In this document: positions 1 through 64,000 of the stretch, one piece after another | Layout: every line of letters starts with the position of its first letter | Numbering within the stretch: position 1 is the first letter of the stretch | Origin: Escherichia coli O157 typing phage 15 | Length of the DNA: 64,000 nt | Sequence record: KP869113 | Reading direction: 5' to 3' (one strand) | Program-made: the position numbers and the translations under genes | Notes under the pieces: generated by a model | Seen by the model: only the letters and a program-made list of their open reading frames with translations | The model's database searches: none | Told to the model about the DNA's origin: nothing

Positions 1-34
1 AGACACGCGCTTTAACCATATAAGCTACTTGGAC
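1..34 (-). tRNA. partial tRNA (5' half only; rest lies before window start)
   Basis: D-arm-like ttaaccatataagc followed by ta and acceptor 5' strand, same layout as the Ala/Gln tRNAs in this cluster. Confidence 0.35.
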
Positions 35-41
35 TATAAAT

Positions 42-117
42 TGGGGTGACCTACGGGATTTGAACCCGTATAGACCATGTTCACAGCATGGGTCATTACC
101 ATTTATGATAAGGCCAC
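42..117 (-). tRNA. tRNA-His (anticodon GTG), CCA encoded
   Basis: T-arm acggg/atttgaa/cccgt on plus strand; anticodon stem ccatg/catgg with loop ttcacag (codon CAC); acceptor 7 bp. Confidence 0.65.
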
Positions 118-148
118 ATTTAAGGACTCTCGTAAGAATCCTTAGAAG

Positions 149-224
149 TGGCAGCGGCATAAGGATTTGAACCTTAATAGGACAGCTTCAGAGACTGCTG
201 CATTGCCAGTTATGCTATACCGCT
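149..224 (-). tRNA. tRNA-Gln (anticodon CTG), CCA encoded
   Basis: T-arm taagg/atttgaa/cctta; anticodon loop ttcagag (codon CAG); acceptor agcggta/tgccgct. Confidence 0.6.
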
Positions 225-229
225 AAATT

Positions 230-309
230 TGGTACTCCATATCGGATTCGAACCGATACATAACACAGATTTTAAGTCTGGCCTCTCTGCCAATTGGAGT
301 AATGGAGCA
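230..309 (-). tRNA. tRNA with anticodon TAA (Leu-type anticodon, short variable arm)
   Basis: T-arm atcgg/attcgaa/ccgat; anticodon stem caga/tctg with loop ttttaag (codon TTA); CCA encoded; D-arm short. Confidence 0.5.
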
Positions 310-310
310 T

Positions 311-386
311 TGGCGGGGGATGTTGGAATTGAACCAACTTCTTCGATTTCAAAGACCGAGGTTTTAACCTTGTAAACTAATCCCCT
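311..386 (-). tRNA. tRNA-Gln (anticodon TTG), CCA encoded
   Basis: T-arm gttgg/aattgaa/ccaac; anticodon loop ttcaaag (codon CAA); D-arm gttt/aaac. Confidence 0.55.
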
Positions 387-394
387 TTAAATCT

Positions 395-721
395 TTACTT
401 TCTTAGTGGATGAATAAAGAATGCCAACATAACTCTTTCCCTTGAAAATGCTCTTTCTTCTGGGACAACACTTTTAAGTTTCCACCCAACATAAATTCTC
501 CAGTAAAATTGTTTACCAAAGATTTTGATTGACGGCACAAAAGCGAATAATCCCCAAGCATTACTGTTCCACATTAGGAGATAACCAGTCTGATTATCTT
601 CAGGGTTAGAACTTACGTTGATATTACCTTTCCACTTAGTAACATCTTTTACATCTCTTCCTAATACATGGTAAGAGAAGTTATAAGCTTTGTTTCTCCA
701 GAGCCATCCAACTCTCTGCAT
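395..721 (-). CDS. hypothetical protein (N-terminus uncertain, abuts assembly gap)
   Basis: 108-aa ORF immediately 5' of the tRNA block; Trp/Tyr-rich; the N run starts 9 nt upstream of the listed start. Confidence 0.3.
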   Translation of the reverse strand: MQRVGWLWRNKAYNFSYHVLGRDVKDVTKWKGNINVSSNPEDNQTGYLLMWNSNAWGLFAFVPSIKIFGKQFYWRIYVGWKLKSVVPEERAFSRERVMLAFFIHPLRK

Positions 722-730
722 GTAGACACC

Positions 731-1450
731 NNNNNNNNNNNNNNNNNNNNNNNNNNNNNNNNNNNNNNNNNNNNNNNNNNNNNNNNNNNNNNNNNNNNNN
801 NNNNNNNNNNNNNNNNNNNNNNNNNNNNNNNNNNNNNNNNNNNNNNNNNNNNNNNNNNNNNNNNNNNNNNNNNNNNNNNNNNNNNNNNNNNNNNNNNNNN
901 NNNNNNNNNNNNNNNNNNNNNNNNNNNNNNNNNNNNNNNNNNNNNNNNNNNNNNNNNNNNNNNNNNNNNNNNNNNNNNNNNNNNNNNNNNNNNNNNNNNN
1001 NNNNNNNNNNNNNNNNNNNNNNNNNNNNNNNNNNNNNNNNNNNNNNNNNNNNNNNNNNNNNNNNNNNNNNNNNNNNNNNNNNNNNNNNNNNNNNNNNNNN
1101 NNNNNNNNNNNNNNNNNNNNNNNNNNNNNNNNNNNNNNNNNNNNNNNNNNNNNNNNNNNNNNNNNNNNNNNNNNNNNNNNNNNNNNNNNNNNNNNNNNNN
1201 NNNNNNNNNNNNNNNNNNNNNNNNNNNNNNNNNNNNNNNNNNNNNNNNNNNNNNNNNNNNNNNNNNNNNNNNNNNNNNNNNNNNNNNNNNNNNNNNNNNN
1301 NNNNNNNNNNNNNNNNNNNNNNNNNNNNNNNNNNNNNNNNNNNNNNNNNNNNNNNNNNNNNNNNNNNNNNNNNNNNNNNNNNNNNNNNNNNNNNNNNNNN
1401 NNNNNNNNNNNNNNNNNNNNNNNNNNNNNNNNNNNNNNNNNNNNNNNNNN
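731..1450. other. assembly gap (720 N)
   Basis: run of n; the X-filled ORFs across it are artefacts. Confidence 0.99.
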
Positions 1451-1520
1451 CTCACTAAAGGACTTGAACCTTTTTCTTCATCTTGTAAGGGTGATGTTTT
1501 ACCATATAAACTAAGCGAGT
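1451..1520 (-). tRNA. tRNA-Val (anticodon TAC), 3' end lost in gap
   Basis: T-arm aaagg/acttgaa/ccttt at 1457-1473; anticodon loop ttgtaag (codon GTA); D-arm gttt/aaac; acceptor agcgagt. Confidence 0.5.
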
Positions 1521-1616
1521 ATGAAAGAGGTCTGAAGTTGTGCCGCTAACTCAACTTCGTGGAATTTGTTACGGTCTTCAGTTGACTCAAAGCGGTCTTT
1601 CACTTGACCTCTGAAT

Positions 1617-1692
1617 TGGTGCTCCCACAAGGACTCGAACCCTGATAAGTTGCTTACAAGGCAACCGTAATAACCAATTATACGATAGGAGC
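1617..1692 (-). tRNA. tRNA-Thr (anticodon TGT), CCA encoded
   Basis: T-arm caagg/actcgaa/ccctg; anticodon stem gttgc/gcaac, loop ttacaag (codon ACA). Confidence 0.65.
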
Positions 1693-1699
1693 ATTAATT

Positions 1700-1774
1700 T
1701 GGAGCATCCAGAGGGAATCGAACCCTCAACCTCAGTTTGGAAGACTGTAATTTTCCCGTTTAAACTATGGATGC
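1700..1774 (-). tRNA. tRNA-Gly (anticodon TCC), CCA encoded
   Basis: T-arm gaggg/aatcgaa/ccctc; anticodon loop ttggaag (codon GGA); acceptor gcatcca/tggatgc perfect. Confidence 0.65.
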
Positions 1775-1780
1775 ACTAAT

Positions 1781-1856
1781 TGGTGGAGTCACTGAGAATT
1801 GAACTCAGTTCCCAAGTTTGCAAAACTCGAATTTTAACCATATAAACTATGACCCC
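1781..1856 (-). tRNA. tRNA-Ala (anticodon TGC), CCA encoded
   Basis: T-arm ctgag/aattgaa/ctcag; anticodon loop ttgcaaa (codon GCA). Confidence 0.6.
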
Positions 1857-1862
1857 ATTGTT

Positions 1863-1938
1863 TGGTACAGGTGGAGGGAATTGAACCCATCGTCTTACTG
1901 ATTAAGAGTCAGCCGCATAACCATTTTGCTACACCTGC
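1863..1938 (-). tRNA. tRNA-Lys (anticodon CTT), CCA encoded
   Basis: T-loop aattgaa flanked by ggg/ccc; anticodon stem actga/tcagc, loop ttaagag (codon AAG). Confidence 0.55.
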
Positions 1939-1945
1939 ATTAATT

Positions 1946-2022
1946 TGGTACACCTAGAGAGATTCGAACTCACACTGAGCAGATTCTAAGTCTGCTGCCT
2001 CTACCAGTTGGGCTATAGGTGC
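1946..2022 (-). tRNA. tRNA with anticodon TAG (Leu-type anticodon, short variable arm)
   Basis: T-loop attcgaa; perfect anticodon stem gcaga/tctgc with loop ttctaag (codon CTA); D-arm gcct/gggc; 77 nt including CCA. Confidence 0.55.
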
Positions 2023-2103
2023 ATTAAATCTTTTTAGAGAACTTCTAAGAACCTGAGCAACAAGGTTCCACAACAAGCGACTAATAACCTTAGAAGCCCT
2101 CTA

Positions 2104-2126
2104 AAAAGACCTAAATAGGTCTTTGC
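2104..2126 (-). terminator. rho-independent terminator-like hairpin
   Basis: aaagacc-taaatag-ggtcttt perfect 7-bp stem; on the minus strand the stem is followed by a T run. Confidence 0.4.
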
Positions 2127-2280
2127 ATAGTCTTGTTTAATCCGGTGACTAGAACCTTTGGAGAGCTTGATATTATCTCTTCTCCGTGACACCTACTAGG
2201 TGTTTTATCAGTGTGTACAACAATACACGCGGTATACCAAAGCAACATCCGAATGAAGCTTGGCTTTAAATCTTATTAGG

Positions 2281-2368
2281 CGGTAAGTAAAGGAGTCGAA
2301 CCCTCACCGTATCTCTACAGTGGCAACTGTTTTCAAGACAGTTTGGCTACCATTAGCCGCTACCTACC
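2281..2368 (-). tRNA. tRNA-Ser (anticodon TGA), class II long variable arm, no CCA
   Basis: T-loop agtcgaa; anticodon stem actgt/acagt with loop tttcaag (codon TCA); 88 nt; acceptor ggtaggt/acttacc. Confidence 0.6.
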
Positions 2369-2381
2369 CCTAATAAGACTG

Positions 2382-2786
2382 CTAAATACTTAACAGTCCT
2401 GCATGAACTTTCCTATGACAGTTTGAGCAAAGCACAACACACTTACGAACTTCACGCTTAATAGTTCCCCTAGAGTAAGTCTTAAGATTGCTTGGAGCAA
2501 AATCTTTCTCTTTAGGGTCTAAGTGATGAAAATCTAAAGCTACTGGCTCGGATTCACCACATATTCTGCATTTGCAAAACTTTTTATATCTACTAAGGAA
2601 CTCTCTGTTTCTCTTTTTGTCATATTTTGCTCTAACTTTCCTTTTTGCTTTATAAGTAGGGTCTTCTTTGTATCTCTTTGCTGAGTACTTAGCTTTACAA
2701 TCTTTGCAAGCAGACTGATAGCCATTCCCTCTTTTATGAAAGCAACTTAAAGGCTTCTCTTGAGAACATTTTCTACAAAGTTTCAT
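2382..2786 (-). CDS. HNH homing endonuclease
   Basis: 134-aa ORF; Cys-rich zinc-binding N-terminus and C-terminal DFHHLDP...CVVLCSNCHRKVH HNH motif; sits between tRNA genes. Confidence 0.75.
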   Translation of the reverse strand: MKLCRKCSQEKPLSCFHKRGNGYQSACKDCKAKYSAKRYKEDPTYKAKRKVRAKYDKKRNREFLSRYKKFCKCRICGESEPVALDFHHLDPKEKDFAPSNLKTYSRGTIKREVRKCVVLCSNCHRKVHAGLLSI

Positions 2787-2800
2787 ACAAGCACCTTTTC

Positions 2801-2871
2801 TGGCAGGGGTGTAGAGATTCGAACTCTAATCAAGAATTTTGGAGACTCTATTGCTGCCATAGCTCACCCCT
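2801..2871 (-). tRNA. tRNA-Trp (anticodon CCA), CCA encoded, short D-arm
   Basis: T-arm tagag/attcgaa/ctcta; anticodon loop tttggag (codon TGG); acceptor aggggtg/cacccct perfect. Confidence 0.55.
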
Positions 2872-3019
2872 ATTAAAACTATAATTCGAAGCTTACCGTA
2901 TTATCTCAACACTGTAAAGCCCCTTCTCAGATTATTTACATGTTCTGGAAAACATGAGATACAGACCACCTCCCTACAGGAAGACCCGCTTAGGTCGTCT
3001 AAGTAATCTGCTAACTAAT

Positions 3020-3096
3020 TGGCACACCCTACAGGATTCGAACCTGTAACTAACGATTTAGAAGACCGTTGCTCTATCCAATTGAACTAAGGGTGC
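3020..3096 (-). tRNA. tRNA-Arg (anticodon TCT), CCA encoded
   Basis: T-arm acagg/attcgaa/cctgt; anticodon loop ttagaag (codon AGA). Confidence 0.65.
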
Positions 3097-3361
3097 ATTA
3101 ACATTTTAAAGGGTACTCATTGCATTTAAGCCAAGCCCCATAAGGGATACCCTTTAGAATGTTGCCCACCTTATTAATCATACCGTGGGCTAGTACGCCA
3201 AATTCTTTGATGAGGGATTGGAAGACCTCACTGGTGTTTAGCCTATCAAGCTACTGCCAGAAAAACATTGTCGTTTGCATTTATTTTAAATTTGCAAAAT
3301 AGACGCTACGCAACGAAAACTAAGGTTACTATAAAGTAGTCACATCTCAATGTCAACAACT

Positions 3362-3437
3362 TTATTGAAATTGGTACTGGTAGGTGGAATCGAACCACCG
3401 ATGTTCCCTTATCAGGGGAGTGTTATAACCTTCTTAA
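3362..3437 (-). tRNA. tRNA-Ile (anticodon GAT), CCA encoded
   Basis: T-arm ggtgg/aatcgaa/ccacc; anticodon loop ttatcag (codon ATC). Confidence 0.6.
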
Positions 3438-3438
3438 C

Positions 3439-3515
3439 TATACCAGCTTGGAGGTTCAGATGGGAATCGAACCCACATTCATAGGGCTTATGAGACCCTT
3501 GCATTACCTTATCTG
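3439..3515 (-). tRNA. tRNA-Met (anticodon CAT), CCA encoded
   Basis: T-loop aatcgaa; anticodon stem agggc/accct, loop ttatgag (codon ATG); acceptor ggttcag/ctgaacc perfect. Confidence 0.6.
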
Positions 3516-3603
3516 CGACTGAACCAGAATAAGTACCCTAGTTAGAGAAACTGTTGAGTGGGTGTTTCCAGCCGCGCAGGTGTTTCTTAGTTAAGGGTGA
3601 ATT

Positions 3604-3679
3604 TGGTAGAAGTGGAGGGATTCGAACCCATCGCCTGTCAGATTAAAAGTCTGCCGCATCACCATTCTGCTACACTTCC
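3604..3679 (-). tRNA. tRNA-Lys (anticodon TTT), CCA encoded
   Basis: T-arm almost identical to the Lys-CTT gene; anticodon loop ttaaaag (codon AAA). Confidence 0.55.
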
Positions 3680-3684
3680 ATTAA

Positions 3685-3836
3685 ATTATCTTTGTAGATA
3701 AGCTACCCAGACTTGCTTAAGGTCTGTAGCGATGTGCCTTTTTGGGTTTAAATCTAGAATTTACCCTTTCACCCTTTGTGGTCGCATACTCACAGGTAAG
3801 CTTAATAACTTATCTACAAAGATAATTACCAGACCG
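3685..3836. repeat. perfect 18-bp inverted repeat (attatctttgtagataag / cttatctacaaagataat) enclosing about 116 nt
   Basis: read directly from sequence; arms at 3685-3702 and 3819-3836. Confidence 0.8.
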
Positions 3837-3964
3837 TTGTTTATCATCTTAAGTGCTACCATTACACCAACTCGACATCTGCCGAGTGAAGGAATCGAAC
3901 CTTCGCCTTTTCTTTACCGGAGAAATAGATTGTTTAAGTTTTGCTGTAAACGGTCTTCTGTAAA
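3837..3964 (-). ncRNA. structured RNA, family copy 1 (closing helix agaccgtt/aacggtct) with embedded tRNA-like T-arm
   Basis: conserved 5' box ttaccagacc and 3' box ttgctgtaaacggtcttctg; inside it gaagg/aatcgaa/ccttc T-arm plus gtg-taatggtag-cac D-arm-like hairpin, but no pairable acceptor 5' strand. Confidence 0.45.
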
Positions 3965-3971
3965 TTTGTTG

Positions 3972-4046
3972 AGCCAGACCAAGTTTTAAATTTTTCAAAA
4001 TTAAATTGGCTTGAAATTTTAAATAACTTGCTGTATTTGGTCTTCT
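3972..4046 (-). ncRNA. structured RNA, family copy 2 (closing helix agaccaa/ttggtct)
   Basis: same boxes (gccagaccaag ... ttgctgtatttggtcttctg); compensatory base changes in the helix relative to copy 1. Confidence 0.4.
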
Positions 4047-4106
4047 GCTCCTTTAAAGAATACTCGTAAGAACCCTTTAAGGGAGGGGCTAAATAGCCCT
4101 CTCAAA

Positions 4107-4184
4107 ATTGGCGGTTACGAAGGGATTTGAACCCTCATCATCTCCCGTGACAGGGGAGTATTTTAACCAAATTAAACTACATAA
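4107..4184 (-). tRNA. tRNA-Asp (anticodon GTC), CCA encoded
   Basis: T-loop atttgaa; perfect anticodon stem ctccc/gggag, loop gtgacag (codon GAC). Confidence 0.65.
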
Positions 4185-4189
4185 CCTTT

Positions 4190-4277
4190 ATTGGTGTGCC
4201 GTGTAGGAGTCGAACCTACCGAGTCTCAATGACAAGGGATTTACAGTCCCCACCGCTACCATCTACGGGATAACGAC
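4190..4277 (-). tRNA. tRNA-Tyr (anticodon GTA), class II long variable arm, CCA encoded
   Basis: T-arm gtagg/agtcgaa/cctac; anticodon stem ggga/tccc, loop tttacag (codon TAC); 88 nt. Confidence 0.6.
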
Positions 4278-4346
4278 ACATTTAATTTCTATTCAGGCTA
4301 AGGACTTGTACCTTACAAATCGGTGAGCAATCGCTTCTCTCCTAAA

Positions 4347-4423
4347 TTTGGCGGTTAGTCAGGGATTCGAACCCTGTGCCATTCGCTTAACAGGCGACCG
4401 CACATACCTTATGTGCTTCCTAA
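4347..4423 (-). tRNA. tRNA-Asn (anticodon GTT), CCA encoded
   Basis: T-arm caggg/attcgaa/ccctg; anticodon loop ttaacag (codon AAC). Confidence 0.6.
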
Positions 4424-4433
4424 CCATGTTTAG

Positions 4434-4503
4434 TATTACCAGACCGTATATTTCAATTTTTTCCGCTAAAAATTTAATAAATATTGCTGTAAACGGTCTT
4501 CTG
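4434..4503 (-). ncRNA. structured RNA, family copy 3 (closing helix agaccgt/acggtct, AT-rich loop)
   Basis: ttaccagaccgt ... ttgctgtaaacggtcttctg; no tRNA-like insert. Confidence 0.4.
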
Positions 4504-4509
4504 TAAATT

Positions 4510-4586
4510 TGGAGGCGGGTGCAGGAGTCGAACCTGCCGATACCATGCTAATGAGACATGTGAGACGCCCTTTCTCTATACCCGCA
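4510..4586 (-). tRNA. second CAT-anticodon tRNA (Met, fMet or Ile-lysidine type), CCA encoded
   Basis: T-arm gcagg/agtcgaa/cctgc; anticodon stem catgc/acatg, loop taatgag (codon ATG). Confidence 0.55.
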
Positions 4587-4605
4587 ATTCTTAATGACCA
4601 GACCA

Positions 4606-4672
4606 AATATCTTCTTTGTCCGATTAACTTTCAGATGAGTAGATTAAGTTTGCTGTAATTGGTCTTCTGTCA
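4606..4672 (-). ncRNA. structured RNA, family copy 4 (closing helix agaccaa/ttggtct)
   Basis: gaccagaccaaat ... ttgctgtaattggtcttctg; covaries with copies 1 and 3. Confidence 0.4.
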
Positions 4673-4677
4673 AAACT

Positions 4678-4755
4678 GGCGTTCCAGAAGGGATTTGAAC
4701 CCTCAAATATCCACTTTGAAAGAGTGGTGACTTTACCATTTTGTCTACTGGAACA
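4678..4755 (-). tRNA. tRNA-Glu (anticodon TTC), CCA encoded
   Basis: T-loop atttgaa; perfect anticodon stem ccact/agtgg, loop ttgaaag (codon GAA); acceptor gttccag/ctggaac perfect. Confidence 0.65.
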
Positions 4756-4762
4756 TTAATTT

Positions 4763-4842
4763 GGTCTCCGTTGAAGGATTTGAACCCTCGACCCCTTGCT
4801 CCCAAAGCAAGTGCTGCTAAACCAGACTGAGCTAAACGGAGA
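4763..4842 (-). tRNA. tRNA-Pro (anticodon TGG), CCA encoded
   Basis: T-loop atttgaa; perfect anticodon stem cttgc/gcaag, loop tcccaaa (codon CCA); acceptor ctccgtt/aacggag perfect. Confidence 0.65.
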
Positions 4843-5006
4843 TAAACTTTTCAAACTTTATGTAACCACTTTAACATTATTTTTTAGTGGTTGTCAAGAA
4901 CTTTTTTAAAATATTTTTCAGCATCTTAGAAAAGCTCTCATTTCGTTTCTATGTAGAACATATTAAAGGGTATTAAACACATTGTCAATACCCTTTTTAA
5001 AACTTT

Positions 5007-6422
5007 TTACCAGATATAACGGTCAATCATTACTGCTTTGAGCATTACACTGATTGGGTCAAACTTCTCACCACCAAGCAGAGCTTTTAAAGTGGCTGGA
5101 GAGAACCCTGATACCATTGCTACACCGTTATCCTTAACAGATACTTCGCAAGTACCATTACGGTTTGCTAAGTACCAGAATACCAGTTGTGGCATCTCAT
5201 ATCCAGCTTTTTTGTACTTACTCTGAATTGCTTCAAAGTTTGTACGACCGTTAGCTCCATCAACCTGATTAAACTCCATATCGGAGAAGATGATAAGCTT
5301 ACTTGGCATATCTTTCTGAGTCAAGTTGTTTCTTTTACCTGTTTCAAGAATGCGGTCAAAAGCTGCTTGTAAGTTAGTTGAGCCATATTCAACGTGTCGC
5401 ATCACCTGACGATGACGGTTTCGTAAATCACCACTCAGTTCGATGAAGTGAGGGTTTGTTGAATAAACCATCAACTCATTCTTAAAGCAACCTGTATTGC
5501 GTTCTGCTACATACAAGGCAAGTGATACACCAATATCCAGAGCAGTAATGGAGCCAAAATTCACCCAAGACATTGAACTTGATACATCAGACATACACAA
5601 GATGTTTTCACCTTCTGCCATCCAGTTTGGTAGTGCTTTCCACTGCTCATTAGCAACATCTGCATTACCATACTTGACAGATTTAATCACATCGTATGGG
5701 TAAACAGCACCAGCGTTAATCTTAGTCTCACCTTTTGATAAGGACTCGATGTAAGCTTTGTAACGCTCTCCATCTTTACGGTTAAACAGTTTTTGGTAAC
5801 GTGCAGCAGCAAGTGAAGGAATCTTACTGTAGTCAATCTTACCAAACTCATTAGCAGAGATTTTTTGCTCAACTGTATCAGATAGTGCAGACAACAGTGT
5901 GCGGTACTCTTTCTCACTCAAGTTGGCAAACTTGCAGAAACGTTTTACAAACTGCTTATGACGTGGTTTGACTCGTGGTAACCACTTAGCCGCCAAACCT
6001 GCTGTTGCAGGGTCTAGTAATGCTGCTTCTAAATGTTTGAAGGCATCTGTCTCGAAACGAGTACCTACGAAGATTTTGAAGTCATCAAAACGACCAAGTT
6101 CTGCAATCTTATCCATAATGCGAAGAACCTGCGTAGACTCTAAAACTTTGTCTTCAATCGCTTGAAGTAAAACAGCTCTGAAGGCTTTACGCTCACCCAT
6201 ACCTTCTCGTACATCTCGCATATGCAGTAAAATACGAACTGCAACATCAACATCCTCACGCAAAGCTTTGTAGAACAGGTCTGGTAAGATTTCTACATTG
6301 CTACGGCTTGAACCAGCAGCTTTGTAAAAGTCTACAAGAGCAGACATTGATGAAGTATGGTTTACAGCACCATTTTCAGTTCGACCTGCATGAAGGTGCG
6401 CATGTTTAAATAACTCGCTCAT
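5007..6422 (-). CDS. vWA (MIDAS) domain protein with N-terminal alpha-helical domain; Ro60/TROVE-like or DUF2828-like architecture
   Basis: 471-aa ORF; C-terminal ILCMSDVSSSMSW (DxSxS MIDAS) ... LIIFSDMEF typical of vWA fold; first gene downstream of the tRNA/ncRNA block. Confidence 0.6.
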   Translation of the reverse strand: MSELFKHAHLHAGRTENGAVNHTSSMSALVDFYKAAGSSRSNVEILPDLFYKALREDVDVAVRILLHMRDVREGMGERKAFRAVLLQAIEDKVLESTQVLRIMDKIAELGRFDDFKIFVGTRFETDAFKHLEAALLDPATAGLAAKWLPRVKPRHKQFVKRFCKFANLSEKEYRTLLSALSDTVEQKISANEFGKIDYSKIPSLAAARYQKLFNRKDGERYKAYIESLSKGETKINAGAVYPYDVIKSVKYGNADVANEQWKALPNWMAEGENILCMSDVSSSMSWVNFGSITALDIGVSLALYVAERNTGCFKNELMVYSTNPHFIELSGDLRNRHRQVMRHVEYGSTNLQAAFDRILETGKRNNLTQKDMPSKLIIFSDMEFNQVDGANGRTNFEAIQSKYKKAGYEMPQLVFWYLANRNGTCEVSVKDNGVAMVSGFSPATLKALLGGEKFDPISVMLKAVMIDRYIW

Positions 6423-6503
6423 ATTTTACTCTCTTCTCTCATTTGTTGTTTGATGTGACAGACTTTAGAGCAACTTTATAGAGTCTGTCAACATCTTTTA
6501 AAA

Positions 6504-6875
6504 TTATTTTTTAAGGGTTGCAACAGCAGAGAACGTTGGTTTGTTATCTGTCTGAGACTGACCACCGTTATCAGGAGTCTTCTTAGTGTCTGCTGCAATT
6601 GCTTTCATCTCACCTGCTGAGTGGGTCATGATAGTTTTACCGACTTCAATCATGCTCTTGATGGTTACATCGTCTGTGTTTAACCCGAACTCTGCAAGCT
6701 TAGCAGCGTCCCTTGTAACAATCGCCTCAAACAACTTTGCAGCAAACTCAGCAGAATTATCAATGGTCAGTTGAGCTTTTACAAGTGAGCTTTTGTTACG
6801 AGAGCCTTTTGGTCTTCCAGATGGGTTTCCAGACTGGCCTTTTTTAAACTGGCCTTTGTTTGTTCTGTTTTTCAT
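6504..6875 (-). CDS. hypothetical protein with GNPxGRPKG basic motif
   Basis: 123-aa ORF; N-terminal KGQFKKGQSGNPSGRPKGSRNK motif common in phage proteins. Confidence 0.5.
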   Translation of the reverse strand: MKNRTNKGQFKKGQSGNPSGRPKGSRNKSSLVKAQLTIDNSAEFAAKLFEAIVTRDAAKLAEFGLNTDDVTIKSMIEVGKTIMTHSAGEMKAIAADTKKTPDNGGQSQTDNKPTFSAVATLKK

Positions 6876-7004
6876 TGGTATGCCTCTTATAAGACCTCTT
6901 AAAAGGCTTTTAAGATAAAAGATAGATATCCAGAAAGATATCTGTTTAAATAGCCTTTTTAGAGGAACCTTTTAAGTTATCTTCTAAGTATTTATAAGCC
7001 TACA

Positions 7005-7026
7005 CCTTGTCAAGTACTTTGTCAAC
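7005..7026 (+). promoter_or_regulatory. conserved near-palindromic motif ccTTGTCAAGTACTTTGTCAAc upstream of plus-strand module
   Basis: same motif at 52131-52152 upstream of the DNA polymerase gene and, as cTTGTAAAGTACTTTA, in six intergenic cassettes of the 15-21 kb array. Confidence 0.4.
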
Positions 7027-7124
7027 AACTTTTTTAACTTGCAATAGTTCTTGACTTGTTGTATGGATTACTGTACCATCTTACTTAAAGCTGTAGGTCT
7101 GCCTTGTTCTACAAAGGAGACTTA

Positions 7125-7286
7125 ATGAGAAAATCAAATAAACCGAAGAAAGGTAAGAATACCAATCACTGTAAGGAATCCAAAAGGGTAGAGTTAATCT
7201 ACTATTCATCCTCTGAAATTGGTCTGTACCTGTTCTTTCAAAATTACAGAAGACAAGAGGATTATCTATGTGTAGTTCCCAATTAG
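7125..7286 (+). CDS. hypothetical small protein
   Basis: ORF with AGGAG 7 nt upstream of the internal ATG at 7125; first gene after promoter-like region. Confidence 0.35.
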   Translation: MRKSNKPKKGKNTNHCKESKRVELIYYSSSEIGLYLFFQNYRRQEDYLCVVPN

Positions 7287-7501
7287 AAATCGCAGATATT
7301 ATAGATTTATATCAAACTGCAAAGAGTCATGGCTATATAACCTCAATTGGAAAGAATAGTCACTATGATGCTTTGACTGGAATGTATTTCAGGGCAATGG
7401 CTCAATCTAGTGAACAACACTTAATGGTTTCTTCCAGTGAGTTTACTTCGTTTCTCTATTGCAGCAAAATTATAAATCGCAGGAGAACTGAAAAATGCTA
7501 A
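7268..7501 (+). CDS. hypothetical protein
   Basis: 77-aa ORF in tightly packed same-strand module. Confidence 0.4.
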   Translation: MCSSQLEIADIIDLYQTAKSHGYITSIGKNSHYDALTGMYFRAMAQSSEQHLMVSSSEFTSFLYCSKIINRRRTEKC

Positions 7502-8085
7502 CAGTAAGTTTTAATTACAATAGTGATGGCTCTGTATCAATTAATTCACCATATGCAAATGACCTACTTAAAGAGCTAGTCAATCAGTGTGATAGAGGTC
7601 TTCACTATGTTCAAAATTCTTTTAAACAGAAGACTATTGCTAATAACTTGATGCGTGTAACAGTAACGGCATCGAATCCAAATTATGACTTTGATAGTGA
7701 AAGTCCGTACTCATTAGTTGCGCTTGGAGAGAGCAGCCAATTCAAACTTGTTTGCCACGACTCAGAAACATTCCTTAAGGTCTTTTCCAACCTTATCCAT
7801 AATAATAAGTACAGCTACGTTGATGGTAGTGTAAATTTCTATCCAGCAAACTATACATGTTTGTTGGTTGATAATATGAGAAAAAGTAAGCAAGAGCCTA
7901 CGGAAATTTCATTTGATGTGAACTCTAGTCCAGACGCAGAAACAAGTAAGAACTTTGATATGAGTTACGCATTGTCACTTAGTAAGAAATCCGAGTTCAT
8001 TGATTATGTCAATGGATTTGGTTTTAAGTTTGATGAGAGTATGAATCTTAAAAAACTTAAGAACCTACTTAAGACCAAAGCTTAA
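7495..8085 (+). CDS. hypothetical protein
   Basis: 196-aa ORF, start overlaps previous stop. Confidence 0.55.
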   Translation: MLTVSFNYNSDGSVSINSPYANDLLKELVNQCDRGLHYVQNSFKQKTIANNLMRVTVTASNPNYDFDSESPYSLVALGESSQFKLVCHDSETFLKVFSNLIHNNKYSYVDGSVNFYPANYTCLLVDNMRKSKQEPTEISFDVNSSPDAETSKNFDMSYALSLSKKSEFIDYVNGFGFKFDESMNLKKLKNLLKTKA

Positions 8086-8092
8086 GTGTGAA

Positions 8093-8116
8093 TAGGGGCT
8101 GATGCCCCTTTAACTA
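8093..8116 (+). terminator. terminator-like hairpin
   Basis: aggggc-tgat-gcccct followed by a short T-rich stretch (ttaactattta). Confidence 0.35.
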
Positions 8117-8132
8117 TTTATAAGGATATTTA

Positions 8133-8504
8133 ATGAAAGCTAAGAGTGCAAAAGACTTTTATTGCTTCCTACAATCCTATATCAATTCCGTGCAAAATGG
8201 TGAAAGGTACAACCTTAATGATGTTATCCCAACACCTTTGACATGGAGACTCAGTAAATGGCCTGAAGAAGATATTACACCAACAATCGAACAATGCACC
8301 TACAAACCCGAAATCAATATTCCAGACTCTGAGAATCTATTATATCCAATGTTCCATATTGTTGGTCTTGGAAGATTCCTTATGGATATCCAGTATATAA
8401 TTGGTAAAGGTTATAAGGTTAAAGGTATTGTTGTTGGTGATGTATCTCCGAATCACAAAGGTTATTTTAGGCTAAACGCACATTTAGAGGCTGAAAAGAA
8501 ATGA
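8133..8504 (+). CDS. hypothetical protein, paralog of the N-terminal domain of the next gene
   Basis: shares KRY(D/N), WPE(A/E)DI, YKP(D/E), (F/L)MD(L/I)QY(A/I)I blocks with 8501..9382. Confidence 0.55.
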   Translation: MKAKSAKDFYCFLQSYINSVQNGERYNLNDVIPTPLTWRLSKWPEEDITPTIEQCTYKPEINIPDSENLLYPMFHIVGLGRFLMDIQYIIGKGYKVKGIVVGDVSPNHKGYFRLNAHLEAEKK

Positions 8505-9382
8505 TTAAAGCAAAGACTTACCCAGACTTCAAAGAGTTTGTGAAGGGCTTCATTGCAAACGTAAAGGCTGGTAAGAGGTATGATTTTAGAACATATCAAG
8601 AGGCTATTTTACCACTTACCTATAGCTCGTATTGGCCTGAAGCTGATATTGCAGAAGTTGAGAAGTTTGACTATAAACCAGACTATAAAGTCCCATTTAG
8701 TGATGAGTTGCTTTACAGTGTTGGTGCTCAAATGAGAACTTCTGACTTCTTCATGGACTTACAATATGCAATTATCAATGGTAAAGACGTTGATACAGTT
8801 TATTGTGAATGGCTGGCAAGAGTTAAACCATTCTCAATGTTGAATGCTAAGTTGAAGGACGCTATCAAGCCACCATCAATCACTCAGCAACCAACCAATC
8901 AAACAGTAAATGAAGGTGGTACACTTACCCTAAGCGTTATTGCAACTAATGCCACTGGATATCAATGGAAAAAGGATGGTGAGGATATCACTAGCGCCAC
9001 ATCTGCAACCTACACAAAACAGTCTGTAGAACCTTCTGATGCAGGTTCATACACTTGCGTTGTAACAGGTGCAGGTGGTTCTGTCACTTCTAGCCCTGCA
9101 ACGGTTACTGTTAACGCACTTCCGGTAATCACTCAACAGCCAACCAATCAAGAAATCAATGAAGGTGAGACCTTAACGCTGAATGTTGTGGCAACAGGTG
9201 CGACAGGTTACCAGTGGAAGAAAGGTGAGGAAGACATCCTTGATGCAACTACTGCAACTTACACCAAAGAAGGTGCGACCGCTGCTGATGCAGGAAGCTA
9301 CACCTGTGTAGTTACTGGTGCAGGTGGCTCTGTAACATCCAATGCAGCAACAGTTACAGTTAACCCAGCAGGGGAGGCGTAA
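8501..9382 (+). CDS. protein with two tandem Ig-like domains fused to a paralogous N-terminal domain
   Basis: two ~90-aa repeats ITQQPTNQ(T/E)(V/I)NEG.TLTL.V.ATGYQWKK...YT(K).......DAGSYTCVVTGAGGSVTS...ATVTVN, typical Ig-like beta-sandwich signature. Confidence 0.6.
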   Translation: MIKAKTYPDFKEFVKGFIANVKAGKRYDFRTYQEAILPLTYSSYWPEADIAEVEKFDYKPDYKVPFSDELLYSVGAQMRTSDFFMDLQYAIINGKDVDTVYCEWLARVKPFSMLNAKLKDAIKPPSITQQPTNQTVNEGGTLTLSVIATNATGYQWKKDGEDITSATSATYTKQSVEPSDAGSYTCVVTGAGGSVTSSPATVTVNALPVITQQPTNQEINEGETLTLNVVATGATGYQWKKGEEDILDATTATYTKEGATAADAGSYTCVVTGAGGSVTSNAATVTVNPAGEA

Positions 9383-9846
9383 TGCAACTCTCAAGAAAAG
9401 GTTTAGATGCTATTAAGTTCTTCGAAGGTCTGGAGTTAGAGGCTTACGAAGATTCTGCCGGAATCCCAACAATCGGGTATGGGACAATCCGTATTGACGG
9501 AAAACCTGTTAAGATGGGTATGAAAATTACTGCTGAACAAGCTGAACAGTATCTTCTCGCGGATGTTGAGAAGTTTGTTGCAGCAGTGAACAAAGCTATC
9601 AAGGTTCCAACTACTCAGAATGAGTTCGATGCACTTGTAAGTGAAACATACAACATCGGTATCACAGCTATGCAGGATTCCACATTTATCAAGCGCCACA
9701 ATGCTGGTAATAAGGTAGGTTGTGCAGAAGCTATGCAGTGGTGGAACAAGGTTACAGTCAAAGGTAAGAAGGTCACTTCAAACGGTCTGAAAAACAGACG
9801 TAGAATGGAAGCTGACATTTATCTTGACAGTGTATACCCAAAGTAA
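9382..9846 (+). CDS. endolysin, T4-type lysozyme (glycoside hydrolase family 24)
   Basis: N-terminal FEG.ELEAYEDSAGIPTIGYG catalytic region and overall T4 lysozyme-like sequence. Confidence 0.8.
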   Translation: MQLSRKGLDAIKFFEGLELEAYEDSAGIPTIGYGTIRIDGKPVKMGMKITAEQAEQYLLADVEKFVAAVNKAIKVPTTQNEFDALVSETYNIGITAMQDSTFIKRHNAGNKVGCAEAMQWWNKVTVKGKKVTSNGLKNRRRMEADIYLDSVYPK

Positions 9847-9855
9847 TATCTTCAT

Positions 9856-9882
9856 AGGCTCCTTCGGGAGCCTTTTTTATTT
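9856..9882 (+). terminator. rho-independent terminator
   Basis: aggctcc-ttcg-ggagcct perfect stem followed by tttttta. Confidence 0.7.
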
Positions 9883-9897
9883 TCTAAGGAGAAAGCT

Positions 9898-10296
9898 ATG
9901 AAACTTTGGGCTAGTGACTTTGGAACTTTTAAGTACACTCGTAATGGCTCGCTTGTACGCATTGTCGGGAACAATGTGGTTTCAAGAGGTGACAAGGTAT
10001 ATACACGGTTTACTGTAGAGCTTGTTGAGCTGTCACCTATTGAGTCTGTGAACAATGGCCTGTTCAAGTTTGAGACTTACAATGTCAACGAACATGGACA
10101 ATTCAACCCTCTTGGTGAAAGTGGACTTGATATTATTTCAGAGCACCCATTGACAAAAGAGCAACTCGCAAGTTATTATAAAACTGTTCTGGAAAGGCAG
10201 TTAGCAACACATGAACAAGAAGCTAACTATCATTTACAACATTGCGAAGCTTTAAGAGCAAAAATAGAACAAGCAGAGAGAGGTTTTTATGAATAA
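9898..10296 (+). CDS. hypothetical protein
   Basis: 132-aa ORF. Confidence 0.5.
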   Translation: MKLWASDFGTFKYTRNGSLVRIVGNNVVSRGDKVYTRFTVELVELSPIESVNNGLFKFETYNVNEHGQFNPLGESGLDIISEHPLTKEQLASYYKTVLERQLATHEQEANYHLQHCEALRAKIEQAERGFYE

Positions 10297-10678
10297 AGAG
10301 ATTCAAGTAAAAGTTGACACCTTTGGCCATGATGGTCGAGAAGATGCTGGACTTGCTGACGCAGTGATTTTTGAGTGTAATGGAAATATTAGTCTTCGCT
10401 TTACAGGCTCAGGTAGCACCCTTCGCAGAATGCGAGATGATGCAGATGGTTGCCCTGTATTTGGCTGGTATGACATGGAGTTTCCTCTTTACGCCATCCA
10501 TTATCCAGATGGTGGAGAAGACTGGACAACTCAATCAATCCGCGATGAGCTTAATGGCATTCCAGTTGAGCAAGAAGAGCAAGAGCCTGTTGAACTCACA
10601 TTCACTTTTATCAAAGAAGAGAAAGTTGGTGATTTGTCTGTAACTGAAGCAATTCAAGTCTCACAGGTTATTCGTTAA
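10289..10678 (+). CDS. hypothetical protein
   Basis: 129-aa ORF, ATGA start/stop overlap. Confidence 0.5.
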   Translation: MNKEIQVKVDTFGHDGREDAGLADAVIFECNGNISLRFTGSGSTLRRMRDDADGCPVFGWYDMEFPLYAIHYPDGGEDWTTQSIRDELNGIPVEQEEQEPVELTFTFIKEEKVGDLSVTEAIQVSQVIR

Positions 10679-10971
10679 TGAGTAAAGTACAGGTTGTTTT
10701 CCCTATTTGTGACTTCTCACTAGAGCGTGAACTTGACCTGTACGAAGAAATTACTGACGAAATTATCTGGTCTGTTGTAGAAGAGGCTATCAAGAAGCTG
10801 TATGGTGGCCTCTTAAATCCATCAAGTAAGAAGTTAAGCACTAAGCAAGTAGCTGACCCATATGTTTCATACGATGCCTACAACAAGCCTTTTGAAAATA
10901 CCTGCTTTGACCTTATGGTAGGTAATAACAAAGTCAACTATTTCTTCGTCAGAGAGTTTAACGATGAGTAA
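10678..10971 (+). CDS. hypothetical protein
   Basis: 97-aa ORF. Confidence 0.45.
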   Translation: MSKVQVVFPICDFSLERELDLYEEITDEIIWSVVEEAIKKLYGGLLNPSSKKLSTKQVADPYVSYDAYNKPFENTCFDLMVGNNKVNYFFVREFNDE

Positions 10972-11308
10972 GCTCCATGTCACAGTTTACAAAAACTTCT
11001 CAGATATCAAAGAGTCTTTAACAAATAAGCTTGACTTACAACGTAAAAGACTCTTTTTAATGTATGACATAGACAACTACAACCATCCTAAAGAGTTTAA
11101 CTACAAAGATGGTACAAAGGTTGTTGAGTTTGAAGATTCTGTGACGGTGTATGTCAAGCATGACTTACCAGCAAAGTATATAGGGATGTTAGAGTACTAC
11201 ATATTCAAACATACTGGTATGCGTGGTGAATCTGTTAAGATATCTTCTATAGAAGTTTTTGAGAAACCTAACACACAACTTAAAAAGTATTTAATGAGGA
11301 AACTGTAA
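10964..11308 (+). CDS. hypothetical protein
   Basis: 114-aa ORF. Confidence 0.45.
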   Translation: MSKLHVTVYKNFSDIKESLTNKLDLQRKRLFLMYDIDNYNHPKEFNYKDGTKVVEFEDSVTVYVKHDLPAKYIGMLEYYIFKHTGMRGESVKISSIEVFEKPNTQLKKYLMRKL

Positions 11309-11889
11309 TGTCAGAAGAACATGAGCATATCCAACCAGAAGTTACATTAGTAAAACATTTCGGAAATGTAGAAGGCTGTGTAGCACTTTTTCAGACTAAC
11401 ATCAATTCTCCAGTCAAACTGTGCAAATTGACGATAAACACTAACAACATCAGTGTATGCGTGAATGAAGAAGTACAATACTTCAAATTCAATGATAAAG
11501 AGGTTGATGCTGCACTACTGAAATACAGAGCAAATCTTGAAAAAGATATTGACCATAAAGAGGTTGTGAGTCTCTTTGCAGACCTACATAAGCTTCTTGA
11601 TAAGGTTGAAAAAAGAACATACTACATGAATAATGGCTCTATCATTACCACTATGATTTCACCATGTATCTCTGAGCCAATCTTCACAGATGATGGTGCT
11701 TATTATATTGTAGCTTCGGCAGTGTCTGATTGGTGGTTAAAAAATAACGCCCTGAAAACAGTGATTGATGCTATCAGAGAACACATCCCTACATTTAGTC
11801 CGTGGAAGGGTAAAGGTGATGAATTTATCGCACTGTTGAGTGAAGAGAGTAACAAGCGCAGTGCATTACTGCCTAAAAAATACTCTTGA
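11308..11889 (+). CDS. hypothetical protein
   Basis: 193-aa ORF. Confidence 0.5.
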   Translation: MSEEHEHIQPEVTLVKHFGNVEGCVALFQTNINSPVKLCKLTINTNNISVCVNEEVQYFKFNDKEVDAALLKYRANLEKDIDHKEVVSLFADLHKLLDKVEKRTYYMNNGSIITTMISPCISEPIFTDDGAYYIVASAVSDWWLKNNALKTVIDAIREHIPTFSPWKGKGDEFIALLSEESNKRSALLPKKYS

Positions 11890-11961
11890 CCGAGTATACA
11901 ATATTGATTATGATGGGAGCTATCGAGAGGTAGTTCCCTTTTTAGTTTCTGGAGAATAGAT

Positions 11962-12507
11962 ATGGCTAAAGTGAAAGAACACGATAAAATTATTTTGTAT
12001 GTTAAACAGAATCCTTCAAAGAGTGTTGAGGCTGTTGTAACACACATCTCACACAATGGAACAGTTTATTTTCAACCACTGAAGAACTTAGACTTTGACA
12101 CAACACCAAACCACACATTTAGTACTTCTGCAAGACTGTGTGCTGGAACTGTATACTCGACTGCTGAGATTGAGTCCTTATCTTTCACAGGTGCTTACAA
12201 AAACTTTATAGGGATTGCTTTAAAGGACTCTGAGGAATCTTTTAAATTCTTCATGGAGACCAATAAAGGCTGTTATGCACATGTTATGCCAGTCTATAAG
12301 AAAGTTGACACAGAACTTACAAGCAAGTGCGAAGAGATTAGCAGCGACCTGAAGGAGCGTAAAACAGCTATTCAGAATGCTATTTACATCATTGAGAGGG
12401 ACCACTTAGAAGTTCTTTTCAGAGATATGCTAAAAGCAGGGTTTACCCCAAACGAAATTACAAGAGAAACACAACGCCAGTTCAGAAACGCTATGGTGAA
12501 AGAATGA
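11962..12507 (+). CDS. hypothetical protein
   Basis: 181-aa ORF. Confidence 0.5.
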   Translation: MAKVKEHDKIILYVKQNPSKSVEAVVTHISHNGTVYFQPLKNLDFDTTPNHTFSTSARLCAGTVYSTAEIESLSFTGAYKNFIGIALKDSEESFKFFMETNKGCYAHVMPVYKKVDTELTSKCEEISSDLKERKTAIQNAIYIIERDHLEVLFRDMLKAGFTPNEITRETQRQFRNAMVKE

Positions 12508-12722
12508 AAAAACTAACTACAGTTGAAGATTACTACAAACTGTCCTTGTTAGAACAGTATCGCAGAAGCCAGAATATCAGAAAATGCTATGGTAAACACG
12601 CTGAAGGTGACTTTTACCATTGTTACGATGCAGATTTAAAAGGTGTAACACCTAGAGGAAAAGTTCTGCAAAGATTTGTTGACCTTGAATGGAACAAGAG
12701 ATTGAGAGGGGTTGGAAAATGA
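12504..12722 (+). CDS. hypothetical protein
   Basis: 72-aa ORF. Confidence 0.4.
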   Translation: MKKLTTVEDYYKLSLLEQYRRSQNIRKCYGKHAEGDFYHCYDADLKGVTPRGKVLQRFVDLEWNKRLRGVGK

Positions 12723-13222
12723 TTTACGAAGAAAGATATAAGATAGATTACCAGAAGACTGGTCATCATGTCTCTTTAAGAGTAACCAAACCAAATGGAG
12801 ATACCGGTATCATAGCACATTTTGGTGGTGATTATTGGTATGGTACAGGTTGCTTTGAAGGCTACACTCAAGAATACTTGAAAGCTTTCTACAGAGACTT
12901 TACAAACGACTACAACAGGGTTGTTGACGAAAAGAATAAGTGCATTAAGCATGAATACCATGCCAGAGGTTGTCTGAATATTGTTATGATACTGGCTTTC
13001 TTCTTAGCAATGTTACTGGCAGTATCAGCAATTAGCTGCATAGCTCAAGATTTGACAATTACACAGATTACTGCAAAGCTACATGATATCTGGTACTTGT
13101 ATACTGTTCCTTTAGCTGGTATTATCATCTCACTAATAAGATTCAGAGTTCATAAGAAACGACTTAAGGATTCCGAGGTTAAACTTGAAGAGGTAAGTAA
13201 AGAATGCAACCTACAATTATAG
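12719..13222 (+). CDS. membrane protein (two predicted TM helices)
   Basis: start moved to internal ATG with GAGGGG RBS; hydrophobic stretches LNIVMILAFFLAMLLAVSAISCIA and YLYTVPLAGIIISLI. Confidence 0.45.
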   Translation: MIYEERYKIDYQKTGHHVSLRVTKPNGDTGIIAHFGGDYWYGTGCFEGYTQEYLKAFYRDFTNDYNRVVDEKNKCIKHEYHARGCLNIVMILAFFLAMLLAVSAISCIAQDLTITQITAKLHDIWYLYTVPLAGIIISLIRFRVHKKRLKDSEVKLEEVSKECNLQL

Positions 13223-13298
13223 CTGTATGTGTTCGTTTTGCAATCGCTGAAATGATTAACAAGGCAATCTTAAAAGATGCCTATGGAGAGACTAAGTA

Positions 13299-13523
13299 AT
13301 GATTAAGACGCCTGTACCAATTTTTGGATTTCCTTCTATAGAAGAGTTCAAAGTTTACCTTGACAAAAACTTCTACAACGAGCAACCTGTTACTTTGCTG
13401 AAGAGTGACTTATCAGAGCTTCTTGATATGGTTATCAAGGCAACTTCTGAGAAGGAACCTGAACAGAAAGCTGAGAAGAAGACTAGTAAGAAATCCGATA
13501 AGAAGACTGAAAAGTCTGAGTAG
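13299..13523 (+). CDS. hypothetical protein with Lys/Glu-rich C-terminus
   Basis: 74-aa ORF. Confidence 0.45.
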   Translation: MIKTPVPIFGFPSIEEFKVYLDKNFYNEQPVTLLKSDLSELLDMVIKATSEKEPEQKAEKKTSKKSDKKTEKSE

Positions 13524-13575
13524 TAGCTTGAGGGGTTACTTGATAGCCCCTTTGTAGAACTTAGAAGGTAGCGAA

Positions 13576-13998
13576 ATGAAAGAGCTTATTGGTAAAAGAT
13601 TGACAGTTTACTGCTCTAAAACAAAGAAACCACTTACTTCTGTGAAGGTCTTTGATGTTGACACCACTGGTGTAGAGTACCCAATCCAATGCACAATAAT
13701 TACTCCATTCCATGCAGATGATATGGATTTTAAAGAGTGTGAAGTGATATCTTTTAATGCTGATGGGTATTGGAGAGGTAAGTTAAACAAGCAATCAGAA
13801 GATTTTGATATGCAAATCATTATCAATGAAGGCTATATCGGTGTAAAAGATATCCTCGTAGAAGCCTATGAAGAAGGTATAATTGATATTGTGCATGATG
13901 TTGAAAAAGCTTTAAAGCTTGTTATGCCGCATTTAGAATCTGGAAAGCTGACTTTAGAGATGCTTAATAGGATTATTCGGAGAGCTTATGAAAATTAA
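13576..13998 (+). CDS. hypothetical protein
   Basis: 140-aa ORF. Confidence 0.5.
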   Translation: MKELIGKRLTVYCSKTKKPLTSVKVFDVDTTGVEYPIQCTIITPFHADDMDFKECEVISFNADGYWRGKLNKQSEDFDMQIIINEGYIGVKDILVEAYEEGIIDIVHDVEKALKLVMPHLESGKLTLEMLNRIIRRAYEN

Positions 13999-14452
13999 AG
14001 AAGTAGTGCAAAGAGCAATGCTTGATAATTCTACTAAAGATGAGATGTACACAGAAATTTGTGATAAGTTGAACTGCTCAAGACATGCTGCTAAGGTTCT
14101 TGTACATTGTTTTATTTGGGAATGCTCAGAAGCCTATATGAAACACGTAGCTTTTGAGAGTTCTCATTTACTCGGTGATGTAAAAATAGGTGTAGCACTA
14201 AAAGAGCCTGAGATGAAAACAGTACCTAAGGTCGGTAATGTGTATAAACTAAAAAATTTTATTACAGGCGAGATTGTTGCAGAAGGTGAAGTGCAACAGG
14301 TTTATCATGATGGTAAATATCTGTTTAAGATATTCGAGTATGATAGTCGTTACAGACACTTATGTGGTATTACATTTTTAGTTTCAGAGGATGACCTCAT
14401 CAAGAACAATAGTAATAAATTCGCAGTACCAGAATATCAAGTTTTACGATAA
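13988..14452 (+). CDS. hypothetical protein
   Basis: 154-aa ORF. Confidence 0.5.
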   Translation: MKIKEVVQRAMLDNSTKDEMYTEICDKLNCSRHAAKVLVHCFIWECSEAYMKHVAFESSHLLGDVKIGVALKEPEMKTVPKVGNVYKLKNFITGEIVAEGEVQQVYHDGKYLFKIFEYDSRYRHLCGITFLVSEDDLIKNNSNKFAVPEYQVLR

Positions 14453-14465
14453 TGGTGTGATAGAT

Positions 14466-15014
14466 ATGGAAAAAGATAACTTAAAAGATGTTGAAGGTAA
14501 CTATCTAGTCCTTGACTGGAAGGATGTTCGGGAAGCACTCTCCGAAGAAAATCTTGACTGGTTCGAACAAATTATCTTTGCAGTACGGCATAACCGAGAA
14601 GTTGAAAATGGTAAAGAGCCACTTGAAGGAATCTTTGTAGATAGGTCTTATCCATTCTATGAAGACACTTTGCAGAAAGTTAAGATGTACTTTAGACAGA
14701 AGAACCGTAAAGTGGTCACTATGGTATCTCTTGGTGGACAGAATATGTCTGTGATGGAAGATATTAATCCTAAGAGACCGAGTAAAGGTATCTGTATAAA
14801 AATCACAGGACATGAAGAGTATATCTCAGTGGATGACTTTAGTGCATTCTGTAATGGCTCTTGTGTCTTTAATGGTTTTCACTATGATATCCGAGTGTAC
14901 CCAATCAAGGGAGATGATATCATGATGCAGGTATTCGATAATAACAACGGCTTTACTCATTTTTATCAGACAACCAAGTCATCACTAAAAACAGTTCTGG
15001 AAACACTGATTTAA
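14466..15014 (+). CDS. hypothetical protein
   Basis: ORF 14391..15014 trimmed to internal ATG to avoid 62-nt overlap; start uncertain. Confidence 0.45.
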   Translation: MEKDNLKDVEGNYLVLDWKDVREALSEENLDWFEQIIFAVRHNREVENGKEPLEGIFVDRSYPFYEDTLQKVKMYFRQKNRKVVTMVSLGGQNMSVMEDINPKRPSKGICIKITGHEEYISVDDFSAFCNGSCVFNGFHYDIRVYPIKGDDIMMQVFDNNNGFTHFYQTTKSSLKTVLETLI

Positions 15015-15024
15015 AATATCTTAA

Positions 15025-15052
15025 GAGCCTCCTTAATTGGGGGCTTTTTTTA
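15025..15052 (+). terminator. rho-independent terminator ending the plus-strand module
   Basis: agcctcc-ttaatt-gggggct followed by tttttt. Confidence 0.6.
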
Positions 15053-15307
15053 ATTTTTATAAAAATTTTATCGGTTGTTCCAACCTCTGGGTCACCATCA
15101 TATGTGAATAAAATATCTATCCTTCTTAACAACCTTCTTAATCTTACTCTCTATATATAGTTATATAGTACTATATAGTGTCTTAGTAACTATCTAGTGG
15201 TCTTAATAGCCCCTCTGTATAACCCTTCTAAATAGCCCTCTAAACACTCTTCTAACAAGCCTTCTTAACAACCTATACAATCACCTTAACCATCTCTCTA
15301 TACGCTC

Positions 15308-15532
15308 TTAGAAGCCTCTATACACCTCACCCCAATAATGGTAGTGAGATTCCTCGTTTATGGCTTCTTTTACGGCATCTTTCCAGAAGTCATCAGTAGG
15401 GTTATAATCTGGTATCACCTGCTGAATCAGCATTTTGATAAGGTCAAAGGTATTATCTGTTCCACCGATATCGAATTTTGCATCAAGTTGGTGGCAGCCA
15501 TAAGCATTAACAGTTACGCGGATAGTTGACAT
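15308..15532 (-). CDS. hypothetical small protein
   Basis: 74-aa ORF preceded by family-A cassette with AGGAG RBS. Confidence 0.5.
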   Translation of the reverse strand: MSTIRVTVNAYGCHQLDAKFDIGGTDNTFDLIKMLIQQVIPDYNPTDDFWKDAVKEAINEESHYHYWGEVYRGF

Positions 15533-15600
15533 AATTTAGAATCTCCAGTTTAGGACTTTATTTAGTGGGGAAGGTCATTCCCTCCCCGTTGTTTAGTAAT
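15533..15600 (-). promoter_or_regulatory. upstream cassette family A (hairpin GGGGAAGG-tcatt-CCCTCCCC plus RBS)
   Basis: gaatctccagtttaggactttatttagtggggaaggtcattccctccccgttg; near-identical copies upstream of five other genes in this array. Confidence 0.6.
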
Positions 15601-15857
15601 TTACTGCATATTGGCGTAGGTTGCAAGCCTTTTTTCGTTGTATTTTGTCAGAATTTCACAAGATAGAACATCGTACATTGTAACCGCTTTGCTTTTGTCG
15701 AGGTCAAAAAAGCCAAATGCTTTACCATCTTTGAATCCGACAACTTCGTAAGATTCTTTAATGATTTCACCATTGAACAAATCACTTTCGATACGGTGAA
15801 ACAACGCTACGTCTTCTTTGTCAGTTGCAATCTGCAATAGTGTGGTTAATTCTACGT
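15601..15857 (-). CDS. hypothetical small protein (start corrected to internal Met)
   Basis: the longer ORF 15601..15969 runs through a family-A cassette; ATG at 15857 is preceded by the conserved ctaggagattcaaaa RBS. Confidence 0.5.
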
Positions 15858-15931
15858 GTTCCATTTTTGAATCTCCTAGTTTAAGGACTTTACTTAGTGG
15901 GAAGGTTAATCCCTCCCCGTTGATTGACAAT
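15858..15931 (-). promoter_or_regulatory. upstream cassette family A
   Basis: ttttgaatctcctagtttaaggactttacttagtgggaaggttaatccctccccgttgattg. Confidence 0.6.
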
Positions 15932-16462
15932 TTACAGACTTTTGATTGTCTCGTCAATATCTTTTTCAATATCTTTTAAAGTTTTTTCTAAGTTCTTGAT
16001 ATTGAAGGATAAGCCTTCACCGAGAGTCTTAGAATAACTGCTAGGACGTAAATCATAAAGGCCAATTTGTTCTACATTGGAGAGGTTGACCATTTCACCG
16101 CTTACATCATAAGCTATTGATACGGTGTTTTCAGGGGCTTTATAGAACTTGTTAAGATTCTTGATAGAACGTTCATAAGCCATTTTATAACCATTTAAAA
16201 GGTCTTTAACGTGGTTGCGAACGTTTTTACACTCATCTAAGTAAATACCTAAGAATAGCGGTAACAGTTCTGCTACAGCTTGCATAAAGTGAGATACTAC
16301 AACAGTAGAAACATTACGACGATGTATATAATAAGCCCCGTTTTCTGATTTAGTGATAGTTGCAAAGTGTACACCGTTGCAACGAAATTCGAAGGTATCT
16401 TTAACGGGTTTAGTCATAACGTTAGATGAGCGAATGTAGTTGATAGCTTGAAACTTGTTCAT
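15932..16462 (-). CDS. hypothetical protein
   Basis: 176-aa ORF behind family-A cassette. Confidence 0.55.
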   Translation of the reverse strand: MNKFQAINYIRSSNVMTKPVKDTFEFRCNGVHFATITKSENGAYYIHRRNVSTVVVSHFMQAVAELLPLFLGIYLDECKNVRNHVKDLLNGYKMAYERSIKNLNKFYKAPENTVSIAYDVSGEMVNLSNVEQIGLYDLRPSSYSKTLGEGLSFNIKNLEKTLKDIEKDIDETIKSL

Positions 16463-16530
16463 TTTGAATCTCCTAGTTTAAGGACTTTACTTAGTGGGGA
16501 AGGTCATTCCCTCCCCGTTGATTAGTACTA
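16463..16530 (-). promoter_or_regulatory. upstream cassette family A
   Basis: conserved hairpin plus RBS. Confidence 0.6.
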
Positions 16531-16683
16531 TACTTGTTTTGATTTGCCTTTGCAAGCAATTTTTTAAGTTTATCTATAAAGAATCTATTAAGTGAATCCC
16601 TTTTAGATAACCCCCTCGAACAAAGTTACCAATGTCAATGGGTATTGTCAACACTTTTTTAAAAGTTTTTTGTAAGTTATTGA

Positions 16684-17025
16684 TTAACTTATGAAGATTT
16701 TTTCAGGCTTTACATAGCTGATACGCTGACTTTTTAGCAGGTCATCCCAGATTAAAGCGGCAATATGTGCATAACCGGATTCACGTAAAAGCTTCATTGT
16801 TTTACTTCTCGTTTCAAAACGGCTTGCGTAGTATTCACTGTTCAAGGTCGTTTTATTCCCTTCGTTATCTGTATGGATGATTTGCATCACTTGAAAGGGG
16901 CTTACACCCTCGCCTTTGTTCCACTGTTCAAAGTATTTTAGGCACTGCATAGGTGACATCTTATCACTTACTTGAGTTGACCAAGATGAGCCAGCTTTAT
17001 CGGTAATTACGGTTACATAAGCCAT
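16684..17025 (-). CDS. hypothetical protein
   Basis: 113-aa ORF behind family-B cassette. Confidence 0.5.
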   Translation of the reverse strand: MAYVTVITDKAGSSWSTQVSDKMSPMQCLKYFEQWNKGEGVSPFQVMQIIHTDNEGNKTTLNSEYYASRFETRSKTMKLLRESGYAHIAALIWDDLLKSQRISYVKPEKIFIS

Positions 17026-17110
17026 TTTAGAATCTCCAGTTTAGGATTGAGTGGTAAAGCTCTTTATCTGGGGCTTACTATACAGACTAATAAGCCCCAT
17101 GTAAAGTACT
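17026..17110 (-). promoter_or_regulatory. upstream cassette family B (hairpin GGGGCTTA...TAAGCCCC plus palindromic TTGTAAAGTACTTTA motif)
   Basis: gaatctccagtttaggattgagtggtaaagctctttatctggggcttactatacagactaataagccccatgtaaagtacttta; minus-strand reading gives TTTACA-17nt-TAAAGT (sigma70-like). Confidence 0.55.
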
Positions 17111-17359
17111 TTAAGCGTCTTTATATTCTATCTCTGTGCACTCACCTTTTACTAGCTCAAAGGTCCAAATAATTCGTTTATACTCAATCACTACTACAGT
17201 AACAAGGTCAGTCCTCTTCTCATTGGTTTTAAAGTCTATTGTGTGGGTATACTCATAACTAGTCTTATCCTTAATTTCCCCGTAGCGTCTACACTCTTTA
17301 TAGACTTCATCCATTAAGCCATTGCTAACCATGTTTTTTAGTTGAGTTTTAGTATACAT
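17111..17359 (-). CDS. hypothetical small protein
   Basis: 82-aa ORF. Confidence 0.5.
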   Translation of the reverse strand: MYTKTQLKNMVSNGLMDEVYKECRRYGEIKDKTSYEYTHTIDFKTNEKRTDLVTVVVIEYKRIIWTFELVKGECTEIEYKDA

Positions 17360-17452
17360 TTTTTGGAATCTCCTAGTTTAAGGACTTTACTTAGTGGGGA
17401 AGGTCATTCCCTCCCCGTTGATTGATAATTTACAGACTTTTATCAGGCTTGT
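17360..17452 (-). promoter_or_regulatory. upstream cassette family A
   Basis: conserved hairpin plus RBS. Confidence 0.6.
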
Positions 17453-17686
17453 CTAGTCTTTTTCAATGATAATTTCATATTGACCATCGACACTGTCGAA
17501 ATAGATTCCTTCGTCATCTTCTGTCTTAAAGTAACATTGTATATCATCACTGGCGGGGTAGTCTTGTCTTGCTATCTGGCAAACTTGAATAGCATTTTCT
17601 TTACTTCCTGTAAACTCTTCAAGCCCTTTAAAGTCACATGAATGGCCGTTACAAATGGAAAGGATGAGATAAATGGTTGTAAGCAT
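17453..17686 (-). CDS. hypothetical small secreted or membrane protein
   Basis: 77-aa ORF with hydrophobic N-terminus MLTTIYLILSICNG. Confidence 0.45.
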   Translation of the reverse strand: MLTTIYLILSICNGHSCDFKGLEEFTGSKENAIQVCQIARQDYPASDDIQCYFKTEDDEGIYFDSVDGQYEIIIEKD

Positions 17687-17752
17687 GATTTAAGCCCTCT
17701 AAAAGCCCCTGTAAGGGGTTAATCAGTGTTTATAAGGTGAATGTATAGGTTT

Positions 17753-18295
17753 TTAGAAAAAGACCTTTAAATCACTCTCTACAATGTTTTCTGTCAGTGT
17801 ATCCATGATGTCACAAAAAACCTGAATACTGTCGGATTGTTGGATACTTTTAGCAAGTAGCTCCAATGTTTCATCAAGATAATTTAAATTTGGGTTATCC
17901 AGTGAAGGGAGACAAAAAGGTGAATACATAGCGTTGAACTCTGTTGTATAGACCTTTTTAATCCAATTTACATCAAAGTACTCTGTAAAGCTTGCTATAT
18001 TTGACATGTTATCACAAGAATAATCATCATTTAGCTCATCCTCTGGAATGTCAAGTTCTAAGATAACAATATTTTGAGTTTTCATCTGAAAAGCTGCCGT
18101 GATAGTGGCATTTCCTAGAGCTTGCTGGATACCTTCCGATGCTATCTCTTCCTCATCATCACCATAGAGTTTATTTTCTGGGTACACGTAAAAATTGCCG
18201 TCCATATCCGAACAATTCCATACACCTGATGGTTTATCACCGTTATTAATCAGGTTGATAAAGTTTTCTTGAGTAGTACCGTGAAAGCATTTCAT
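17753..18295 (-). CDS. hypothetical protein
   Basis: 180-aa ORF behind family-B cassette. Confidence 0.5.
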   Translation of the reverse strand: MKCFHGTTQENFINLINNGDKPSGVWNCSDMDGNFYVYPENKLYGDDEEEIASEGIQQALGNATITAAFQMKTQNIVILELDIPEDELNDDYSCDNMSNIASFTEYFDVNWIKKVYTTEFNAMYSPFCLPSLDNPNLNYLDETLELLAKSIQQSDSIQVFCDIMDTLTENIVESDLKVFF

Positions 18296-18388
18296 TTTGA
18301 ATCTCCTAGTTTAAGGATTTAGTGGTAAAGCTCTTTATCTGGGGCTTACTTTATCGAACTATAAGCCCCTTGTAAAGTACTTTATCAG
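18296..18388 (-). promoter_or_regulatory. upstream cassette family B
   Basis: conserved hairpin ggggcttac...ataagcccc plus palindromic motif. Confidence 0.55.
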
Positions 18389-18586
18389 TTAATTTTTGAC
18401 AACTTTTAAAACTGCAAGATAACCTAAGCAATAAGAATCACCGAAGAGAGTTCTACCCATGAAAGAATCATCTTTGATATCCTTTGCAGTGACTGTTTTT
18501 TCTACGCCGTGGGAAAGAACTACATCACCAACTTTAATGTCTTTGATGTGCGTGGTTTCAATGGTTAAACCGTTGATAATAGCCAT
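18389..18586 (-). CDS. hypothetical small protein
   Basis: 65-aa ORF. Confidence 0.45.
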   Translation of the reverse strand: MAIINGLTIETTHIKDIKVGDVVLSHGVEKTVTAKDIKDDSFMGRTLFGDSYCLGYLAVLKVVKN

Positions 18587-18687
18587 TTTGAATCTCCTAG
18601 TTTAAGGACTTTACTTAGTGGGGAAGGTCATTCCCTCCCCGTTGATGTGTAATTTAATCTATCTAAAAATCAGTGTCAATAAAATTT
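18587..18687 (-). promoter_or_regulatory. upstream cassette family A plus conserved gatgtgtaatttaatctatctaaaaatcagtgtcaa box
   Basis: the box recurs at 19500-19540. Confidence 0.55.
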
Positions 18688-19092
18688 TTAGAGTTCTGCA
18701 TAAATTGCGTCGCAGATGTCACGAAAGTCATGATTTGCCAAATTACGTTGTAACCAAGTGGCAAAGAAATCAGCGATTGCAAAATTAGCATCATACTCAA
18801 CAGATAGCCACACTTTCACGGCAAATCTAAACATTTTCAAGTCTAACTCTTTATTCATTACCTTAGATTTGCCTAACATGTCGACCATTTCATATTGTGC
18901 ACCGTCTAGCGTGATACCTGCTGCAACGTCAGCCAATGAGTTTTTTACGTTTTCAACGTCTAAGATAACGCTTTGAATCTTTCCGATAATGTTGTGCAAT
19001 GTTTCATCCGGTGCTGATGATGTAATAACATTGATTCGATTAACGGTTAAACGTGCTTTTAAGATTGACAACTCACGATTATTAATAGCCAT
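18688..19092 (-). CDS. hypothetical protein
   Basis: 134-aa ORF. Confidence 0.5.
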   Translation of the reverse strand: MAINNRELSILKARLTVNRINVITSSAPDETLHNIIGKIQSVILDVENVKNSLADVAAGITLDGAQYEMVDMLGKSKVMNKELDLKMFRFAVKVWLSVEYDANFAIADFFATWLQRNLANHDFRDICDAIYAEL

Positions 19093-19177
19093 TTTAGAAT
19101 CTCCAATTTAGGATTGAGTGGTAAAGCTCTTTATCTGGGGCTTACTGTACAGACTAATAAGCCCCCTGTAAAGTACT
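19093..19177 (-). promoter_or_regulatory. upstream cassette family B
   Basis: conserved hairpin plus palindromic motif. Confidence 0.55.
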
Positions 19178-19450
19178 TTATACTAAATGCAGTTTTTTAC
19201 CTTTTACTATGATGTAACTTGATGTGCTATTGCTACATACATCCTGATAAATTCTGCGCAAACGTCCTTCATAGTATACTTTCCAGCTAGTTGGAATCTT
19301 TTTGCCGTATCCGGTAGCAGTTTTTTGGAGTCCTGCGACTTGCCAATCTAAGATATGTTGCTCAGCCTGTAAATCCTCAAAGTGCATCACACCGTCTACA
19401 TAGTGACGTAGAGTGACATTTAAAGTGCGACCGTTGTTAGTAGTATACAT
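19178..19450 (-). CDS. hypothetical protein
   Basis: 90-aa ORF. Confidence 0.5.
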   Translation of the reverse strand: MYTTNNGRTLNVTLRHYVDGVMHFEDLQAEQHILDWQVAGLQKTATGYGKKIPTSWKVYYEGRLRRIYQDVCSNSTSSYIIVKGKKLHLV

Positions 19451-19539
19451 TTTAGAATCTCCTAGTTTAAGGACTTTATTTAGTGGGGTGTTTATTGCCT
19501 CCCCGTTGATGTGTAATTTAATCTATCTAAAAATCAGTG
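19451..19539 (-). promoter_or_regulatory. upstream cassette family A (variant hairpin ggggtgtttattgcctcccc)
   Basis: variant of the family-A hairpin with the same flanking RBS block. Confidence 0.5.
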
Positions 19540-19872
19540 TCAACAGTTTTGTTTTCGTTTGCTCAACTCTTGAACAATTACAGTATGATAGTCTTTTAAG
19601 TCACTAATATTTAAAGCATTTATCAGAGAATTATAATCATCGACTAATTGAAAATCATCTTTGAAAATGTCGCTGATTTGATAAGTTCTCGCCCTGAATC
19701 TGAAGCTCATTTCTAACCGCTTTAATTGTTCATCGCTCAACCGCTCTAGAAAGCTCATTACAAGGCTATTGCTAACCTGTTGTGTGATTGCCTTATTTGC
19801 TAGATTATAGGCTTTATATGCCTTATAGAGCGCGAAAATGGCAATGATTGCAGTGATACCAGTCATTAACAT
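19540..19872 (-). CDS. hypothetical protein with C-terminal hydrophobic segment
   Basis: 110-aa ORF. Confidence 0.45.
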   Translation of the reverse strand: MLMTGITAIIAIFALYKAYKAYNLANKAITQQVSNSLVMSFLERLSDEQLKRLEMSFRFRARTYQISDIFKDDFQLVDDYNSLINALNISDLKDYHTVIVQELSKRKQNC

Positions 19873-20162
19873 GGTGCTTCCTCTTTACGTGATACTTTGC
19901 CATTTACAGTTATCTCATAAGAATCTAGTAAATCGCTTTTAGATTTGACAGGACTTTTAAGAGTATCATCATAGATATTAACTTGCAATACAGGTTTTTT
20001 ATACTCCCTGCAACTATTCCATAAGCAAATCACTACACGACGACCTTTTATTTTGCCGTGTAACCATTCCATAACATCATGGCTATTTCTTGATGTTTCA
20101 ATGAAATCAATTTTGTTGAGTAATTTGCTTAGATTTTCACGAACTTTATTTGATAATTTCAT
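19866..20162 (-). CDS. hypothetical protein
   Basis: 98-aa ORF. Confidence 0.45.
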   Translation of the reverse strand: MKLSNKVRENLSKLLNKIDFIETSRNSHDVMEWLHGKIKGRRVVICLWNSCREYKKPVLQVNIYDDTLKSPVKSKSDLLDSYEITVNGKVSRKEEAPC

Positions 20163-20250
20163 TTTTGAATCTCCAGTTTAGGATTGAGTGGTAAAGCTCT
20201 TTATCTGGGGCTTAAGATACCAACTTTTAAGCCCCTTGTAAAGTACTTTA
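20163..20250 (-). promoter_or_regulatory. upstream cassette family B
   Basis: conserved hairpin plus palindromic motif. Confidence 0.55.
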
Positions 20251-20541
20251 TCAGTTAATTTTCAGCTTTGCATAACCTCTCATTGTACGAATTGGAGATG
20301 TTAAGGCTACGCGTCTAATATATGCCTTTTTCGTGTATACATTTGTCTTTCCGATAGTGTTTACACATGTAAAAAGATTTATTGGTGAATTTTTTAACTT
20401 CAACTGTTTATCAGCCTTCACACCCCATCTTACAGCAGATTGTTTTCCGTTGTCAACCACTTTCCCGCCTAACTTTTTCGCCATGATGCGAGCGTCATCA
20501 CGAGTTTTTACAGGAATTACAACGTTTTTGATAGTAGCCAT
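20251..20541 (-). CDS. hypothetical protein
   Basis: 96-aa ORF. Confidence 0.5.
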   Translation of the reverse strand: MATIKNVVIPVKTRDDARIMAKKLGGKVVDNGKQSAVRWGVKADKQLKLKNSPINLFTCVNTIGKTNVYTKKAYIRRVALTSPIRTMRGYAKLKIN

Positions 20542-20629
20542 TTTTGAATCTCCAATTTAGGATTTAGTGGTAAAGCTCTTTATCTGGGGCTTACTTTATC
20601 GAACTATAAGCCCCTTGTAAAGTACTTTA
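20542..20629 (-). promoter_or_regulatory. upstream cassette family B
   Basis: conserved hairpin plus palindromic motif. Confidence 0.55.
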
Positions 20630-21010
20630 TCAGTTAATTTTGAAGATTGTTACATAACCATCACTACCGATTATTTGAGACACTCCAGCTTTTTCTACTT
20701 GATAGCCCATATTTTCAAGATGATAAACAGCATCATCGTAACCATATGCGCCACCCTGATAACGTCTCTTATCGCATCTTATCAGGTTTTTACCACGTCC
20801 AGCAAGTGCATGTAAAATGGCTTTTTCACTTGAAAGAGTACCATCTAGCATTGTCGCCGTGTAATGGTTAATTTTATTCCCATTGATATCATACTTAAAA
20901 TTAAACGAGTGAACAACAATAACGTTACCTTTAAAATTCTCATCAAGTGACTTCTCCAGTGCGTTGCGAAAGTTGTCTTTGTTGATGAATTTAGGTGCAC
21001 GATATGCCAT
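20630..21010 (-). CDS. hypothetical protein
   Basis: 126-aa ORF. Confidence 0.5.
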   Translation of the reverse strand: MAYRAPKFINKDNFRNALEKSLDENFKGNVIVVHSFNFKYDINGNKINHYTATMLDGTLSSEKAILHALAGRGKNLIRCDKRRYQGGAYGYDDAVYHLENMGYQVEKAGVSQIIGSDGYVTIFKIN

Positions 21011-21101
21011 TTTTGAATCTCCTAGTTTAAGGGTTGATTTGGTAAAGCTCTTTATCTGGGGCTTAAGATATCAGCTTTTAAGCCCCTTGTAAAGTACTTT
21101 A
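21011..21101 (-). promoter_or_regulatory. upstream cassette family B
   Basis: conserved hairpin plus palindromic motif. Confidence 0.55.
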
Positions 21102-21308
21102 TTAGGCATCGTAGTAATAAACTGCTGTCTGTCTTATGTACTTTCTTGTATTTCTTGTAAGGTAGCAATTAGAGTTTATAGCTGTTTCTACATAGTTGCA
21201 ATAGTCAGCCTCTGATATTCTAGACCATGCGCCACATACTTGCATGTAAAAACGTTTTACCTTTGTGTTAACGTTAGTTGTAACCATCAATTCACGACTA
21301 TAAAGCAT
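21102..21308 (-). CDS. hypothetical small protein
   Basis: 68-aa ORF; first gene of the array. Confidence 0.4.
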   Translation of the reverse strand: MLYSRELMVTTNVNTKVKRFYMQVCGAWSRISEADYCNYVETAINSNCYLTRNTRKYIRQTAVYYYDA

Positions 21309-21814
21309 TTTCGATTCTCCAGTTTAGGAAGTGGGCTTGCTTGCCCGTCTGATGCAAATAGTACGTAAACTTGTTTGGCGTGTCAACGGTTTTTATTAAA
21401 TATTTTTTGTAAGGTTGGGAAATGAACGGGCGCGCACGACTACCACAAAACAGAACACAAATCAAGAATTATTTTTCAACCCGCTACAAATTTTTCTCTT
21501 GACTTTTGGGGAGAGGTGGAGTAAGAGGGGGAGAGGGGTTGGTCTGGCTCTCTATAAAAACCTACCTGCACGATTCTAAAATGATTTTTCTTGCCCGACC
21601 TGAGCGGGGTCTGCACGTTTTGAAAATGAAAAAGCTCTTTGGAGATTACCTGCACAGTTTGAAAATGAATTTTCTCTTTGGAGTTCAAAATTCTCTCTAC
21701 AGATTTCTCTACAGAACTCTACCTGCACAATCCTGAAATGAAAAAGCCCTCCTTACCTGAAAAATTTACCAGATAAAGAAGGCTTAGTCTATTGTGAATA
21801 TTATACAGAGTTTC
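21309..21814. repeat. non-coding region with four iteron-like direct repeats (CTGCACnnTTnTGAAAATGA) and a G-rich tract
   Basis: repeats at about 21566, 21611, 21648 and 21722; gggagaggtggagtaagagggggagagggg at 21511-21540; no credible ORF. Confidence 0.55.
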
Positions 21815-22600
21815 TTAGTTCTTTGCGTCTAAGAAGGTAACTTCTGGTGAAGAGAAGACCGTCTCGATATCCTCATCAGTTCTTGCATAAATATATGTAT
21901 CTGCATCACTGCCAAATGTTACGGCTATCCTGTGATTGCTCTTCGACAGGTGGGTAACTAGAGCGTTACTTAGAGACATCTTCTCAACCGGAGGGTTACT
22001 TTGATGTATCTTACCTTTTCTTCGTCTGAAGAGGGTAACTGTATCATCTTTGAACGTTACTACACCTGCAAAGTATTCTGGTTCACAGTAGTTATTCCAA
22101 CCTGAGCGTAACTTGTGGTACATCTCTCCTTCGTAGACATACAGATAAACATCTACACTCTTCATCACCTGATTAATGATAACTGTGACGGCTTGAGGGT
22201 CAAGTCCACCGATACCTGCACCAATCATAGGTAAACCAACCTTCTTCAACTGATTAACTTCACAGTATCTGTTAAGCTGTTTCAAAGATGACTCTAAAGC
22301 ACTGTATCGGGCATCTTTACCAGTCTTAAGCTGAGTGTAAAGGTTAGCTATACGACCTTGTTTTAAACGTGCTACAGAGAAATTACCCAGTAAATTTTCA
22401 CAGGGTTTGTGTCCTATACCACCTGCATACAGATAAACTTCTGTATCGGTCTCATATGCTTTTGGGTAAAGTTTAGAAATCTTGTCAGCGATACCTGCAC
22501 CCATTAAATTCATACAGTTGCAACCGTGACCGATGATGTCAAACTTACCTTTATCAAATGCGGCAAAGATATCACCATTAATTATTTTTACAATACCCAT
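21815..22600 (-). CDS. macro domain protein (ADP-ribose binding or hydrolase-like)
   Basis: N-terminus IINGDIF...DIIGHGCNCMNLMGAGIA resembles the macro-domain GDIT / N-x-x-N / G-x-G signature. Confidence 0.5.
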   Translation of the reverse strand: MGIVKIINGDIFAAFDKGKFDIIGHGCNCMNLMGAGIADKISKLYPKAYETDTEVYLYAGGIGHKPCENLLGNFSVARLKQGRIANLYTQLKTGKDARYSALESSLKQLNRYCEVNQLKKVGLPMIGAGIGGLDPQAVTVIINQVMKSVDVYLYVYEGEMYHKLRSGWNNYCEPEYFAGVVTFKDDTVTLFRRRKGKIHQSNPPVEKMSLSNALVTHLSKSNHRIAVTFGSDADTYIYARTDEDIETVFSSPEVTFLDAKN

Positions 22601-22801
22601 TTAACATCTCTCCCAAGATTCTTTGTCTTCTGAAGGTTTTACACGTTGTCCTTCGTGGTCTACCCAGATGCACCCACAACCTTCACAGATTACTGGCATT
22701 GCATAACCAGCTTTAAAGTCATCTTCAGTGATAAGACCTTTTAAGTCACCTGTATCACGTCCGAACATTTCGATAGAACAGTCTTTGCAGAAGTCAGCCA
22801 T
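22601..22801 (-). CDS. hypothetical Cys-rich small protein
   Basis: CKDC...CEGCGC motifs; start moved to internal Met with GAGG RBS. Confidence 0.4.
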   Translation of the reverse strand: MADFCKDCSIEMFGRDTGDLKGLITEDDFKAGYAMPVICEGCGCIWVDHEGQRVKPSEDKESWERC

Positions 22802-23021
22802 TGATAATTGCCTCTTGAATGATGATACCTTTACCACAACGGCTTTTAAAATCTTCCAACGGTTGGGAGATGAAGCCACGCAAGCAATCACTAAACACTA
22901 AGTTTTTCCTGTAGGCTATCACATCGTTTGCTGTAAACGGGATGACTTCATTTCTTCCAATGAATACTGCTGACCGGATGAGTTTCCGTGTCTTTTTATC
23001 TCTGGCTAGAATTACTCTCAT
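22794..23021 (-). CDS. hypothetical protein
   Basis: 75-aa ORF. Confidence 0.4.
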   Translation of the reverse strand: MRVILARDKKTRKLIRSAVFIGRNEVIPFTANDVIAYRKNLVFSDCLRGFISQPLEDFKSRCGKGIIIQEAIING

Positions 23022-23361
23022 AGTTTACCTTCTCAGTTAGCTCATATAAATCAACATGCTCAATACTATCAATGTTGATATCAATCTTTTTGAAGCGTTC
23101 TATCACTTCGTTGTCAGTCATCCATATCAGACACCAATGATTCTGAATGGATTCTTCAAGAAGGTCAACACAATCTTTAAAAGTTTTTGTATCACTTCTC
23201 GTTCCAACTACTGCGATTGTTCCATATAGCCACCCACCATTGCCATAAGATACTTGCGCTACGCCAACTTCTTTACCTTTCTCGTAGTAAACGGCTACAA
23301 AGTCTCTTCCATTAATCTGCATTTGTAAGTTCCTCTGTTGGTAATTCACCATTTTCAGCAA
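22996..23361 (-). CDS. hypothetical protein
   Basis: 121-aa ORF. Confidence 0.45.
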   Translation of the reverse strand: MLKMVNYQQRNLQMQINGRDFVAVYYEKGKEVGVAQVSYGNGGWLYGTIAVVGTRSDTKTFKDCVDLLEESIQNHWCLIWMTDNEVIERFKKIDINIDSIEHVDLYELTEKVNYESNSSQR

Positions 23362-23626
23362 AGTATTGAAGGTACGGCAACAACTCTTTTACCTGTTCTT
23401 GATTGAGCTTCATTCTTTGATTACCTATAAAATCTTTACCAACTAATGCTGGGATATCAAGTGTTTTCCAGCCATTATCTAGGTACTGAACAGAGACCTC
23501 TTTAGCACCTAACCAGATACATGGTTCGTATGATGAACTCTCTTGTAAAGTACAAATTTCCCCTTTAGCATCTTTAAATTCTGCATAAGAAAATCCACGA
23601 TTTGTTGGCTGGAATTGCATAATCAT
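23312..23626 (-). CDS. hypothetical protein
   Basis: 104-aa ORF. Confidence 0.45.
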   Translation of the reverse strand: MIMQFQPTNRGFSYAEFKDAKGEICTLQESSSYEPCIWLGAKEVSVQYLDNGWKTLDIPALVGKDFIGNQRMKLNQEQVKELLPYLQYFAENGELPTEELTNAD

Positions 23627-23895
23627 TTCCTCGTTTTAAGAACTGCTAAGATTTCTTTAGAGTCTGGTAGGAACCATGTGTAGTGATTCTCTTTGATTTC
23701 TGGATGAGTGTCAACCTTTATTTTGCACTCTTTACCAACATGCTTAAGCTGTGCTGTGATACCTTGCATAAAGATGTGACACATTACATTATCCATAATC
23801 GTAGGTAAGAAATCAATCCTCATGTAAGTATCTTTCGGTCTCGGTAGAAGTAAGTAACCTTCTGTGTAGAAAGTTTCATCATTACTTTGTGTCAT
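23623..23895 (-). CDS. hypothetical protein
   Basis: 90-aa ORF. Confidence 0.45.
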   Translation of the reverse strand: MTQSNDETFYTEGYLLLPRPKDTYMRIDFLPTIMDNVMCHIFMQGITAQLKHVGKECKIKVDTHPEIKENHYTWFLPDSKEILAVLKTRK

Positions 23896-24161
23896 TACTG
23901 CTTATTCCCTAATAAAATCATATCAATCAAGTTGTTAGCTTTCATAGTACACTGATAGTACCCGTCACGATAAAACTCAAGGGCTTCTGATAAGTCTGCA
24001 CCAGTGTTACCTTTGACAGCATATCTTACATCTTCCTGAGTGTACTTATCACTTTCACTTACTTGGGAGTTTTTGAATGTATTGCTCACTTTGTTCGTTG
24101 AACACCCTGACATAGTTATCAGTAACACAAACATTATAAAACTCTGGCTTAGTCTTTTCAT
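23895..24161 (-). CDS. lipoprotein, candidate o-spanin
   Basis: signal peptide with lipobox-like ITMSGC; overlaps the 3' end of the upstream TM protein gene by about 107 nt. Confidence 0.4.
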   Translation of the reverse strand: MKRLSQSFIMFVLLITMSGCSTNKVSNTFKNSQVSESDKYTQEDVRYAVKGNTGADLSEALEFYRDGYYQCTMKANNLIDMILLGNKQ

Positions 24162-24402
24162 ATGTCAGTACCTCTTTTGTGTGCTTATTCTTAGCAAGCA
24201 CGTCTTTCAAATCATTTTTGTAATTGGTGCTCAGTGTAGCTAATCCTTCCTGATAAGCATCTTTAGCAACACTTATTAGCTTCTGGTTGTTTAGCTCAGT
24301 TTCAGCAACTTGGTAGTCTCTGTAAGAGTATCCTCCCCAGACACCTGCCCCAACTAAGAAAACAATTATGAAAGTAGCTTGACAGAACTCTTTAAATGTC
24401 AT
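24055..24402 (-). CDS. N-terminal TM protein, candidate i-spanin
   Basis: single N-terminal TM helix FIIVFLVGAGVWGGY followed by a charged helical region; overlapped by the lipoprotein gene. Confidence 0.4.
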   Translation of the reverse strand: MTFKEFCQATFIIVFLVGAGVWGGYSYRDYQVAETELNNQKLISVAKDAYQEGLATLSTNYKNDLKDVLAKNKHTKEVLTYEKTKPEFYNVCVTDNYVRVFNEQSEQYIQKLPSK

Positions 24403-24419
24403 TTAACAATCTCCTGAAA

Positions 24420-24447
24420 TGAAAAAGGCTCCCGAAGGAGCCTGTAT
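24420..24447 (-). terminator. rho-independent terminator (minus strand)
   Basis: aggctcc-cgaa-ggagcct stem; A run on the plus strand gives a U tract on the minus transcript. Confidence 0.55.
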
Positions 24448-24454
24448 CTTAACC

Positions 24455-24934
24455 TTAACCGAGGACTTTAGCAAGGATATTTGCAGCCATCGAAGAAGCT
24501 TTTGCAGCAGCAACTACGCCAGCTTTGACAGTGCTATCCTTAATAGCAGATACCGTTGCAGCATCAGTAAAGAGATAAGTGATTGTTTTGGAACCACTTG
24601 TAAAGGAAAGCATAAGGGTAGTTTCCAGATTGAAAGAGCGATACGGAGCACCTTCTTTAACGATACCTTCAGCACCTAACTCTGAAGCCTTACCCATATC
24701 ATAGATAGTCATCAGGTTTTCTTTGTGTGCAGTCGTTGAACCAACACCTTTTACGTGCTTCTTAACGTTCAACAATGCACGATATTCACGAATGCTACCA
24801 TCAGCTTTTACATTAACAGCACGGAAAATTTTACCTTCAAAGTTACCTTGAATCATTTTACGAACTACTTCAGATTTGTTTGCCGTATCGTCCAGTGCTA
24901 CCGTAATGATATTGTTCATAAGTTCTTCTCTCAA
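24455..24934 (-). CDS. hypothetical protein
   Basis: 159-aa ORF. Confidence 0.5.
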   Translation of the reverse strand: MREELMNNIITVALDDTANKSEVVRKMIQGNFEGKIFRAVNVKADGSIREYRALLNVKKHVKGVGSTTAHKENLMTIYDMGKASELGAEGIVKEGAPYRSFNLETTLMLSFTSGSKTITYLFTDAATVSAIKDSTVKAGVVAAAKASSMAANILAKVLG

Positions 24935-25626
24935 TGTTTAACTAACATGGTTTTAATGTGTGGAAGGATTCTGTTTACCTTCTGAACATTCTTCTCTGTA
25001 TCTTCTATAAAGCATACTATATTAAAGTAAGGAAGAATGCAAGACTGAATCATCCTCACTTTCAAACTTTCTGCACTTATAGAGTTAGTTCCAAAACCAC
25101 GCATAAAAAGCAAGTAATCATGCTCTATATTGTGCCTTAAAAACATCTCAGTAGGTATTCTCTGAGATTCACCTCTTGCTGTCAAGAGTCCAACTGCTGC
25201 ATGATTTGCAATTGCATCAATAATGTTGAAAACATATGTTGGTTTTGCTCTTACAGAATCAAGAAGATTAGTGTACTGTGAGAATGACCCATCAGTCAAT
25301 TCCGTTGAGCAATCTTCGTGATTAAAATTTGTAAGAACACCATCAATATCTGCTAAGATGAGGTTACCTTTTTCTACAAGGTCTTTATTGACTATCACTA
25401 AACTATCACGCCTTACACCTATAGTTTGTCCAGTCTCTTTGTCCACAACGTTCACAATGGGTTCTGATGTGTGGAACTCTTCAAGTGAACATACAACCTC
25501 TCTTGCAGTGTCTTCAAAATCTCTGCACTGTTCTGGAGTCCATACACAGGAATCAAGACCTAACTCATGAGGATGCAAGTCATAAGCGTGGCACAGGACT
25601 TCATCAGACTTTCTTAATTTTTTCAT
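24931..25626 (-). CDS. HAD-superfamily phosphatase or nucleotidase-like protein
   Basis: LILADIDGVL (DxDG motif I), GLLTAR (motif II), later FIED acidic motif. Confidence 0.45.
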   Translation of the reverse strand: MKKLRKSDEVLCHAYDLHPHELGLDSCVWTPEQCRDFEDTAREVVCSLEEFHTSEPIVNVVDKETGQTIGVRRDSLVIVNKDLVEKGNLILADIDGVLTNFNHEDCSTELTDGSFSQYTNLLDSVRAKPTYVFNIIDAIANHAAVGLLTARGESQRIPTEMFLRHNIEHDYLLFMRGFGTNSISAESLKVRMIQSCILPYFNIVCFIEDTEKNVQKVNRILPHIKTMLVKH

Positions 25627-26152
25627 GATTTACCTTAGAAATGTTTGTTGCAAATTCACATTGAGCGATAACTTTCATATTGTTATAGACATCTTGAGAG
25701 TATTTCTTAGCTTTAGGGATTCTGTACGAATACCCAGCATTATATGATGCTAAAACTTTTTGTAAAGTCTTCTTTGACTTTGGGTGACCATGCACCTTCG
25801 TCCAAAACTCAAGCTCTTTATGTGTTTCTTTTGCGGCATAGTCAAAATCTTTTAAGAGTTTCTTTTTAGCAACATTAGGACTAATTTTGTTACGCTTTAC
25901 AACAGTCTTCAAGTGATTCTGGAAGATACCATAGTCATGGGTCTTTTTATTTTCTACCTTCAGACCTAACTCTGACTCTTGTAAGGCTATAGCTGCTAGA
26001 GTGATACCCCAACCTTTACCCATGTTATTCTCACCATACTGGTAAGCTTTTAACATGTTCACTTTTTGGCTAATTGATAGCTCTGGGCAGTCAACTGCAT
26101 AAGATAAGTGTGCTGTAAACATTAAGCACAAACCTAGAATCAATTTCTTCAT
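25604..26152 (-). CDS. secreted lytic transglycosylase (SLT domain)
   Basis: N-terminal signal peptide; AIALQESELG (catalytic E-S), YGIFQ, SYNAGYS motifs matching SLT family 1. Confidence 0.6.
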   Translation of the reverse strand: MKKLILGLCLMFTAHLSYAVDCPELSISQKVNMLKAYQYGENNMGKGWGITLAAIALQESELGLKVENKKTHDYGIFQNHLKTVVKRNKISPNVAKKKLLKDFDYAAKETHKELEFWTKVHGHPKSKKTLQKVLASYNAGYSYRIPKAKKYSQDVYNNMKVIAQCEFATNISKVNHEKIKKV

Positions 26153-26215
26153 TGGTTCTCCTGTTTAGTTTATCGTGACAACAATTATACAGCACTCTGC
26201 ACAAAATACAAATAA

Positions 26216-26240
26216 AAAAGGCCGCCGAAGCAGCCTTTTA
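26216..26240 (-). terminator. terminator-like hairpin
   Basis: aaaaaaggccgccgaagcagcctttt; hairpin with A and T runs on either side. Confidence 0.4.
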
Positions 26241-26252
26241 AGAAATTACTTA

Positions 26253-27362
26253 TTAGATTTCACGTTTACGTTGAGAGATGAGTTCACCAGCAGTGCCAAC
26301 GATGACATGCAAAGCTTCAGTCTTACCATCCCATGCTTCCAGCACTTTACGTTGATTATCAACGATTGCTGCAACTTCATAACGAGAGGAACGCATCTTC
26401 ATATCGTTGTAATCAGTTGGAACAGATACAACATCTCGTGGATGTACGCGAACCTTCAGGATTGTATCACCTGAGAAGCAACGAACATAATCCCAAGCAC
26501 CAACATGAAGACCTTGAGAGCAAGTTACGTTACGGTTATTATCAACCATCCAACGTGGCATTTCTACAATGTTACCCAAATCATTAGGCACTTTGTAGGT
26601 GTGAGAGTCAACCAGCTTGCCTTCACGAGTAGAGACTTTCTTCCAACCAATGATGTAGCCTTCTTCATCAATTTCAACATCAAGGTGAGATACAAATCCC
26701 CAAAGTTGTTCTACAGAATCTTTAGATGGGTTTTCCATCAGTTTTTCGAAGAACATTACAAGTCGTTCAAAACCTTTATCGCCAGTTTTCATCATGTGAA
26801 GAATACGGTCAACCAGAGTAGAACGCATCTCAACAGCACCGTAGAATAGCTTGTCACCTTTGATTGTGATAGCACCCTGAGTGAAGTTTTCGATAGACTT
26901 ACGAATGTTCATCAGTTCAAATGCTTTCTTGAACTCACCTTTCACAACATGAACTACAATCTCTTGATAGTTCGGATGAGTAGACTCAACAATTTCAGAT
27001 TCTGAACCATAAGTCATAATTACAGAATCACCAGTAATCATGTACTCAATCTTGTCATCTTTCTGCATAGCTTCGTGCAGTTTATTTACTGGAGCTTTCT
27101 GTACAGTGTCTTTAACGACCTTTTCAACTGGTTTGCCAGCTTTCTTTTTAAAAGTCTTAGCAAATTGTTTCAAAGTCTTCGTAGCTGGTGTAGAAGTTGC
27201 CTTCTTCTTGCCTTTTAAGGTTGCTTCATGACGCTCTACAGCACGACCAACTGAACGGGTTGAAGTATTGAACTTCTGTGCAATAGCTGTTTTAGTCAGC
27301 TTACCTTCTTTAACCAGTTTGTAAATTTCTGCGTCAATCTGTGCTTTAGTTTTAGTAGTCAT
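26253..27362 (-). CDS. hypothetical protein with N-terminal helix-turn-helix
   Basis: 369-aa ORF; KTAIAQKFNTSTRSVGRAVERH HTH-like; conserved C-terminal block GLHVGAWDYV...VRVHPRDVV. Confidence 0.5.
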   Translation of the reverse strand: MTTKTKAQIDAEIYKLVKEGKLTKTAIAQKFNTSTRSVGRAVERHEATLKGKKKATSTPATKTLKQFAKTFKKKAGKPVEKVVKDTVQKAPVNKLHEAMQKDDKIEYMITGDSVIMTYGSESEIVESTHPNYQEIVVHVVKGEFKKAFELMNIRKSIENFTQGAITIKGDKLFYGAVEMRSTLVDRILHMMKTGDKGFERLVMFFEKLMENPSKDSVEQLWGFVSHLDVEIDEEGYIIGWKKVSTREGKLVDSHTYKVPNDLGNIVEMPRWMVDNNRNVTCSQGLHVGAWDYVRCFSGDTILKVRVHPRDVVSVPTDYNDMKMRSSRYEVAAIVDNQRKVLEAWDGKTEALHVIVGTAGELISQRKREI

Positions 27363-27441
27363 CTTATTACTCTCTCTTGTTAGTTAATCAATCAATTTGT
27401 GAGGCTATTCTAAGGGGCTTCAAAGCCCCTTGTCAAACACT

Positions 27442-29808
27442 TTAATCGTAAATTGTTGTACCTTCTGGAACACATTTCACATTAAAGCCTAAAAACTTAC
27501 TCACTTCGATAGGTGATACTTTATTCCAATCTAAGTGTGAAAGCAAGAAGTTTTCTTGTTTTCTTTTTGAAAGATAGTTTGTCAGCTTGATAACCATGCG
27601 GTCACCTGCTTTCTTAATCTTTTTGTACAGTTTTGTGTCATTATCAAGGCATGTCTTCAAATCCTGAAGAACACTGATAGTGTAAGTGTATGCAAACGGT
27701 GCAGCCACATACTGAATCTTACCAAACATTGCCTCAACAGCATCTTCATTCCCTTCTAAGAAGATTGTCTTAATAGTATCCCTTGAATAACAATACCCGC
27801 GAGAAATCTTCCTGTTATTGAACGTAAAGTTTCTGGCAATAATCCAACTGCTTGTAAGGTCGAGGACACCATCCATGTAGATGCGTGTCATATACCTGTT
27901 ATGGTTAATCCAATGAACATCAGTTAAGCTGTCGTTCAAGAGCTTCTCATCTACTTCAATCCAGTCTTCTGGTATCTTTTTCCAATTTGCTTTTCGGAAA
28001 ACATAGACTGTCTTGCCTGTAACATTAGCAACTGACTTAGCTACATCCTCTGGAGATGAGCAAAAACATCTACCATCAACTGTGTCACCTACTGCCTTAA
28101 TATAAAGCTGAGGCTCTTCAATTGTGTCTAAGTCTTCTGACACCTCTTTGTATGAAGCTTTAGTTTCTGCTGGAACAGCTTTCCAGAGTTTTACAACACC
28201 CCTTACAGCTTCTTTACGCTGATAGTGGTGTTCCTTATCAGACATCTTCACAATCTTTAACAAGCTTTTATCAAGTTTGTGTAGATTGATTAAATCATCT
28301 AACTCTTTTTCAGTCGAGAATACAAAGACAATACCATTGTATCTGTGAAACAGATTTGACTCACTGGCGTAGTCTCGACATGCACCACGCAAAATTTGAT
28401 TGCGTCCTACAGTCTTCTCAGTACCGTTTTTATTGCGACGGTCATTAATCACGAACAAAAACTGTTCAATTTGGCTTTTACGCATTGCACCAAAGATATT
28501 GAACATACTTGCCTCTTGAGTGTAGGAAAGTGCTGTTGCACGAATCTTACTCTCTAAAGAGTTGAACTTGACATAAGCAACTGGGTCATAAAGATAATCT
28601 ACTTTAGGGATATTGTTCCCGTTCCTATCAACCTTAATATTGCCTTTACCGTCACGTTCATAAATGACTGAGCCGTCTTCTGCGTAGATAATTCCACGAC
28701 GAATGTTTAACAATTCTTCTTCCAGAGAATCAAGCTTAATGCCTCCCCACTCTAGCTTTGGACACACAGCATTAAACATCTCTCGTGAGTTCAAACGTAG
28801 CTCTGCATAAGCCTGTGCAGCATCCATGAGTGTAGGTTGGCTATTAACTTTCTTGATAACATCCTTTGTAATTGCTTCAGTTATCTTTTTGGTAGCCTCG
28901 ATGATAACATTTTTTGTCGTATCATTCATCTGCAATGCTTCACGAGAAGCTGCTATAGCAACTGAACCAATAGGCATGTAGATGTTTACAAGGTCTACGC
29001 TCCTACGGAAAAACTCTGGCAAGACTTTGAAGAAATCATCACCAAGTAATGCTTCCATGTTCACTGGATAGGCAATATTACCCATCACCACATTAAACTC
29101 TGTCCTGTTACCACTAGAACGCCAGCTTTGCTTATGAATCATGGCATCATAAACACCTTCTTCACGGGCAATGACGTTCATATCTGCTAATACATCGTCG
29201 TACTCAATATTACTTTCTGGTTTTACAGTGAAGTATGAGTACACATTTCCAGCTTCTTCAAAGAACTTTGAGATACGGTGGTCAGCAACTGCCACACGTA
29301 CAGCTAAACCATTAGGTTCTTTTGTTGGGTTAGTGGTCAGCTTAGTTACTTGAGGGATACCATTCTCAAGATAAACAGAGTACTTATTAACAACACCATC
29401 AACATAGCTAGATACTGTGAATGACTGAGCAATTGCAAATGGGGATTTTGAGCCGATACCCATTGCACCAATGTAGTCATTAGAGTCATTCTTCGTAGAA
29501 GCCCCGTAGTTTAGGTACAAACTCATAACTTTATCATGAGTCAATCCAGTTCCAAAATCACGAACTTCAAAGTAAGGCTCAAAACGAGTAGGTAAATGCA
29601 CATGGAACGGGATGTTCTCTTTTCCAGCTTCTTTCTGAGCATCTACTGCGTTACATGACAGTTCACGAATCACTGCCCTTTCTTTAAAGGTATATACACC
29701 AGAACTCAAAAGGCTGAACATCTCAGGTGTCATTGTAATCTGTGCTTGAGACGTCTCTAAAGAAGTTGAACTCTTAATCACTTCTGCGTGGTCATTTACC
29801 ATGCGCAT
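27442..29808 (-). CDS. rIIA-like protein with GHKL-type ATPase domain
   Basis: 788-aa ORF; N-terminal VRDFGTGLTHD ... IGAMGIGSKSPF (GHKL G-boxes). Confidence 0.5.
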   Translation of the reverse strand: MRMVNDHAEVIKSSTSLETSQAQITMTPEMFSLLSSGVYTFKERAVIRELSCNAVDAQKEAGKENIPFHVHLPTRFEPYFEVRDFGTGLTHDKVMSLYLNYGASTKNDSNDYIGAMGIGSKSPFAIAQSFTVSSYVDGVVNKYSVYLENGIPQVTKLTTNPTKEPNGLAVRVAVADHRISKFFEEAGNVYSYFTVKPESNIEYDDVLADMNVIAREEGVYDAMIHKQSWRSSGNRTEFNVVMGNIAYPVNMEALLGDDFFKVLPEFFRRSVDLVNIYMPIGSVAIAASREALQMNDTTKNVIIEATKKITEAITKDVIKKVNSQPTLMDAAQAYAELRLNSREMFNAVCPKLEWGGIKLDSLEEELLNIRRGIIYAEDGSVIYERDGKGNIKVDRNGNNIPKVDYLYDPVAYVKFNSLESKIRATALSYTQEASMFNIFGAMRKSQIEQFLFVINDRRNKNGTEKTVGRNQILRGACRDYASESNLFHRYNGIVFVFSTEKELDDLINLHKLDKSLLKIVKMSDKEHHYQRKEAVRGVVKLWKAVPAETKASYKEVSEDLDTIEEPQLYIKAVGDTVDGRCFCSSPEDVAKSVANVTGKTVYVFRKANWKKIPEDWIEVDEKLLNDSLTDVHWINHNRYMTRIYMDGVLDLTSSWIIARNFTFNNRKISRGYCYSRDTIKTIFLEGNEDAVEAMFGKIQYVAAPFAYTYTISVLQDLKTCLDNDTKLYKKIKKAGDRMVIKLTNYLSKRKQENFLLSHLDWNKVSPIEVSKFLGFNVKCVPEGTTIYD

Positions 29809-29994
29809 AATACTTTCCTCTTAGTTTACTGTTAAATTACTTATTAAACATTTTACCAGAACCACCACACATAGGGCAACAACCTGCTCTTGTATACCCT
29901 TCTCCGTTACAGTAGTCACACTTCTTGTGTTCTGCAAAGTACTTACAAAGAAGATAAACAAGGACTGCTACACTACCAAGTGACAGTAAAATTT

Positions 29995-30342
29995 CTACCC
30001 AATATGCTTGCATGACTCACCCCTCATGTTTTTGTAAAGGATAAAGCTTCTGTCATGGACGATACTTGTAGATACTGCAAAGTTACTTTCAAGCATCTGT
30101 TTGTTTGGATTGTAGAAGCTTTTTTTAAACTCGTCAAGTGCAAATTGGTGATGGTCTGGAAGACCTTTTACACAAACTTTTATTGTGATTGCTGCTGCAA
30201 TCTTGCCAGTCAGTTCTTCTTTAGCTGCTACTAAAATTTTGTTAAGGAACTTTTTACCATCTTCAGGTTTCTTAATGTTCTCCCAACGTTCTTCTAAGAT
30301 AATGTTGATGTTCATCTCTTTGATTTTCATAGTTTTCACCAA
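29995..30342 (-). CDS. hypothetical protein
   Basis: 115-aa ORF. Confidence 0.45.
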   Translation of the reverse strand: MVKTMKIKEMNINIILEERWENIKKPEDGKKFLNKILVAAKEELTGKIAAAITIKVCVKGLPDHHQFALDEFKKSFYNPNKQMLESNFAVSTSIVHDRSFILYKNMRGESCKHIG

Positions 30343-30680
30343 GTCCAGTTAATGAGTATGCCATCGAAACCTTTTGCTAAAGGTACACCCTCATGTTCAT
30401 AAAATTCAGGATTAACTTCGAATCCACGATTTTCAATATACTCTATCATGTATTTCATTACAAAGCTAATCTCTTCGTAGTCATCTGGGTCTCTGCCAAA
30501 GAACTGTTCTATGACAAACATACCTTCTTTTGTAGCAAATTGGCAGTGGTGATTGTAGATACCTTCACAAAACTTTTCAAACTTTTCTTTACCGAGAACT
30601 TTAAGGATGTCTGTATAGGCAACTTGTAAGTATTTCGGTTGTACAGGTTTATTGTTAAACCATATGGAAAGGTTGTCCAT
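30336..30680 (-). CDS. hypothetical protein
   Basis: 114-aa ORF. Confidence 0.45.
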   Translation of the reverse strand: MDNLSIWFNNKPVQPKYLQVAYTDILKVLGKEKFEKFCEGIYNHHCQFATKEGMFVIEQFFGRDPDDYEEISFVMKYMIEYIENRGFEVNPEFYEHEGVPLAKGFDGILINWTW

Positions 30681-30696
30681 AGCATTCTCCAGAAAT

Positions 30697-30724
30697 TAAA
30701 AAGGCTCCCGTAGGAGCCTCTTAT
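30697..30724 (-). terminator. rho-independent terminator (minus strand)
   Basis: aggctcc-cgta-ggagcct stem with A run on plus strand (U tract on minus). Confidence 0.5.
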
Positions 30725-30733
30725 CATATACTT

Positions 30734-32515
30734 TTAAAGCTGCTTGTCAATATTATTTCGAATATCACCAAGAGTTGTGTAACCGTACTGCTCAGAGTCG
30801 CTAAAGACTAAACGTAAAGCACAAGCTGGATGTTCAAGTGCATCTGCAAAGCTCTGGAATCCATAGCCATCTACAGCTTTCAAATTCTCACCATCCCACA
30901 TAGGTGCTACACCACCAAAGGCAGATTTCTTAACACCACTATCTGTTTTAGGGTCTTTTGCAAGCATAATCTCTTTGCCACCAATGCTTGCAAGAGTTGC
31001 TTTGACAGCAAATGCAAAGGTGTCACGAGTCATGTACTGGTAAGTGTAAGAGCCTACACCAAACACCACGTTAGAGCTTGCAAACCCCATTTCATACAGA
31101 CGCTTCAGGATTTCGTTTGCACGTTCCAACGTGATAGAGTCGCCATAGATAAGTCCAATGTGCTCATCCAGTACCTTAAAACCTTTAGAGTTGATAGTTC
31201 CTCCAAAGATGTTATACAAGGTCTTAATAGCTCCATCAATCTCTGCTACAGGGCGTGTTACAACGTTTGCAGAACCAACCATATAAGCGTTCTTCAACAT
31301 CACTGTATCAGCAACTTCAAAGTCTTCTCTGTCAACAACCATTTCGTAGCCTTCTGACAGTAGCCATCCAGCAATACCATAGTTGATGTTTTCAAGCTTC
31401 ATGTTAAGAACAGCATTCAACATTGTGTCACTGACTTCCAGCTTGCTTAGGTGCTCGTAATAAGCCTTCTTAGCACATTCTAAGTGGATTGCTTTATAAC
31501 CTGTGACAATATGTACAGGGTCTCCAGAGTCAGGGCGAATTACCAGTTTGCCATCACGTTCCATAATTTCTTTACGAAGTGCTGGTAAGATTTCTGACAC
31601 AGTTCTCCAGAAGTTATAAGTATCTGAAACAATACTTGCAATACCTGTTGGGTAAGTTTCTGTTAAGAAACGACGGAAGGTTTGTAACTCACCTTTAAAG
31701 CGTCTTTCTTCTTCAATCAACTCATTACCACCTTCCCAAGCAATGTTTGCACACATTACAGAGTGCTCAGTGGCTGGTACAGAGCTACCAATATCAGAGA
31801 TTGGGTAGGACTGTCCATAGATTCGTTTAGCCGTGTATACAGCAGGGAAGCTATCAGTCCCTTTAAAGCTGGTTAAGTGACCTACAGCGTTAAATGCGTC
31901 ATCAGTAAAGCCGGACATACCACGCATAGCAAAATCATGGCACTGATAAGGTAAATGTAAGTCATTGTCACAAGTAAGGTCAGCCCACTTCTTACAGATG
32001 CGTTTGTAATGCAATGCAATAGTTGCAATGGTGCAAGCCTTCCAAATTTCAGCAGAGAAAGCATCTTCCAGATAACCTGCTACCCAATGAAAACCTGAAA
32101 CAGTGTTCTGAAAGACAATCATCGGGACACGCATTGGAACAACTGTGCCTTCTTCTACAGCGTATACTTCAACTGGTAGATAACCTAAGTCGTGAAGTGC
32201 TTCCCAATGCTCTCGACCGATAGCATCTTTACCCAGAACACCATTCATGACTTCTAAGATTTCATCAATGGCTTCTTTTTTATCACGTTCAAAGAAAGTG
32301 GCATTCCAGTGGTCTATCAAGTAATCTTTAACAAAACGTTGAATACCAAAAGCCACTACACCGTCAATTGCTAAAGGGCTGTTAAACCATTTATCACTAC
32401 GTGGTGTCAGGTTGAACATCAAGTATTCTGTTGCACTAGGATACTGGTAAACATGACCAGATTTGTAAGCATCTGCATTTAAACCTGCTGGTACTGCATA
32501 AAGTGATTTAGTCAT
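30734..32515 (-). CDS. nadV: nicotinamide phosphoribosyltransferase (Nampt/NadV)
   Basis: 593-aa ORF; N-terminal DAYKSGHVYQYP matches the Nampt DSYKVTHYKQYP signature; correct length. Confidence 0.8.
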   Translation of the reverse strand: MTKSLYAVPAGLNADAYKSGHVYQYPSATEYLMFNLTPRSDKWFNSPLAIDGVVAFGIQRFVKDYLIDHWNATFFERDKKEAIDEILEVMNGVLGKDAIGREHWEALHDLGYLPVEVYAVEEGTVVPMRVPMIVFQNTVSGFHWVAGYLEDAFSAEIWKACTIATIALHYKRICKKWADLTCDNDLHLPYQCHDFAMRGMSGFTDDAFNAVGHLTSFKGTDSFPAVYTAKRIYGQSYPISDIGSSVPATEHSVMCANIAWEGGNELIEEERRFKGELQTFRRFLTETYPTGIASIVSDTYNFWRTVSEILPALRKEIMERDGKLVIRPDSGDPVHIVTGYKAIHLECAKKAYYEHLSKLEVSDTMLNAVLNMKLENINYGIAGWLLSEGYEMVVDREDFEVADTVMLKNAYMVGSANVVTRPVAEIDGAIKTLYNIFGGTINSKGFKVLDEHIGLIYGDSITLERANEILKRLYEMGFASSNVVFGVGSYTYQYMTRDTFAFAVKATLASIGGKEIMLAKDPKTDSGVKKSAFGGVAPMWDGENLKAVDGYGFQSFADALEHPACALRLVFSDSEQYGYTTLGDIRNNIDKQL

Positions 32516-32560
32516 CTTTTAATCTCTCTCAAAATGGGGCTTTTAAGCCCCTATAAAGTT

Positions 32561-33457
32561 TCAATCAAGGTTTGCTACAGTAACTTGACCATAATGTGTT
32601 AAGCCACGGTCTTTAGCTTCCCCTAAAGAGTTTGTAGTGTAGATATGGTCAATACCATTGTCAAGAAGGTTTTCAACATCTTTAGAGAAGATACCATGTG
32701 TTACATAGAGTTCCACACGTTTTGTACCTGCTTCACGGAGATGCTTAGCTGCTTCTATGAAGGTTCGACCACCATCACAGATATCATCCAGAATCATGAC
32801 GGTTTTATCTGTCAAATCAACATCATCAAGGATTCGCATACCAGTAATTTCACCAGTCTTAAGGTTACGCACCTTAGACATTGTGATATATGGTTTATCC
32901 ACCTCTTTAGCGGTCTCTGCAACCTTCTTAGCAGCACCTGCATCTGGGGCTACTAAGTAATCAACCAGTGGGTCATTTGCATAGTGGACTGCAATCTCCT
33001 TTTGAGGAATACTCTGGAAGCAGTTAAACAGGTTATCTGGTACATAGCTGTGAGGGTCAACTGCACAGACTGCGCCAAATCCCATTGCATTAATCTGTTT
33101 AGCAAAAACCTTTAAAGCTGCTGCGTCACCTTTAAACATGTGACGGTCATATCGTGCATTTGGTAAGTAGTAAAAGATGACAGTCTTTAAAGCATAATCA
33201 TGAGGAATTAAATCATCAATTGCTTCTTTAGCAAGTGCCACAGCAAACAATGTGTCCTTGTCATAACCTTTTACAATCATAATCACATTGTTGATGGATG
33301 ATGCTGCATAAGCAGTAAAATCAACAAACTCTGGCGAAAAGTGTCCACCAATCTCACCAGAAGGGAATTGGACGATGTTAAACTCTTCTTCATGAGTCCC
33401 TTTAGTTGGTGAATGAACTGTAACACGGATAGATGTTTTCATAGTTTTCTCTCTCAA
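32561..33457 (-). CDS. prs: ribose-phosphate pyrophosphokinase (PRPP synthetase)-like
   Basis: 298-aa ORF; PRPP-binding VMILDDICDGGRT motif; adjacent to Nampt, which consumes PRPP. Confidence 0.6.
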   Translation of the reverse strand: MREKTMKTSIRVTVHSPTKGTHEEEFNIVQFPSGEIGGHFSPEFVDFTAYAASSINNVIMIVKGYDKDTLFAVALAKEAIDDLIPHDYALKTVIFYYLPNARYDRHMFKGDAAALKVFAKQINAMGFGAVCAVDPHSYVPDNLFNCFQSIPQKEIAVHYANDPLVDYLVAPDAGAAKKVAETAKEVDKPYITMSKVRNLKTGEITGMRILDDVDLTDKTVMILDDICDGGRTFIEAAKHLREAGTKRVELYVTHGIFSKDVENLLDNGIDHIYTTNSLGEAKDRGLTHYGQVTVANLD

Positions 33458-33732
33458 TCAAAAGTTACGTTTGTTACTGCCATTGCAGATTTGCATTTTG
33501 CAGGGTCTACAACGTGATAAAGTACACTACAGTTACCTGTGCTGTCTGGTACAGGTTTAACCCATTGTTGCTTGACAGTTGGTTCGCCTAAGTCTTTGTA
33601 AGAACCATCTGTAAAGTTGTTTACCATCTCAAGTGCAATTGGCTCTGGAACATGACCACGTATCATGTACATTTCACAACCATTACCTCCTTCACTGACT
33701 AATGGTAAAATCTCCCACTTTTCTTTAGTCAT
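33454..33732 (-). CDS. hypothetical protein
   Basis: 92-aa ORF. Confidence 0.4.
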   Translation of the reverse strand: MTKEKWEILPLVSEGGNGCEMYMIRGHVPEPIALEMVNNFTDGSYKDLGEPTVKQQWVKPVPDSTGNCSVLYHVVDPAKCKSAMAVTNVTFD

Positions 33733-34240
33733 TATAAGTTGCCCTATAAACTGTCTCGAACTTCAACAGGAGAGATATTGCCAAATCTGTATAGTTGTTG
33801 TCAAGCACATCTGGCATATTATTTTTGATATATTTCTCTTGCTCTTCATAGGTCATCTTAGGGATACTTAGGAGGCTATCTCCTTGCTTCTGGTTATCAG
33901 CTTTAGTTTGGATAAACCAGTTTGCACAGTGATGTTCACCACCTTTTGTAACAGGTTTGTGATGACCTAATGTAAATATTTGCTTACCCGTATACCTGCA
34001 AAGATTGTTCAGTGTTGCAATGGTGTTCTTCACAACACACCATTCATACAGGTTATCTATTGTGTAGTGTGGGTAATAACGGACAAGTGCTCTTTCACGT
34101 AAGTTACCACGATTCCAAAGAACCATGTGATTAGAATTTGAAGGGTCATATTTGTGGGAGTCTATAAACTCTTGACGCTCATCAAAGCTGAGTCTTAGAA
34201 CTGACATTGCAACCGAACGTTTCAGGTTTGACAGATACAT
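33725..34240 (-). CDS. HNH endonuclease-like protein
   Basis: LGHHKPVTKGGEHHCANWFIQTKADNQ resembles the HNH core. Confidence 0.45.
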   Translation of the reverse strand: MYLSNLKRSVAMSVLRLSFDERQEFIDSHKYDPSNSNHMVLWNRGNLRERALVRYYPHYTIDNLYEWCVVKNTIATLNNLCRYTGKQIFTLGHHKPVTKGGEHHCANWFIQTKADNQKQGDSLLSIPKMTYEEQEKYIKNNMPDVLDNNYTDLAISLLLKFETVYRATYND

Positions 34241-34291
34241 TTTACCTCCAAAATAAAAAGGGAACCTTTACAGTCCCCTTATAGTATCTGT

Positions 34292-34612
34292 TTACTGAGC
34301 TACTTTCAAGATTCTTGTGAATGGAATTTCACTTTCTTCCATTAACTCTTTAGTTTCTTTGGTAACTTTCACAAAGTTATCTAGGCAGATAATCTTCTTA
34401 TCTTTCTTACTATAGGTTAATTTAACCTTTTCAATATCTTTCTCAGAGCTTTTCTCTTCATTGAAGAGTTTTACAGCCTCTTTGAATGGGAGATATGAGC
34501 CATCATTATCACTAATGAATCCTGTACCACAATAGTAGGAGTTATGTTCTCTAGCCATAAACTGGCACAGTAAGAAAATCTGTAATTTACGAGTGTTATA
34601 AACTTTGCTCAT
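34292..34612 (-). CDS. hypothetical protein
   Basis: 106-aa ORF. Confidence 0.45.
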   Translation of the reverse strand: MSKVYNTRKLQIFLLCQFMAREHNSYYCGTGFISDNDGSYLPFKEAVKLFNEEKSSEKDIEKVKLTYSKKDKKIICLDNFVKVTKETKELMEESEIPFTRILKVAQ

Positions 34613-34614
34613 GA

Positions 34615-34878
34615 TTATTTAGCCTTCTTATTACGTTTACGGTTACGGTTACGAGCTTTCTTAGCTGCGCGTTTAATTGCTGCTGCACCAGTCGGACGAT
34701 GGGCTTGCTTCTTACCACCTTTGCCACGGCCTACATAGATGCTTTTCATAATCTCATTAGCCAGTTTCTCATCCATCTTGAAGTTCTGCATAAGATGAGT
34801 CACATCAACACCAGTGAGCATACCTAATGAAGCTAGTGCTGCTTTCACTTTTGATTTAAAACTATTCCAGAGTCCCAT
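34615..34878 (-). CDS. small highly basic protein
   Basis: C-terminal KRAAKKARNRNRKRNKKAK tail. Confidence 0.45.
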   Translation of the reverse strand: MGLWNSFKSKVKAALASLGMLTGVDVTHLMQNFKMDEKLANEIMKSIYVGRGKGGKKQAHRPTGAAAIKRAAKKARNRNRKRNKKAK

Positions 34879-35002
34879 TTCATATCTCTCTCAATCTTTT
34901 CACAAAATGTTTTAAGTTCTTCTTCAGTGATACCAACGGTTAAGTTTGTTCTGTAGAACATTGTAAAGTGGCTTTTACCGATAACCTACTTTATAACGAG
35001 AT

Positions 35003-35488
35003 TTACTCTGCTCTCCACTGACAATCACCTTGCCATCCGTACTCTTTTCTCCAGAGGTTTTGGTTATCTGAACCACGATACGGTTTAACTGTTGGTTTAG
35101 ATGAATCATACTTACCATCAATCACCACGTCAACATATTTCATCACATCAAGGTGAATTTTTTCATGTAACTGAAAACCTGTCCAGAGCCAGATAGATTT
35201 TTCTGGGTAAACGGTTTTAATACGTTTGCATATGTTGGTAACCTCTTGAATATTTCTATCATCTAGAGGTTCTCCACCAAGTATTGACAGCCCACTGATG
35301 GCATTATCATCCATTAACTTAATGATGCCATAAAGGTTTGCATAAGTGAACTCTTTACCAGCATTAAACTTCCAAGATTCCTTATTAAAGCAACCTTCAC
35401 AGTGATGCTTACAACCAGCTACGAAGAGGCTTACACGAACCCCTTCACCATTAGCTGTGTCAAATGGTCGAATCTCCATGTAATTCAT
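35003..35488 (-). CDS. nrdG: anaerobic ribonucleotide reductase activating protein (radical SAM)
   Basis: 161-aa ORF; CKHHCEGC radical-SAM cysteine cluster; just downstream of nrdD. Confidence 0.7.
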   Translation of the reverse strand: MNYMEIRPFDTANGEGVRVSLFVAGCKHHCEGCFNKESWKFNAGKEFTYANLYGIIKLMDDNAISGLSILGGEPLDDRNIQEVTNICKRIKTVYPEKSIWLWTGFQLHEKIHLDVMKYVDVVIDGKYDSSKPTVKPYRGSDNQNLWRKEYGWQGDCQWRAE

Positions 35489-35497
35489 CTAGTTACC

Positions 35498-35797
35498 TCA
35501 CCAATACATATAAGTGTTCTTAGCGGCTTTCTTTGGAGACTTGCTATCAATATCAAAATCTTCATCTAAGAAGGATGTCTTAGAAAGCTGCCTTATTTGT
35601 GTTCTTGTAAGACGTTTAGTGGCCTTCTTAATCTCTCTACAAGGCTGGCTTGTGAAGTCGTAAGAGCCACCTTTTCTGGACATCATATCAGAATGGAAGT
35701 AGACATCTGAAGCATTTTCTCTGTTACGTACCTCATTTCTCCACTCATAGAGTCCATGAACGTTCTTTAAACCTTTTCTTCGAATTGTTTTACTCAT
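35498..35797 (-). CDS. hypothetical protein
   Basis: 99-aa ORF. Confidence 0.4.
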   Translation of the reverse strand: MSKTIRRKGLKNVHGLYEWRNEVRNRENASDVYFHSDMMSRKGGSYDFTSQPCREIKKATKRLTRTQIRQLSKTSFLDEDFDIDSKSPKKAAKNTYMYW

Positions 35798-36189
35798 TCA
35801 AACACCACCTGACAAGGAACCTGTTTAGTAATAAATTCTTCGCAGTGTTCTTTAATGAAGTTTTGTAATGGCACACAATCTTGTGCACAAGTCATTAGTA
35901 TAATGTACTCTGGATTCATAATGTTTTCAAGAGTGTAGAAGACAACATCGTTAGATAATTCATGACCGTCTTCTTCAGACCAAGTTCCAGAGACTACAGC
36001 TAATTTGTCAAGCAATTCATTAGGTAACGCTACGCCATCTTCTACGGAATCACTTAGAACGTTGTCGCTGATGTACAATGTGAAGGTCGTATGGAATGTT
36101 GAATATCTTACGTGATTCTTTTCGCAAGAGCCACACTCTGAGGCATAATCTTTAATCCACTCTAACTGTTTTTTGTTCAACTTAATCAT
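35794..36189 (-). CDS. hypothetical protein
   Basis: 131-aa ORF. Confidence 0.45.
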   Translation of the reverse strand: MIKLNKKQLEWIKDYASECGSCEKNHVRYSTFHTTFTLYISDNVLSDSVEDGVALPNELLDKLAVVSGTWSEEDGHELSNDVVFYTLENIMNPEYIILMTCAQDCVPLQNFIKEHCEEFITKQVPCQVVFE

Positions 36190-36386
36190 AATTTCACCTT
36201 AGTTGGCAATGCACTGAATGCTATGACTAACCCTAAAAATGGTTTGAAGCATGACCATAAATCCATCTGACCCTGATATGCGAAACTCCATTGTGGGTCT
36301 GAAAAACCCCATACCATAACACTAACCCCAAAGAAGAAGATTAGAATGTGGAGAATGTATATCAACGCTTTTGATATTTTAAACAT
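36186..36386 (-). CDS. small membrane protein
   Basis: 66-aa hydrophobic ORF. Confidence 0.35.
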   Translation of the reverse strand: MFKISKALIYILHILIFFFGVSVMVWGFSDPQWSFAYQGQMDLWSCFKPFLGLVIAFSALPTKVKL

Positions 36387-36540
36387 TTTAACTTGCCTCT
36401 TAATTCACAATAAGAGAGTCCTAAAAAGAACCCTAGTAAGACAGAACCTATGAACAACCCAATAATACTCTCTGCCATATCTAACATCCAATAAAAAAGG
36501 TGATGTAAGCCTATCAAGACTCACACCACCATGTCAAGTT

Positions 36541-38685
36541 TTACATAGAAACTCTGTCACGAATCTCAGCGATTTTTGCATCGTTCATTCGGGATTCACC
36601 TTTAATCTTAGTCCATCCAAGATACCCACACACCCTGTTAATCACAGAGATATCATGTGAGTGACAAACTTCACATTCTTCAACATCAGCCTTTGGCCTG
36701 TTACCACAATGTTCACAGATTGCTAAGTCAAAGTTAAGTCCCTGATAGAAACCTTTCAACATCCCTCTTGTAATACAGCTCTTAAGTGCTGATAAGTTTT
36801 CTGGGTTAGCTACTCTTACATACTGGATTCTACCGCCTCTACAGATATGGAAGAATGGCTCTTCTAAGTCCTGCTTCTCAAATGGTGAGATGTCTGCTGC
36901 AACATTCATATGGAAACTGTTTGTAAAGTATTCCTTATCGGAAACACCTTTGATAACCCCAAACATATCTCTGAACTGTTTTAGCTGAGTCCCACATAGT
37001 GATTCTGCTGGAGTACCATAGACGGCATATAAGAAGCCATCTTCATTTTTAAACTCTTCGGTTTTCATGTTAATGTATGCCAGAACATCATATGCAAAAC
37101 TATAGCTTCCAACTTCATGAAGTCGTTTACCTTCAGCAAGAACAGACAACTCATCAAGCGCAGTAACACCAAAAGAAGCTGTGAAGGACTTCACAATATC
37201 CCAACCAACCTTGTCAGTAGGTTTCTTAGTTCCTTTGTACAGACCACCTTGTGTGAACGCAAGAGGGTTAGAACTTGCTGGCATATTAGCAATCATTTCG
37301 TAGCGTTTCTTGTGGAAGTTGCGAATCATCTCTAGGTACTTATCAAGCTCTTTCCAGAAATCTAAACCATTCTCTTTAGAGTACTGGTAAATCATTGGCA
37401 AGTTCAAAGATACAGCACCAATGTTAGCACGACCAACGTAAAACTCTTCCCCATCCTCATTAAAATATGGAGATAAGAAGGCTCTGCAACCCATCGGTGA
37501 AATTACCTTACCAGAACGCTCAAAAGCCTCTGCTACAGCACCATGACCAGACACACTTAAGAAATCTGGGTACATTGCTTTAGAGCAACACTCAATAGCT
37601 TTACTGTACAGGTGACCTTGACAGATATTCTCATCATGTCTCTTCTGGTCATAAATATAAACCAGTTTAGGGAATACAACAGGTTTTTTACTCTTGCCTT
37701 GTCCATTCATACGAACATCTAGGAGAGTACTTGCAATCATGTATTGTAGTCGATTATCCTCATTAGACATATCTGAGTCAAGTAAACCAAATGTTAAAGT
37801 TGTGAATGCAAAATCACCACGGCTACAAGGTACGGTATTTAGTTTCATCTCAAGTGACTGAAAACCTTGAGTCAGTTCAATTTGTAACTGCTCCATTACA
37901 TAATTGTGGTAATGCTCTTTAGGAATACCATAAGATGATGCTTTCTCAGCATGATAGCGTAGAGACTTCTTAGCATACGGTACAAGTACCTTATCAATCT
38001 CTGCTAAAGTAAAACCACCAAATTGCTGTGCAGTTGCTGAAAGTACTACGTCACCAATAACCTGCAACGCTGACAGTACAGATTTAGGTTCACAGTACTC
38101 AATGCCGGACATTTCAAAGCCACCTTTTAGTACTTTACCAATGTCAAACAGGCAACAGTTAATACCACCAAAAATCAGGTCTCTCAAATCGTGGATATAG
38201 ATAAAGCCTTTCTCAATGGCTTCAAGTTCCTCTGGTGTTAGATGATACTGTTTAAAGATTTCTTTAGTCAGGTAACCACGGATAATTGAACCTTTCGTAG
38301 AAATTAAACTGCTGTCAAAGTTAGCATTTTCACGGTCACCTAAGAAGAGTGTATCTTTAGTCTTCTGGTAGAGTTCGTCCCAATTTTGAGCAACCTCTTT
38401 ACGGTAATTTCTGTATGTTGAGTAAGACTCATAAATCTCGTGATTGACCTCTGCCAAAGCACCTTCAACAATACTGTGAATATCATTTACCGAGATAAGC
38501 AAATTATTCTGCTTAGTGGACTTTACCAAAATCCTCATAAATGCTGACTCAAGAGCTTGGGTAACATCTGGTGGAAGTTCTTTATATCCAACCCTGTTAG
38601 CTGACTTAGCTACTGCTGCTAAAACTTTTTTGATATCGGGTTCTTCAAGTGAGCCGTTCTTTTTAATAATCTGTACTTTGTTCAT
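36541..38685 (-). CDS. nrdD: anaerobic ribonucleoside-triphosphate reductase (class III)
   Basis: 714-aa ORF; C-terminal Cys cluster CEHCG...CEVCH and glycyl-radical motif NRVCGYLGW. Confidence 0.8.
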   Translation of the reverse strand: MNKVQIIKKNGSLEEPDIKKVLAAVAKSANRVGYKELPPDVTQALESAFMRILVKSTKQNNLLISVNDIHSIVEGALAEVNHEIYESYSTYRNYRKEVAQNWDELYQKTKDTLFLGDRENANFDSSLISTKGSIIRGYLTKEIFKQYHLTPEELEAIEKGFIYIHDLRDLIFGGINCCLFDIGKVLKGGFEMSGIEYCEPKSVLSALQVIGDVVLSATAQQFGGFTLAEIDKVLVPYAKKSLRYHAEKASSYGIPKEHYHNYVMEQLQIELTQGFQSLEMKLNTVPCSRGDFAFTTLTFGLLDSDMSNEDNRLQYMIASTLLDVRMNGQGKSKKPVVFPKLVYIYDQKRHDENICQGHLYSKAIECCSKAMYPDFLSVSGHGAVAEAFERSGKVISPMGCRAFLSPYFNEDGEEFYVGRANIGAVSLNLPMIYQYSKENGLDFWKELDKYLEMIRNFHKKRYEMIANMPASSNPLAFTQGGLYKGTKKPTDKVGWDIVKSFTASFGVTALDELSVLAEGKRLHEVGSYSFAYDVLAYINMKTEEFKNEDGFLYAVYGTPAESLCGTQLKQFRDMFGVIKGVSDKEYFTNSFHMNVAADISPFEKQDLEEPFFHICRGGRIQYVRVANPENLSALKSCITRGMLKGFYQGLNFDLAICEHCGNRPKADVEECEVCHSHDISVINRVCGYLGWTKIKGESRMNDAKIAEIRDRVSM

Positions 38686-38703
38686 TATTGCCCCTTTACA
38701 TGC

Positions 38704-38730
38704 TAAAAAGGTCTCCGAAGAGACCCTTTC
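38704..38730 (-). terminator. rho-independent terminator (minus strand)
   Basis: ggtctc-cgaa-gagacc stem; A run on plus strand. Confidence 0.5.
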
Positions 38731-38733
38731 ATT

Positions 38734-38940
38734 TTAAATCTTTTTAGAAAACTTAGAAACGAGTTTTCTAAGTTTTTCAGTGATGCCTAACTGTATCTCT
38801 AATATTTCAAAGATAACCCATAGTAACATGGCCCCAAACAATGAACCTTGTTCAAAATCAGTAAATAGGTTAACAATCAGCATACCAATCACAATAGCTG
38901 GTGCATCAACAACCAAACCTTCCCAAATGCGTTTAAGCAT
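38734..38940 (-). CDS. small membrane protein
   Basis: 68-aa ORF with hydrophobic segments. Confidence 0.35.
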   Translation of the reverse strand: MLKRIWEGLVVDAPAIVIGMLIVNLFTDFEQGSLFGAMLLWVIFEILEIQLGITEKLRKLVSKFSKKI

Positions 38941-39175
38941 TATTCACCTCTGCCATAAAATTCTGTAGCGTCCCAACAGGCTTTAGGTTTTGTCCATCAG
39001 TTTTCATGATGAATGGCATCTGACGAACTGGCATCTGTGCAATATCCATCAGGTCTGACAGTTCATAATCCTGCCCTAACATTCTCACAACATGGTCAAT
39101 ACCACGAGTTTTTGCAAAATTCTTTGCAGTCTCACACTGAGGGCATCCAGTTTTGGAGTAAATCACATAAGTCAT
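38933..39175 (-). CDS. glutaredoxin-like protein (NrdH-type)
   Basis: 80-aa ORF with CPQC redox motif; adjacent to nrdB. Confidence 0.65.
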   Translation of the reverse strand: MTYVIYSKTGCPQCETAKNFAKTRGIDHVVRMLGQDYELSDLMDIAQMPVRQMPFIMKTDGQNLKPVGTLQNFMAEVNNA

Positions 39176-40248
39176 TAAGGAACCTCTAAAAATCCACTAT
39201 TCAAATCATCTACAACAGTATTCAACAGGTACGCACCGTTCTGTTGCTCCTGATTAGCATTCTGCTCTTTATCAATTTCCATCTTCTTAATCATATACTT
39301 CAAAGGTGGTTCTTTAGGAGCTACAAAATCTCTGGGAATACCAAACATATCATACAGTGGGGCAGCATTATAGTAAACCCACTCATGAAGAAGTTTTGTA
39401 TTTAACCCAACTACAGCACGTCCTTCAGAGAAGATATAATACGACCATTTCTCTTCACTTTCAACTACTTCATCTAAGATTACTTTAATCTCTGGAAGAA
39501 TTTGTTGAAAAGCTTTCTGCCACTCATCATCTCTTAAAGTTTCTTTTAAAACTTCAATATCAATTTTAGTGTGAAGGATTTCGTCAAGCATAATTTTCTG
39601 GACAGCTTGAGCAATACCCTGAAATTTATCTTGAGCATCAAGTGCAAAAGTACATGCAAAGGATGCCATAAAAGATATACCTTCAAGTGCAGTCACTGCA
39701 AACAGCCCTTTCAGAATCACTTTATGGAAGTGTAAAGGGTCTTTGTCAAGAAGTGAATCACGGACATAACTCAGGCGATAGTTTATACCTTCATCCAGTA
39801 ATTCTTCAAGAACACGATTCACAGTTTTTAATCGGTCTTGTACAGCAACATTCTGGTTAATCTCATCTAAGATTGTTTCAGGGTTTTTAATACATTGCCT
39901 TACAATCTCTGAGTAAGTAAGAGCATGTAGGTTTTCAATCTCAGACTGCTTCATAATTGCAGTTGCATAGATGTCATCAGAGATGAATGGTGCAAAGGCG
40001 AATGCCAAGCTCTTAGCAACTTGGGTATCTGCTTCCCACTGCCACTTAAGAATCTCAAGCATTACACCTGACATTGATGCTGGCACACTCTCAAAATCAA
40101 GACGTGATTGTTCAAAAGGAAACTCATCTTCTGACCAGTCTTGCGCTTTTTGTTGTTTATATAGCTCAAAGATTTTTGGGTAGTGCTTATTAAGTGAGTC
40201 AAATGTCTTTCTCTCACCACCTAAAAAGATTGGGTGTTGGTTAATCAT
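39175..40248 (-). CDS. nrdB: ribonucleotide reductase class Ia small subunit
   Basis: ferritin-like di-iron protein; start trimmed to MINQHPIF so it abuts the upstream gene. Confidence 0.75.
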   Translation of the reverse strand: MINQHPIFLGGERKTFDSLNKHYPKIFELYKQQKAQDWSEDEFPFEQSRLDFESVPASMSGVMLEILKWQWEADTQVAKSLAFAFAPFISDDIYATAIMKQSEIENLHALTYSEIVRQCIKNPETILDEINQNVAVQDRLKTVNRVLEELLDEGINYRLSYVRDSLLDKDPLHFHKVILKGLFAVTALEGISFMASFACTFALDAQDKFQGIAQAVQKIMLDEILHTKIDIEVLKETLRDDEWQKAFQQILPEIKVILDEVVESEEKWSYYIFSEGRAVVGLNTKLLHEWVYYNAAPLYDMFGIPRDFVAPKEPPLKYMIKKMEIDKEQNANQEQQNGAYLLNTVVDDLNSGFLEVP

Positions 40249-40586
40249 AGTGTGATTTCTCCTTTCTTTATCATTTCTAAGGCTTGTTTTCGGTCTAGAA
40301 CTTCCCAATTTTCTTCATTGAACATTTCATATGGTCTTGCATAGATTTTACCATCTGCTGTAGAGATGTATGACACACCATCAACCCATGAGTCATCATT
40401 TTGTTTTATCATCATATCTGTGCTACTTACATAGTACAACGTTTTCCGAGGTTTGTAGAGCAGATAAATTGGCCACTCATGATTTGCTATTAAGTCCTTC
40501 ATACTCTCTCCAAAGTTATTTTTAGAGGGTCTTTTACGACCCTCATAGTTGTTAAAACTAAACACCGCAGCCCTCGCAATAAGCAT
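40245..40586 (-). CDS. hypothetical protein between nrdA and nrdB
   Basis: 113-aa ORF. Confidence 0.4.
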   Translation of the reverse strand: MLIARAAVFSFNNYEGRKRPSKNNFGESMKDLIANHEWPIYLLYKPRKTLYYVSSTDMMIKQNDDSWVDGVSYISTADGKIYARPYEMFNEENWEVLDRKQALEMIKKGEITL

Positions 40587-42792
40587 CTTGCAGTGCAGAT
40601 TTACCTACACCAATGCGACTGTTAAGGTAGTACATGGTTTTCATACCTACCGAGTTGGCATAAATCATGTACTTCAGAGCTTGAGCCAATGATACCTTCT
40701 TAGACTTTGCATAGTCAACATAGAAGTCTGAAGAGATAGCTTGACCAGTGAACTTTTGAACAATTGCATAACAATCAATCATATCAAAGGTGTCAATATC
40801 CCAAGCAATTTCATAGACATACTTCAACTCTTCATAATCTGGAACAATAAACAGTACGTTACCAGTTGCAGACTTTTTAGTTAAAATAAAGTCACGAATT
40901 GGGTACAAGCCATTTGTCGTATTAGTTGCTAGTGAAGAACTCTCATTAGGCATGTAAGCTTCTAATACAGAGTTTCGGATTCCACCATTCTCTTTGATAC
41001 GTTGTGCTAAGTCATCCCAATCATATCGTAGTTTCGCATCATGCTTTTCATCAATCTTCTTGTTAGCTGTCTTTGGAGGAACCCACCCTTCAGGATACTT
41101 AGTGAACTTCATATACTCAGGTACACCACGTTCTTTAGCAAGTCTCAAAGAAGCTTCGTGTAAGTAGTAAGAGTGCATTTCAGCAAGCTCATGAAGCTTC
41201 GTCTTACCTGCTCTTGAAGAATAGTTCACGTAGTTCTTCGCAAGGTAATGAGCCACATTTGTAAGGCCAATCCCAACAGAACGACGCTTCTGAACATGGT
41301 TACGCATCGACGGATACGGATAATCCATAAGGTCAATAACGGAGTCAACCATTGCAAGAGCATAATAAGCAACGTCAGCGTATTCATCTTCTGAAATTCT
41401 CCCTGCAACCAAACTAGCTAGGAAGCAAAGAGCTACCTCACCATCCTCTTTCACAGCATCGTCTCTGTAAAGGTCTGTCTCTTTCTCAAAACCATACACT
41501 GGCAATACAATTTCCATACAAAGATTTGACATCTTCAATGGTTCTTTAAATGGTGTATGTGTGTTTGCATTGTTAGTGAAGAATGGATACACACGACCTG
41601 TAGCATAACGCTGTTGAATAAACAGCTTAGCAATTTCACGAGCCTTGACTCGTCTGTGTTTAACACCTGAATGTACTGCATGACCAACTGCCATAGCAAA
41701 CTCATCAGCAGATGCTGTGTAGAACATGTCATAGAGTTTTGGTGCATCTTTGTAAGAGAATAGCAACCAATCTGTATCATACTGAACACACTGCCAGAAA
41801 TAATCGTTTGTACCGAATGAGTAGTCCATCTCATTAATACGTTTAGAAGGAACCGTTGTAGGGTGCTTCAAACGCAGTAAATCTTCAATCTGCGGGTCTA
41901 GAGCAGTGTAGAAGTTATTAGCTGAACCACCACGACTCTTCTGTTTGTTTGCCTCTACAGATGAACGTACAAGCTTGTAATAAGGTAGCTTACCCATGTG
42001 CTCAATCGTATTTTGACGGATACCATCACCAATAGTGCGAGTCTCCATCAGCATACCAATACCAGCTTGCTTTGTAGTCATATCATAAGCAACCTTTGCA
42101 GCAATACCAAGTGATTCAGCAGTATCATTTGCCTTAATCAAACAGCATGACGCATAGCCTGATTTAGTTGCTCTTAAACCGTTTAAATAAGGCGTAGGAG
42201 CGTTAATCTTCAGGTCAGATAGGTAAGTGTACAGCTTGATAACATCTTGTAGTCTACGGTGCTTTGGTTGCTTCTCAAAGGCTTTCATAGCCATGCCCAT
42301 AAACATAAATTGTGGTGACTCAAAAAGTCTTCCAGTTTTAATATCACGGATACCATACTTGTCTCTGAACTGTTTCAATACTGCATAGCCGTAAGAGATA
42401 TCTTTTGAGTGTACGATGTAACCTTGCAGATATTCAAGCTCTTCCTGTGAATAATCCATCTTCTCCCAAAGTCCTGCTCTCTCCATATTTTTAACGAAGG
42501 TAATCAGCGTAGGAACCTTAGTAAAGCCTCCAAAGGCTTCTTTGTAGATAATACCCAGAAGTAGCCGTCCAGCCATATCTGAGTACTCTTGAGTTTGTTT
42601 ATCAACACAAACATCAATCATGGCTTGGTGCATCTCTTTTGTGGTGCAACCTTCATAGACACGTTTCATAGCTTCCATAGTGACTTCTGACCAGATAATT
42701 CCACGCTTGTCTGCCCATGATGCCCACTTATTCAGTCTTTCTGGGTCAAAGCTTACTACTGTGCCGTTTGATTTTTTAATTGTCTTAATCAT
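40558..42792 (-). CDS. nrdA: ribonucleotide reductase class Ia large subunit
   Basis: 744-aa ORF; N-terminal ATP-cone-like region, active-site NLCMEI block, C-terminal CEGCGV. Confidence 0.8.
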   Translation of the reverse strand: MIKTIKKSNGTVVSFDPERLNKWASWADKRGIIWSEVTMEAMKRVYEGCTTKEMHQAMIDVCVDKQTQEYSDMAGRLLLGIIYKEAFGGFTKVPTLITFVKNMERAGLWEKMDYSQEELEYLQGYIVHSKDISYGYAVLKQFRDKYGIRDIKTGRLFESPQFMFMGMAMKAFEKQPKHRRLQDVIKLYTYLSDLKINAPTPYLNGLRATKSGYASCCLIKANDTAESLGIAAKVAYDMTTKQAGIGMLMETRTIGDGIRQNTIEHMGKLPYYKLVRSSVEANKQKSRGGSANNFYTALDPQIEDLLRLKHPTTVPSKRINEMDYSFGTNDYFWQCVQYDTDWLLFSYKDAPKLYDMFYTASADEFAMAVGHAVHSGVKHRRVKAREIAKLFIQQRYATGRVYPFFTNNANTHTPFKEPLKMSNLCMEIVLPVYGFEKETDLYRDDAVKEDGEVALCFLASLVAGRISEDEYADVAYYALAMVDSVIDLMDYPYPSMRNHVQKRRSVGIGLTNVAHYLAKNYVNYSSRAGKTKLHELAEMHSYYLHEASLRLAKERGVPEYMKFTKYPEGWVPPKTANKKIDEKHDAKLRYDWDDLAQRIKENGGIRNSVLEAYMPNESSSLATNTTNGLYPIRDFILTKKSATGNVLFIVPDYEELKYVYEIAWDIDTFDMIDCYAIVQKFTGQAISSDFYVDYAKSKKVSLAQALKYMIYANSVGMKTMYYLNSRIGVGKSALQDAYCEGCGV

Positions 42793-42804
42793 TTTTAAAT
42801 CCTA

Positions 42805-42832
42805 CAGATGAAAAGAGCCTCCGAAGAGGCTC
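42805..42832 (-). terminator. rho-independent terminator (minus strand)
   Basis: gagcctc-cgaa-gaggctc stem; A run on plus strand. Confidence 0.5.
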
Positions 42833-42838
42833 CCTAGT

Positions 42839-43174
42839 TTAAATCTTGAAAATTTGCTCATTCTGCCACATATCGTAAAACTTATCACTTACCTTTGTGA
42901 CTGAAGAGGTGTGCATACAATTCAGGAACCATGATGGTGTACTATCATCCATAATTGTTTCAAGTTTTTGTGTGACATTCACATCCATGTCTGCAACAAC
43001 GTAATTGCCTCGCATTTTGCAAACAATTCTTCCAAACAAGATTGCGCTTCTGCCTCTTCGGTCGTCACAGTACATAACTGTGTCACCGTGCTTAACATCT
43101 TGTCCGATACTATCAACACCTAATTTAGCACCTGAGATAATGTCATCATAAGATAGCTTTTTTGCTTTAGACAC
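42839..43174 (-). CDS. hypothetical protein
   Basis: 111-aa ORF. Confidence 0.45.
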   Translation of the reverse strand: MSKAKKLSYDDIISGAKLGVDSIGQDVKHGDTVMYCDDRRGRSAILFGRIVCKMRGNYVVADMDVNVTQKLETIMDDSTPSWFLNCMHTSSVTKVSDKFYDMWQNEQIFKI

Positions 43175-43499
43175 GGTATTTCTCCAAGTTTCTTTTTAGA
43201 TATAACCAACCATAGTCAGTTCTTTCTACACCCATGAATAGTGGAGCCATTACAACTTTACCAAAAGTATTCCTGTGTTGGCAGATTTCAAAAGAATATT
43301 CTTTCTCAATATCAATCCCGTATTTGTACAGGACTGCTTTTAAAACTTGTTCATTGTCCAGAAGTGTATCTGGAGTCTCACCATATTTTTCTAGTAACGG
43401 GTCATTCATAAACACCGTCATAGAAATATTGTAGTTTGAGAAGTGGCTCTTCTGAGCCACACCTTCTTTATTAATGTTCTGTGAATCCATTATAACCAA
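43167..43499 (-). CDS. hypothetical protein
   Basis: 110-aa ORF. Confidence 0.45.
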   Translation of the reverse strand: MVIMDSQNINKEGVAQKSHFSNYNISMTVFMNDPLLEKYGETPDTLLDNEQVLKAVLYKYGIDIEKEYSFEICQHRNTFGKVVMAPLFMGVERTDYGWLYLKRNLEKYRV

Positions 43500-44226
43500 C
43501 CCCTTTTAACCAGCACTTCAGGTTATTAGCATCATAATTCAGTTTCGGGTATGAGGTTACATGGAACTGCTCACCATCATAGTAGACAATATCTGCAATC
43601 CATAGTCCGTTCTCTTTACAGAAATCTTTATCTGCTTTAGAGGTAATTGGATTAACTTCTACAAAACCATCTACACCCAAATCCTTTAAGCTACCTACAA
43701 TACCTTTGCAGATAACGCATGTCTCAGATACTACCACAAAAAGTTCTTGGCTTTCAAGTTCTACAATGTATTCACCAAGCTGTACTTTTGGGAGATTCGA
43801 TTGCTTCATAATCTTCCCATCGGCTACACGAACAATTGCGTACCACTCTTTACCATCAACTACTGACATTCTGACAATACAATCTTGACCAGTACGCTTC
43901 TCAATATCTGCAAGACGTTTTAAAGCTTCTTCATAATCGTCTGTGTATTTCAGGTCATTATTATGGCAAACAGCTTTCATAGCACCGTTATGGTCATGTT
44001 GTGACAGGTAAATCAAACCGTCAAGAACATATTGCAAATCTGCCTGAGCATCCAGTGTCTCAATGGGGTCTTTCTCTTCAATCGCTTTTACAAGCTCTTT
44101 TGCTTCTTCAAGCATACACAGAGATTGAGATTTCAAAGACTCCCAATACTCATTACTGTATGGTTGTTTTTGAGTTTTTCCGCAACGAAGATTCCAGTTT
44201 TTTACTGATTCTCTTGAGTTAAACAT
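43471..44226 (-). CDS. hypothetical protein, possible MazG-like N-terminal domain
   Basis: 251-aa ORF; acidic helical N-terminus EAKELVKAIEEKDPIETLDAQADLQYVL. Confidence 0.4.
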   Translation of the reverse strand: MFNSRESVKNWNLRCGKTQKQPYSNEYWESLKSQSLCMLEEAKELVKAIEEKDPIETLDAQADLQYVLDGLIYLSQHDHNGAMKAVCHNNDLKYTDDYEEALKRLADIEKRTGQDCIVRMSVVDGKEWYAIVRVADGKIMKQSNLPKVQLGEYIVELESQELFVVVSETCVICKGIVGSLKDLGVDGFVEVNPITSKADKDFCKENGLWIADIVYYDGEQFHVTSYPKLNYDANNLKCWLKGVGYNGFTEH

Positions 44227-44465
44227 TTGGACTCCTTAAAATATCTGTTAACCTTTAGCTCTCGTGTTTCAATATATTCCAGATGTTCACGTAGCTCTTG
44301 GCGTTTAAGCATTAGGTGCTGCATTTGAGATTCAACAGCTTCAACTTCTTTAATTATCGACTCTCTAGCATTTGCAAGAATGCGCTCAAGTTCTTCAATC
44401 TTACTGTCAACTTTTGCTACATGACTCACAGCTTTGCTTTTATTAAACATTTTATTCTCTCTCAA
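44202..44465 (-). CDS. hypothetical coiled-coil protein
   Basis: 87-aa ORF. Confidence 0.4.
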   Translation of the reverse strand: MRENKMFNKSKAVSHVAKVDSKIEELERILANARESIIKEVEAVESQMQHLMLKRQELREHLEYIETRELKVNRYFKESKCLTQENQ

Positions 44466-44471
44466 TAGTTA

Positions 44472-44969
44472 TCAAGCACAGTTTGCTTTCATTACCTTAT
44501 GGATTCTTTTTTCAGCATCTTCATAAGTTTCTTTAGTAATAAACTTAATTGCTGCAATATTGGCATTGTAGAAGAGTCTGAGCTTAGAGTCAATCCTTTT
44601 TGTCATTACATCGAATTTATGTTGAAGATTTGCTTCACCATAGACTAGGCCACCTTTTGTGTAGTAGGTCTGAATAATGTAAAAGTCAAAAAATTCTTTT
44701 CCAAAGCTCTCAATATCTTTTTTAATATACTCAGAAGAAGTTTCATAAGTCATCCAATCACTCTCCTTAGTGACTACCTTCTTCCGAGTCTTGCCAGCAA
44801 CTTTTCTTTTAGTCACACTATTAAGCTGTTTCTTTCCGATATAATATTGTCCGGTTTTCTTACAGTGTACTAAATAGACAAAACCAAAATGTTTAGTGGG
44901 GTCAACTTCCCCACATAAAGACACCCAATGACCATAGGTGGGGCAATTGCCAAATCCTTTAATCTTCAT
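44472..44969 (-). CDS. hypothetical protein, possible GIY-YIG-like nuclease
   Basis: FVYLVHCKKTGQYYIGK resembles the GIY...YIG motif. Confidence 0.4.
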   Translation of the reverse strand: MKIKGFGNCPTYGHWVSLCGEVDPTKHFGFVYLVHCKKTGQYYIGKKQLNSVTKRKVAGKTRKKVVTKESDWMTYETSSEYIKKDIESFGKEFFDFYIIQTYYTKGGLVYGEANLQHKFDVMTKRIDSKLRLFYNANIAAIKFITKETYEDAEKRIHKVMKANCA

Positions 44970-45999
44970 TCATACACGGCTCCCAATTATATTTCTTAAA
45001 AGAGAAATTATCTTTTGGATTTCTTTCTTGATAAGCTATCCAGAAATGCTGTTCCATTAGCTCTAACGGTGTCTTTGTAACTGTCTGTCCATCCCATGAT
45101 ACATAGGTGTAAGAGTCTTTTTTAGCATAGAGTTCATAGATAGCATCAAGACACTCTTTGTAGGTCTCTTTACCATCTAAAGCATTCATCACAGCCACTT
45201 TACCAGCACCTTTAAGTCCGAAGTAGTTGTCTGCATTATCTCCAGCAACAGCCTGATAGCACAAGAATTTAAAACCTACACCAACTGTTTTTGCAGCTTT
45301 TGGTTTTGATTTGATAGGACAATCCCAGATATCACCAACATTATTATCAGCAATAAAGATTAGTGGTGATTTTTCATAAGTCATATCAATACAATAAGTT
45401 CCTTCAGCTTGTCGAAGGTCTTTGTCAATACTCATAAGAGCAGCCTTCTTACCCATCTTTTCAGCTTTAGCAATTACGATTGAATCGGCTTCGAAGCCCC
45501 CCTTTAAGAGCTTGAACTCTGGTCTGGATAAAAGGTATTCACGACAAGCGACTAAGTGTGTTGGTGTGACAGCATCTTTACGATTACCTTGATATTGGTG
45601 CTCAAGACCTTTAATGTCTTTATGTTTATGCACACCCTTCTCTGTTAAATAACCTACCCAAGTTCTTTCTTTACCAACAATCTTAAGCCATTCCTGAAGC
45701 ACCTGTTGAGTAGCCATGATAGCTTCTTTTTCACTCTTAGCTTCTTTCCAAGTTTGTCTTTCCCATTCATCTTCCTCAAATGTCAGGCCAAGCTCTTCCA
45801 CAAGGATTCTCTGGTCTGCTAACCATCTTGCAGCATCTTTCGCATTATCAAATGGTTCAGACTCTTCTGCTGTGAGTTTATTAACGTATTTATACTTTGC
45901 TTTCTCAACTACACAAGCACCTTTATAGGCAATACTGTCAGAGTCAATAAAGACATGTGTAACTGAATCGGGAAGCTTTGTTAATGTGTACTTCTCCAT
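44959..45999 (-). CDS. 5'-3' exonuclease / flap endonuclease
   Basis: 346-aa ORF; N-terminal VFIDSDSIAYKG resembles the FEN LxDGxxLAYR motif; acidic clusters. Confidence 0.55.
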   Translation of the reverse strand: MEKYTLTKLPDSVTHVFIDSDSIAYKGACVVEKAKYKYVNKLTAEESEPFDNAKDAARWLADQRILVEELGLTFEEDEWERQTWKEAKSEKEAIMATQQVLQEWLKIVGKERTWVGYLTEKGVHKHKDIKGLEHQYQGNRKDAVTPTHLVACREYLLSRPEFKLLKGGFEADSIVIAKAEKMGKKAALMSIDKDLRQAEGTYCIDMTYEKSPLIFIADNNVGDIWDCPIKSKPKAAKTVGVGFKFLCYQAVAGDNADNYFGLKGAGKVAVMNALDGKETYKECLDAIYELYAKKDSYTYVSWDGQTVTKTPLELMEQHFWIAYQERNPKDNFSFKKYNWEPCMNED

Positions 46000-46017
46000 T
46001 ATGGCTCTCCATATGAA

Positions 46018-46046
46018 AAAGCCCCATACTAAGTACAGGGCTTTAA
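46018..46046 (-). terminator. terminator-like hairpin (minus strand)
   Basis: agcccc...ggggct hairpin with A run on plus strand. Confidence 0.35.
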
Positions 46047-46061
46047 AGTAACTTTTAGAGA

Positions 46062-46919
46062 TTAGTCTTCTGTATCGAAGTCTTCATCTTCTTCGTCATC
46101 TGGGTCTGGCAAATCTTCGTCATCGCCATCATCAGAATCATTCGAAGATTTATGGTCTGTTGCGTCTTCTTCAGTGATTTCACCGTTATCTTCGACACCA
46201 TCAAGACCAAGCATAGCCAGTTCGTCTTCATCCAGTTCAGGTTCACCGTTAGCACCGTTACCACCAGTGTAAGGTACAAGAGTATCAATGATAAACTGTT
46301 CCTGAATAGGTTTTGTCAGAACATTGTTCTCAAAAGTGTAGAAGTGAGTAGAAAGAATCACGCTACCAAAAGAACCGTTACCAACTGCAATATCTGGATG
46401 AATTACATCATAGTTCTTATCATCTTCATGTTTGTCAGATGCTTGAGCTTTGATTTTCTTCATCGGCTGCTTAACAGCTACACGCTTACCATTTACTTCT
46501 TCAATCAGCATTACAGGGAATGACTGTTTAGCTGTCCATACAGCACCATCTTTATAAGCTGCTGCACGACTTACTTTCAAGATGTAGTAAGTGTCTGCTT
46601 CAAATGGTGGTTTGCAACCAAACTTCTCTTCGAAGTCATCTGCATCAACTGCTTCAGTAGTAACTTTATCCCAACCTTCTGGGTTTTTCTTAGACTTAGT
46701 AAACTCTTTAAACAGCTTGTTACCATCTTCTGCCAGAATTGAAACGCTGTAGTTACAGTCTTTGCCTGGGAATTTCTTATCAATAGACTTACCTTTTCCC
46801 GGACGTGGTGAAGTATTCAGGTAATAAAACCATACATCTTTCAGCAGGTAACGCAGAGTTTGACGTTCAGTACCGTTGTACTTCTCTACCGGAGCTTTCA
46901 TTTTAACAACTTTAGACAT
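46062..46919 (-). CDS. putative ssDNA-binding protein with acidic C-terminal tail
   Basis: 285-aa ORF ending DEDLPDPDDEEDEDFDTED, like T7 gp2.5-type SSB tails. Confidence 0.4.
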   Translation of the reverse strand: MSKVVKMKAPVEKYNGTERQTLRYLLKDVWFYYLNTSPRPGKGKSIDKKFPGKDCNYSVSILAEDGNKLFKEFTKSKKNPEGWDKVTTEAVDADDFEEKFGCKPPFEADTYYILKVSRAAAYKDGAVWTAKQSFPVMLIEEVNGKRVAVKQPMKKIKAQASDKHEDDKNYDVIHPDIAVGNGSFGSVILSTHFYTFENNVLTKPIQEQFIIDTLVPYTGGNGANGEPELDEDELAMLGLDGVEDNGEITEEDATDHKSSNDSDDGDDEDLPDPDDEEDEDFDTED

Positions 46920-47137
46920 TATTTAAACCTCTATCTCAATTTATGAAGAGTACCAATTCTAGTTTGTTGATACTCTATTGTCAAACACTAATTACTGGAA
47001 GTTGTGCTTATCTTTAGAAGCTGCTTTACGTGCAGTTTTTCCAGTTCTTACACGTTTTTCTTCATAGTATTTTGCTGGTTTTCCAGCAGTGGCTTTTAAG
47101 GAATCCCCAAAAACTTTTTCAAATGCTTTAGAGTGTT

Positions 47138-47431
47138 TCATGATATTCTCCGATATACTTGATATTCAAACACATTTTCTTTCATTATAAACAGCCAACC
47201 AATATTATGCTGAGGTATAGTAATAGTGACTGTGATAATACTGTGATGGAACTTTTCTTCTACCTCAACACCTCCATCACATTTCATGTAGAGCATTCTA
47301 TAGAACCTATCAACCTTTGTCAAACACTCTTCCTGAAATTTATTTAAACTTTTTTCTTCAAAGAAGGGTGTGAACCCCTCTCTTTTATAACTATCACTCA
47401 GTTTCGAATGGGCAGTCATCTGCATCCTCAC
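47138..47431 (-). CDS. hypothetical protein
   Basis: 97-aa ORF. Confidence 0.35.
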   Translation of the reverse strand: MRMQMTAHSKLSDSYKREGFTPFFEEKSLNKFQEECLTKVDRFYRMLYMKCDGGVEVEEKFHHSIITVTITIPQHNIGWLFIMKENVFEYQVYRRIS

Positions 47432-49385
47432 TTAATACAGGTGGAATCGTTGAGCTTTGACGCTGCTCTTCAGTATAGACTTCACCAGTCTCACGGTCAA
47501 ACACTTCATCCTCATAATGTGGCAAAGAGTCATCGTAATGGTCTTCAGCTTCACCAATACCAAACTGTTGGCGAATATTTTCTGCTGCACCATCAATGTC
47601 AACTCCGCAACCAGATGCTTTGATGAGGCGTCCTGTATCTGGATTGTACCAAGTATGACCAGCAATACCCGTTGACTTACCATGACGACGACATTTAGTT
47701 AGCTTGATTTTTGTCAAGTTTTTCTTAACAGGGTCTGGGTCAACCTTGTTACGCATTAACAGAATGTTGTTCATAGAAATCTGGAAATACGCACCAGAGC
47801 CTTTAATATCCTCTTCAGAGATATCCCCACCTTCAGAGTTAGCCTTCTGACCACCTGCACTCTTACGAACGTGACAGACGTTCACTTGTGCATACTGGTA
47901 GCGTTTGCAACGACGCAATAGCTCAGATAAAACTTCCTCTTCATCCGTATCTGAACGTGACAGAGCCAACGTAATAGGGTCAAGAATAATAATCTTGCAG
48001 TCTAAACTGTTAACCAGATAATCAACAAATTCCAGCAAGTTATCTTGGTCAATTGCCCCTTGATGGTCAACGATGTGGATACGACGACCTTTAGACAGTT
48101 CTGCGTGTGCCTCCTTCAATTCATCCCAATCACGTTCGTCATAAGGAATCTCAGAAATCTGCTTGCTCAGGTGGATTGCACAGAGCATCTCCATCAACTC
48201 TTCATAGGTATCTTCAACCGGAATTACACCAATATTGTAATCAGTATCTTTCCAAGCTGAATAAATCATCTCACGAGTGTAAGCTGACTTACCTACTGAA
48301 GATGGTGCTGCAATAGTTGTAATCTCACCCAAACCATAACCACCGTAAGTCAGTCTGTTCAAATCCCCGAAAGATTCTGGGAAAGGAATCAATGGAATCT
48401 GACCACGATTCTTCATTGCCTCAAAACCATCTGCAAAGTTCTTGATACCAGCAGGACAGTAACGAGGTGCGTTGTAGATACGCTGCTTAAATCCTTCCAG
48501 AACTGTGTCTTTCTCTTTATAGAACTTTGTCCACCATTCGTTAAGGTCTTTTACACCCTCTGGATACTGGAATAAACGAACCTTCTCAATAGGTAAGATA
48601 CCAGCAGCCTCTTTGGTAGCTTTAGCACCTGCTTCATCGTTATCAAAGCACAAGTAAATTTCATCAAATGATGTGATGTACTGATAGTTATCTTTGATAG
48701 ACTTGATGTTTGCACCTGACGGAACAGATACATGACAGTAATTCTTACGACGAGACTTGTCTTTAATCGCAAGAGAGGTCATATAGATTGCTGTCGCACA
48801 TTCCATCTCACCTTCCCAGATGAATAGACGGTTACCACCTTCTGGAGCAATCCATGAACCGAACATTGCCAGTTCACCTTTAATGTCTCCAACACCACCA
48901 GAAAAGTCTTTTAGCTTACCACGTAGGTGCTCTTTTGGATGGTCTTCTGGGTAACGGTGACGAACACGGTAGCCAACATGTTCTAGCTTACCATCTTCAT
49001 TACGTTTGTAAGTTGGATAGAAGTGCGCATCAATTTCACCGTCACTGTCAATGTCAACCTTGATACCTAAGCGTTCAAGGACTTTTGCAGGAATCTTCCT
49101 ATCTTTCAAGTCCATTGCTTCTAGGTTTTCTTTTACATCGTCTAAATCCATTCCACGGAAAGTACGGTTTTTATTGTCTGAACCAGTAGAATAAGTGCTC
49201 ACGATTTGTCCTTTATCAAAATCCCACTCTGGGAAACCTTTGTTACAACTAAAGCAAGTCATTGAATAAGAATCATCGTCATGATGATAGATTGAACCAG
49301 CATCTGATGAACCACAACGTGGACATGCGCAATGACCAACAAACTGACCAGCCTCTTTCAATTTACGACCTTTAGACATTAGCAC
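47394..49385 (-). CDS. DNA primase-helicase (zinc-ribbon primase plus DnaB-like helicase)
   Basis: 663-aa ORF; N-terminal CPRCGSSD...CFSCN zinc ribbon; Walker A APSSVGKSAYT. Confidence 0.75.
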   Translation of the reverse strand: MLMSKGRKLKEAGQFVGHCACPRCGSSDAGSIYHHDDDSYSMTCFSCNKGFPEWDFDKGQIVSTYSTGSDNKNRTFRGMDLDDVKENLEAMDLKDRKIPAKVLERLGIKVDIDSDGEIDAHFYPTYKRNEDGKLEHVGYRVRHRYPEDHPKEHLRGKLKDFSGGVGDIKGELAMFGSWIAPEGGNRLFIWEGEMECATAIYMTSLAIKDKSRRKNYCHVSVPSGANIKSIKDNYQYITSFDEIYLCFDNDEAGAKATKEAAGILPIEKVRLFQYPEGVKDLNEWWTKFYKEKDTVLEGFKQRIYNAPRYCPAGIKNFADGFEAMKNRGQIPLIPFPESFGDLNRLTYGGYGLGEITTIAAPSSVGKSAYTREMIYSAWKDTDYNIGVIPVEDTYEELMEMLCAIHLSKQISEIPYDERDWDELKEAHAELSKGRRIHIVDHQGAIDQDNLLEFVDYLVNSLDCKIIILDPITLALSRSDTDEEEVLSELLRRCKRYQYAQVNVCHVRKSAGGQKANSEGGDISEEDIKGSGAYFQISMNNILLMRNKVDPDPVKKNLTKIKLTKCRRHGKSTGIAGHTWYNPDTGRLIKASGCGVDIDGAAENIRQQFGIGEAEDHYDDSLPHYEDEVFDRETGEVYTEEQRQSSTIPPVLSEDADDCPFETE

Positions 49386-49749
49386 CTCTTCGTTGTAGTT
49401 CTGCCTTCAATCCATTTTCAATCTTGTCCAGTTCATGAATTTCATCTGCAATCTCTTTCCTTCGTGATTCAACTCTCTTAAGACGTTCAATCATTACCTC
49501 ATTGGAAAGAGATGAGAGTTCCACTAAACGGTGGTCAATAACTTTNNNNNNNNNNNNNNNNNNNNNNNNNNNNNNNNNNNNNNNNNNNNNNNNNNNNNNN
49601 NNNNNNNNNNNNNNNNNNNNNNNNNNNNNNNNNNNNNNNNNNNNNTCAACTCTCTTAAGACGTTCAATCATTACCTCATTGGAAAGAGATGAGAGTTCCA
49701 CTAAACGGTGGTCAATAACTTTAAAATTGTCTTTTACTCTCATCTTCAT
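49372..49749 (-). CDS. hypothetical coiled-coil protein (interrupted by artefactual gap)
   Basis: ORF spans N run 49546-49645 whose flanks are identical, so the true protein is shorter than listed. Confidence 0.3.
   Translation of the reverse strand: MKMRVKDNFKVIDHRLVELSSLSNEVMIERLKRVXXXXXXXXXXXXXXXXXXXXXXXXXXXXXXXXXXKVIDHRLVELSSLSNEVMIERLKRVESRRKEIADEIHELDKIENGLKAELQRRGANV
49546..49645. other. assembly gap (100 N) flanked by identical 76-bp sequence
   Basis: 49470-49545 equals 49646-49721. Confidence 0.95.
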
Positions 49750-49757
49750 TATCTCTT

Positions 49758-50501
49758 TTAAACTTTAATGATGGCTCTTAGCTTGTTCTCAAGGTCTGCA
49801 AGAGTACCATTATTATGAATAATGTCACGCTCATATTTTGTAGAAATCCCATTTTCTGAAACATGTGATGAAACCTTGTCCACATTGTCTCTTTTTACTT
49901 CAATAGTTTGGTGTGCAAATCTACTCAGCCATTCAGCTTCAGAGTCAAATCTTAAATCACTGATTAAGACAAAACCATATTGATTTCTAAGTGAGCACAT
50001 TTCATGGAATCTAACCATTCTTTTTTCAAGGTCTTTAGACCAGAACTTGTCGCCCATTACTTTACGGACAACTTCAGTACCCCAAATCTGTTGAATTTGT
50101 CTTGATGAGAATTTATACTTTTTACTAAATCCCAGACGTGTTAATAGGGTAGGTTTAGCAACCTTCTTAAGCTCCATGATTAATCGTCCGGTTAACTCTG
50201 ACATAAGCTTGAAGTCCATATGGTAACGTTCATCTCTGAAGGTGAACTCCATAGCTTCCGTAACTTTAAACATCAGTTCAGGATATGATAAGTCAAATAC
50301 TTGTGGAGTCTCTTTAGTTTCACCATACAGGTCATTCCAAGTCAGGTCAAATATCTTTGATGCAGACAGTTTAAGGTTGTCTGCAAAGGCCATTACAGCA
50401 ACATTGTAGCCGTACTCATCCTCTAAGATGTTCTTCACAATAGAACATGAGGTGTCTTTTCCAGAACGTGCCTTTCCAGTAAATGCGATAATATTACTCA
50501 T
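49758..50501 (-). CDS. deoxynucleoside monophosphate kinase-like protein
   Basis: N-terminal IAFTGKARSGKDT P-loop resembles T4 gp1 dNMP kinase. Confidence 0.55.
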   Translation of the reverse strand: MSNIIAFTGKARSGKDTSCSIVKNILEDEYGYNVAVMAFADNLKLSASKIFDLTWNDLYGETKETPQVFDLSYPELMFKVTEAMEFTFRDERYHMDFKLMSELTGRLIMELKKVAKPTLLTRLGFSKKYKFSSRQIQQIWGTEVVRKVMGDKFWSKDLEKRMVRFHEMCSLRNQYGFVLISDLRFDSEAEWLSRFAHQTIEVKRDNVDKVSSHVSENGISTKYERDIIHNNGTLADLENKLRAIIKV

Positions 50502-50562
50502 TTTATCTCCCTTAATTACTAAAAAGCCCCCAACTAAGGAGGCTTGTAAGATTTATAAAGAC

Positions 50563-51363
50563 TTAGTGCAGTTGCTCAGCAGACTCTTTTTCAGCCATAG
50601 CTGAGATTTGCTTCACAAAATCATCACCGAAGTTAATGCGTAGTTTCTCTTCAATGATTGAAGCACCGATGTTCACCAAAACATCATTGATTGCTTGCAT
50701 ACTAACGCCACCAGTCATCTCTTCAATGAACTCAATACTTACACCCATCATCTGTGAAAGTTGGATTAGTGCAACGATATTCATCATCGTAGAGATAGCT
50801 GGAATCATCAGTGCAACTTTCACCTGAAGAGGTTCTATATCAGCTACAGAGTCATTTTCAACAGCTTCTTCCAAAGACTCTTTAGTTTGCTGGATAATTT
50901 CTTTGATTCGTGGGCTTAACTCTTCTACGCCCCAATCAAGTTTTTCATATCGTGAAAGTTTCTCTTCCATGCGCTTCTCAAGAACTGCCATAACAGCACT
51001 TGTTGATGAGATTAGTGTGTCAATAAGGAAATCAGTATCCTTAGTCAGCAATAGTTCCTTTTCTTCATCTGACATCCTGATATAGTCATTCTTTTGCATT
51101 TCATAAAAAATGAACTCTGCAAGCGCATCAACACCGACTGCAATAGATGCAAGGGCAAGTGTAGTATCTGACAACATCATATTAACCTGCTCTGCAAAAG
51201 CACCGTTATCAGTTTTATCTTCAGGCAAGTTATAGCTTTTTGGCATAAACTGTTCTGTATAGTTATTTCCACGAAGAATCATAGCCATGCTTTCTACAGC
51301 ATTGATTAAAAATGCTTCATCAATACCTTTTTCTTTAAGCATTTGGTCTACAGTAGTATTCAT
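50563..51363 (-). CDS. hypothetical protein
   Basis: 266-aa ORF. Confidence 0.45.
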   Translation of the reverse strand: MNTTVDQMLKEKGIDEAFLINAVESMAMILRGNNYTEQFMPKSYNLPEDKTDNGAFAEQVNMMLSDTTLALASIAVGVDALAEFIFYEMQKNDYIRMSDEEKELLLTKDTDFLIDTLISSTSAVMAVLEKRMEEKLSRYEKLDWGVEELSPRIKEIIQQTKESLEEAVENDSVADIEPLQVKVALMIPAISTMMNIVALIQLSQMMGVSIEFIEEMTGGVSMQAINDVLVNIGASIIEEKLRINFGDDFVKQISAMAEKESAEQLH

Positions 51364-51364
51364 A

Positions 51365-51964
51365 TTATTTCTCTCTCAGTTGGTTAAGTTTCTTTCTAGA
51401 GCATTTTAAGTTTTCAGATGAAGAAAAGTCAAGTGTCTTTTCAGAACGTGGATAGTAATGCCTGTCCCAAGAAGTTTCAACATCGTTAATCAGTGATGCT
51501 AGATTACACAGGTCTGTACCACTTTGCAACCTCTTTTTAAGAGAATCTAGTAAAGCAACTGTATCTTTAGCTTTACGTCTAGCTATAGCAACGTCTTTCA
51601 TATGCTCGAACACAGAGCATTTTAAGTCATCTTCATAGTCTTCTGATAACTCTATTTCATGTTGTATATCAACCATTCTCCTGTGATGGTGAGCATATTC
51701 CCGTTGAGCAGCAATGTCAAGTTCNNNNNNNNNNNNNNNNNNNNNNNNNNNNNNNNNNNNNNNNNNNNNNNNNNNNNNNNNNNNNNNNNNNNNNNNNNNN
51801 NNNNNNNNNNNNNNNNNNNNNNNNAACTCTATTTCATGTTGTATATCAACCATTCTCCTGTGATGGTGAGCATATTCCCGTTGAGCAGCAATGTCAAGTT
51901 CTTCCAACTTCTGCAAAGCTCTAACAAAGTCAGCTATGTCTGGGTGAACAAACATTTTCTGCAT
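51365..51964 (-). CDS. hypothetical protein (interrupted by artefactual gap)
   Basis: ORF spans N run 51725-51824 with duplicated flanks. Confidence 0.3.
   Translation of the reverse strand: MQKMFVHPDIADFVRALQKLEELDIAAQREYAHHHRRMVDIQHEIEXXXXXXXXXXXXXXXXXXXXXXXXXXXXXXXXXXELDIAAQREYAHHHRRMVDIQHEIELSEDYEDDLKCSVFEHMKDVAIARRKAKDTVALLDSLKKRLQSGTDLCNLASLINDVETSWDRHYYPRSEKTLDFSSSENLKCSRKKLNQLREK
51725..51824. other. assembly gap (100 N) flanked by identical 76-bp sequence
   Basis: 51649-51724 equals 51825-51900. Confidence 0.95.
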
Positions 51965-52130
51965 GTAAGCCTCTTTTAAGTAACTATTAAGTTTTAATCT
52001 TTTATCTTAACGTATTCTATACGTTATACTTTAAAGCTTTTTAAAAGCTATTAAATAATCTTTTAAGAGTTTTAAAGTATCTGTATAGTTAAACTGTTAA
52101 GTAACCTTTTAAGTAAAAACCCACTTCGCA

Positions 52131-52152
52131 AAGATTAACACCTTGTCAAGTA
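52131..52152 (+). promoter_or_regulatory. conserved motif ccTTGTCAAGTACATTGTCAAc upstream of DNA polymerase gene
   Basis: same motif as 7005-7026; followed by tataat-like box. Confidence 0.4.
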
Positions 52153-52221
52153 CATTGTCAACTTGCTTTTTATAATTTTTTGCAGTAATGTATGAGGTTA
52201 ATGATTTTAGAGGGAGTAAAA

Positions 52222-54845
52222 ATGGAAAACGTAGATTTTAAAAACTTACATTTAGTTGGTGATACAGAAACTGATGGTTTACTCCTTGAGTTCACTAAAG
52301 TTCACGTAATGGCTTTCGCAGACTACAAATCTGACGACGAAGAACCACCAGTATGGGTCTTTACTGATGAGCCTATTCTCGGTCACAAGTACACTAAGTA
52401 CATCAAGGGTGGATTACGTGAAGGTATTGAGTTTGCGTTGAAGGCAAAACGACTTTGTATCCATAATGGTCTCGGTTATGACTGGTGGGTTTTCAATCAC
52501 ATTGCACCGGATTTATGGAACTTTGATAATCCAAAGTGTAAGCCATGGAGTAATTTCTTTCAGGATTCTCTTATCCAGTCTCGTGTTCAGTGGATGGATA
52601 GACCAACTCCAAAGGGTTATAAAGGCGCTCATGGCTTGGCTGCATGGGGTGCTCGTGTTGGTGTTCGTAAACCAGAGATTGAACATTGGGGTGTGTGGAA
52701 TGCAGAAATCTTCACTCGTGTTGTAGAAGATATCCGTATTAACGCCAAAACTAAACGGGCACTTGATAACGAGTATCTCAAGCTTAAGAAGTGTGGTATA
52801 GACACTTATGAAACTTACATGCGAGCTAAAGAGACATCTTTCTGGATGAGCCAACAAGCTATCAATGGTTGGAAAGCTGATAAGGAGCTTATGGAGTTCC
52901 ATGTAAAGGAGCTTGACAAATTGACTAATGAACTTGCTTCAGAGGTTGAACCACATCTACCTCCAACTATTAAGACCAAAGGTAAAGTCACTGGAGAAGA
53001 GTTTGCAAAAGCTTGGAATGAGTATGTTGAAACATTCGGTCATGCAGATGGACTGAAGAGAATTACCAAGTACCCTAAAACAAAGTATCGTCAACAGGTA
53101 CGTAACGGTGAGATGCAGACATACGAAATCAAGCCATTTGGTAAGCCAACTACAAAGATTTTTAACATTGAAAAGAGAAATTGCTATACACCAACCAACT
53201 CTGTAACTGGTGAAGAGTACAAGGAAGGCTTTGTAGCAATGAAGGATGCTCGTGCAATTTGCAATGAGTTGAACGCAAAGATTGGTAAGAAATGCAAAGA
53301 CTGGAAGCCAGTAAAAACAGTCAAAACTGTGAAGTACTATAATAGCCACGTTGTTAACCACTTTGAGCTTGAGTCGAGTCGCTACACAGGTTTGATTGAT
53401 GCACCATATACACCAATTGAGTTTGAAGTTTCTCGTATGACTCAGGTAGCAGTTGTTAAAGACTACTTGAAATCAGTTGGTTGGATTCCAGATGACTGGA
53501 ACTACAAGAAAGACTCAGATGGTCGCCCTGTCAAAGTTTGTCGTTTCAAAGACAATAAAAAGATGATTACAAAGCATCCTAAGTGGCAGGAAATGGTTGA
53601 GCGGTGTGGTTTGAGCTATGTTGAGCATGAAGGTGTACAGTACATTGAGCATAACTGGTCTGTGAAGAAATACACAGATTTGCTTGAGCCTTGCTTAATC
53701 CGTACTTCACCAAAACTTACTGAATCATCTTATGATACGATTGAAGGTGAGCTTGGACAGAAGATTGCTAAGTACTACACTTTGATGCACAGACGCAGAA
53801 CTATTGAGAACTCAAAGGATGACGAGAAAGGTTGGCTGAACCAGATTCGTCCAGATGGTCGCCTTAGTGCTGGTGCAATGGTATTTGGTACTTCAACTGG
53901 ACGTATGACACAATATGGTATTGTAAACGTACCGTCTGGTGCGGCTGTCTATGGGGAACCAATGAGGGCAGTGTGGATTTGTGAAGAAGGTACTAATGTT
54001 GTCTCTGTAGACATGAACTCAGCCCAGCTAGTTCTCCTTTGTAACTTTATGGGTGACAAAGACTTCACCAAAGCGGTAACGCAAGGTAAAGAAGAGATTG
54101 AGTTTATTCGTCAAGAAGATGGACGCTATTACTGCAAACATTTTGATGAGTACCTAAACCCAGAAATTGATAAGTACCTTCGCTATGACTCTGAGAATGA
54201 CCTGTACGTTGTCTATTCAGGGACTGATGCACATACACTGAACAGTATTTACTTTAGCTTGAATGATGAGCAGGATATCTTGACTTGTCGAGCTACTCAG
54301 GATGAGAATCTTCTTCATGAGATTAGCAAAGGTCGTAAGAAAGCTAAGAATGGTATCTATGCACTACTGTTCGGTGCAGGTGATGAAAAGTTTGCTAAAA
54401 CTATTAAGGCAGCCACTACTCAGGAAGGTGCATTAACTAAACAGACTTACTTTGTGCGTTTGCCAAAGATTAAGAAACTATTAGATAACTTGGAAGCTGA
54501 CTACAAAGCAACTAAGAAGGCACTTGAAGAGGTGTTTGGTAAGACCGCTGCAATCTCTAAAGGGGGCTTCGTAAAGGTTGCTGGAGCTTGGTTGTGGTGT
54601 AAATCTCCACACAAACTGTTGAACTACCTTTTGATGGGTTCAGAGGCTCAGATTCAAAATGAGGCAATCAACCTTGCTTGTCGTCGTATGATTGACGAAG
54701 GTTTGATGAAATTGAATGGTCGTCAACCAGCTATTGGTGCTCGTTTGCTCTGCGCATATCACGATGAAACAAGTTGGGAATGTCCAGAAAGTATGACGGC
54801 AGAAGTGAAAGCAGTTACTGACTGGTATTATGGACAAGCTTCTAA
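52222..54845 (+). CDS. DNA polymerase, family A (3' end cut by scaffold gap; C-terminus at 59745-59897)
   Basis: start at ATG with GGGAG RBS; family-A motif C region YHDETSWECPE; last 76 nt before the gap are identical to 59745-59820. Confidence 0.8.
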
Positions 54846-55817
54846 NNNNNNNNNNNNNNNNNNNNNNNNNNNNNNNNNNNNNNNNNNNNNNNNNNNNNNN
54901 NNNNNNNNNNNNNNNNNNNNNNNNNNNNNNNNNNNNNNNNNNNNNNNNNNNNNNNNNNNNNNNNNNNNNNNNNNNNNNNNNNNNNNNNNNNNNNNNNNNN
55001 NNNNNNNNNNNNNNNNNNNNNNNNNNNNNNNNNNNNNNNNNNNNNNNNNNNNNNNNNNNNNNNNNNNNNNNNNNNNNNNNNNNNNNNNNNNNNNNNNNNN
55101 NNNNNNNNNNNNNNNNNNNNNNNNNNNNNNNNNNNNNNNNNNNNNNNNNNNNNNNNNNNNNNNNNNNNNNNNNNNNNNNNNNNNNNNNNNNNNNNNNNNN
55201 NNNNNNNNNNNNNNNNNNNNNNNNNNNNNNNNNNNNNNNNNNNNNNNNNNNNNNNNNNNNNNNNNNNNNNNNNNNNNNNNNNNNNNNNNNNNNNNNNNNN
55301 NNNNNNNNNNNNNNNNNNNNNNNNNNNNNNNNNNNNNNNNNNNNNNNNNNNNNNNNNNNNNNNNNNNNNNNNNNNNNNNNNNNNNNNNNNNNNNNNNNNN
55401 NNNNNNNNNNNNNNNNNNNNNNNNNNNNNNNNNNNNNNNNNNNNNNNNNNNNNNNNNNNNNNNNNNNNNNNNNNNNNNNNNNNNNNNNNNNNNNNNNNNN
55501 NNNNNNNNNNNNNNNNNNNNNNNNNNNNNNNNNNNNNNNNNNNNNNNNNNNNNNNNNNNNNNNNNNNNNNNNNNNNNNNNNNNNNNNNNNNNNNNNNNNN
55601 NNNNNNNNNNNNNNNNNNNNNNNNNNNNNNNNNNNNNNNNNNNNNNNNNNNNNNNNNNNNNNNNNNNNNNNNNNNNNNNNNNNNNNNNNNNNNNNNNNNN
55701 NNNNNNNNNNNNNNNNNNNNNNNNNNNNNNNNNNNNNNNNNNNNNNNNNNNNNNNNNNNNNNNNNNNNNNNNNNNNNNNNNNNNNNNNNNNNNNNNNNNN
55801 NNNNNNNNNNNNNNNNN
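54846..55817. other. assembly gap (972 N)
   Basis: run of n; left flank duplicated at 59745, right flank duplicated at 60718. Confidence 0.99.
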
Positions 55818-55885
55818 ATCATTCATAAGTTTGATGTTGCTGGTGATGTTCAAGTTATCGACGTAGAGATTGGTGGTAAGAGAAA

Positions 55886-56053
55886 ATGAAACCTAAGCAA
55901 ACAATGACAGATGCAACCTTCACAGTGCGCAGTTTCGAAAGGTTGCACATCAAAGATGCAAAAGATACACCGAAATGCGTTGTACATTTCATTAAAAGGT
56001 TTAGCGACAGGTCTTATATGAAATCTGACACAGGTGAGAGTACAAATGGATAA
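55886..56053 (+). CDS. hypothetical small protein
   Basis: 55-aa ORF starting at the ATGA overlap with the previous gene's stop. Confidence 0.3.
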   Translation: MKPKQTMTDATFTVRSFERLHIKDAKDTPKCVVHFIKRFSDRSYMKSDTGESTNG

Positions 56054-56264
56054 AGATAACAAATATAATAACGCCGTCCTTACAGAAGAGGGTGAGCTTG
56101 AAACATTCATTCTTCGTGTTGATGGTAAGTTATTCCGGTGTCGTTGTGGGTCAAACTGTTTCCATAAACCAGATAAAAATGACTTAGAGCTTTACGCATG
56201 TAATGCTTGTGACACTTGGTATCACTCAGAGGTTAAAAATGACAATTCTGTACAAACAAAATAA
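56046..56264 (+). CDS. small Cys-rich zinc-finger-like protein
   Basis: CRCGSNC...CNACDTWYH cysteine pairs. Confidence 0.4.
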   Translation: MDKDNKYNNAVLTEEGELETFILRVDGKLFRCRCGSNCFHKPDKNDLELYACNACDTWYHSEVKNDNSVQTK

Positions 56265-57339
56265 AGATGGTTCCTTCAACGTCTGGTCATGTGTTGCTGT
56301 AGGTGACAAAGTTATCACAACCTATGGTAAAGAAAATGGCAAGATGATGTTTGAAGAGTACACAGCAGAGCCTAAGAACATCGGTAAAAAGAATGAGCGT
56401 AACGCTGAACAGCAAGCTCTCTTTGAAGTTTCTGCTAAGTATAAGAAACAAGTAGACCGTAAAGGTTACGCTTACACAAAAGAGTCTGCACAGAATACTG
56501 AGAAGGTAGGTGTACAGCTTGCTCATGATGCTGCAAAGGTTAGCCATGCAAAGTATCTGAAGTTCCCTGCTGATGCTCAACCAAAACTTGATGGTGTCCG
56601 TTGTAGAATTTCAAGAGGTGATGATTCAGTTAGTTTCACGGCTTATTCTCGTGAGAATACTGTTTATAAAATACCTACTGAGCTAACACCTGACATTATG
56701 ACTATGTTAAGACTCCATGCAGACGTTGATGAGTTTGACGGGGAGGTTTATGCTCATGGGTGGGACTTAGAAGATATTGTCTCCATGATTAAAAATGAAG
56801 ACAACCCAGACAGACATCTTCTTAAGTTTTACTGGTATGACATCTGTGATAGCACTAAGACGTGGCCTGAACGTAGGGATATTATTGAGACTTCACCATT
56901 GAATGACTTGGGAGATGGCTGTAAAGTTGTCCCTGTTAAGTCTCGTCGTGTAAACTCTTGGGAAGAATTTGATGAAGCTCATGATAAGTGGGTTGAAGTT
57001 AAGTTTGAAGGTGCAATGTACCGTTCAATCTCTGAAGACTCCTTCTATGAGTGTTGTCACCGTTCATACTTCTTGATTAAGCACAAGAAGATGCACACTG
57101 AAGAGTTTAAAGTGACTGGTGTAAAGACTGATAAACGTGGTCATGGTAAGTTCGTTGTAGAGACTCTTCCTAACGTCTTTGTAGATGTCTCATGGAAGAC
57201 TACTCATGAGAAGAAACAGTACCTTGCTGAGCATCCTGATGAGTTTATCGGGAAACCTTTAACGGTTCAGTTCCAGAAGATGACTCGTAAGGGTTCTTTA
57301 CAGTTTCCTGTAGGGCTAGTTATTAGGGATTATGAGTAA
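56236..57339 (+). CDS. ATP-dependent DNA ligase
   Basis: KLDGVRC (KxDG adenylation motif I); start set to MTILYKQ with GAGG RBS. Confidence 0.75.
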   Translation, partial: KMTILYKQNKDGSFNVWSCVAVGDKVITTYGKENGKMMFEEYTAEPKNIGKKNERNAEQQALFEVSAKYKKQVDRKGYAYTKESAQNTEKVGVQLAHDAAKVSHAKYLKFPADAQPKLDGVRCRISRGDDSVSFTAYSRENTVYKIPTELTPDIMTMLRLHADVDEFDGEVYAHGWDLEDIVSMIKNEDNPDRHLLKFYWYDICDSTKTWPERRDIIETSPLNDLGDGCKVVPVKSRRVNSWEEFDEAHDKWVEVKFEGAMYRSISEDSFYECCHRSYFLIKHKKMHTEEFKVTGVKTDKRGHGKFVVETLPNVFVDVSWKTTHEKKQYLAEHPDEFIGKPLTVQFQKMTRKGSLQFPVGLVIRDYE

Positions 57340-57342
57340 ACT

Positions 57343-57489
57343 ATGTTCAGTACAGTCATTCTGTTTATACTGGTTGTCTTTGTATTGTCATACATTGCAA
57401 GTAAGCTTTTGGACACATCTTTTGCAATGGGTGTTTTGTTCACAATATTCTGTTTTGTAACACATATAGCTATCAGGACTTTTATATAA
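57343..57489 (+). CDS. small hydrophobic protein
   Basis: 48-aa ORF MFSTVILFILVVFVLSYIAS..., below ORF-track length cutoff. Confidence 0.3.
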   Translation: MFSTVILFILVVFVLSYIASKLLDTSFAMGVLFTIFCFVTHIAIRTFI

Positions 57490-57518
57490 AAAGTTGTTGA
57501 CATAGAAAATTTGGTGAG

Positions 57519-57595
57519 TATACTGAGCAGCATAAACCAACGGGTACTCACCAGCATCACTTAAGAGTCTTCTAAGAGGGTTTTTAAGTGATGTG
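57519..57595. repeat. composite repeat head (aagagtcttctaagagggtttttaagtgatgtg), duplicated at 60894-60970
   Basis: exact 77-bp duplicate at a contig end. Confidence 0.7.
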
Positions 57596-57801
57596 NNNNN
57601 NNNNNNNNNNNNNNNNNNNNNNNNNNNNNNNNNNNNNNNNNNNNNNNNNNNNNNNNNNNNNNNNNNNNNNNNNNNNNNNNNNNNNNNNNNNNNNNNNNNN
57701 NNNNNNNNNNNNNNNNNNNNNNNNNNNNNNNNNNNNNNNNNNNNNNNNNNNNNNNNNNNNNNNNNNNNNNNNNNNNNNNNNNNNNNNNNNNNNNNNNNNN
57801 N
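57596..57801. other. assembly gap (206 N)
   Basis: run of n; flanks duplicated at 60894 and 62482. Confidence 0.99.
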
Positions 57802-57935
57802 GTCTTTGAAAAGGGTTTTTAAGTGAGGTTTGGCTCAGTATGGTTATGTGTGGTGATGTGTGGTTCTGTAAGGTCATGTTTGGTATGGAAGGATGGCAGT
57901 AGCCTTATAAAAAATCTGCCAAATAAGCTATAAAA
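57802..57935. repeat. composite repeat unit: conserved head plus GGT-periodic tract
   Basis: aagagtctttgaaaagggtttttaagtgaggtttggctcagtatggttatgtgtggtgatgtgtggttctgtaaggtcatgtttggtatggaaggatgg. Confidence 0.6.
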
Positions 57936-57939
57936 TCTG

Positions 57940-57975
57940 TTGACAAGTCAGGTGTTATAGCTTATTTTTATACTC
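57940..57975 (+). promoter_or_regulatory. sigma70-like promoter (TTGACA-17 nt-TATTTT) upstream of secreted protein gene
   Basis: ttgacaagtcaggtgttatagcttatttttatact. Confidence 0.4.
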
Positions 57976-58012
57976 AACGTAATACAAAATTTAATATAAC
58001 TTTGAGGTCATT

Positions 58013-58396
58013 ATGAAAAAGATTTTATTAGCTGCTGCAATGATTATGGCAATGAATTTACCAGTCAATGCAACAGAACTGCCAAATGTGAACTTATCAG
58101 GTGTCCCAGAGGATACTTGTCAGATTGTAAAAGGTGTTGCTCTAGCTAATGGTGAGCTACTAAAACCAATTTCTGAAGAGTCTTTGACAGAGATGACTGA
58201 TAAGGTGACTGACTATCAATATCGCGTTCTTGCAGAGTATTTCCTGCAATCTGCAAATATTAAAGAGAAGCACCATGATGATATTGATGTACAGGCGATG
58301 CTCAACCACCGTATCCAGTTTAAAGAAGATTTGATGCAAAAAGCTATGTATGGTGTTGAGTATTTCTTAGAAAACAGAAGCTGCACAGGTATTTGA
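58013..58396 (+). CDS. secreted hypothetical protein (signal peptide)
   Basis: MKKILLAAAMIMAMNLPVNA signal-peptide-like N-terminus. Confidence 0.5.
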   Translation: MKKILLAAAMIMAMNLPVNATELPNVNLSGVPEDTCQIVKGVALANGELLKPISEESLTEMTDKVTDYQYRVLAEYFLQSANIKEKHHDDIDVQAMLNHRIQFKEDLMQKAMYGVEYFLENRSCTGI

Positions 58397-58397
58397 T

Positions 58398-58610
58398 ATG
58401 GCTCTTAAAAAGTTACATCCCAGAAGCGGTTATGGTAAGATAATTGACGATACAGACGGCTTTACAGTCTTTACAGTCATCTGTCAAGATGATTCACAGA
58501 TTGAAAAGGCTCTTGATGATTATCTTAATGATGAACGTGAAAAGGTCAGAGCTACAAACATAGACTCATTAATTGATACTTCACGTAAACGGAAGAAGAA
58601 AGATGAATGA
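58398..58610 (+). CDS. hypothetical protein
   Basis: 70-aa ORF. Confidence 0.4.
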   Translation: MALKKLHPRSGYGKIIDDTDGFTVFTVICQDDSQIEKALDDYLNDEREKVRATNIDSLIDTSRKRKKKDE

Positions 58611-58902
58611 GGTTTTTGACCCTTATGCTCCACAAGATGATTGGGAGGCTGATAGAGAGGCTGAAATGGAGAGTTATATTTGTCCAATGGATGTAGACGA
58701 AATGAGAGACTTCGTTGCACATCGTTTTAAGAGAGAGATTAAATCCAGAGGTCTTTCTCAAGAACAAGTCGCTAAAATTTGTGGTATCTCTCAAGCTCGT
58801 GTATCCAACATAATCCACCTCACTGGGAATGTCTCTCTTGAGTATATGTTGGAAGTGTGTGAAAAATTTGGTGTTAATTTCAATTTAAGGTTGGCAGATT
58901 AA
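58603..58902 (+). CDS. helix-turn-helix protein
   Basis: GLSQEQVAKICGISQARVSNI HTH-like segment. Confidence 0.45.
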   Translation: MNEVFDPYAPQDDWEADREAEMESYICPMDVDEMRDFVAHRFKREIKSRGLSQEQVAKICGISQARVSNIIHLTGNVSLEYMLEVCEKFGVNFNLRLAD

Positions 58903-58903
58903 T

Positions 58904-59263
58904 ATGAAACGTGAAAACATTATCCACTCTGAAAACTTCGCATTAGGCTTTTATGGTGCACCTACTCACCTTGAAAAGTACTACGGTGTAAAAATTCTTT
59001 CCAATCTCATTATGGCTTACAAAGATGGTAAGATTAAGCACACTGAGAAGAAACGTGTCATGGGCTACATGGCTGTAGGTTCAGCAATCTCGAACATTAA
59101 GCTGGAAACCACTAGCAGTCAGATTGTAAAAGACCACTTCATCAAAGAGCTTTACCATAATCTTGACGGTGTAGATGTTCAGGCTGTTTGGTTGGATGTT
59201 GATGGTCACAACTACACGAGTTTTGTTTTCAAAAACGATGACATTAAGTGCTTGTTCCCATAA
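58904..59263 (+). CDS. hypothetical protein
   Basis: 119-aa ORF. Confidence 0.45.
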   Translation: MKRENIIHSENFALGFYGAPTHLEKYYGVKILSNLIMAYKDGKIKHTEKKRVMGYMAVGSAISNIKLETTSSQIVKDHFIKELYHNLDGVDVQAVWLDVDGHNYTSFVFKNDDIKCLFP

Positions 59264-59276
59264 TAGGTGATTAACT

Positions 59277-59644
59277 ATGATTGATGTCTACTTACAAGAT
59301 GCTCATGCAGATTTCCTTAAAGAAATGCTTAAAAAGTTTATGGCTTCACAGTATGAGAATGAAGCATCTTTTAAAATAGTTACATGTGGCGATGAAGCTG
59401 GTTTTGTTGAGATTGAACATGAAGGTACTGGAAAGATTGTTTGTAAACTACCTGACAGTATGTTCTCTAGTGCATTCTTAACAAAGACTAGCATAAATGT
59501 TAAGCTTGTCCCTCAGATTGAAACATACTCTGGTACAGATTACCCTAAAGGTTTCAAGTCACTGATGAAGTACTTCTTAGATGACTTTGTGAGTAATCTT
59601 CTGAGGGAGGTAAAAGAAAGTCGTACAGTGTTAACTGTAGAGAA
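59277..59644 (+). CDS. hypothetical protein, N-terminal part (continues at 62658-62882)
   Basis: last 76 nt before the gap are identical to 62658-62733. Confidence 0.45.
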
Positions 59645-59744
59645 NNNNNNNNNNNNNNNNNNNNNNNNNNNNNNNNNNNNNNNNNNNNNNNNNNNNNNNN
59701 NNNNNNNNNNNNNNNNNNNNNNNNNNNNNNNNNNNNNNNNNNNN
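59645..59744. other. assembly gap (100 N)
   Basis: run of n. Confidence 0.99.
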
Positions 59745-59897
59745 ACAAGTTGGGAATGTCCAGAAAGTATGACGGCAGAAGTGAAAGCAGTTACTGACTG
59801 GTATTATGGACAAGCTTCTAAGAACTTAGGTCTTAAGAAAGAAACACTTGTAACAGGTACTGGTAAGGTTGGTAAAAGCTGGCTTGAAGTACACTAA
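59745..59897 (+). CDS. DNA polymerase C-terminal fragment (continuation of 52222-54845)
   Basis: first 76 nt identical to 54770-54845; reading frame continues to a stop at 59897. Confidence 0.6.
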   Translation, partial: TSWECPESMTAEVKAVTDWYYGQASKNLGLKKETLVTGTGKVGKSWLEVH

Positions 59898-59958
59898 TTA
59901 GTATTGACAAGGTGCTCATGGAAGAGTACCTTATACTGTATCTTGTATAGGAGGTCTC

Positions 59959-60177
59959 ATGACACTTTCAGACGTTATTCAGCAACTTCACGACAACTGC
60001 TATACTCCAGAGTTGATTCAGGAGATGCTTATTGTGGTGATGCCTAGTAAGTTCGTAAAAGGTTTTAATAGTGAATCTTTAAGGTCTGCACATATCCTTA
60101 TTGTTGACGGTAAGATTGCAAGAGACCGTACAGGTGTTCTTAAGGGTGAACGCATTGATATCTTGGAATTGTTATGA
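59959..60177 (+). CDS. hypothetical protein
   Basis: 72-aa ORF. Confidence 0.4.
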   Translation: MTLSDVIQQLHDNCYTPELIQEMLIVVMPSKFVKGFNSESLRSAHILIVDGKIARDRTGVLKGERIDILELL

Positions 60178-60334
60178 ATAGGTTATATAGTCTCTGGGGA
60201 AGGATGGGTAAAGACTCTGATTGGAACCTACTAAAAACAAACGTAAAAAGTAATGAGATAGCGTACTACAAAATTCATTACTACAAAACTTTCAGAGAGC
60301 TTGAGTATCGTGAACAACAGACAGGAGAAGTATT

Positions 60335-60571
60335 ATGTGGAAATCAGTAATTGTGCTTGGTGTTATTTTTCTAGCTGGCTGCAATCCTTCTTATGAAGAT
60401 AAAAATGCTTCTTATAGCCTCCCACCAGAGATGCAAGATTGCAAAGTCTATAAGTTGCATGGTGATGCCATAAGTAGAGACATTGTTGTTGTCAGATGTC
60501 CAAACTCTCAAACGACAACATCTTATAGTTATGGAAAAAATGGTCAATCACACACTACGGTTATTGAGTGA
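60335..60571 (+). CDS. putative lipoprotein
   Basis: signal peptide with lipobox LAGC. Confidence 0.45.
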   Translation: MWKSVIVLGVIFLAGCNPSYEDKNASYSLPPEMQDCKVYKLHGDAISRDIVVVRCPNSQTTTSYSYGKNGQSHTTVIE

Positions 60572-60581
60572 GGTTTTCACG

Positions 60582-60788
60582 ATGGAAGTCCTAGTAAACT
60601 ATATCTATTGTTATGATGTTGTTCACTCCACTACAACCGTAGCTCAACGTAACCCAATCGTCCCACGAGAAGGTGAATTGGTTCGCATTGAGGGTTGGAC
60701 TTACACTGTGGAAAGTATCATTCATAAGTTTGATGTTGCTGGTGATGTTCAAGTTATCGACGTAGAGATTGGTGGTAAGAGAAAATGA
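60582..60788 (+). CDS. hypothetical protein
   Basis: ORF whose last 76 nt are duplicated at 55818-55893. Confidence 0.35.
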   Translation: MEVLVNYIYCYDVVHSTTTVAQRNPIVPREGELVRIEGWTYTVESIIHKFDVAGDVQVIDVEIGGKRK

Positions 60789-60793
60789 AACCT

Positions 60794-60893
60794 NNNNNNN
60801 NNNNNNNNNNNNNNNNNNNNNNNNNNNNNNNNNNNNNNNNNNNNNNNNNNNNNNNNNNNNNNNNNNNNNNNNNNNNNNNNNNNNNNNNNNNNN
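60794..60893. other. assembly gap (100 N)
   Basis: run of n. Confidence 0.99.
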
Positions 60894-60927
60894 TATACTG
60901 AGCAGCATAAACCAACGGGTACTCACC

Positions 60928-61862
<935 letters not shown>

Positions 61863-61864
61863 TT

Positions 61865-62305
61865 ATGAATACAAAAGCATTAGCAGCAAAGTTCAGTTAC
61901 GGTGACACTGTATCACATTCTGAGATGGACACCTTCTTAGGTATTGTGAAGCCAACTTATCAAGGTGACATTGTTAAGTACGAAGATGAAATGAAGGCTT
62001 ATGCACTTACACGACTAAACCGACTTGAGAAGTTTATTGAGAAGCTTCTTAAAGAAGAGAAGATTTATCTTGTTGCTTCAATGGGTGTTGGTTATCGTGT
62101 GGTTGAGCCTAAGCATCAAGCGACTATTGCAAAACGTAAAATGTCTGGTAAGATTGGTCGTGCTTTAAAGCAAGCCACTCAAGCAATTGAGAATGTGAAC
62201 ACTATGGCACTGAGTCATCAAGAACGTTCACGGCTGATTGAACAGCAAAACCACTTAGCTGCTATGAAAGCTAACATTAACAAGCAACGTAGAAAACCTT
62301 TCTAA
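61865..62305 (+). CDS. hypothetical protein
   Basis: 146-aa ORF. Confidence 0.5.
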   Translation: MNTKALAAKFSYGDTVSHSEMDTFLGIVKPTYQGDIVKYEDEMKAYALTRLNRLEKFIEKLLKEEKIYLVASMGVGYRVVEPKHQATIAKRKMSGKIGRALKQATQAIENVNTMALSHQERSRLIEQQNHLAAMKANINKQRRKPF

Positions 62306-62317
62306 GTTGACTATGTA

Positions 62318-62345
62318 GCCTCTTCGGAGGCTCCTTTTTAAAAGG
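62318..62345 (+). terminator. rho-independent terminator
   Basis: gcctc-ttcg-gaggc stem followed by tcctttttaaaa. Confidence 0.55.
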
Positions 62346-62557
62346 TCTTTAAGAGGGTCTTTTAATAAGGCTCGGCAATGTTCGGCATGGTCTGGTATAG
62401 TCCGGTGCTGTTCGGCGTGGTAAGGTGAGGTATGGGTAGTTAATCGGAGCTACATAAAAATTCGATTACATCACTTAAGAGTCTTTGAAAAGGGTTTTTA
62501 AGTGAGGTTTGGCTCAGTATGGTTATGTGTGGTGATGTGTGGTTCTGTAAGGTCATG
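62338..62557. repeat. composite repeat units (head aaaggtctttaagagggtcttttaa plus GGC/GGT-periodic tract; second head aagagtctttgaaaagggtttttaa)
   Basis: ggctcggcaatgttcggcatggtctggtatagtccggtgctgttcggcgtggtaaggtgaggtatggg; last 76 nt duplicated at 57802-57877. Confidence 0.65.
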
Positions 62558-62657
62558 NNNNNNNNNNNNNNNNNNNNNNNNNNNNNNNNNNNNNNNNNNN
62601 NNNNNNNNNNNNNNNNNNNNNNNNNNNNNNNNNNNNNNNNNNNNNNNNNNNNNNNNN
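62558..62657. other. assembly gap (100 N)
   Basis: run of n. Confidence 0.99.
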
Positions 62658-62882
62658 AAGTACTTCTTAGATGACTTTGTGAGTAATCTTCTGAGGGAGG
62701 TAAAAGAAAGTCGTACAGTGTTAACTGTAGAGAACATGGGAGGAACTATAAAGGTTACTTCTGACTGTTTTGTGATGAGCCTCTTCGACTTCGTTCCTAA
62801 GAACTTTGATGGTATTCTGGATGAAGAAGATGACTGTGTAGACTTTATATTGGTTCTTGAACCAGTTTTTGAGGTTAAATAG
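62658..62882 (+). CDS. C-terminal part of the protein begun at 59277
   Basis: first 76 nt identical to 59569-59644; frame continues to a stop at 62882. Confidence 0.4.
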   Translation, partial: KYFLDDFVSNLLREVKESRTVLTVENMGGTIKVTSDCFVMSLFDFVPKNFDGILDEEDDCVDFILVLEPVFEVK

Positions 62883-63143
62883 ATGAAAATTGAACACTGC
62901 TATGAGTCTGATGGAACACCTATCCGATGTCCACATTGTGGGTGTACAGACTTGCAAGGCGAGGTAAGTGAAATAGTCAACGGTCATATCGCTGAAGAGA
63001 GTACAAGGTGTACAGAGTGTAATGAAATCATTGCTTTCTGGGCTTATGGTTCATACCAACCTACACCACACTTAATATACCATAGCAATAAAGCTGTGAA
63101 GAATGTTATCAACTGGTTCATTAAGAAAGGATTTACAAAATGA
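62883..63143 (+). CDS. small zinc-ribbon protein
   Basis: CPHCGC...CTECN cysteine pairs. Confidence 0.45.
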   Translation: MKIEHCYESDGTPIRCPHCGCTDLQGEVSEIVNGHIAEESTRCTECNEIIAFWAYGSYQPTPHLIYHSNKAVKNVINWFIKKGFTK

Positions 63144-63685
63144 TTAAATTAATCTTTGCAAGTGGTGAACATGGGGAGTTCGGTACTCCAACTGGTATGC
63201 CGTGGCCTCGACATAAACAGGATATGCAAGAGTTTAAGAGACTCACTAAAGGCAACTTGGTAGTCATGGGTAATGAAACTTTTAAGACTCTGGGTAGTAA
63301 ACCATTACCAGAACGTACAAACCTCGTCTTAACGAACTCTGTTCCATATTTGGGTATAGACTTTGACAAAGATGATGTAATGTATGCTAAGGCTAGTAAA
63401 GAATCCTTTGGAGCATTTTTGAAGTATCTTGATAGCTCTATTGATGAAGATGTCTTTGTAATTGGTGGTGCAGGTGTTCTTGTCGATGCTTTGCCGTATG
63501 CTGGTGTAGTTTTCCATACAGTTTTCCATAAAGTTACTGAAGAGGCCACTGTGTATTTACCTTTTGAAAACTTCTTCGATAAACTGTATGATAGCCGTGT
63601 GTTTGCAAAGGTGCAGTCAAGACCCTCAGATGATGGTAAAGCAACCTTTGAGATTTATGTTCCACAAGTAAAAGGACACTTTTGA
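63140..63685 (+). CDS. folA: dihydrofolate reductase
   Basis: N-terminal LIFASGEHGEFGTPTGMPWP...LVVMGNETFKTLG...PLPERTNLVLT matches the DHFR signature. Confidence 0.8.
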   Translation: MIKLIFASGEHGEFGTPTGMPWPRHKQDMQEFKRLTKGNLVVMGNETFKTLGSKPLPERTNLVLTNSVPYLGIDFDKDDVMYAKASKESFGAFLKYLDSSIDEDVFVIGGAGVLVDALPYAGVVFHTVFHKVTEEATVYLPFENFFDKLYDSRVFAKVQSRPSDDGKATFEIYVPQVKGHF

Positions 63686-64000
63686 TATGTCACAAGCAGA
63701 TTCAAGTTATAAAAATATCCTGAACCATGTTTTATCAGTCGGTGAACTGCGTACTACACGAACTGGAGATGTTATCTCTGCATTTGCTCCACCTAAGTTT
63801 CGTTTTGATATGCGAACTGGTTTCCCGCTTTTAACATCTAAACAGGTGTTTACACGGCAAGTTATTGGGGAAGCTCTATGGTTCCTGAACGGTGAGAATA
63901 AACTTGGTGAACTCCGTTATCGCACTTGGGGTGAAAATGATGGGGAACGCTGGACTATCTGGTCAGATGATTTTAAACGCTGGTTAAGTTCTAATTATTC
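63686..64000 (+). CDS. thyA: thymidylate synthase (partial, runs off window end)
   Basis: N-terminal RTTRTGDV...FPLLTSKQVFTRQVIGEALWFLNGE matches the ThyA N-terminus. Confidence 0.8.

Follow-up and report, generated by a model that had tools for sequence, protein, structure and literature searches.

The recurrence of one near-palindromic motif at distant promoter regions of Escherichia coli O157 typing phage 15 raises the question whether this motif is the operator of a dimeric DNA-binding protein coordinating these regions, as the original prediction held, or a transcription signal of another kind. The window, i.e. the whole stretch of 64,000 nucleotides analysed here (sequence record KP869113), belongs to a Felixounavirus with 98–100% identity to E. 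coli O157 typing phage 1 and wV8. Felix O1 has no RNA polymerase gene and presumably relies on the enzyme of its host, and its four transcriptons diverge between genes 40/41 and 96/97 (PMC3185647); these two divergence points are exactly the sites A and B described below. The temporal control of Felix O1 transcription was stated to be not known in the genome paper (PMC3185647), and our literature search for Felix O1-like phages retrieved coarse RT-PCR timing only and no mapped transcription start site. With a probability of roughly 0.8, the motif represents the -35 region of leftward host sigma-70-type promoters of this Felix O1-like phage, in tandem at sites A, B and C and as a single box in repeated cassettes. 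Sequence and comparative evidence both lend this promoter reading good support.

Occurrence and orientation of the motif

The genome-wide motif scan which had been named as a check on the original prediction gave frequencies above the shuffled expectation. The exact 19-mer TTGTMAAGTACWTTGTCAA occurs twice, at 7007–7025 (+) and 52143–52161 (+), as compared to 0.00 expected occurrences (100 shuffles), and the identity between both copies extends to 26 nt with one mismatch. The first copy lies about where it had been placed (7005–7026), while the second, located by the original prediction at 52131–52152, is indeed present but about 10 nt away. Allowing up to three mismatches, the window contains 7 matches versus 0.23 expected, those beyond the exact pair being found at 4891, 18370, 20236, 20615 and 21087. 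A common transcription signal of distant promoter regions, far above chance frequency, was thus borne out.

The core AAGTACTTKACAAGG occurs 25 times with up to three mismatches (5.6 expected), and all ten matches with up to two mismatches are on the minus strand and precede genes of that strand. This excess together with the strand bias shows that the motif is real and non-random, but that it has to be read on the strand opposite to the one originally proposed. All motif copies are intergenic and aimed at minus-strand genes. Read on the minus strand, the motif becomes GTTGACAA[A/T]GTAC-TTGACA-AGGTG, which corresponds to leftward sigma-70 -35 hexamers. The window contains three tandem TTGACA pairs versus 0.03 in shuffled sequences, and the phages SUSP1 and Mordin carry exactly three orthologous pairs each; the density of TTGACA in intergenic DNA is about double that in coding DNA. 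A plain consensus scan returned 51 promoter-like sites versus 52.5 in shuffled sequence, so that consensus matching by itself proves nothing.

Control of the plus-strand units named originally, namely the 7.1-kb plus-strand module and the DNA polymerase gene, did not hold up, the element being placed inconsistently relative to them. The candidate rightward promoter of the 7.1-kb module (7051–7079, plus strand, TTGACT-17-TACCAT) is separate from the motif, with 26 bp between the element and its -35 box, whereas that of the polymerase gene (52163–52191, plus strand, TTGCTT-17-TAATGT) stands back to back with site B at a distance of 1 bp. By contrast, the element has a consistent place when taken as the -35 region of promoters pointing left, an A-tract lying upstream and a TAnnnT hexamer 17–18 bp downstream of it. 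The observation of the motif was confirmed in part, and its interpretation likewise received partial support.

Predicted leftward promoters at sites A, B and C

Both exact copies occupy the two divergent control regions of the genome and share the build A-tract, TTGACA, N6, TTGACA, N5–6, TAnnnT. Site A (6997–7035, minus strand) consists of an A-tract with GTTG (7026–7035), a distal TTGACA (7020–7025, the putative -35 box), AAGTAC (7014–7019), a proximal TTGACA (7008–7013), AGGTG (7003–7007) and the -10 hexamer TAGGCT (6997–7002). This tandem-hexamer promoter agrees with the predicted promoter P41 of Felix O1 (PMC3185647), with a minus-strand sigma-70 promoter annotated in the GenBank entry of AYO145A and with conservation; its targets are the DUF5681 gene (6504–6875), an RNA-binding-protein gene and the tRNA cluster. 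Site B (52132–52170, minus strand) is composed of an A-tract with GCAAG (52162–52170), distal TTGACA (52156–52161), ATGTAC (52150–52155), proximal TTGACA (52144–52149), AGGTGT (52138–52143, containing TGn) and TAATCT (52132–52137) as the -10. A minus-strand sigma-70 promoter annotated in the GenBank entry of ASO1B (TTGACA-17-TTAATC) and conservation agree with it, and it is directed to the gene 51365–51964 and the replication and nucleotide-metabolism transcripton. The third tandem-hexamer promoter, site C (16623–16661, minus strand), had not been recognised by the original prediction. It comprises AAAAAAGTG, TTGACA (16646–16651), ATACCCA, TTGACA (16633–16638), TTGG and TAACTT (16623–16628), with N7 between the hexamers.

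A weight-matrix scan for the best promoter in each intergenic gap selected the distal TTGACA-17-TAGGCT at site A, the distal TTGACA-18-TAATCT at site B and TTGACA-17-TAACTT at site C. The -10 boxes of all three are weak (3–4 of 6 positions matching TATAAT), and their leaders are long, roughly 110–160 nt. An A-tract followed after 3–4 nucleotides by TTGACA was also found at the strong sites 6491, 16651, 18679 and 21386. The proximal hexamer has no conserved -10 at 16–18 bp at sites A, B and C; it always lies 4–7 bp upstream of the shared -10.

Comparison of Felixounavirus, Suspvirus and Mooglevirus shows two invariant hexamers and an invariant T, A and T in the -10 box, while the bases between the hexamers, AAGTACTT included, vary freely. 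At site A (n = 10 distinct sequences) five of the six inter-hexamer bases vary, the orthologues carrying AAGTAC, AAGGAC, AATGAC, TTCCTC or AGCCTC, and the -10 box (TAGGCT, TAGCCT, TAAGTT) changes in its middle positions only. The same picture was obtained for site B (n = 6 distinct sequences; ATGTAC, ATGCAC, ATACAC, ATGCGC, ATTCAC, AACCAC). At site C (n = 18 distinct sequences) the hexamers are likewise invariant, five of seven inter-hexamer bases and all four bases preceding the -10 vary, and the -10 box reads TAACTT, TAGATT or TACATT. The period of the hexamers is 12, 12 and 13 bp (N6, N6, N7) in the phage studied and 10 bp (N4) in the Hafnia phage Zyzzx.

We infer from this anatomy that transcription would start at the predicted promoters as follows. 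E. coli RNA polymerase would take the distal TTGACA, preceded by an UP-element-like A-tract, as its -35 box and pair it, 17–18 bp further downstream, with the weak -10 box (site A, TAGGCT; site B, TG-n-TAATCT); the spacer would then contain the second TTGACA at about -23 to -18. The exact copies would accordingly represent the main leftward promoters of the two divergent control regions.

Cassettes and predicted single promoters

The six family-B cassettes to which the motif had been assigned indeed form a repeat family (n = 6, ~103 nt), but just four of them reach the limit of three mismatches; the copies at 17097–17111 and 19164–19178 share only the 15-mer core AAGTACTTTACA.GG. The cassettes lie between ORFs of 65–180 amino acids in the region 17.0–21.1 kb, and each ends with GGAGATTC....ATG, a Shine-Dalgarno sequence and start codon. 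Each is predicted to carry a minus-strand promoter with a single TTTACA as the -35 box, preceded by a common AAAGTAC and followed at 17 bp by a -10 box. These candidate promoters are located at 17077–17118 (AAAGTAC-TTTACA-17-TATAGT, enclosed by the stem GGGGCTTA...TAAGCCCC), 18348–18389 (ACTGATAAAGTAC-TTTACA-17-TAAAGT; motif copy 18370–18388), 19144–19185 (AAAGTAC-TTTACA-17-TACAGT), 20214–20255 (TTTACA-17-TATCTT; motif copy 20236–20254), 20593–20634 (TTTACA-17-TAAAGT; motif copy 20615–20633) and 21065–21106 (TTTACA-17-TATCTT; motif copy 21087–21105), all of them within an enclosing stem-loop. Their -10 boxes differ (TATAGT, TAAAGT, TACAGT, TATCTT) and retain T, A and T. The promoter is surrounded by the stem GGGGCUUA-loop-UAAGCCCC and an outer CUUUA/UAAAG stem; these structures fold at -16 to -23 kcal/mol with z values of -2 to -4.9, and none of the cassette stems has a U-run at its 3′ side. 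The cassettes may combine promoter and attenuator in a composite element of the PeSL type.

A site reported at 27417 turned out to be merely TTGTCAA at 27430–27436, differing from the motif at 7 of 19 positions. It belongs to a predicted single promoter between rIIA and rIIB (27407–27436, minus strand, TTGACA-18-TAGAAT) with the hairpin GGGGCTTTGAAGCCCC in its spacer. Another single promoter (4868–4912, minus strand, AAAAAAGTTC-TTGACA-18-TAAAGT), with three mismatches to the motif, precedes the tRNA cluster.

Possible roles of the second hexamer and comparison with known systems

A plain promoter does not account for the strict conservation of the second hexamer. Our preferred but tentative guess is that the spacer hexamer would give sigma region 4, or a regulator, an extra place to dock and would thereby tune polymerase capture or timing. 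In a more far-reaching version, which we consider clearly less likely than not, the doubled -35 box would be an independent functional promoter architecture; selection would have preserved the extra docking place, open to sigma region 4 or to a factor competing with it, at all three main leftward promoters of Felix O1-like phages, where it would set the speed of host-polymerase capture or the timing of the transcriptons. The build TTGACA-N5/6-TTGACA-N5-TAnnnT was also observed immediately upstream of gp55, the late-sigma gene, in many contigs of unrelated T4-like marine and freshwater phages; from this recurrence, it may be a general, so far undescribed device of phage promoters.

The palindromic operator of a dimeric protein, which had been suggested by the central AAGTACTT, was rejected. 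This palindrome is present at 7012–7019, but the second exact copy has AAGTACAT instead, so the dyad symmetry is not conserved; moreover, the half-site spacing is not fixed, and the freely varying inter-hexamer bases together with the spacing differences among sites and phages leave such an operator without support. Each TTGACAA is nevertheless a 7-bp palindrome with an odd centre (TTGnCAA), and CTTGACAAG is a 9-bp palindrome, so that a phage or host protein reading a pair of TTGnCAA half-sites and repressing or activating both divergent regions together is conceivable. The strict conservation of a second hexamer lacking a -10 partner would fit such a protein, and a candidate Cro/C1-type protein (HTH_3, 58603–58902) is encoded in the polymerase-side operon, although nothing ties it to the motif sites. 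RT-PCR of Felix O1 showed genes 41, 42, 97 and 98, located downstream of sites A and B, to be maximally transcribed at 25 min rather than 5 min; this timing is better explained by a regulated than by a simple constitutive promoter, and a regulator may bind over the hexamers. However, at sites A, B and C of every genome seen, both half-sites have A as their centre base on one and the same strand, which identifies the halves as direct repeats in -35 orientation. Furthermore, periods of 12, 12, 13 and, in Zyzzx, 10 bp are hard to fit with a rigid dimer, and the cassette copies carry just one good half-site. We therefore regard binding of a half-site protein as unlikely.

Two further explanations appear less probable still. 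In the paused complex at lambda PR′, sigma region 4 is released from the beta flap and binds a -35-like element near a -10-like element. By analogy, unmodified host polymerase might use the distal hexamer until a later phage factor displaces sigma region 4, which would then engage the proximal hexamer with the same -10; the three main leftward promoters would stay active, or shift in strength, as promoters with an ordinary -35 box are turned off. The conserved proximal hexamer close to the shared -10 and the presence of middle and late genes in the transcriptons headed by these promoters are consistent with such a switch. However, Felix O1-like phages have no known AsiA- or gp39-like factor, and according to the Felix O1 paper (PMC3185647) none was found. 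Of the explanations considered, this is the least probable. Marginally higher, and still very low, is the likelihood that the second hexamer is a functionless relic of a 12-bp slippage duplication or of unequal recombination between cassettes. The two 12-bp units are identical at 9 of 12 positions at sites A and B (GTTGACAA[A/T]GTA versus CTTGACAAGGTG), the proximal unit TTGACAAGG(T/G)G recurs as the -35 region in the ordinary single promoters at 27436 (minus strand) and 59904 (plus strand), and recombination is known for PeSL-type cassettes (PMC2839356). On the other hand, the hexamers are invariant at three loci in three genera amid varying spacer positions, which is a signature of selection rather than of a decaying relic.

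Typing, biocontrol and therapy directed at Salmonella and E. coli make wide use of Felix O1-type phages. The predicted main leftward promoters are now placed in the two divergent control regions, a third one is added, and the repeats of the early region are recognised as putative promoter/stem-loop cassettes, together yielding a concrete promoter map. If the second -35 box is functional, it would extend the known set of sigma-70 promoter elements and be of use in designing synthetic phage promoters; if functionless, what remains are ordinary promoters that had been read on the wrong strand.

Activator sites of the lambda CII and P22 C1 type consist of TTGC-N6-TTGC direct repeats with a fixed 10-bp period, which flank a poor -35 box. 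The sites described here resemble them in TTG-starting direct repeats overlapping the -35 region; they differ in a period of 10–13 bp and in repeats which are perfect -35 boxes themselves. A CII-type activator site was rejected on account of these consensus TTGACA repeats with their 12–13 bp period, and no CII homologue is evident in the phage studied. The Felix O1 promoter P41 (Whichard et al. 2010, PMC3185647) lies at the locus of site A and uses the same distal TTGACA, which was paired, unlike here, with a -10 at N15 (TATAGG). The same paper stated that the 96–97 region contains no similar sequence; it mentions neither the second hexamer nor sites B and C, and it describes the cassette as a 57-bp direct repeat only (PMC3185647). 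The family-B cassettes and the promoters at 27436 and 4897 match the layout of PeSL cassettes of T4-type phages (Arbiol et al. 2010, PMC2839356; Comeau et al. 2014, PMC4122927), namely an upstream stop codon in an AT-rich stretch, -35 and -10 boxes with a stem-loop between or over them, a Shine-Dalgarno sequence and ATG, with copies repeated between small early-region ORFs of unknown function. They differ in belonging to an Ounavirinae phage rather than a T4-type phage, and terminator/attenuator and gene-shuffling roles are putative for the present cassettes. The two exact-motif sites are not of the PeSL type, since they lack an enclosing stem-loop.

Sites A, B and C share with E. coli sigma-70 UP-like promoters (TTGACA-17-TATAAT) a perfect -35, a 17–18 bp spacer, a TAnnnT -10, TGn before the -10 at site B, an A-tract at about -46 to -40 and an orientation towards downstream genes, and the host polymerase is the sole polymerase available to the phage. 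They are unlike these promoters in their weak -10 boxes and in a second perfect, equally conserved TTGACA within the spacer, for which a limited literature search retrieved no description. These three conserved promoters with a tandem -35 box are the only unusual point.

Occurrence and strand of the motif

The phage belongs to the genus Felixounavirus, sharing 98–100% identity with Escherichia typing phage 1 and wV8, and its gene map shows the same layout as the transcriptons of Felix O1. Minus-strand genes and 22 tRNAs extend up to 6875, followed by plus-strand genes at 7125–15014, minus-strand genes at 15308–51964 and plus-strand genes, with DNA polymerase as the first, from 52222. Felix O1 possesses four transcriptons which diverge between genes 40/41 and 96/97; its genome paper reports neither an RNA polymerase of its own nor any known factor modifying the host polymerase, and describes the temporal control of transcription as not understood (PMC3185647).

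The exact pattern TTGTMAAGTACWTTGTCAA occurs twice in the whole window, at 7007–7025 (+) and 52143–52161 (+), compared with 0 expected occurrences. Given the gene layout, both copies therefore fall in the two divergent control regions. Allowing up to three mismatches, seven matches versus 0.23 expected were found in the window, adding one at 4891 and four copies at 18–21 kb. Thus, the motif put forward in the original prediction is real and more frequent than expected by chance, but its description needs corrections. The second copy exists, although about 10 nt away from its predicted place (52131–52152), while the proposed site at 27417 consists of just one TTGTCAA at 27430–27436 and differs from the motif in 7 of 19 positions. 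Likewise, the six intergenic repeats said to carry the motif (family-B cassettes) are present in six copies, two of which have the 15-nt core alone. The palindrome AAGTACTT was found in the first exact copy, whereas the second reads AAGTACAT.

The core AAGTACTTKACAAGG is found 25 times in the window versus 5.6 expected, with all ten core matches of up to two mismatches lying on the minus strand ahead of genes of the same orientation. On this strand, the exact copies read GTTGACAA[A/T]GTAC-TTGACA-AGGTG and the cassette copies ACTGATAAAGTAC-TTTACA-AGGGGCTTA, with a 17-nt spacer between TTTACA and TAnnnT. TTGACA is the −35 consensus of sigma-70. The most plausible explanation is that the motif forms the −35 region of leftward promoters of host type, some copies being part of cassettes similar to the promoter-early stem-loop (PeSL) cassettes of T4-type phages.

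Anatomy of the predicted tandem-hexamer promoters

A weight-matrix scan of every intergenic gap returned as best leftward promoters a distal TTGACA at 7020–7025 (−), separated by 17 nt from TAGGCT at 6997–7002 (site A), and a distal TTGACA at 52156–52161 (−), separated by 18 nt from TAATCT at 52132–52137 with a TGn before the −10 box (site B). A search for tandem hexamers revealed site C at 16623–16651 (−), with the sequence AAAAAAGTG-TTGACA-ATACCCA-TTGACA-TTGG-TAACTT. In these promoters a second, proximal hexamer falls within the −35/−10 spacer; TTGACA-N3-10-TTGACA accounts for three cases in the window versus 0.03 in shuffled sequences. The distal hexamers of sites A and B are preceded by an A-tract (AAAAAAGTTG, AAAAAGCAAG), as are the −35 boxes of other strong sites of the window (6491, 16651, 18679, 21386). 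Exactly three orthologous tandem pairs are present in each of two complete genomes, those of SUSP1 (Suspvirus) and Mordin (Mooglevirus). For sites A and B, sigma-70 promoters on the minus strand had been annotated independently in the GenBank records of AYO145A and ASO1B, and promoter P41 was predicted at site A in Felix O1 (PMC3185647). Elements of this kind are familiar, and some parts had been predicted before in related phages; what is new is the conserved doubled −35 box that both divergent regions share with a third site. A literature search on start-site mapping in Felixounavirus and on tandem −35 hexamers yielded nothing relevant, and promoters are not a topic of the wV8 genome paper.

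Candidate rightward promoters are located 26 bp from the element at site A (7051–7079 (+), TTGACT-17-TACCAT) and 1 bp from it at site B (52163–52191 (+), TTGCTT-17-TAATGT). This inconstant distance speaks against the motif as an upstream element of these promoters and disagrees with its proposed link to the rightward units. A T4-type late promoter was rejected as well, as TATAAATA just downstream of site A (6988–6995) is not conserved (TAATAAAA, TTCTAAAT). Compared by eye, none of the host transcription-factor sites for PhoB, PhoP, FNR, CRP, IHF, TyrR or sigma-54 matches the half-site or its spacing.

An ordinary cassette promoter follows about 100 nt downstream of site C, which is kept in SUSP1, Mordin and approximately 22 IMG/VR contigs; in Mordin, a 46-aa ORF is annotated within these ~100 nt. 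Pieces of the motif recur in two further single promoters, one at 59904–59932 (+) (TTGACAAGGTG-...-TACCTT) and one at 36508–36537 (−), TTGACA-18-TAGGCT, the latter having its unusual −10 box in common with site A. The long leaders of sites A and B (6898–6914, 6967–6978, 51990–52115) have ACTTAAAAGGTT in common, 29–30 nt past the proximal hexamer, and hold the small perfect palindromes CTTAAAAGCCTTTTAAG, AGCTTTTAAAAAGCT and AACGTATAGAATACGTT. Their near-invariance across three genera suggests that they hold additional elements, regulatory or RNA-based, or an origin. CTTAAAAG, found 23 times versus 4.8 expected, was dismissed as a second regulatory motif because it mostly represents Leu-Lys codons co-directional with genes; the noteworthy remainder are clusters in the two leaders only. 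The DNA polymerase ORF at 52222–55866 (+) encodes 1214 aa versus ~900 aa in relatives, with DNA_pol_A as its only Pfam domain, and about 1 kb within 51000–56000 is unaligned even to the closest genomes. Probably, an in-frame insertion (intein or similar) is located near the C-terminal third of the polymerase, at ~54.8–55.85 kb.

Conservation and possible roles of the second hexamer

To avoid selecting for the motif, orthologous regions were fetched by anchors located beyond it, and bases were tallied per column. Both hexamers were invariant at sites A (n = 10 distinct sequences), B (n = 6) and C (n = 18), counts which stem from related sequences and do not represent independent events. Between the hexamers of site A five of six bases vary (AAGTAC, AAGGAC, AATGAC, TTCCTC, AGCCTC), with TAGGCT, TAGCCT or TAAGTT as −10 box. 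Site B shows ATGTAC, ATGCAC, ATACAC, ATGCGC, ATTCAC or AACCAC at this place, the centre GCAC being commoner than the predicted GTAC. At site C, variation affects five of the seven intervening bases and each of the four preceding the −10 box (TAACTT, TAGATT or TACATT). This pattern clearly points to constraint on both the distal (−35) and the proximal hexamer and on T, A and T within the −10 box, and to a lack of constraint on the supposed palindrome centre. No −10 partner of the proximal hexamer is conserved at any site in the orthologous comparison; a second overlapping promoter was discarded, as a −10 box at 16–18 bp is missing from all sites and all relatives.

Upstream of the polymerase gene, Hafnia phage Zyzzx carries TTGACA-GAAC-TTGACA-AGGGGTT-TATTGT, a tandem pair with N4 whose −10 box pairs with the distal hexamer as in the window. 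At the same place, a lone TTGACA-17-TAGGCT is found in Pectobacterium phage Wc4, and the tandem pair is absent from region A of Erwinia phage phiEa21-4. The doubled box, whose spacing varies, is therefore a trait of the Felix O1/SUSP/Moogle group plus some neighbouring phages.

The original prediction interpreted the motif as a palindromic operator of a dimeric protein. Such an operator should keep its dyad and half-site spacing; as neither is kept, and as the distance to the rightward promoters is inconstant, this reading is not supported. We retain as a less likely alternative that a regulator binds over the hexamers, because TTGnCAA alone forms a small palindrome, the proximal hexamer is conserved although no promoter function can be assigned to it, an HTH_3 protein is encoded at 58603–58902, and the Felix O1 genes just past sites A and B reach their maximum at 25 min (PMC3185647). 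The HTH_3 protein (58603–58902 (+), Cro/C1-type, 99 aa, Pfam E 5e-10) belongs to the polymerase-side operon, and the upstream promoter TTGACA-17-TATTTT at 57940 lies between the arms of the inverted repeat AGCTATAA...TTATAGCT.

The anatomy, strand, position and conservation of the leftward promoters follow directly from these scans and alignments. Judging from established promoter knowledge, host sigma-70 holoenzyme would bind the A-tract and the distal −35 box and open the DNA at the weak −10 box, with starts expected near 6990, 52125 and 16616. In the cassettes, transcription would start ~7 nt past the −10 box and the stem-loop would act on read-through transcripts. The second hexamer might provide extra polymerase capture, serve as a regulator site or be used by a modified polymerase; that it is a relic is opposed by its conservation. 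The finding is of modest importance, although a function of the second box would make it more significant.

Similar arrangements in T4-type phages

A loose scan of IMG/VR viral contigs with TTGACA-N5-CTTGACAA gave mostly unrelated matches, but revealed about 26 marine and freshwater T4-like phage contigs carrying TTGACA-N6-TTGACA-N4-5-TAnnnT and an identical AAAAGTTG upstream (L084, 3911–3929; L113, L011, L034 and others). This element lies immediately upstream of the late-sigma gene gp55 and antisense to it; S-PM2 has back-to-back hexamers at the corresponding place (L299, 3015–3035). In 80 gp55 loci fetched irrespective of the motif, the distal hexamer and TAnnnT are largely retained and the proximal hexamer only partly, as CTTGNC. 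The sequence past the −10 box (GCGGTGTTCC) is conserved, and an Rfam search of one such marine locus gave no match. The element may act as a promoter (antisense or divergent) or, at the RNA level, as part of the gp55 leader. The doubled arrangement thus also exists outside Felix O1-like phages.

The six family-B cassettes (~103 nt) lie between small ORFs at 17.0–21.1 kb. Each comprises TTTACA, a 17-nt spacer, a −10 box (TATAGT, TAAAGT, TACAGT or TATCTT, with T, A and T constant) and, about 45 nt after this box, a Shine-Dalgarno sequence and ATG. A stem-loop of −16 to −23 kcal/mol (inner GGGGCUUA/UAAGCCCC, outer CUUUA/UAAAG) surrounds the whole promoter. The promoters at 27436 (TTGACA-AGGGGCTTTGAAGCCCCT-TAGAAT) and, ahead of the tRNAs, at 4897 have a stem in or around the spacer. 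A second set of five to six intergenic cassettes, repeat families D2/D3 at 15530–19545 (−), contains TTGACA-17-TAAATT, a hairpin GGGGAGGGAATGACCTTCCCCAC in the leader and an SD/ATG end as in family B. In the Felix O1 paper, the cassette sequence is listed merely as a 57-bp direct repeat (PMC3185647). PeSL cassettes of T4-type phages consist of an AT-rich upstream stretch that includes the stop codon of the preceding gene, a strong sigma-70-like promoter with a stem-loop mostly between the boxes or over the −10 box, and a terminal SD and ATG (PMC2839356; PMC4122927), a layout shared by the cassettes and by the 27436 and 4897 promoters described here.

Follow-up and report, generated by a model that had tools for sequence, protein, structure and literature searches.

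A Felix O1-like phage locus with a probable Hex-Dec capsid decoration gene and a conserved Ig-less paralog of its capsid-binding domain

Introduction

The closest described counterparts of the locus analyzed here are the genes of Hex-Dec, a capsid decoration protein of Felix O1-like myophages. Cryo-EM structures are available for Hex-Dec of phage Bas63 (JohannRWettstein; 9NCF chain S) and for gp20 of phage Sf14 (9C2D and 9C3A, chain S). The capsid-binding domain (CapBD), formed by the ~120 N-terminal residues, occupies, as a monomer, the centre of each of the 60 hexamers at the facet edges of the T=9 capsid. In Sf14 gp20, Arg79 and Arg107 form salt bridges with Asp221 of the major capsid protein, and the number of Ig-like domains varies from one to four between phages (PMC12609058, PMC11821841). 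The protein was found in virions by mass spectrometry for Sf14 gp20 (PMC11821841) and with 44% coverage in CsCl-purified virions for its Felix O1 counterpart, ORF36 (PMC3185647). Two publications already remark that the gene lies apart from the structural module, one on Felix O1 gene 36 (PMC3185647) and one on Bas63 (PMC12609058). Transcripts of Felix O1 ORF36 and ORF37 peaked at 60 min, in the RT-PCR class of morphogenesis genes, in a classification noisy enough for the major capsid gene 58 to be scored "early".

We analyzed a window of 64,000 nt from Escherichia coli O157 typing phage 15 (KP869113), in which two adjacent genes, here called ORF A and ORF B, precede an endolysin gene. The main feature of the locus, an Ig-domain gene whose product is located on the virion surface, is already known from the published cryo-EM work. 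The sole previously unreported detail is ORF A as a conserved Ig-less copy of the Hex-Dec CapBD; no paper mentioning ORF A was found in the literature.

Organization of the locus

Escherichia typing phage 1 (Felixounavirus TP1; KP869100 / NC_041979) was 100% identical to the window. The coordinates of ORF A (8133-8504, 123 aa) and ORF B (8501-9382, 293 aa) were confirmed. The features of the locus are as follows.

7495..8085, plus strand: 196-aa gene of unknown function (TP1 gp125; phrog_4034, PHROG match 2.3e-115)
8095..8119, plus strand: terminator-like hairpin in the gap between gp125 and ORF A, read from the sequence as GGGGC-TGAT-GCCCC followed by a T-rich tail
8133..8504, plus strand: ORF A, Ig-less paralog of the Hex-Dec CapBD (TP1 gp124, Felix O1 ORF37, Sf14 gp21, bas63_0125; phrog_4463)
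8501..8869, plus strand: ORF B residues 1-123, Hex-Dec CapBD with Arg79 and Arg107
8870..9121, plus strand: ORF B Ig-like domain 1, residues ~124-207 (Pfam, AlphaFold2, Foldseek)
9122..9382, plus strand: ORF B Ig-like domain 2, residues ~208-293, and stop codon (Pfam, AlphaFold2, Foldseek)
9382..9846, plus strand: endolysin, GH24 phage lysozyme (PF00959, 4.5e-41; phrog_7 endolysin)
9856..9883, plus strand: strong intrinsic terminator, AGGCTCCTTCGGGAGCCT then TTTTTATTTT, at the 3' end of the ORF A-Hex-Dec-endolysin unit

The position immediately 5' of the endolysin, which had been read from the sequence at the outset, was borne out: the start codon of the GH24 lysozyme gene overlaps the ORF B stop codon by one base (TAATG, 9380-9384). 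The ORF B start codon in turn overlaps the stop codon of ORF A (ATGA, 8501-8504), and ORF A, whose ribosome-binding site AAGGA lies at 8122-8126, is translationally coupled to Hex-Dec. Because stop and start codons overlap and terminator-like hairpins flank the genes on both sides, the three genes from ORF A to the endolysin appear to form a single late unit. The annotation of phage wV8 places a rho-independent terminator at the site matching the 8095..8119 hairpin and a terminator also at the site equivalent to 9856..9883. A terminator scan of the window did not list the 8095..8119 hairpin, which has a weak stem and a weak T-tail.

A candidate for a shared promoter motif, TATTTATAAG, occurred exactly at 6989 and 8115, yet it was not enriched, with seven matches compared with 8.65 expected from shuffles, and a scan of the window for sigma-70-like promoters was at chance level; no promoter is proposed here. 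A -1 frameshift fusion of ORF A with ORF B, which lies in the -1 frame, was rejected; inspection of the overlap (GAA AAG AAA TGA) revealed no canonical slippery heptamer. The low-GC islands of the window were runs of N and were discarded as features.

The terminase and structural genes are ~9 kb away from ORF B, which lies past the tRNA cluster, in an arm that mostly carries small ORFs of unknown function. The order of gp125-like gene, (paralog), Hex-Dec and lysozyme was kept in 10 phages or contigs (Felix O1, wV8, HY02, BPS15Q2, Bas63, Silverhawkium, Moogle, Sf14, SUSP2, and metagenomic contig L012). The gp125-like gene was the constant upstream neighbour of the CapBD gene in all lineages examined, including the distant contigs L014, L017, L019, and L022, where a gp125 homologue lies immediately 5' of it. 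Searches with gp125 yielded no match in Pfam, PDB, PADLOC or NCBIfam.

Identity of ORF B and its Ig-like domains

ORF B is very probably Hex-Dec, the Hoc-like capsid decoration protein of Felix O1-like myophages, and ORF A an Ig-less copy of its CapBD. This high confidence covers the identity of both genes and leaves the role of ORF A aside. In a comparison with the PDB, ORF B matched 9NCF_S of Bas63 (E=0) and 9C2D_S, Sf14 gp20 (E=3.6e-191). Over the first 123 residues, it has two differences from Bas63 Hex-Dec and is ~88% identical to Sf14 gp20, as counted from the alignments. Both Arg79 and Arg107 are present in ORF B and invariant across 18 homologues, and the dN/dS of the Hex-Dec CapBD is 0.035. 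Nothing contradicting this identity of ORF B was found. RefSeq and PHROG (phrog_3995) label the protein a "tail protein". We rejected this label, as the proteins closest to ORF B are modelled as chains in capsid reconstructions, and the Bas63 paper calls it a misannotation (PMC12609058). The correct label is capsid decoration protein.

The original prediction described tandem paralogs, the second of which carries two near-identical Ig-like repeats, and named structure prediction as the way to check the latter. Structure prediction was run, and both repeats are Ig-like. AlphaFold2 modelled residues 123-290 with a pLDDT of ~95, and a Foldseek search with this part found matches in Robo and titin, to their tandem I-set Ig domains (E~1e-15). 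Pfam agreed (Ig_3, 1.6e-23, with Ig_2 and I-set also above cut-offs). Only the Ig part of the model was used; the CapBD part was poor (pLDDT 33-53), in agreement with a remark in the Sf14 paper (PMC11821841). "Near-identical" overstates the likeness of the repeats, which are better called similar: they share 62 of 85 residues (73%), and their DNA identity is 68%. The paralogy itself is far beyond chance, at 37% identity between ORF A and the ORF B N-terminus (BLASTP, E=1e-16, over 101 aa within the first ~117 residues).

Hex-Dec has two Ig repeats in TP1, three in Sf14 and four in Bas63. The repeats at either end correspond between phages as positional orthologues, and gain or loss has affected those in between. 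The first repeat of ORF B is 89% identical to the first of both wV8 and Bas63. The second is, by sequence, the conserved terminal repeat because it matches wV8 Ig3 at 100% and Bas63 Ig4 at 94% identity.

The Ig-less paralog ORF A

ORF A ends at residue 123, directly after the CapBD, and has no Ig domain. Searched against the whole PDB, it matched only the N-terminal domains of 9NCF_S (E=4e-12) and 9C2D_S (E=2e-11), over residues 2-117. Blocks common to ORF A and ORF B are KAK..DF..F, G.RY, PLT..S.WPE.DI, Y.P...P.S..LLY, F.MD.QY, and LNA.L. The AlphaFold2 model of ORF A (pLDDT 66.6, pTM 0.69) had structural matches to 9c2d_S and 9ncf_S only (TM 0.66-0.70).

At the positions of the two anchoring arginines, ORF A has Gly78 and His108, and both arginines are replaced in every paralog; of the 20 paralogs aligned, one has Ser at the position of Gly78. 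Conservation in ORF A is highest at residues 69-95, which in the alignment correspond to the part of Hex-Dec with the capsid-contacting Arg79. Net charge and pI, taken as a proxy for binding to acidic hexamer centres, varied within both the ORF A and the CapBD families and did not discriminate between them.

The dN/dS of ORF A was 0.134, which indicates purifying selection and is about four times the value for the CapBD. Three genera and a deeper metagenomic lineage have kept an intact frame of 122-124 aa, at synonymous divergence near saturation (dS 1.1-1.3). An intact ORF A was missing from up to 19 of 252 phage records; in REP11 and Z31 it is a pseudogene that has lost its start codon and carries an internal deletion of ~230 bp.

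The ORF A orthologue was absent from the Felix O1 virion proteome, in which proteins of 9.7-13.7 kDa were detected (PMC3185647). The VpaE1 orthologue, ORF40, appears to be absent from the list of 22 virion proteins, as judged from the main text of that report. ORF A orthologues are likewise not part of the Bas63 and Sf14 capsid models, though both genomes hold intact copies (PMC12609058, PMC11821841).

Origin of the tandem pair

Word-index homologue searches reached close relatives only, and distant CapBDs were found with a HMMER profile. A full profile search of 1.84 billion proteins matched only 12 CapBD representatives. P0100-P0104 among these (profile E 8.6e-11 to 1.1e-4) are distant single-copy CapBD proteins, encoded on Ounavirinae-like metagenomic contigs. 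None of their contigs encodes a tandem Ig-less paralog. Where the contig was long enough (L017 and L019), the single CapBD gene again followed the gp125-like gene and preceded the lysozyme gene. The tandem pair is a lineage-specific duplication because these more distant relatives have a single CapBD gene at the locus.

On the tree, the ORF A paralogs and the Hex-Dec CapBDs formed separate clades, with the distant single-copy CapBDs outside both; relative to these outgroups, ORF A is the more derived copy. The tandem duplication that gave rise to ORF A is shown here to date back to the ancestor shared by Felixounavirus, Mooglevirus, Suspvirus, and one sister lineage from metagenomes.

The display modules of the distant proteins differed: P0100 and P0101 carry Big_2, P0102 one I-set-like Ig domain and P0104 a Lys/Ser-rich tail, with no Pfam match on record for the C-terminal part of P0103. 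This shows the CapBD to be a narrow, modular anchor that carries I-set, Big_2 or low-complexity display modules, which has some value for work on Felix O1-like phages in phage display or the engineering of capsids. The idea that ORF A cannot bind capsids once Arg79 is lost was rejected as too strong; the loss is weak evidence either way because P0103 and P0104 also lack Arg79.

Possible roles of ORF A

We tentatively favour, with somewhat less than even confidence, a role for ORF A as a dispensable accessory protein. Rather than being a stable component of the virion, it would function within infected cells, with the capsid lattice or the loading of Hex-Dec as its target, for example by transient occupation of, or competition for, hexamer centres. 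What speaks for any capsid role of ORF A is its homology, and the protein may not bind capsids at all because it is not in the virion proteomes.

It is possible, if somewhat unlikely, that ORF A acquired a new function unrelated to capsids (host-directed, lysis-timing or anti-defence) and kept the small helix-sheet fold. The fourfold higher dN/dS, the more derived position relative to the outgroups, the loss of both Arg anchors, the lack of detection in virions and the dispensability in one sublineage all fit such a change. Against it, positive signs of an alternative activity were missing: scans of ORF A with Pfam, NCBIfam and PADLOC yielded no match, no transmembrane segment was visible in its sequence, and its structural neighbours were CapBDs only. 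In addition, its strict retention beside Hex-Dec, with the stop/start overlap in every lineage, suggests a linked function.

An accessory factor of capsid decoration, produced in step with Hex-Dec, binding hexamer centres or Hex-Dec transiently and setting where, when and how many Ig fibres load, is an unlikely role for ORF A. If true, a decoration protein would have in ORF A its own regulator or chaperone, and its control of loading could help explain why Hex-Dec is found on only 60 of the 80 hexamers.

We consider it improbable that ORF A serves as another structural decoration protein, a "bald" one, placed on the 20 facet-centre hexamers that Hex-Dec leaves unused or sharing its sites. In its favour, ORF A has the CapBD fold from end to end, is expressed late and coupled in translation with Hex-Dec, and conserves best the segment aligned with that bearing Arg79. 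However, the Bas63 and Sf14 maps, at 3.0-3.1 Å, have no density on the other hexamers despite intact ORF A copies, and the density at the edge hexamers was modelled as Hex-Dec (PMC12609058, PMC11821841). The missing orthologues in the Felix O1 virion proteome and, by inference from its main text, in that of VpaE1 point the same way, as does the replacement of Arg79 and Arg107.

That ORF A is a decaying, functionless remnant of the duplication is very improbable. The pseudogenes of REP11 and Z31 and the records without an intact copy are what decay would produce, but they stand against a frame kept at 122-124 aa across three genera and the deeper lineage at near-saturated dS and a dN/dS of 0.13, a good ribosome-binding site, and transcription of the Felix O1 orthologue.

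Finally, the original prediction had regarded ORF B as an anomaly, an Ig protein in an "early-type" module beside a lysozyme, while stating that phage Ig-like domains usually belong to virion surface proteins. The general statement holds for ORF B as a capsid decoration protein, and the anomaly disappears with it. An early, non-virion Ig protein, with the lysozyme neighbourhood as a sign of unusual non-structural use, might be suggested by the ~9 kb that separate the gene from the structural genes and by the small ORFs around it, but it is refuted by solved structures and virion proteomics of close homologues: near-identical proteins are modelled in capsid maps, the Felix O1 orthologue is found in virions and has a late expression peak, and the position of the locus is conserved and already published.

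The residual value of the locus lies in ORF A, a conserved, selected and co-expressed CapBD-only duplicate, yet not seen in virions. It could show how the occupancy of Hoc-like fibres is set or how a structural domain is recruited to a new job, and the existence of natural ORF A-deletion phages makes it easy to test.

Comparison with known systems

Bas63 and Sf14 Hex-Dec are orthologues of ORF B, with the same CapBD, the same Arg79 and Arg107, I-set repeats and an equal arrangement of the locus (gp125-like gene, paralog, Hex-Dec and endolysin), and they differ from it only in the number of Ig repeats. ORF A has only the CapBD in common with Hex-Dec, at 37% identity, and lacks the Ig domains and both Arg anchors.

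[quoted passage not shown] T5 pb10 has one Ig domain, whereas ORF B has two.

T4 Hoc resembles Hex-Dec as a monomer at hexamer centres that carries several Ig-like domains in a row, held out from the capsid. Hoc reportedly has a role in the adherence of T4 to mucus, as Barr et al. are said to have described in 2013. [quoted passage not shown] Hoc is non-essential and has been implicated in adhesion and aggregation, according to the part of the source available to us (PMC10385173). The two proteins differ in domain order, as the capsid-binding domain is C-terminal in Hoc and N-terminal in ORF B, and in occupancy, as Hex-Dec decorates 60 of 80 hexamers and Hoc all. Compared with Hoc, the Hex-Dec CapBD is larger, topologically distinct and pseudo-C2 symmetric (PMC12609058). 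The Hoc-like PHROG matches of ORF B (phrog_2973 and phrog_4069) covered the Ig region only (residues 121-291). ORF B is a functional analogue of Hoc and not a member of its family.

Organization of the locus

The 2.9-kb stretch around ORF A and ORF B matched Escherichia typing phage 1 (Felixounavirus TP1; KP869100 / NC_041979) at 100% identity; against wV8, Felix O1 relatives, and numerous further Felixounaviruses, identity was 95–97%. Both genes were present as originally predicted, directly upstream of an endolysin that proved to be a GH24 phage lysozyme (PF00959, 4.5e-41). In the TP1 record, gp124 (ORF A) is a "hypothetical protein" and gp123 (ORF B) a "tail protein", with endolysin rrrD as the next gene. 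The features of the locus are:

5007-6422 (-), DUF2828/DUF7788 protein, annotated "RNA-binding protein", adjoining a tRNA cluster
6504-6875 (-), DUF5681 protein
7495-8085 (+), gp125-like protein, 196 aa, phrog_4034
8095-8108, weak hairpin before ORF A, terminator in the wV8 annotation
8133-8504 (+), ORF A, 123 aa
8501-9382 (+), ORF B, 293 aa
9382-9846 (+), endolysin (lysin)
9856-9883, strong terminator, downstream of the lysin

Stop and start codons overlap between ORF A and ORF B (ATGA, 8501-8504) and between ORF B and the endolysin (TAATG, 9380-9384). The order gp125-like gene, paralog, ORF B homologue, lysozyme was the same in 10 of the 10 loci examined. With the hairpin before them and the strong terminator after, ORF A, ORF B, and the lysin look like a single unit; a sigma-70-like scan and a motif search identified no promoter for it. 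The decamer TATTTATAAG occurs exactly at two sites only, in the divergent intergenic region (6989-6998) and right after the hairpin (8115-8124 (+)). As it was not enriched relative to shuffles when one mismatch was allowed, the pair may be a coincidence, or it may be a phage-specific signal. The two DUF genes are transcribed divergently from the unit.

Two observations concern the sequence records. In the composition profile, GC content seems to dip to 0.26 and 0.21, an effect of N runs (masked sequence at ~730-1450 and ~54845-55820, the latter within a large DNA-polymerase-like ORF starting at 52192) and not of true composition. The 147-kb record GU169904.1, "Staphylococcus phage SA1", contains this Felix O1-like region at 141392-144291 with 95% identity; the assembly is most likely chimeric or contaminated.

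ORF B is a capsid decoration protein

A sequence search of the PDB matched ORF B to 9NCF chain S (E = 0), an "immunoglobulin-like domain protein" of the icosahedral capsid of phage Bas63, and to 9C2D / 9C3A chain S (E = 3.6e-191), gp20 of the Shigella phage Sf14 capsid. Residues 1-123 differ from the Bas63 protein at two positions. [quoted passage not shown] The capsid carries 60 copies, one in each asymmetric unit. Arg79 and Arg107 are salt-bridged to Asp221 of the major capsid protein in Sf14 (PMC12609058, PMC11821841). Both arginines are found in ORF B and are invariant across 18 homologues. ORF B is thus a Hex-Dec family member with all the defining features tested, and this main feature of the locus was already known from published work. 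The "tail protein" label misannotates the gene, a point made by the Bas63 authors as well (PMC12609058). [quoted passage not shown]

The unusual location of an Ig gene is real but had been reported previously, for Felix O1 gene 36 (PMC3185647) and for Bas63, in which one decoration gene lies >10 kb away from the structural module (PMC12609058). The reading of the locus as an early-type module did not hold. In Felix O1, where ORF35, ORF36, and ORF37 correspond to the endolysin, Hex-Dec, and ORF A, respectively, ORF36 was detected in CsCl-purified virions (14 peptides, 44% coverage; PMC3185647). By RT-PCR, ORF36 and ORF37 were maximal at 60 min and fell into one class with morphogenesis genes 51, 53, 63, 64, 72, 73, 76, and 77, and the lysin peaked at 25 min. 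These RT-PCR data are noisy, as the major capsid gene was scored early, and are therefore supportive rather than decisive.

Two Ig-like domains were recovered in ORF B (Pfam Ig_3, 1.6e-23; Ig_2 and I-set also above the cut-off). The repeats are clearly related but not near-identical, as had been thought, sharing 73% identity in protein and 68% in DNA. The AlphaFold2 model of residues 123-290 (pLDDT ~95) matched tandem I-set Ig domains of Robo, titin, and MALT1 in Foldseek (E~1e-15). The structure prediction proposed as a check thus confirmed the Ig fold, and, as judged from this model, the possibility that the repeats are not Ig-like falls away. Among the phages sampled, two Ig domains were found in TP1, Felix O1, BPS15Q2, Moogle, and SUSP2, three in wV8, HY02, Silverhawkium, and Sf14, four in Bas63, and one in many 210-aa metagenomic versions. 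The first TP1 domain matches the first of wV8 and Bas63 (89%), and the second matches the last repeat (100% to wV8 Ig3, 94% to Bas63 Ig4), indicating that copy number shifts by gain or loss of internal repeats.

ORF A is a stand-alone CapBD

That the two genes are tandem paralogs was borne out by an alignment of their ~100–117 N-terminal residues (37% identity, E = 1e-16). In the PDB, ORF A residues 2-117 matched only the CapBDs of 9NCF_S and 9C2D_S (E = 4e-12 and 2e-11). Its AlphaFold2 model, of moderate confidence (pLDDT 66.6, pTM 0.69), matched the same two solved CapBDs over their whole length (TM 0.66–0.70); the structure search gave no further convincing neighbors, the next match having E = 0.8. 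Since the sequence and model matches are restricted to CapBDs, ORF A is a CapBD on its own. Identity was 83–100% across Felixounavirus and 73–76% in Mooglevirus and Suspvirus. A 5.8-billion-protein collection held 51 clusters of relatives (104–124 aa), and a deeper metagenomic lineage was represented by protein P0098 on an 87-kb contig with the gene order of the TP1 locus. Our literature search found no paper that mentions this CapBD-only paralog.

Origin of the tandem pair

On a neighbor-joining tree, the paralogs and the Hex-Dec CapBDs formed two distinct clades, with the outgroup CapBDs nearer Hex-Dec, which makes ORF A the derived copy. When 1.84 billion representative proteins were searched with a profile built from both families, only 12 matched at E ≤ 0.001. 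Among the distant matches, from metagenomic contigs, the CapBD was fused to Big_2 (P0100, P0101) or to one I-set-like Ig (P0102), or carried a Lys/Ser-rich tail (P0104); the C-terminal part of P0103 has no Pfam match on record. Two contigs, L017 and L019, were long enough to show a syntenic arm (DUF2828/DUF7788, DUF5681, and divergent 62-aa and ~185-aa genes) with a single CapBD gene immediately 3' of a gp125 homologue (26% identity, E = 7e-14). In L019, this gene lies directly upstream of the lysozyme, with no tandem paralog at the locus. Given the single gene in these distant syntenic arms, the ancestral locus had one decoration gene beside the lysozyme. Tandem duplication in the forebear of the group comprising Felix O1, Moogle, and SUSP produced the copy made of the CapBD alone.

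The DUF2828/DUF7788 and DUF5681 pair is kept even in these distant contigs. The gp125-like protein is the immediate upstream neighbor of the CapBD gene in every lineage; apart from phrog_4034, it had no match in any library searched. Its homologues share a conserved C-terminal motif, FDM..A.S...E...Y, including at distant single-copy loci. Those upstream of CapBD genes in other contigs are:

L014:248-865
L017:2622-3173
L019:4444-5001
L022:2-367

The gp125–CapBD linkage predates the ORF A duplication and may reflect a functional tie to the decoration protein.

Possible roles of ORF A

ORF A would be a late, co-translated accessory protein and not a stable part of the virion. The most likely role, proposed tentatively, is a transient action on either the capsid lattice or Hex-Dec loading. 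It is favored by the retained fold, by the strict linkage and translational coupling to Hex-Dec, and by the alignment of the most conserved ORF A segment (69-95) with the Arg79-bearing segment of Hex-Dec. Against it, both Arg anchors are replaced in ORF A (Gly78, His108), an argument weakened by distant single-copy CapBDs that likewise lack Arg79. A new function unrelated to capsids is somewhat less probable.

We consider it unlikely that ORF A is a second structural decoration protein. Bas63 and Sf14 carry intact copies (bas63_0125, 83% identical, and gp21, 75% identical), and the two cryo-EM papers neither list nor mention the orthologue (PMC12609058, PMC11821841); in Bas63, the other hexamers had no density (PMC12609058). 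Felix O1 ORF37 was not among the 17 virion proteins reported, though proteins of 9.7–13.7 kDa were detected (PMC3185647). For VpaE1, whose orthologue is ORF40, the main text gives only gp54, gp58, and gp68 as virion proteins new relative to Felix O1, which implies that ORF40 was not detected. The available evidence says that ORF A is absent from the virion, or at least not stably there.

ORF A is dispensable: of 252 phage records, as many as 19 have no intact copy, and a deletion of ~230 bp and loss of the start codon in REP11 and Z31 have left only recognizable 5' and 3' remnants. Pairwise Nei–Gojobori dN/dS across eight phages (inter-genus dS 1.1–1.3) was 0.134 for ORF A, 0.035 for the Hex-Dec CapBD, 0.079 for the lysin, and 0.095 for gp125. 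By these values, ORF A is a coding gene under selection and is evolving faster than the domain it derives from, and we give very little credence to its being a decaying duplicate.

The decayed copies belong to one Felixounavirus sublineage (L003, Shigella phage Z31, 2498-3070; L004, REP11, 2305-2498) and have identical deletion boundaries. Z31 additionally has a truncated Hex-Dec, broken into CDSs of 405 and 168 bp; most of the decoration system may be gone from this phage.

Comparison with known systems

ORF B works in a manner like T4 Hoc, from which a role of the Ig fiber in adhesion or aggregation might be inferred by analogy. However, its domain order is reversed, its "Hoc-like" PHROG matches are restricted to the Ig region, and it is not a Hoc family member. 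T5 pb10 has the same order of parts as ORF B, but the sequence similarity between them is confined to the Ig region.

Follow-up and report, generated by a model that had tools for sequence, protein, structure and literature searches.

The described systems closest to the repeat array analyzed here, which lies in the early region of Escherichia coli O157 typing phage 15, are the iterons of replication origins, the stop region (iss) of phage T5, the p4 sites of phi29, and the MuA sites. Iterons, as known from lambda ori, P1 oriR, T4 oriE, and the F, R6K, and pSC101 replicons, resemble the array in forming sets of three to five co-oriented, asymmetric direct repeats of about 20-25 bp, and also in being unique within their replicon, in having promoters nearby, in their variable copy number, and in their fit to a two-headed monomer. 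They differ in arrangement: iterons follow an 11-bp phasing, with a spacing of about 22 bp, whereas the units of the array are spaced 37-45 and 73-75 bp apart and are unphased. Unlike iteron origins, the array also has no adjacent AT-rich unwinding element, no DnaA or IHF sites, no recognizable initiator gene beside it, and no skew mark.

The T5 iss is alike in being a conserved, non-coding repeat region located ∼8% from one end of the genome, where it separates off the terminal small early genes. However, it extends over ∼1.2 kb inside a 10-kb terminal repeat and contains palindromes, inverted repeats, and about eight DnaA or DnaA-like boxes (bioRxiv 10.1101/866236), whereas the array consists of simple direct repeats, the terminal repeat of ∼0.6 kb lies elsewhere, and likeness to DnaA boxes is confined to the Erwinia-phage lineage. 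The p4 sites of phi29 (flanked by the early promoters A2c/A2b and the late promoter A3) share with the array the presence of four A/T-tract sites in a short non-coding region with divergent promoters, and together they form a temporal-class switch in a lytic phage that has no repressor; they are, however, inverted repeats that overlap promoters, whereas the array is made of asymmetric direct repeats downstream of a putative promoter. The MuA sites (L1-L3 and R1-R3) are similar as asymmetric, bipartite sites of ∼22 bp that have one orientation and irregular spacing and are recognized by two sub-domains of a single protein, but they mark transposon ends, and Felix O1-type phages, with their fixed terminal repeats and strictly lytic growth, carry no transposase. 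Compared with these systems, the array behaves like known protein-binding repeat arrays but lacks a number of the features that define iteron origins and the T5 stop region.

Felix O1 is a classic phage for typing Salmonella and for biocontrol, and its 2010 genome paper describes the timing of its transcription as not understood. We found no description of the array in that paper and its supplement or in the literature on Felix O1 and its relatives, and no report of a replication origin for Felix O1. Should the array prove to be an origin or a switch, this would account for the way in which Felix O1-type phages start replication or organize early gene expression, and the array would be useful for engineering therapeutic phages of this type. 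Its conservation across the subfamily provides a 25-bp bait for the binder and a defined site to delete or clone.

Location of the repeat array

We analyzed a stretch of 64,000 nucleotides (sequence record KP869113), referred to below as the window. BLAST of the window identifies the phage as a Felix O1-type myovirus of the Ounavirinae, genus Felixounavirus, and kinship with T5 was rejected on this placement. The T5-family framing of the preliminary description of the locus accordingly does not apply, and the region has neither the DnaA boxes nor the long-terminal-repeat location of the T5 stop region.

The stretch at 21309-21814 is intergenic and flanked by minus-strand genes. The upstream neighbor is a macro-domain gene (21815-22600, Pfam Macro) and the downstream neighbor a gene of 68 aa (21102-21308, from the ORF listing), the first in a row of small genes; the ORFs and the Pfam match thus bear out the position first assigned to the region, between the small genes and the macro-domain gene. 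In this region, identity is 100% with E. coli O157 typing phage 1 and 95.8% with Salmonella phage Felix O1, and 257 phage records match it. A gap of ∼500 bp is found here also in typing phage 1, Felix O1, AYO145A, phiSUSP1, and Mordin; it is among the largest non-coding gaps of the annotated genome, exceeded only by the terminal-repeat zone (1641 bp) and by one gap of 587 bp. Along the minus strand, the macro-gene stop codon is followed by a terminator, repeat A, a 73-bp spacer, and repeats B, C, and D; beyond repeat D come a C-rich tract, an invariant A/T-rich block, a sigma-70 promoter, a leader, a GGAG sequence, and the start codon of the 68-aa gene.

Repeat copies and motif

The four direct repeats that had been noted between the genes are real, and all of them are on the minus strand. 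Two of the plus-strand starts originally given (21566 and 21611) are exact, and the other two (21648 and 21722) are off by 2 and 1, the actual starts being 21650 and 21723. The core of repeat A is TCATTTC-AGGATT-GTGCAG (TCATTTCAGGATTGTGCAG, 21741-21723), and with its G-N-T4 flank this copy extends to about 21747. Repeat B, which like repeat A was delimited by repeat search and alignment, has the core TCATTTT-CAAACT-GTGCAG (TCATTTTCAAACTGTGCAG, 21668-21650), preceded by ACTCCAAAGAG-AAAAT. The repeat search also yielded repeat C, TCATTTT-CAAAAC-GTGCAG (TCATTTTCAAAACGTGCAG, 21629-21611), preceded by TCTCCAAAGAG-CTTTT, and repeat D, TCATTTT-AGAATC-GTGCAG (TCATTTTAGAATCGTGCAG, 21584-21566), preceded by GGTCGGGCAAG-AAAAA, a flank that is retained in the Erwinia Kolesnikvirus phages as GGTCTGGCAAGAAAAA.

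With up to three mismatches, the consensus of the preliminary description has six matches in 64 kb compared with 0.43 expected, and the three best of these lie in 21309-21814. The core TCATTTY-N6-GTGCA is more discriminating still: without mismatches it occurs at exactly four sites in ∼88 kb, all on one strand, and neither the 64-kb window nor the ∼25 kb by which the closest complete genome extends beyond it has a site with exactly one mismatch. The motif derived from 79 distinct copies at 39 distinct loci is G-N-W4-TCATTTY-N-R-A-W-W-Y-GTGCA-K-R. It is non-palindromic, measures ∼25 bp, and points in the same direction in every copy. The four positions before TCATTTY form either an A-run or a T-run, with a single C among the 79 distinct copies, and the centers of the two invariant blocks, TCATTTY and GTGCAK, are ∼12 bp apart. 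Start-to-start spacing is 73/39/45 bp in this phage, 75/41/45 bp in Mooglevirus, and 37/37/39 bp in Kolesnikvirus.

Conservation and distribution

The preliminary description had proposed conservation in related phages as a check on the repeats, and they are kept in at least four named genera and a divergent metagenomic relative. Three to four copies occupy the syntenic position in Felixounavirus, Suspvirus, Mooglevirus, and Kolesnikvirus, as well as in L030, a divergent metagenomic contig of 88 kb; in each case they follow directly upon the macro-domain gene. When this phage is compared with Erwinia phage Ea_Tu10, identity is 34% for the macro proteins and 36% for the third codon positions; all 44 core positions (11 in each of the four repeats) are the same in the two phages, and the sole systematic change is G to T at motif position 19, which is seen in Kolesnikvirus and in L030. 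Judged from these alignments, the array is the most strongly conserved non-coding element found in the early region and, across the genomes compared, is common to the whole subfamily Ounavirinae.

Most phages have four copies and some have three. In phage BPSELC-1, repeat B has gone as a clean 39-bp unit; we regard the units as redundant on this loss and on the copy number of three to four, a property that we count toward protein binding. In IMG/VR, motif pairs occur only in viral contigs of Ounavirinae size. A scan of 185,579 species genomes found no motif pairs in enterobacterial genomes, and a bacterial counterpart was rejected, since the 14 matches obtained are unrelated tandem repeats in non-enteric metagenome-assembled genomes.

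Flanking transcription signals

The operon of the macro-domain gene ends in an intrinsic terminator hairpin (21785-21744, minus strand, terminator scan), the equivalent of which in Felix O1 is 't13' (PMC3185647). Its T-tract, TTTTTCATTTC (about 21743-21733), runs into repeat A. The stem is retained with a different sequence in Mooglevirus and Suspvirus, and the hairpin is stronger on the minus strand because of G-U pairs.

The G-rich tract pointed out earlier is present as GGGGAGAGGTGGAGTAAGAGGGGGAGAGGGG at 21508-21538 of the plus strand; sequence and alignment show it to be purine/G-rich, and hence C-rich in minus-strand RNA. On the plus strand, a promoter-like element directed into the array (TTGACT-17-TAAGAG, 21499-21504 and 21522-21527), which we call P_as, shares sequence with the tract: its spacer, its −10-like hexamer, and the first stretch that it would transcribe all overlap the tract. 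This putative promoter was recognized by comparing 30 distinct relatives, in which TTGAC and a TA at a distance of 17-18 nt are conserved in three unrelated spacer contexts: the G-rich type, with −10 TAAGAG; the AYO145A type, with TGg-TAGCCT; and the Kolesnikvirus type, TTGAC(G/C)-18-TATACT. In the AYO145A-type clade of Felixounavirus, unrelated sequence stands in place of the G-rich tract. The −10 hexamer of this phage is weak because it ends in G. A mirror-image promoter-like element on the minus strand (TTGATT-17-TAGTCG, 21465-21460 and 21442-21437), also proposed from the alignment, would face the small genes. The two elements have in common an invariant A/T-rich core (21466-21498) that is flanked by the inverted −35-like hexamers.

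Closer to the small genes, the promoter scan identified a near-consensus sigma-70 promoter for them (TTGACA-17-TACTAT, 21386-21358, minus strand, 10 of 12 matches), in which TTGAC and the −10 are conserved in the alignment; an A/T-rich stretch (21390-21412) lies upstream. The 5′ leader of the 68-aa gene (21357-21309, minus strand), as seen from sequence and alignment, contains a small GGGC...GCCC hairpin and, at 21320-21317, a GGAG ribosome-binding site; the start codon occupies 21308-21306. Within the window, the promoter scan gave no match inside the array. Tandem sigma-70 promoters within the repeats were considered and rejected, matches in the relatives being no commoner than in shuffles; the 79 distinct copies have low information content at the would-be −10 positions, and a conserved −35/−10 pair (TAnnnT) at 16-18 bp is not found inside each repeat.

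Coding capacity and RNA structure

The absence of a convincing ORF, claimed at the outset, held up: ORFs of 70-76 aa exist on both strands, none of them conserved across genera. Those that lie over the array are at 21476-21688 (minus strand, 70 aa) and 21506-21736 (plus strand, 76 aa), and some GenBank records annotate one or the other. In Felix O1, the minus-strand ORF is 'gene 14' (70 aa, Felix O1 positions 8042-8254; Whichard et al.). This gene was positive by RT-PCR, so that the region is transcribed, in an assay that is not strand-specific and whose amplicon corresponds roughly to window positions 21513-21604; the signal peaked at 25 min, compared with 5 min for genes 13 and 16.

Folding gives z-scores of +0.6 for the plus strand and −2.1 for the minus strand, the latter due for the most part to the terminator hairpin. 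RNAalifold gives covariation terms of −1.8 kcal/mol (minus) and +0.5 kcal/mol (plus), and Rfam, searched at two thresholds, has no match at the gathering score, the best E-value being 0.18. A structured RNA was rejected, as single-sequence folds of both strands, RNAalifold, and Rfam show nothing beyond the terminator.

A protein-coding role for the array, either as the minus-strand 70-aa ORF (gene 14, with a repeated xHFxxVQx peptide) or as the plus-strand 76-aa ORF, is extremely improbable. Both ORFs do exist and are annotated in some records, repeats B, C, and D, spaced at 39 and 45, are in frame with one another in this phage, and the published RT-PCR of gene 14 was positive. However, the frame relation varies by genus (0,1,1,1; 0,0,2,2; 0,2,1,1; and 0,1,2,2) with every copy still conserved, Kolesnikvirus has three to five stops in every frame, and the ORF has a TTG start and no ribosome-binding site and has been dropped from RefSeq. 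No Pfam match was found for the plus-strand ORF over the array. The hypothetical proteins annotated here in many GenBank records are very probably not genes, which calls for an annotation correction in records that span the array. A more serious competitor, though still one that we consider improbable, is that the repeats act as RNA, being four unstructured motifs of a non-coding RNA, which would work in a CsrB-like way by binding or titrating an RNA-binding protein, or else would serve as sites of nuclease processing. The transcript would be either an ∼260-nt plus-strand RNA from P_as or a minus-strand read-through or processed RNA. The single orientation, the flexible spacing, the promoter-like element upstream, and the hairpin downstream would all suit such an RNA, and transcription of the region is published. 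The RT-PCR, however, lacked strand specificity, and it fails to demonstrate plus-strand RNA because the amplicon includes sequence upstream of the predicted P_as start. Further points against it are that neither strand has conserved structure or covariation, that Rfam has no match, and that the terminator hairpin is weakened on the plus strand. The flank, moreover, alternates between an A-run and a T-run, which are equivalent in duplex DNA and not in RNA; as an argument for DNA this is no more than suggestive, since the alternation could also reflect a need for A/U-rich, unstructured sequence.

Replication, packaging, and DNA entry

The 40-bp duplex stability across 21281-21840 ranges from −44 to −58 kcal/mol, compared with a genome mean of −49.9 kcal/mol, and none of the 25 least stable 40-bp windows of the 64 kb falls in the region; the least stable DNA is at 15138-15177 and at about 52.0 kb. 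Searches of the region for TTWTNCACA and, at up to one mismatch each, for the DnaA box TTATCCACA and the IHF consensus gave no matches, and inverted repeats in it are weak (73%-90% over 10-22 nt). The ten flanking ORFs consist of PHROGs of unknown function and the macro domain, with no Rep-like or HTH Pfam domain among them. As to the genome ends, UAB_Phi87 has a terminal repeat of 608 bp (Bal31 and run-off sequencing) and Pr103Blw one of 581 bp (PhageTerm). DNA homologous to the terminal repeat maps to a convergent junction at window position 15326/15327, which in five relatives is 4.4-6.8 kb from the array; in Pr103Blw, the array lies 6.7-6.9 kb (7.7%) from the right end of the 88.4-kb genome.

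An origin of replication, among the functions initially put forward for the repeats, fared poorly in that several iteron hallmarks are absent, and we regard it as unlikely. At such an iteron-type origin, the four sites would bind a phage initiator while flanking transcription opens the DNA or forms an R-loop; the G-cluster would start the P_as transcript and the primase-helicase would then be loaded, as at T4 oriE or lambda ori. The repeats are genome-unique, co-oriented, and asymmetric with a length of ∼25 bp, they number at least three and are present in the three to four copies typical of iterons, they sit in one of the largest conserved non-coding stretches of the early region with promoters and a G-rich tract on their flanks, and the literature that we found reports no origin for the subfamily. 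Each Kolesnikvirus copy, in addition, carries a DnaA box with one mismatch (CTATGCACA or TTATGCACG). Against this, the region has a higher duplex stability than the genome on average and contains no AT-rich unwinding element; this phage has neither DnaA nor IHF sites there; no initiator-like gene was recognized next to the array, and an initiator could be encoded elsewhere; and the repeats, with spacings that change from genus to genus, do not follow helical phase (about 11n bp, usually about 22 bp). The skew, as indirect evidence, points to a start elsewhere: the cumulative GC-skew minimum falls at about 52 kb, at a divergent junction beside the DNA polymerase gene, and the sign of the GC3-skew step at the array is the reverse of what a bidirectional origin would give. 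A rightward fork, in addition, would meet 30 kb of transcription head-on. The same DnaA-like boxes bear on the idea that the array recruits host DnaA, or holds the entering DNA as a T5-like pause signal, which is very unlikely. In favor of a pause are the distance of the array from the end in Pr103Blw, 7.7% compared with a first-step transfer of 7.9% in T5, and the content of the DNA from the array to that end, which is limited to small genes that have individual promoter cassettes. But the terminal repeat of 581-608 bp is short and located elsewhere, and we found no literature report of two-step entry in Felix O1-type phages or Ounavirinae. As for DnaA, just four to six of the eight specified box positions match in all copies of Felixounavirus, Suspvirus, and Mooglevirus (four to five in this phage), the region has no box within one mismatch, the divergent positions (GGT) are themselves conserved, and the equally conserved TCATTTY half would be left unexplained. 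Least credible among the readings at the level of DNA is a packaging site of the pac or cos type or a terminal-repeat boundary: the repeats are unique and oriented in non-coding DNA and Felix O1 has no recognized small terminase subunit, but the physical ends of UAB_Phi87 and Pr103Blw are at the convergent junction, about 6.8 kb from the array, and this largely refutes it.

We see a very small chance that the array is a polar, DnaA-independent barrier to DNA entry or to the replication fork, one that limits the 'host-takeover' segment entering first. Such a barrier would account for the abrupt change of GC3 skew among co-oriented genes exactly at the array, and also for the DnaA-like boxes in the Erwinia-phage version. 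It would amount to T5-like staged delivery, or to a Ter-like polar stop, in a myovirus with a short terminal repeat.

A probable protein-binding array at a module boundary

The suggestion that the repeats are a protein-binding array at a module boundary is supported by their deep conservation, their uniqueness, and the bipartite motif with fixed spacing, and further by the lack of a conserved ORF or conserved RNA structure; injection control and transcription control, named as specific options, were not confirmed. We infer binding of a protein to duplex DNA from the invariant blocks at a fixed distance, the A/T-run flank, the single orientation, the redundant units, and uniqueness within the genome. 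The four repeats would bind one sequence-specific protein, which is most probably phage-encoded. The asymmetric site, with blocks about one helical turn apart and an A4/T4 flank, suggests a monomer with two DNA-reading parts, the flank perhaps being read by shape through its narrow minor groove. No defined higher-order complex is evident, because the intervals between sites are uneven (37-45 and 73-75 bp) and are not the same in all genera.

We tentatively propose that this array of protein-binding sites on double-stranded DNA acts as a transcription boundary or switch, a reading that on the sequence evidence is possible and well short of probable. The array comes immediately after the terminator of the upstream early operon and inside the transcribed leader of the putative P_as, which is directed back toward that operon. 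Between the two early gene modules, the protein-loaded array would hold up RNA polymerase in a polar manner or act as a switch, blocking antisense transcription from P_as, should that promoter fire, and/or read-through from the macro-gene operon, and would in this way time or insulate expression of the terminal small-gene module. We favor a polar barrier or switch because the array abuts the terminator, lies in the P_as leader, and is upstream of two promoters of the small-gene module. Several features speak against a switch. Regulators usually bind palindromes as dimers, and it is replication initiators that more typically use asymmetric direct repeats. The sites are also some 40-240 bp downstream of the putative P_as hexamers, which is not the classic position of an operator, and the P_as −10 (TAAGAG) is poor in this phage.

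The binder is probably not a neighbor of the array. No DNA-binding domain is recognizable in the ten flanking ORFs with PHROGs and Pfam, and a neighboring gene was rejected as the source on these grounds and because several relatives have the array but not the 68-aa gene. A search of the region for the motifs of CRP, sigma-54, Fis, the T4 MotA box, the T4 late promoter, boxA, and Chi returned no meaningful match, and to our knowledge none of the marbox, sigma-E, sigma-32, NtrC half-site, RfaH ops, Tus Ter, and MuA consensus sequences fits the motif by eye. A minor feature of the 73-bp spacer between repeats A and B is a tandem 12-mer found in the repeat search (TCTCTACAGATT and TCTCTACAGAAC, 21694-21717, plus strand), which the alignment shows to be less conserved outside Felixounavirus.

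A compositional boundary at the repeat array

The four co-oriented repeats of the array (TCATTTY-N6-GTGCA core, minus strand) separate two groups of co-oriented genes that differ in GC skew at third codon positions. For the 15 minus-strand small genes on the genome-end side of the array (window 15.3-21.3 kb), the skew is -0.216, compared with +0.037 for the 46 minus-strand genes upstream of the array (21.8-52 kb). This shift is abrupt and occurs at the array itself (P = 0.00025, Mann-Whitney test, 15 vs. 46 genes); the array is therefore a compositional boundary. The regions of lowest duplex stability in the window lie elsewhere, at 15138-15177, adjoining the terminal-repeat junction, and at 51971-52087, just within the start of the DNA polymerase gene and beside the divergent junction. 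These two segments are better candidates for an unwinding element than the array region.

Motif context in relatives and in the macro-domain gene

In the arrays of Kolesnikvirus, a group of Erwinia phages (loci L005, L029, and L034), all four repeats contain a DnaA box with one mismatch: CTATGCACA in three repeats and TTATGCACG in one. Such boxes number four per 160 bp in these arrays, against two to four per kilobase in the surrounding loci. In the divergent 88-kb metagenomic contig that carries the array (L030, reverse strand), a run of approximately nine TTAACA repeats directly follows the motif array, at ~5600-5760.

Within the macro-domain gene of the window, GTGCAGGTA is also present twice on the minus strand (22213-22221 and 22492-22500), where it codes for the macro-fold peptide G-A-G-I. 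Both sites lack the TCATTTY half and do not count as copies of the repeat.

The terminal-repeat junction and the small-gene module

The window and the genome of E. coli O157 typing phage 1 are near-identical except that 1372 bp of the latter are missing from the window at 15326/15327. The last small gene has its 3′ end in the missing piece, which is homologous to the terminal-repeat region of the Felix O1-type phage Pr103Blw. Either the piece was deleted, or the assembly collapsed here, or the source was edited. The offset between the two genomes also changes by ~665 bp somewhere between window positions 386 and 14001. In Pr103Blw, the terminal-repeat zone, taken with its flanks (L061 2442-3022 and L060 582-1100), is packed with short TGTTAAG and CTTGTTA repeats, together with TATAGAG motifs.

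The window contains eight runs of N totaling 2398 bases (731-1450, 49546-49645, 51725-51824, 54846-55817, 57596-57801, 59645-59744, 60794-60893, and 62558-62657), and it is these runs that produce the odd GC values in its composition profile.

An intergenic cassette of ~70 bp is present in at least eight copies in the small-gene module (window ~15.5-21.1 kb). In it, a promoter-like element (TTTACA-17-TAAAGT) overlaps a GGGGCTTA...TAAGCCCC hairpin, and a ribosome-binding site follows; part of the cassette has already been given as a 57-bp repeat (Whichard et al.).

Palindrome avoidance and database records

The window strongly avoids most palindromes of 4 or 6 bp, and many of the 6-mers are absent altogether. 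There is no GATC in the 61.6 kb of non-N sequence, against ~216 expected, and CGCG, CCGG, and GGCC occur at 0.16, 0.23, and 0.28 times expectation, respectively. The most over-represented palindrome is TGCA (1.6 times).

Two records under other phage names, GU169904 (Staphylococcus phage SA1) and MG065664 (Campylobacter phage A132), contain Felix O1-type sequence that is ~85%-90% identical, the array region included; both are probably mislabelled or chimeric.
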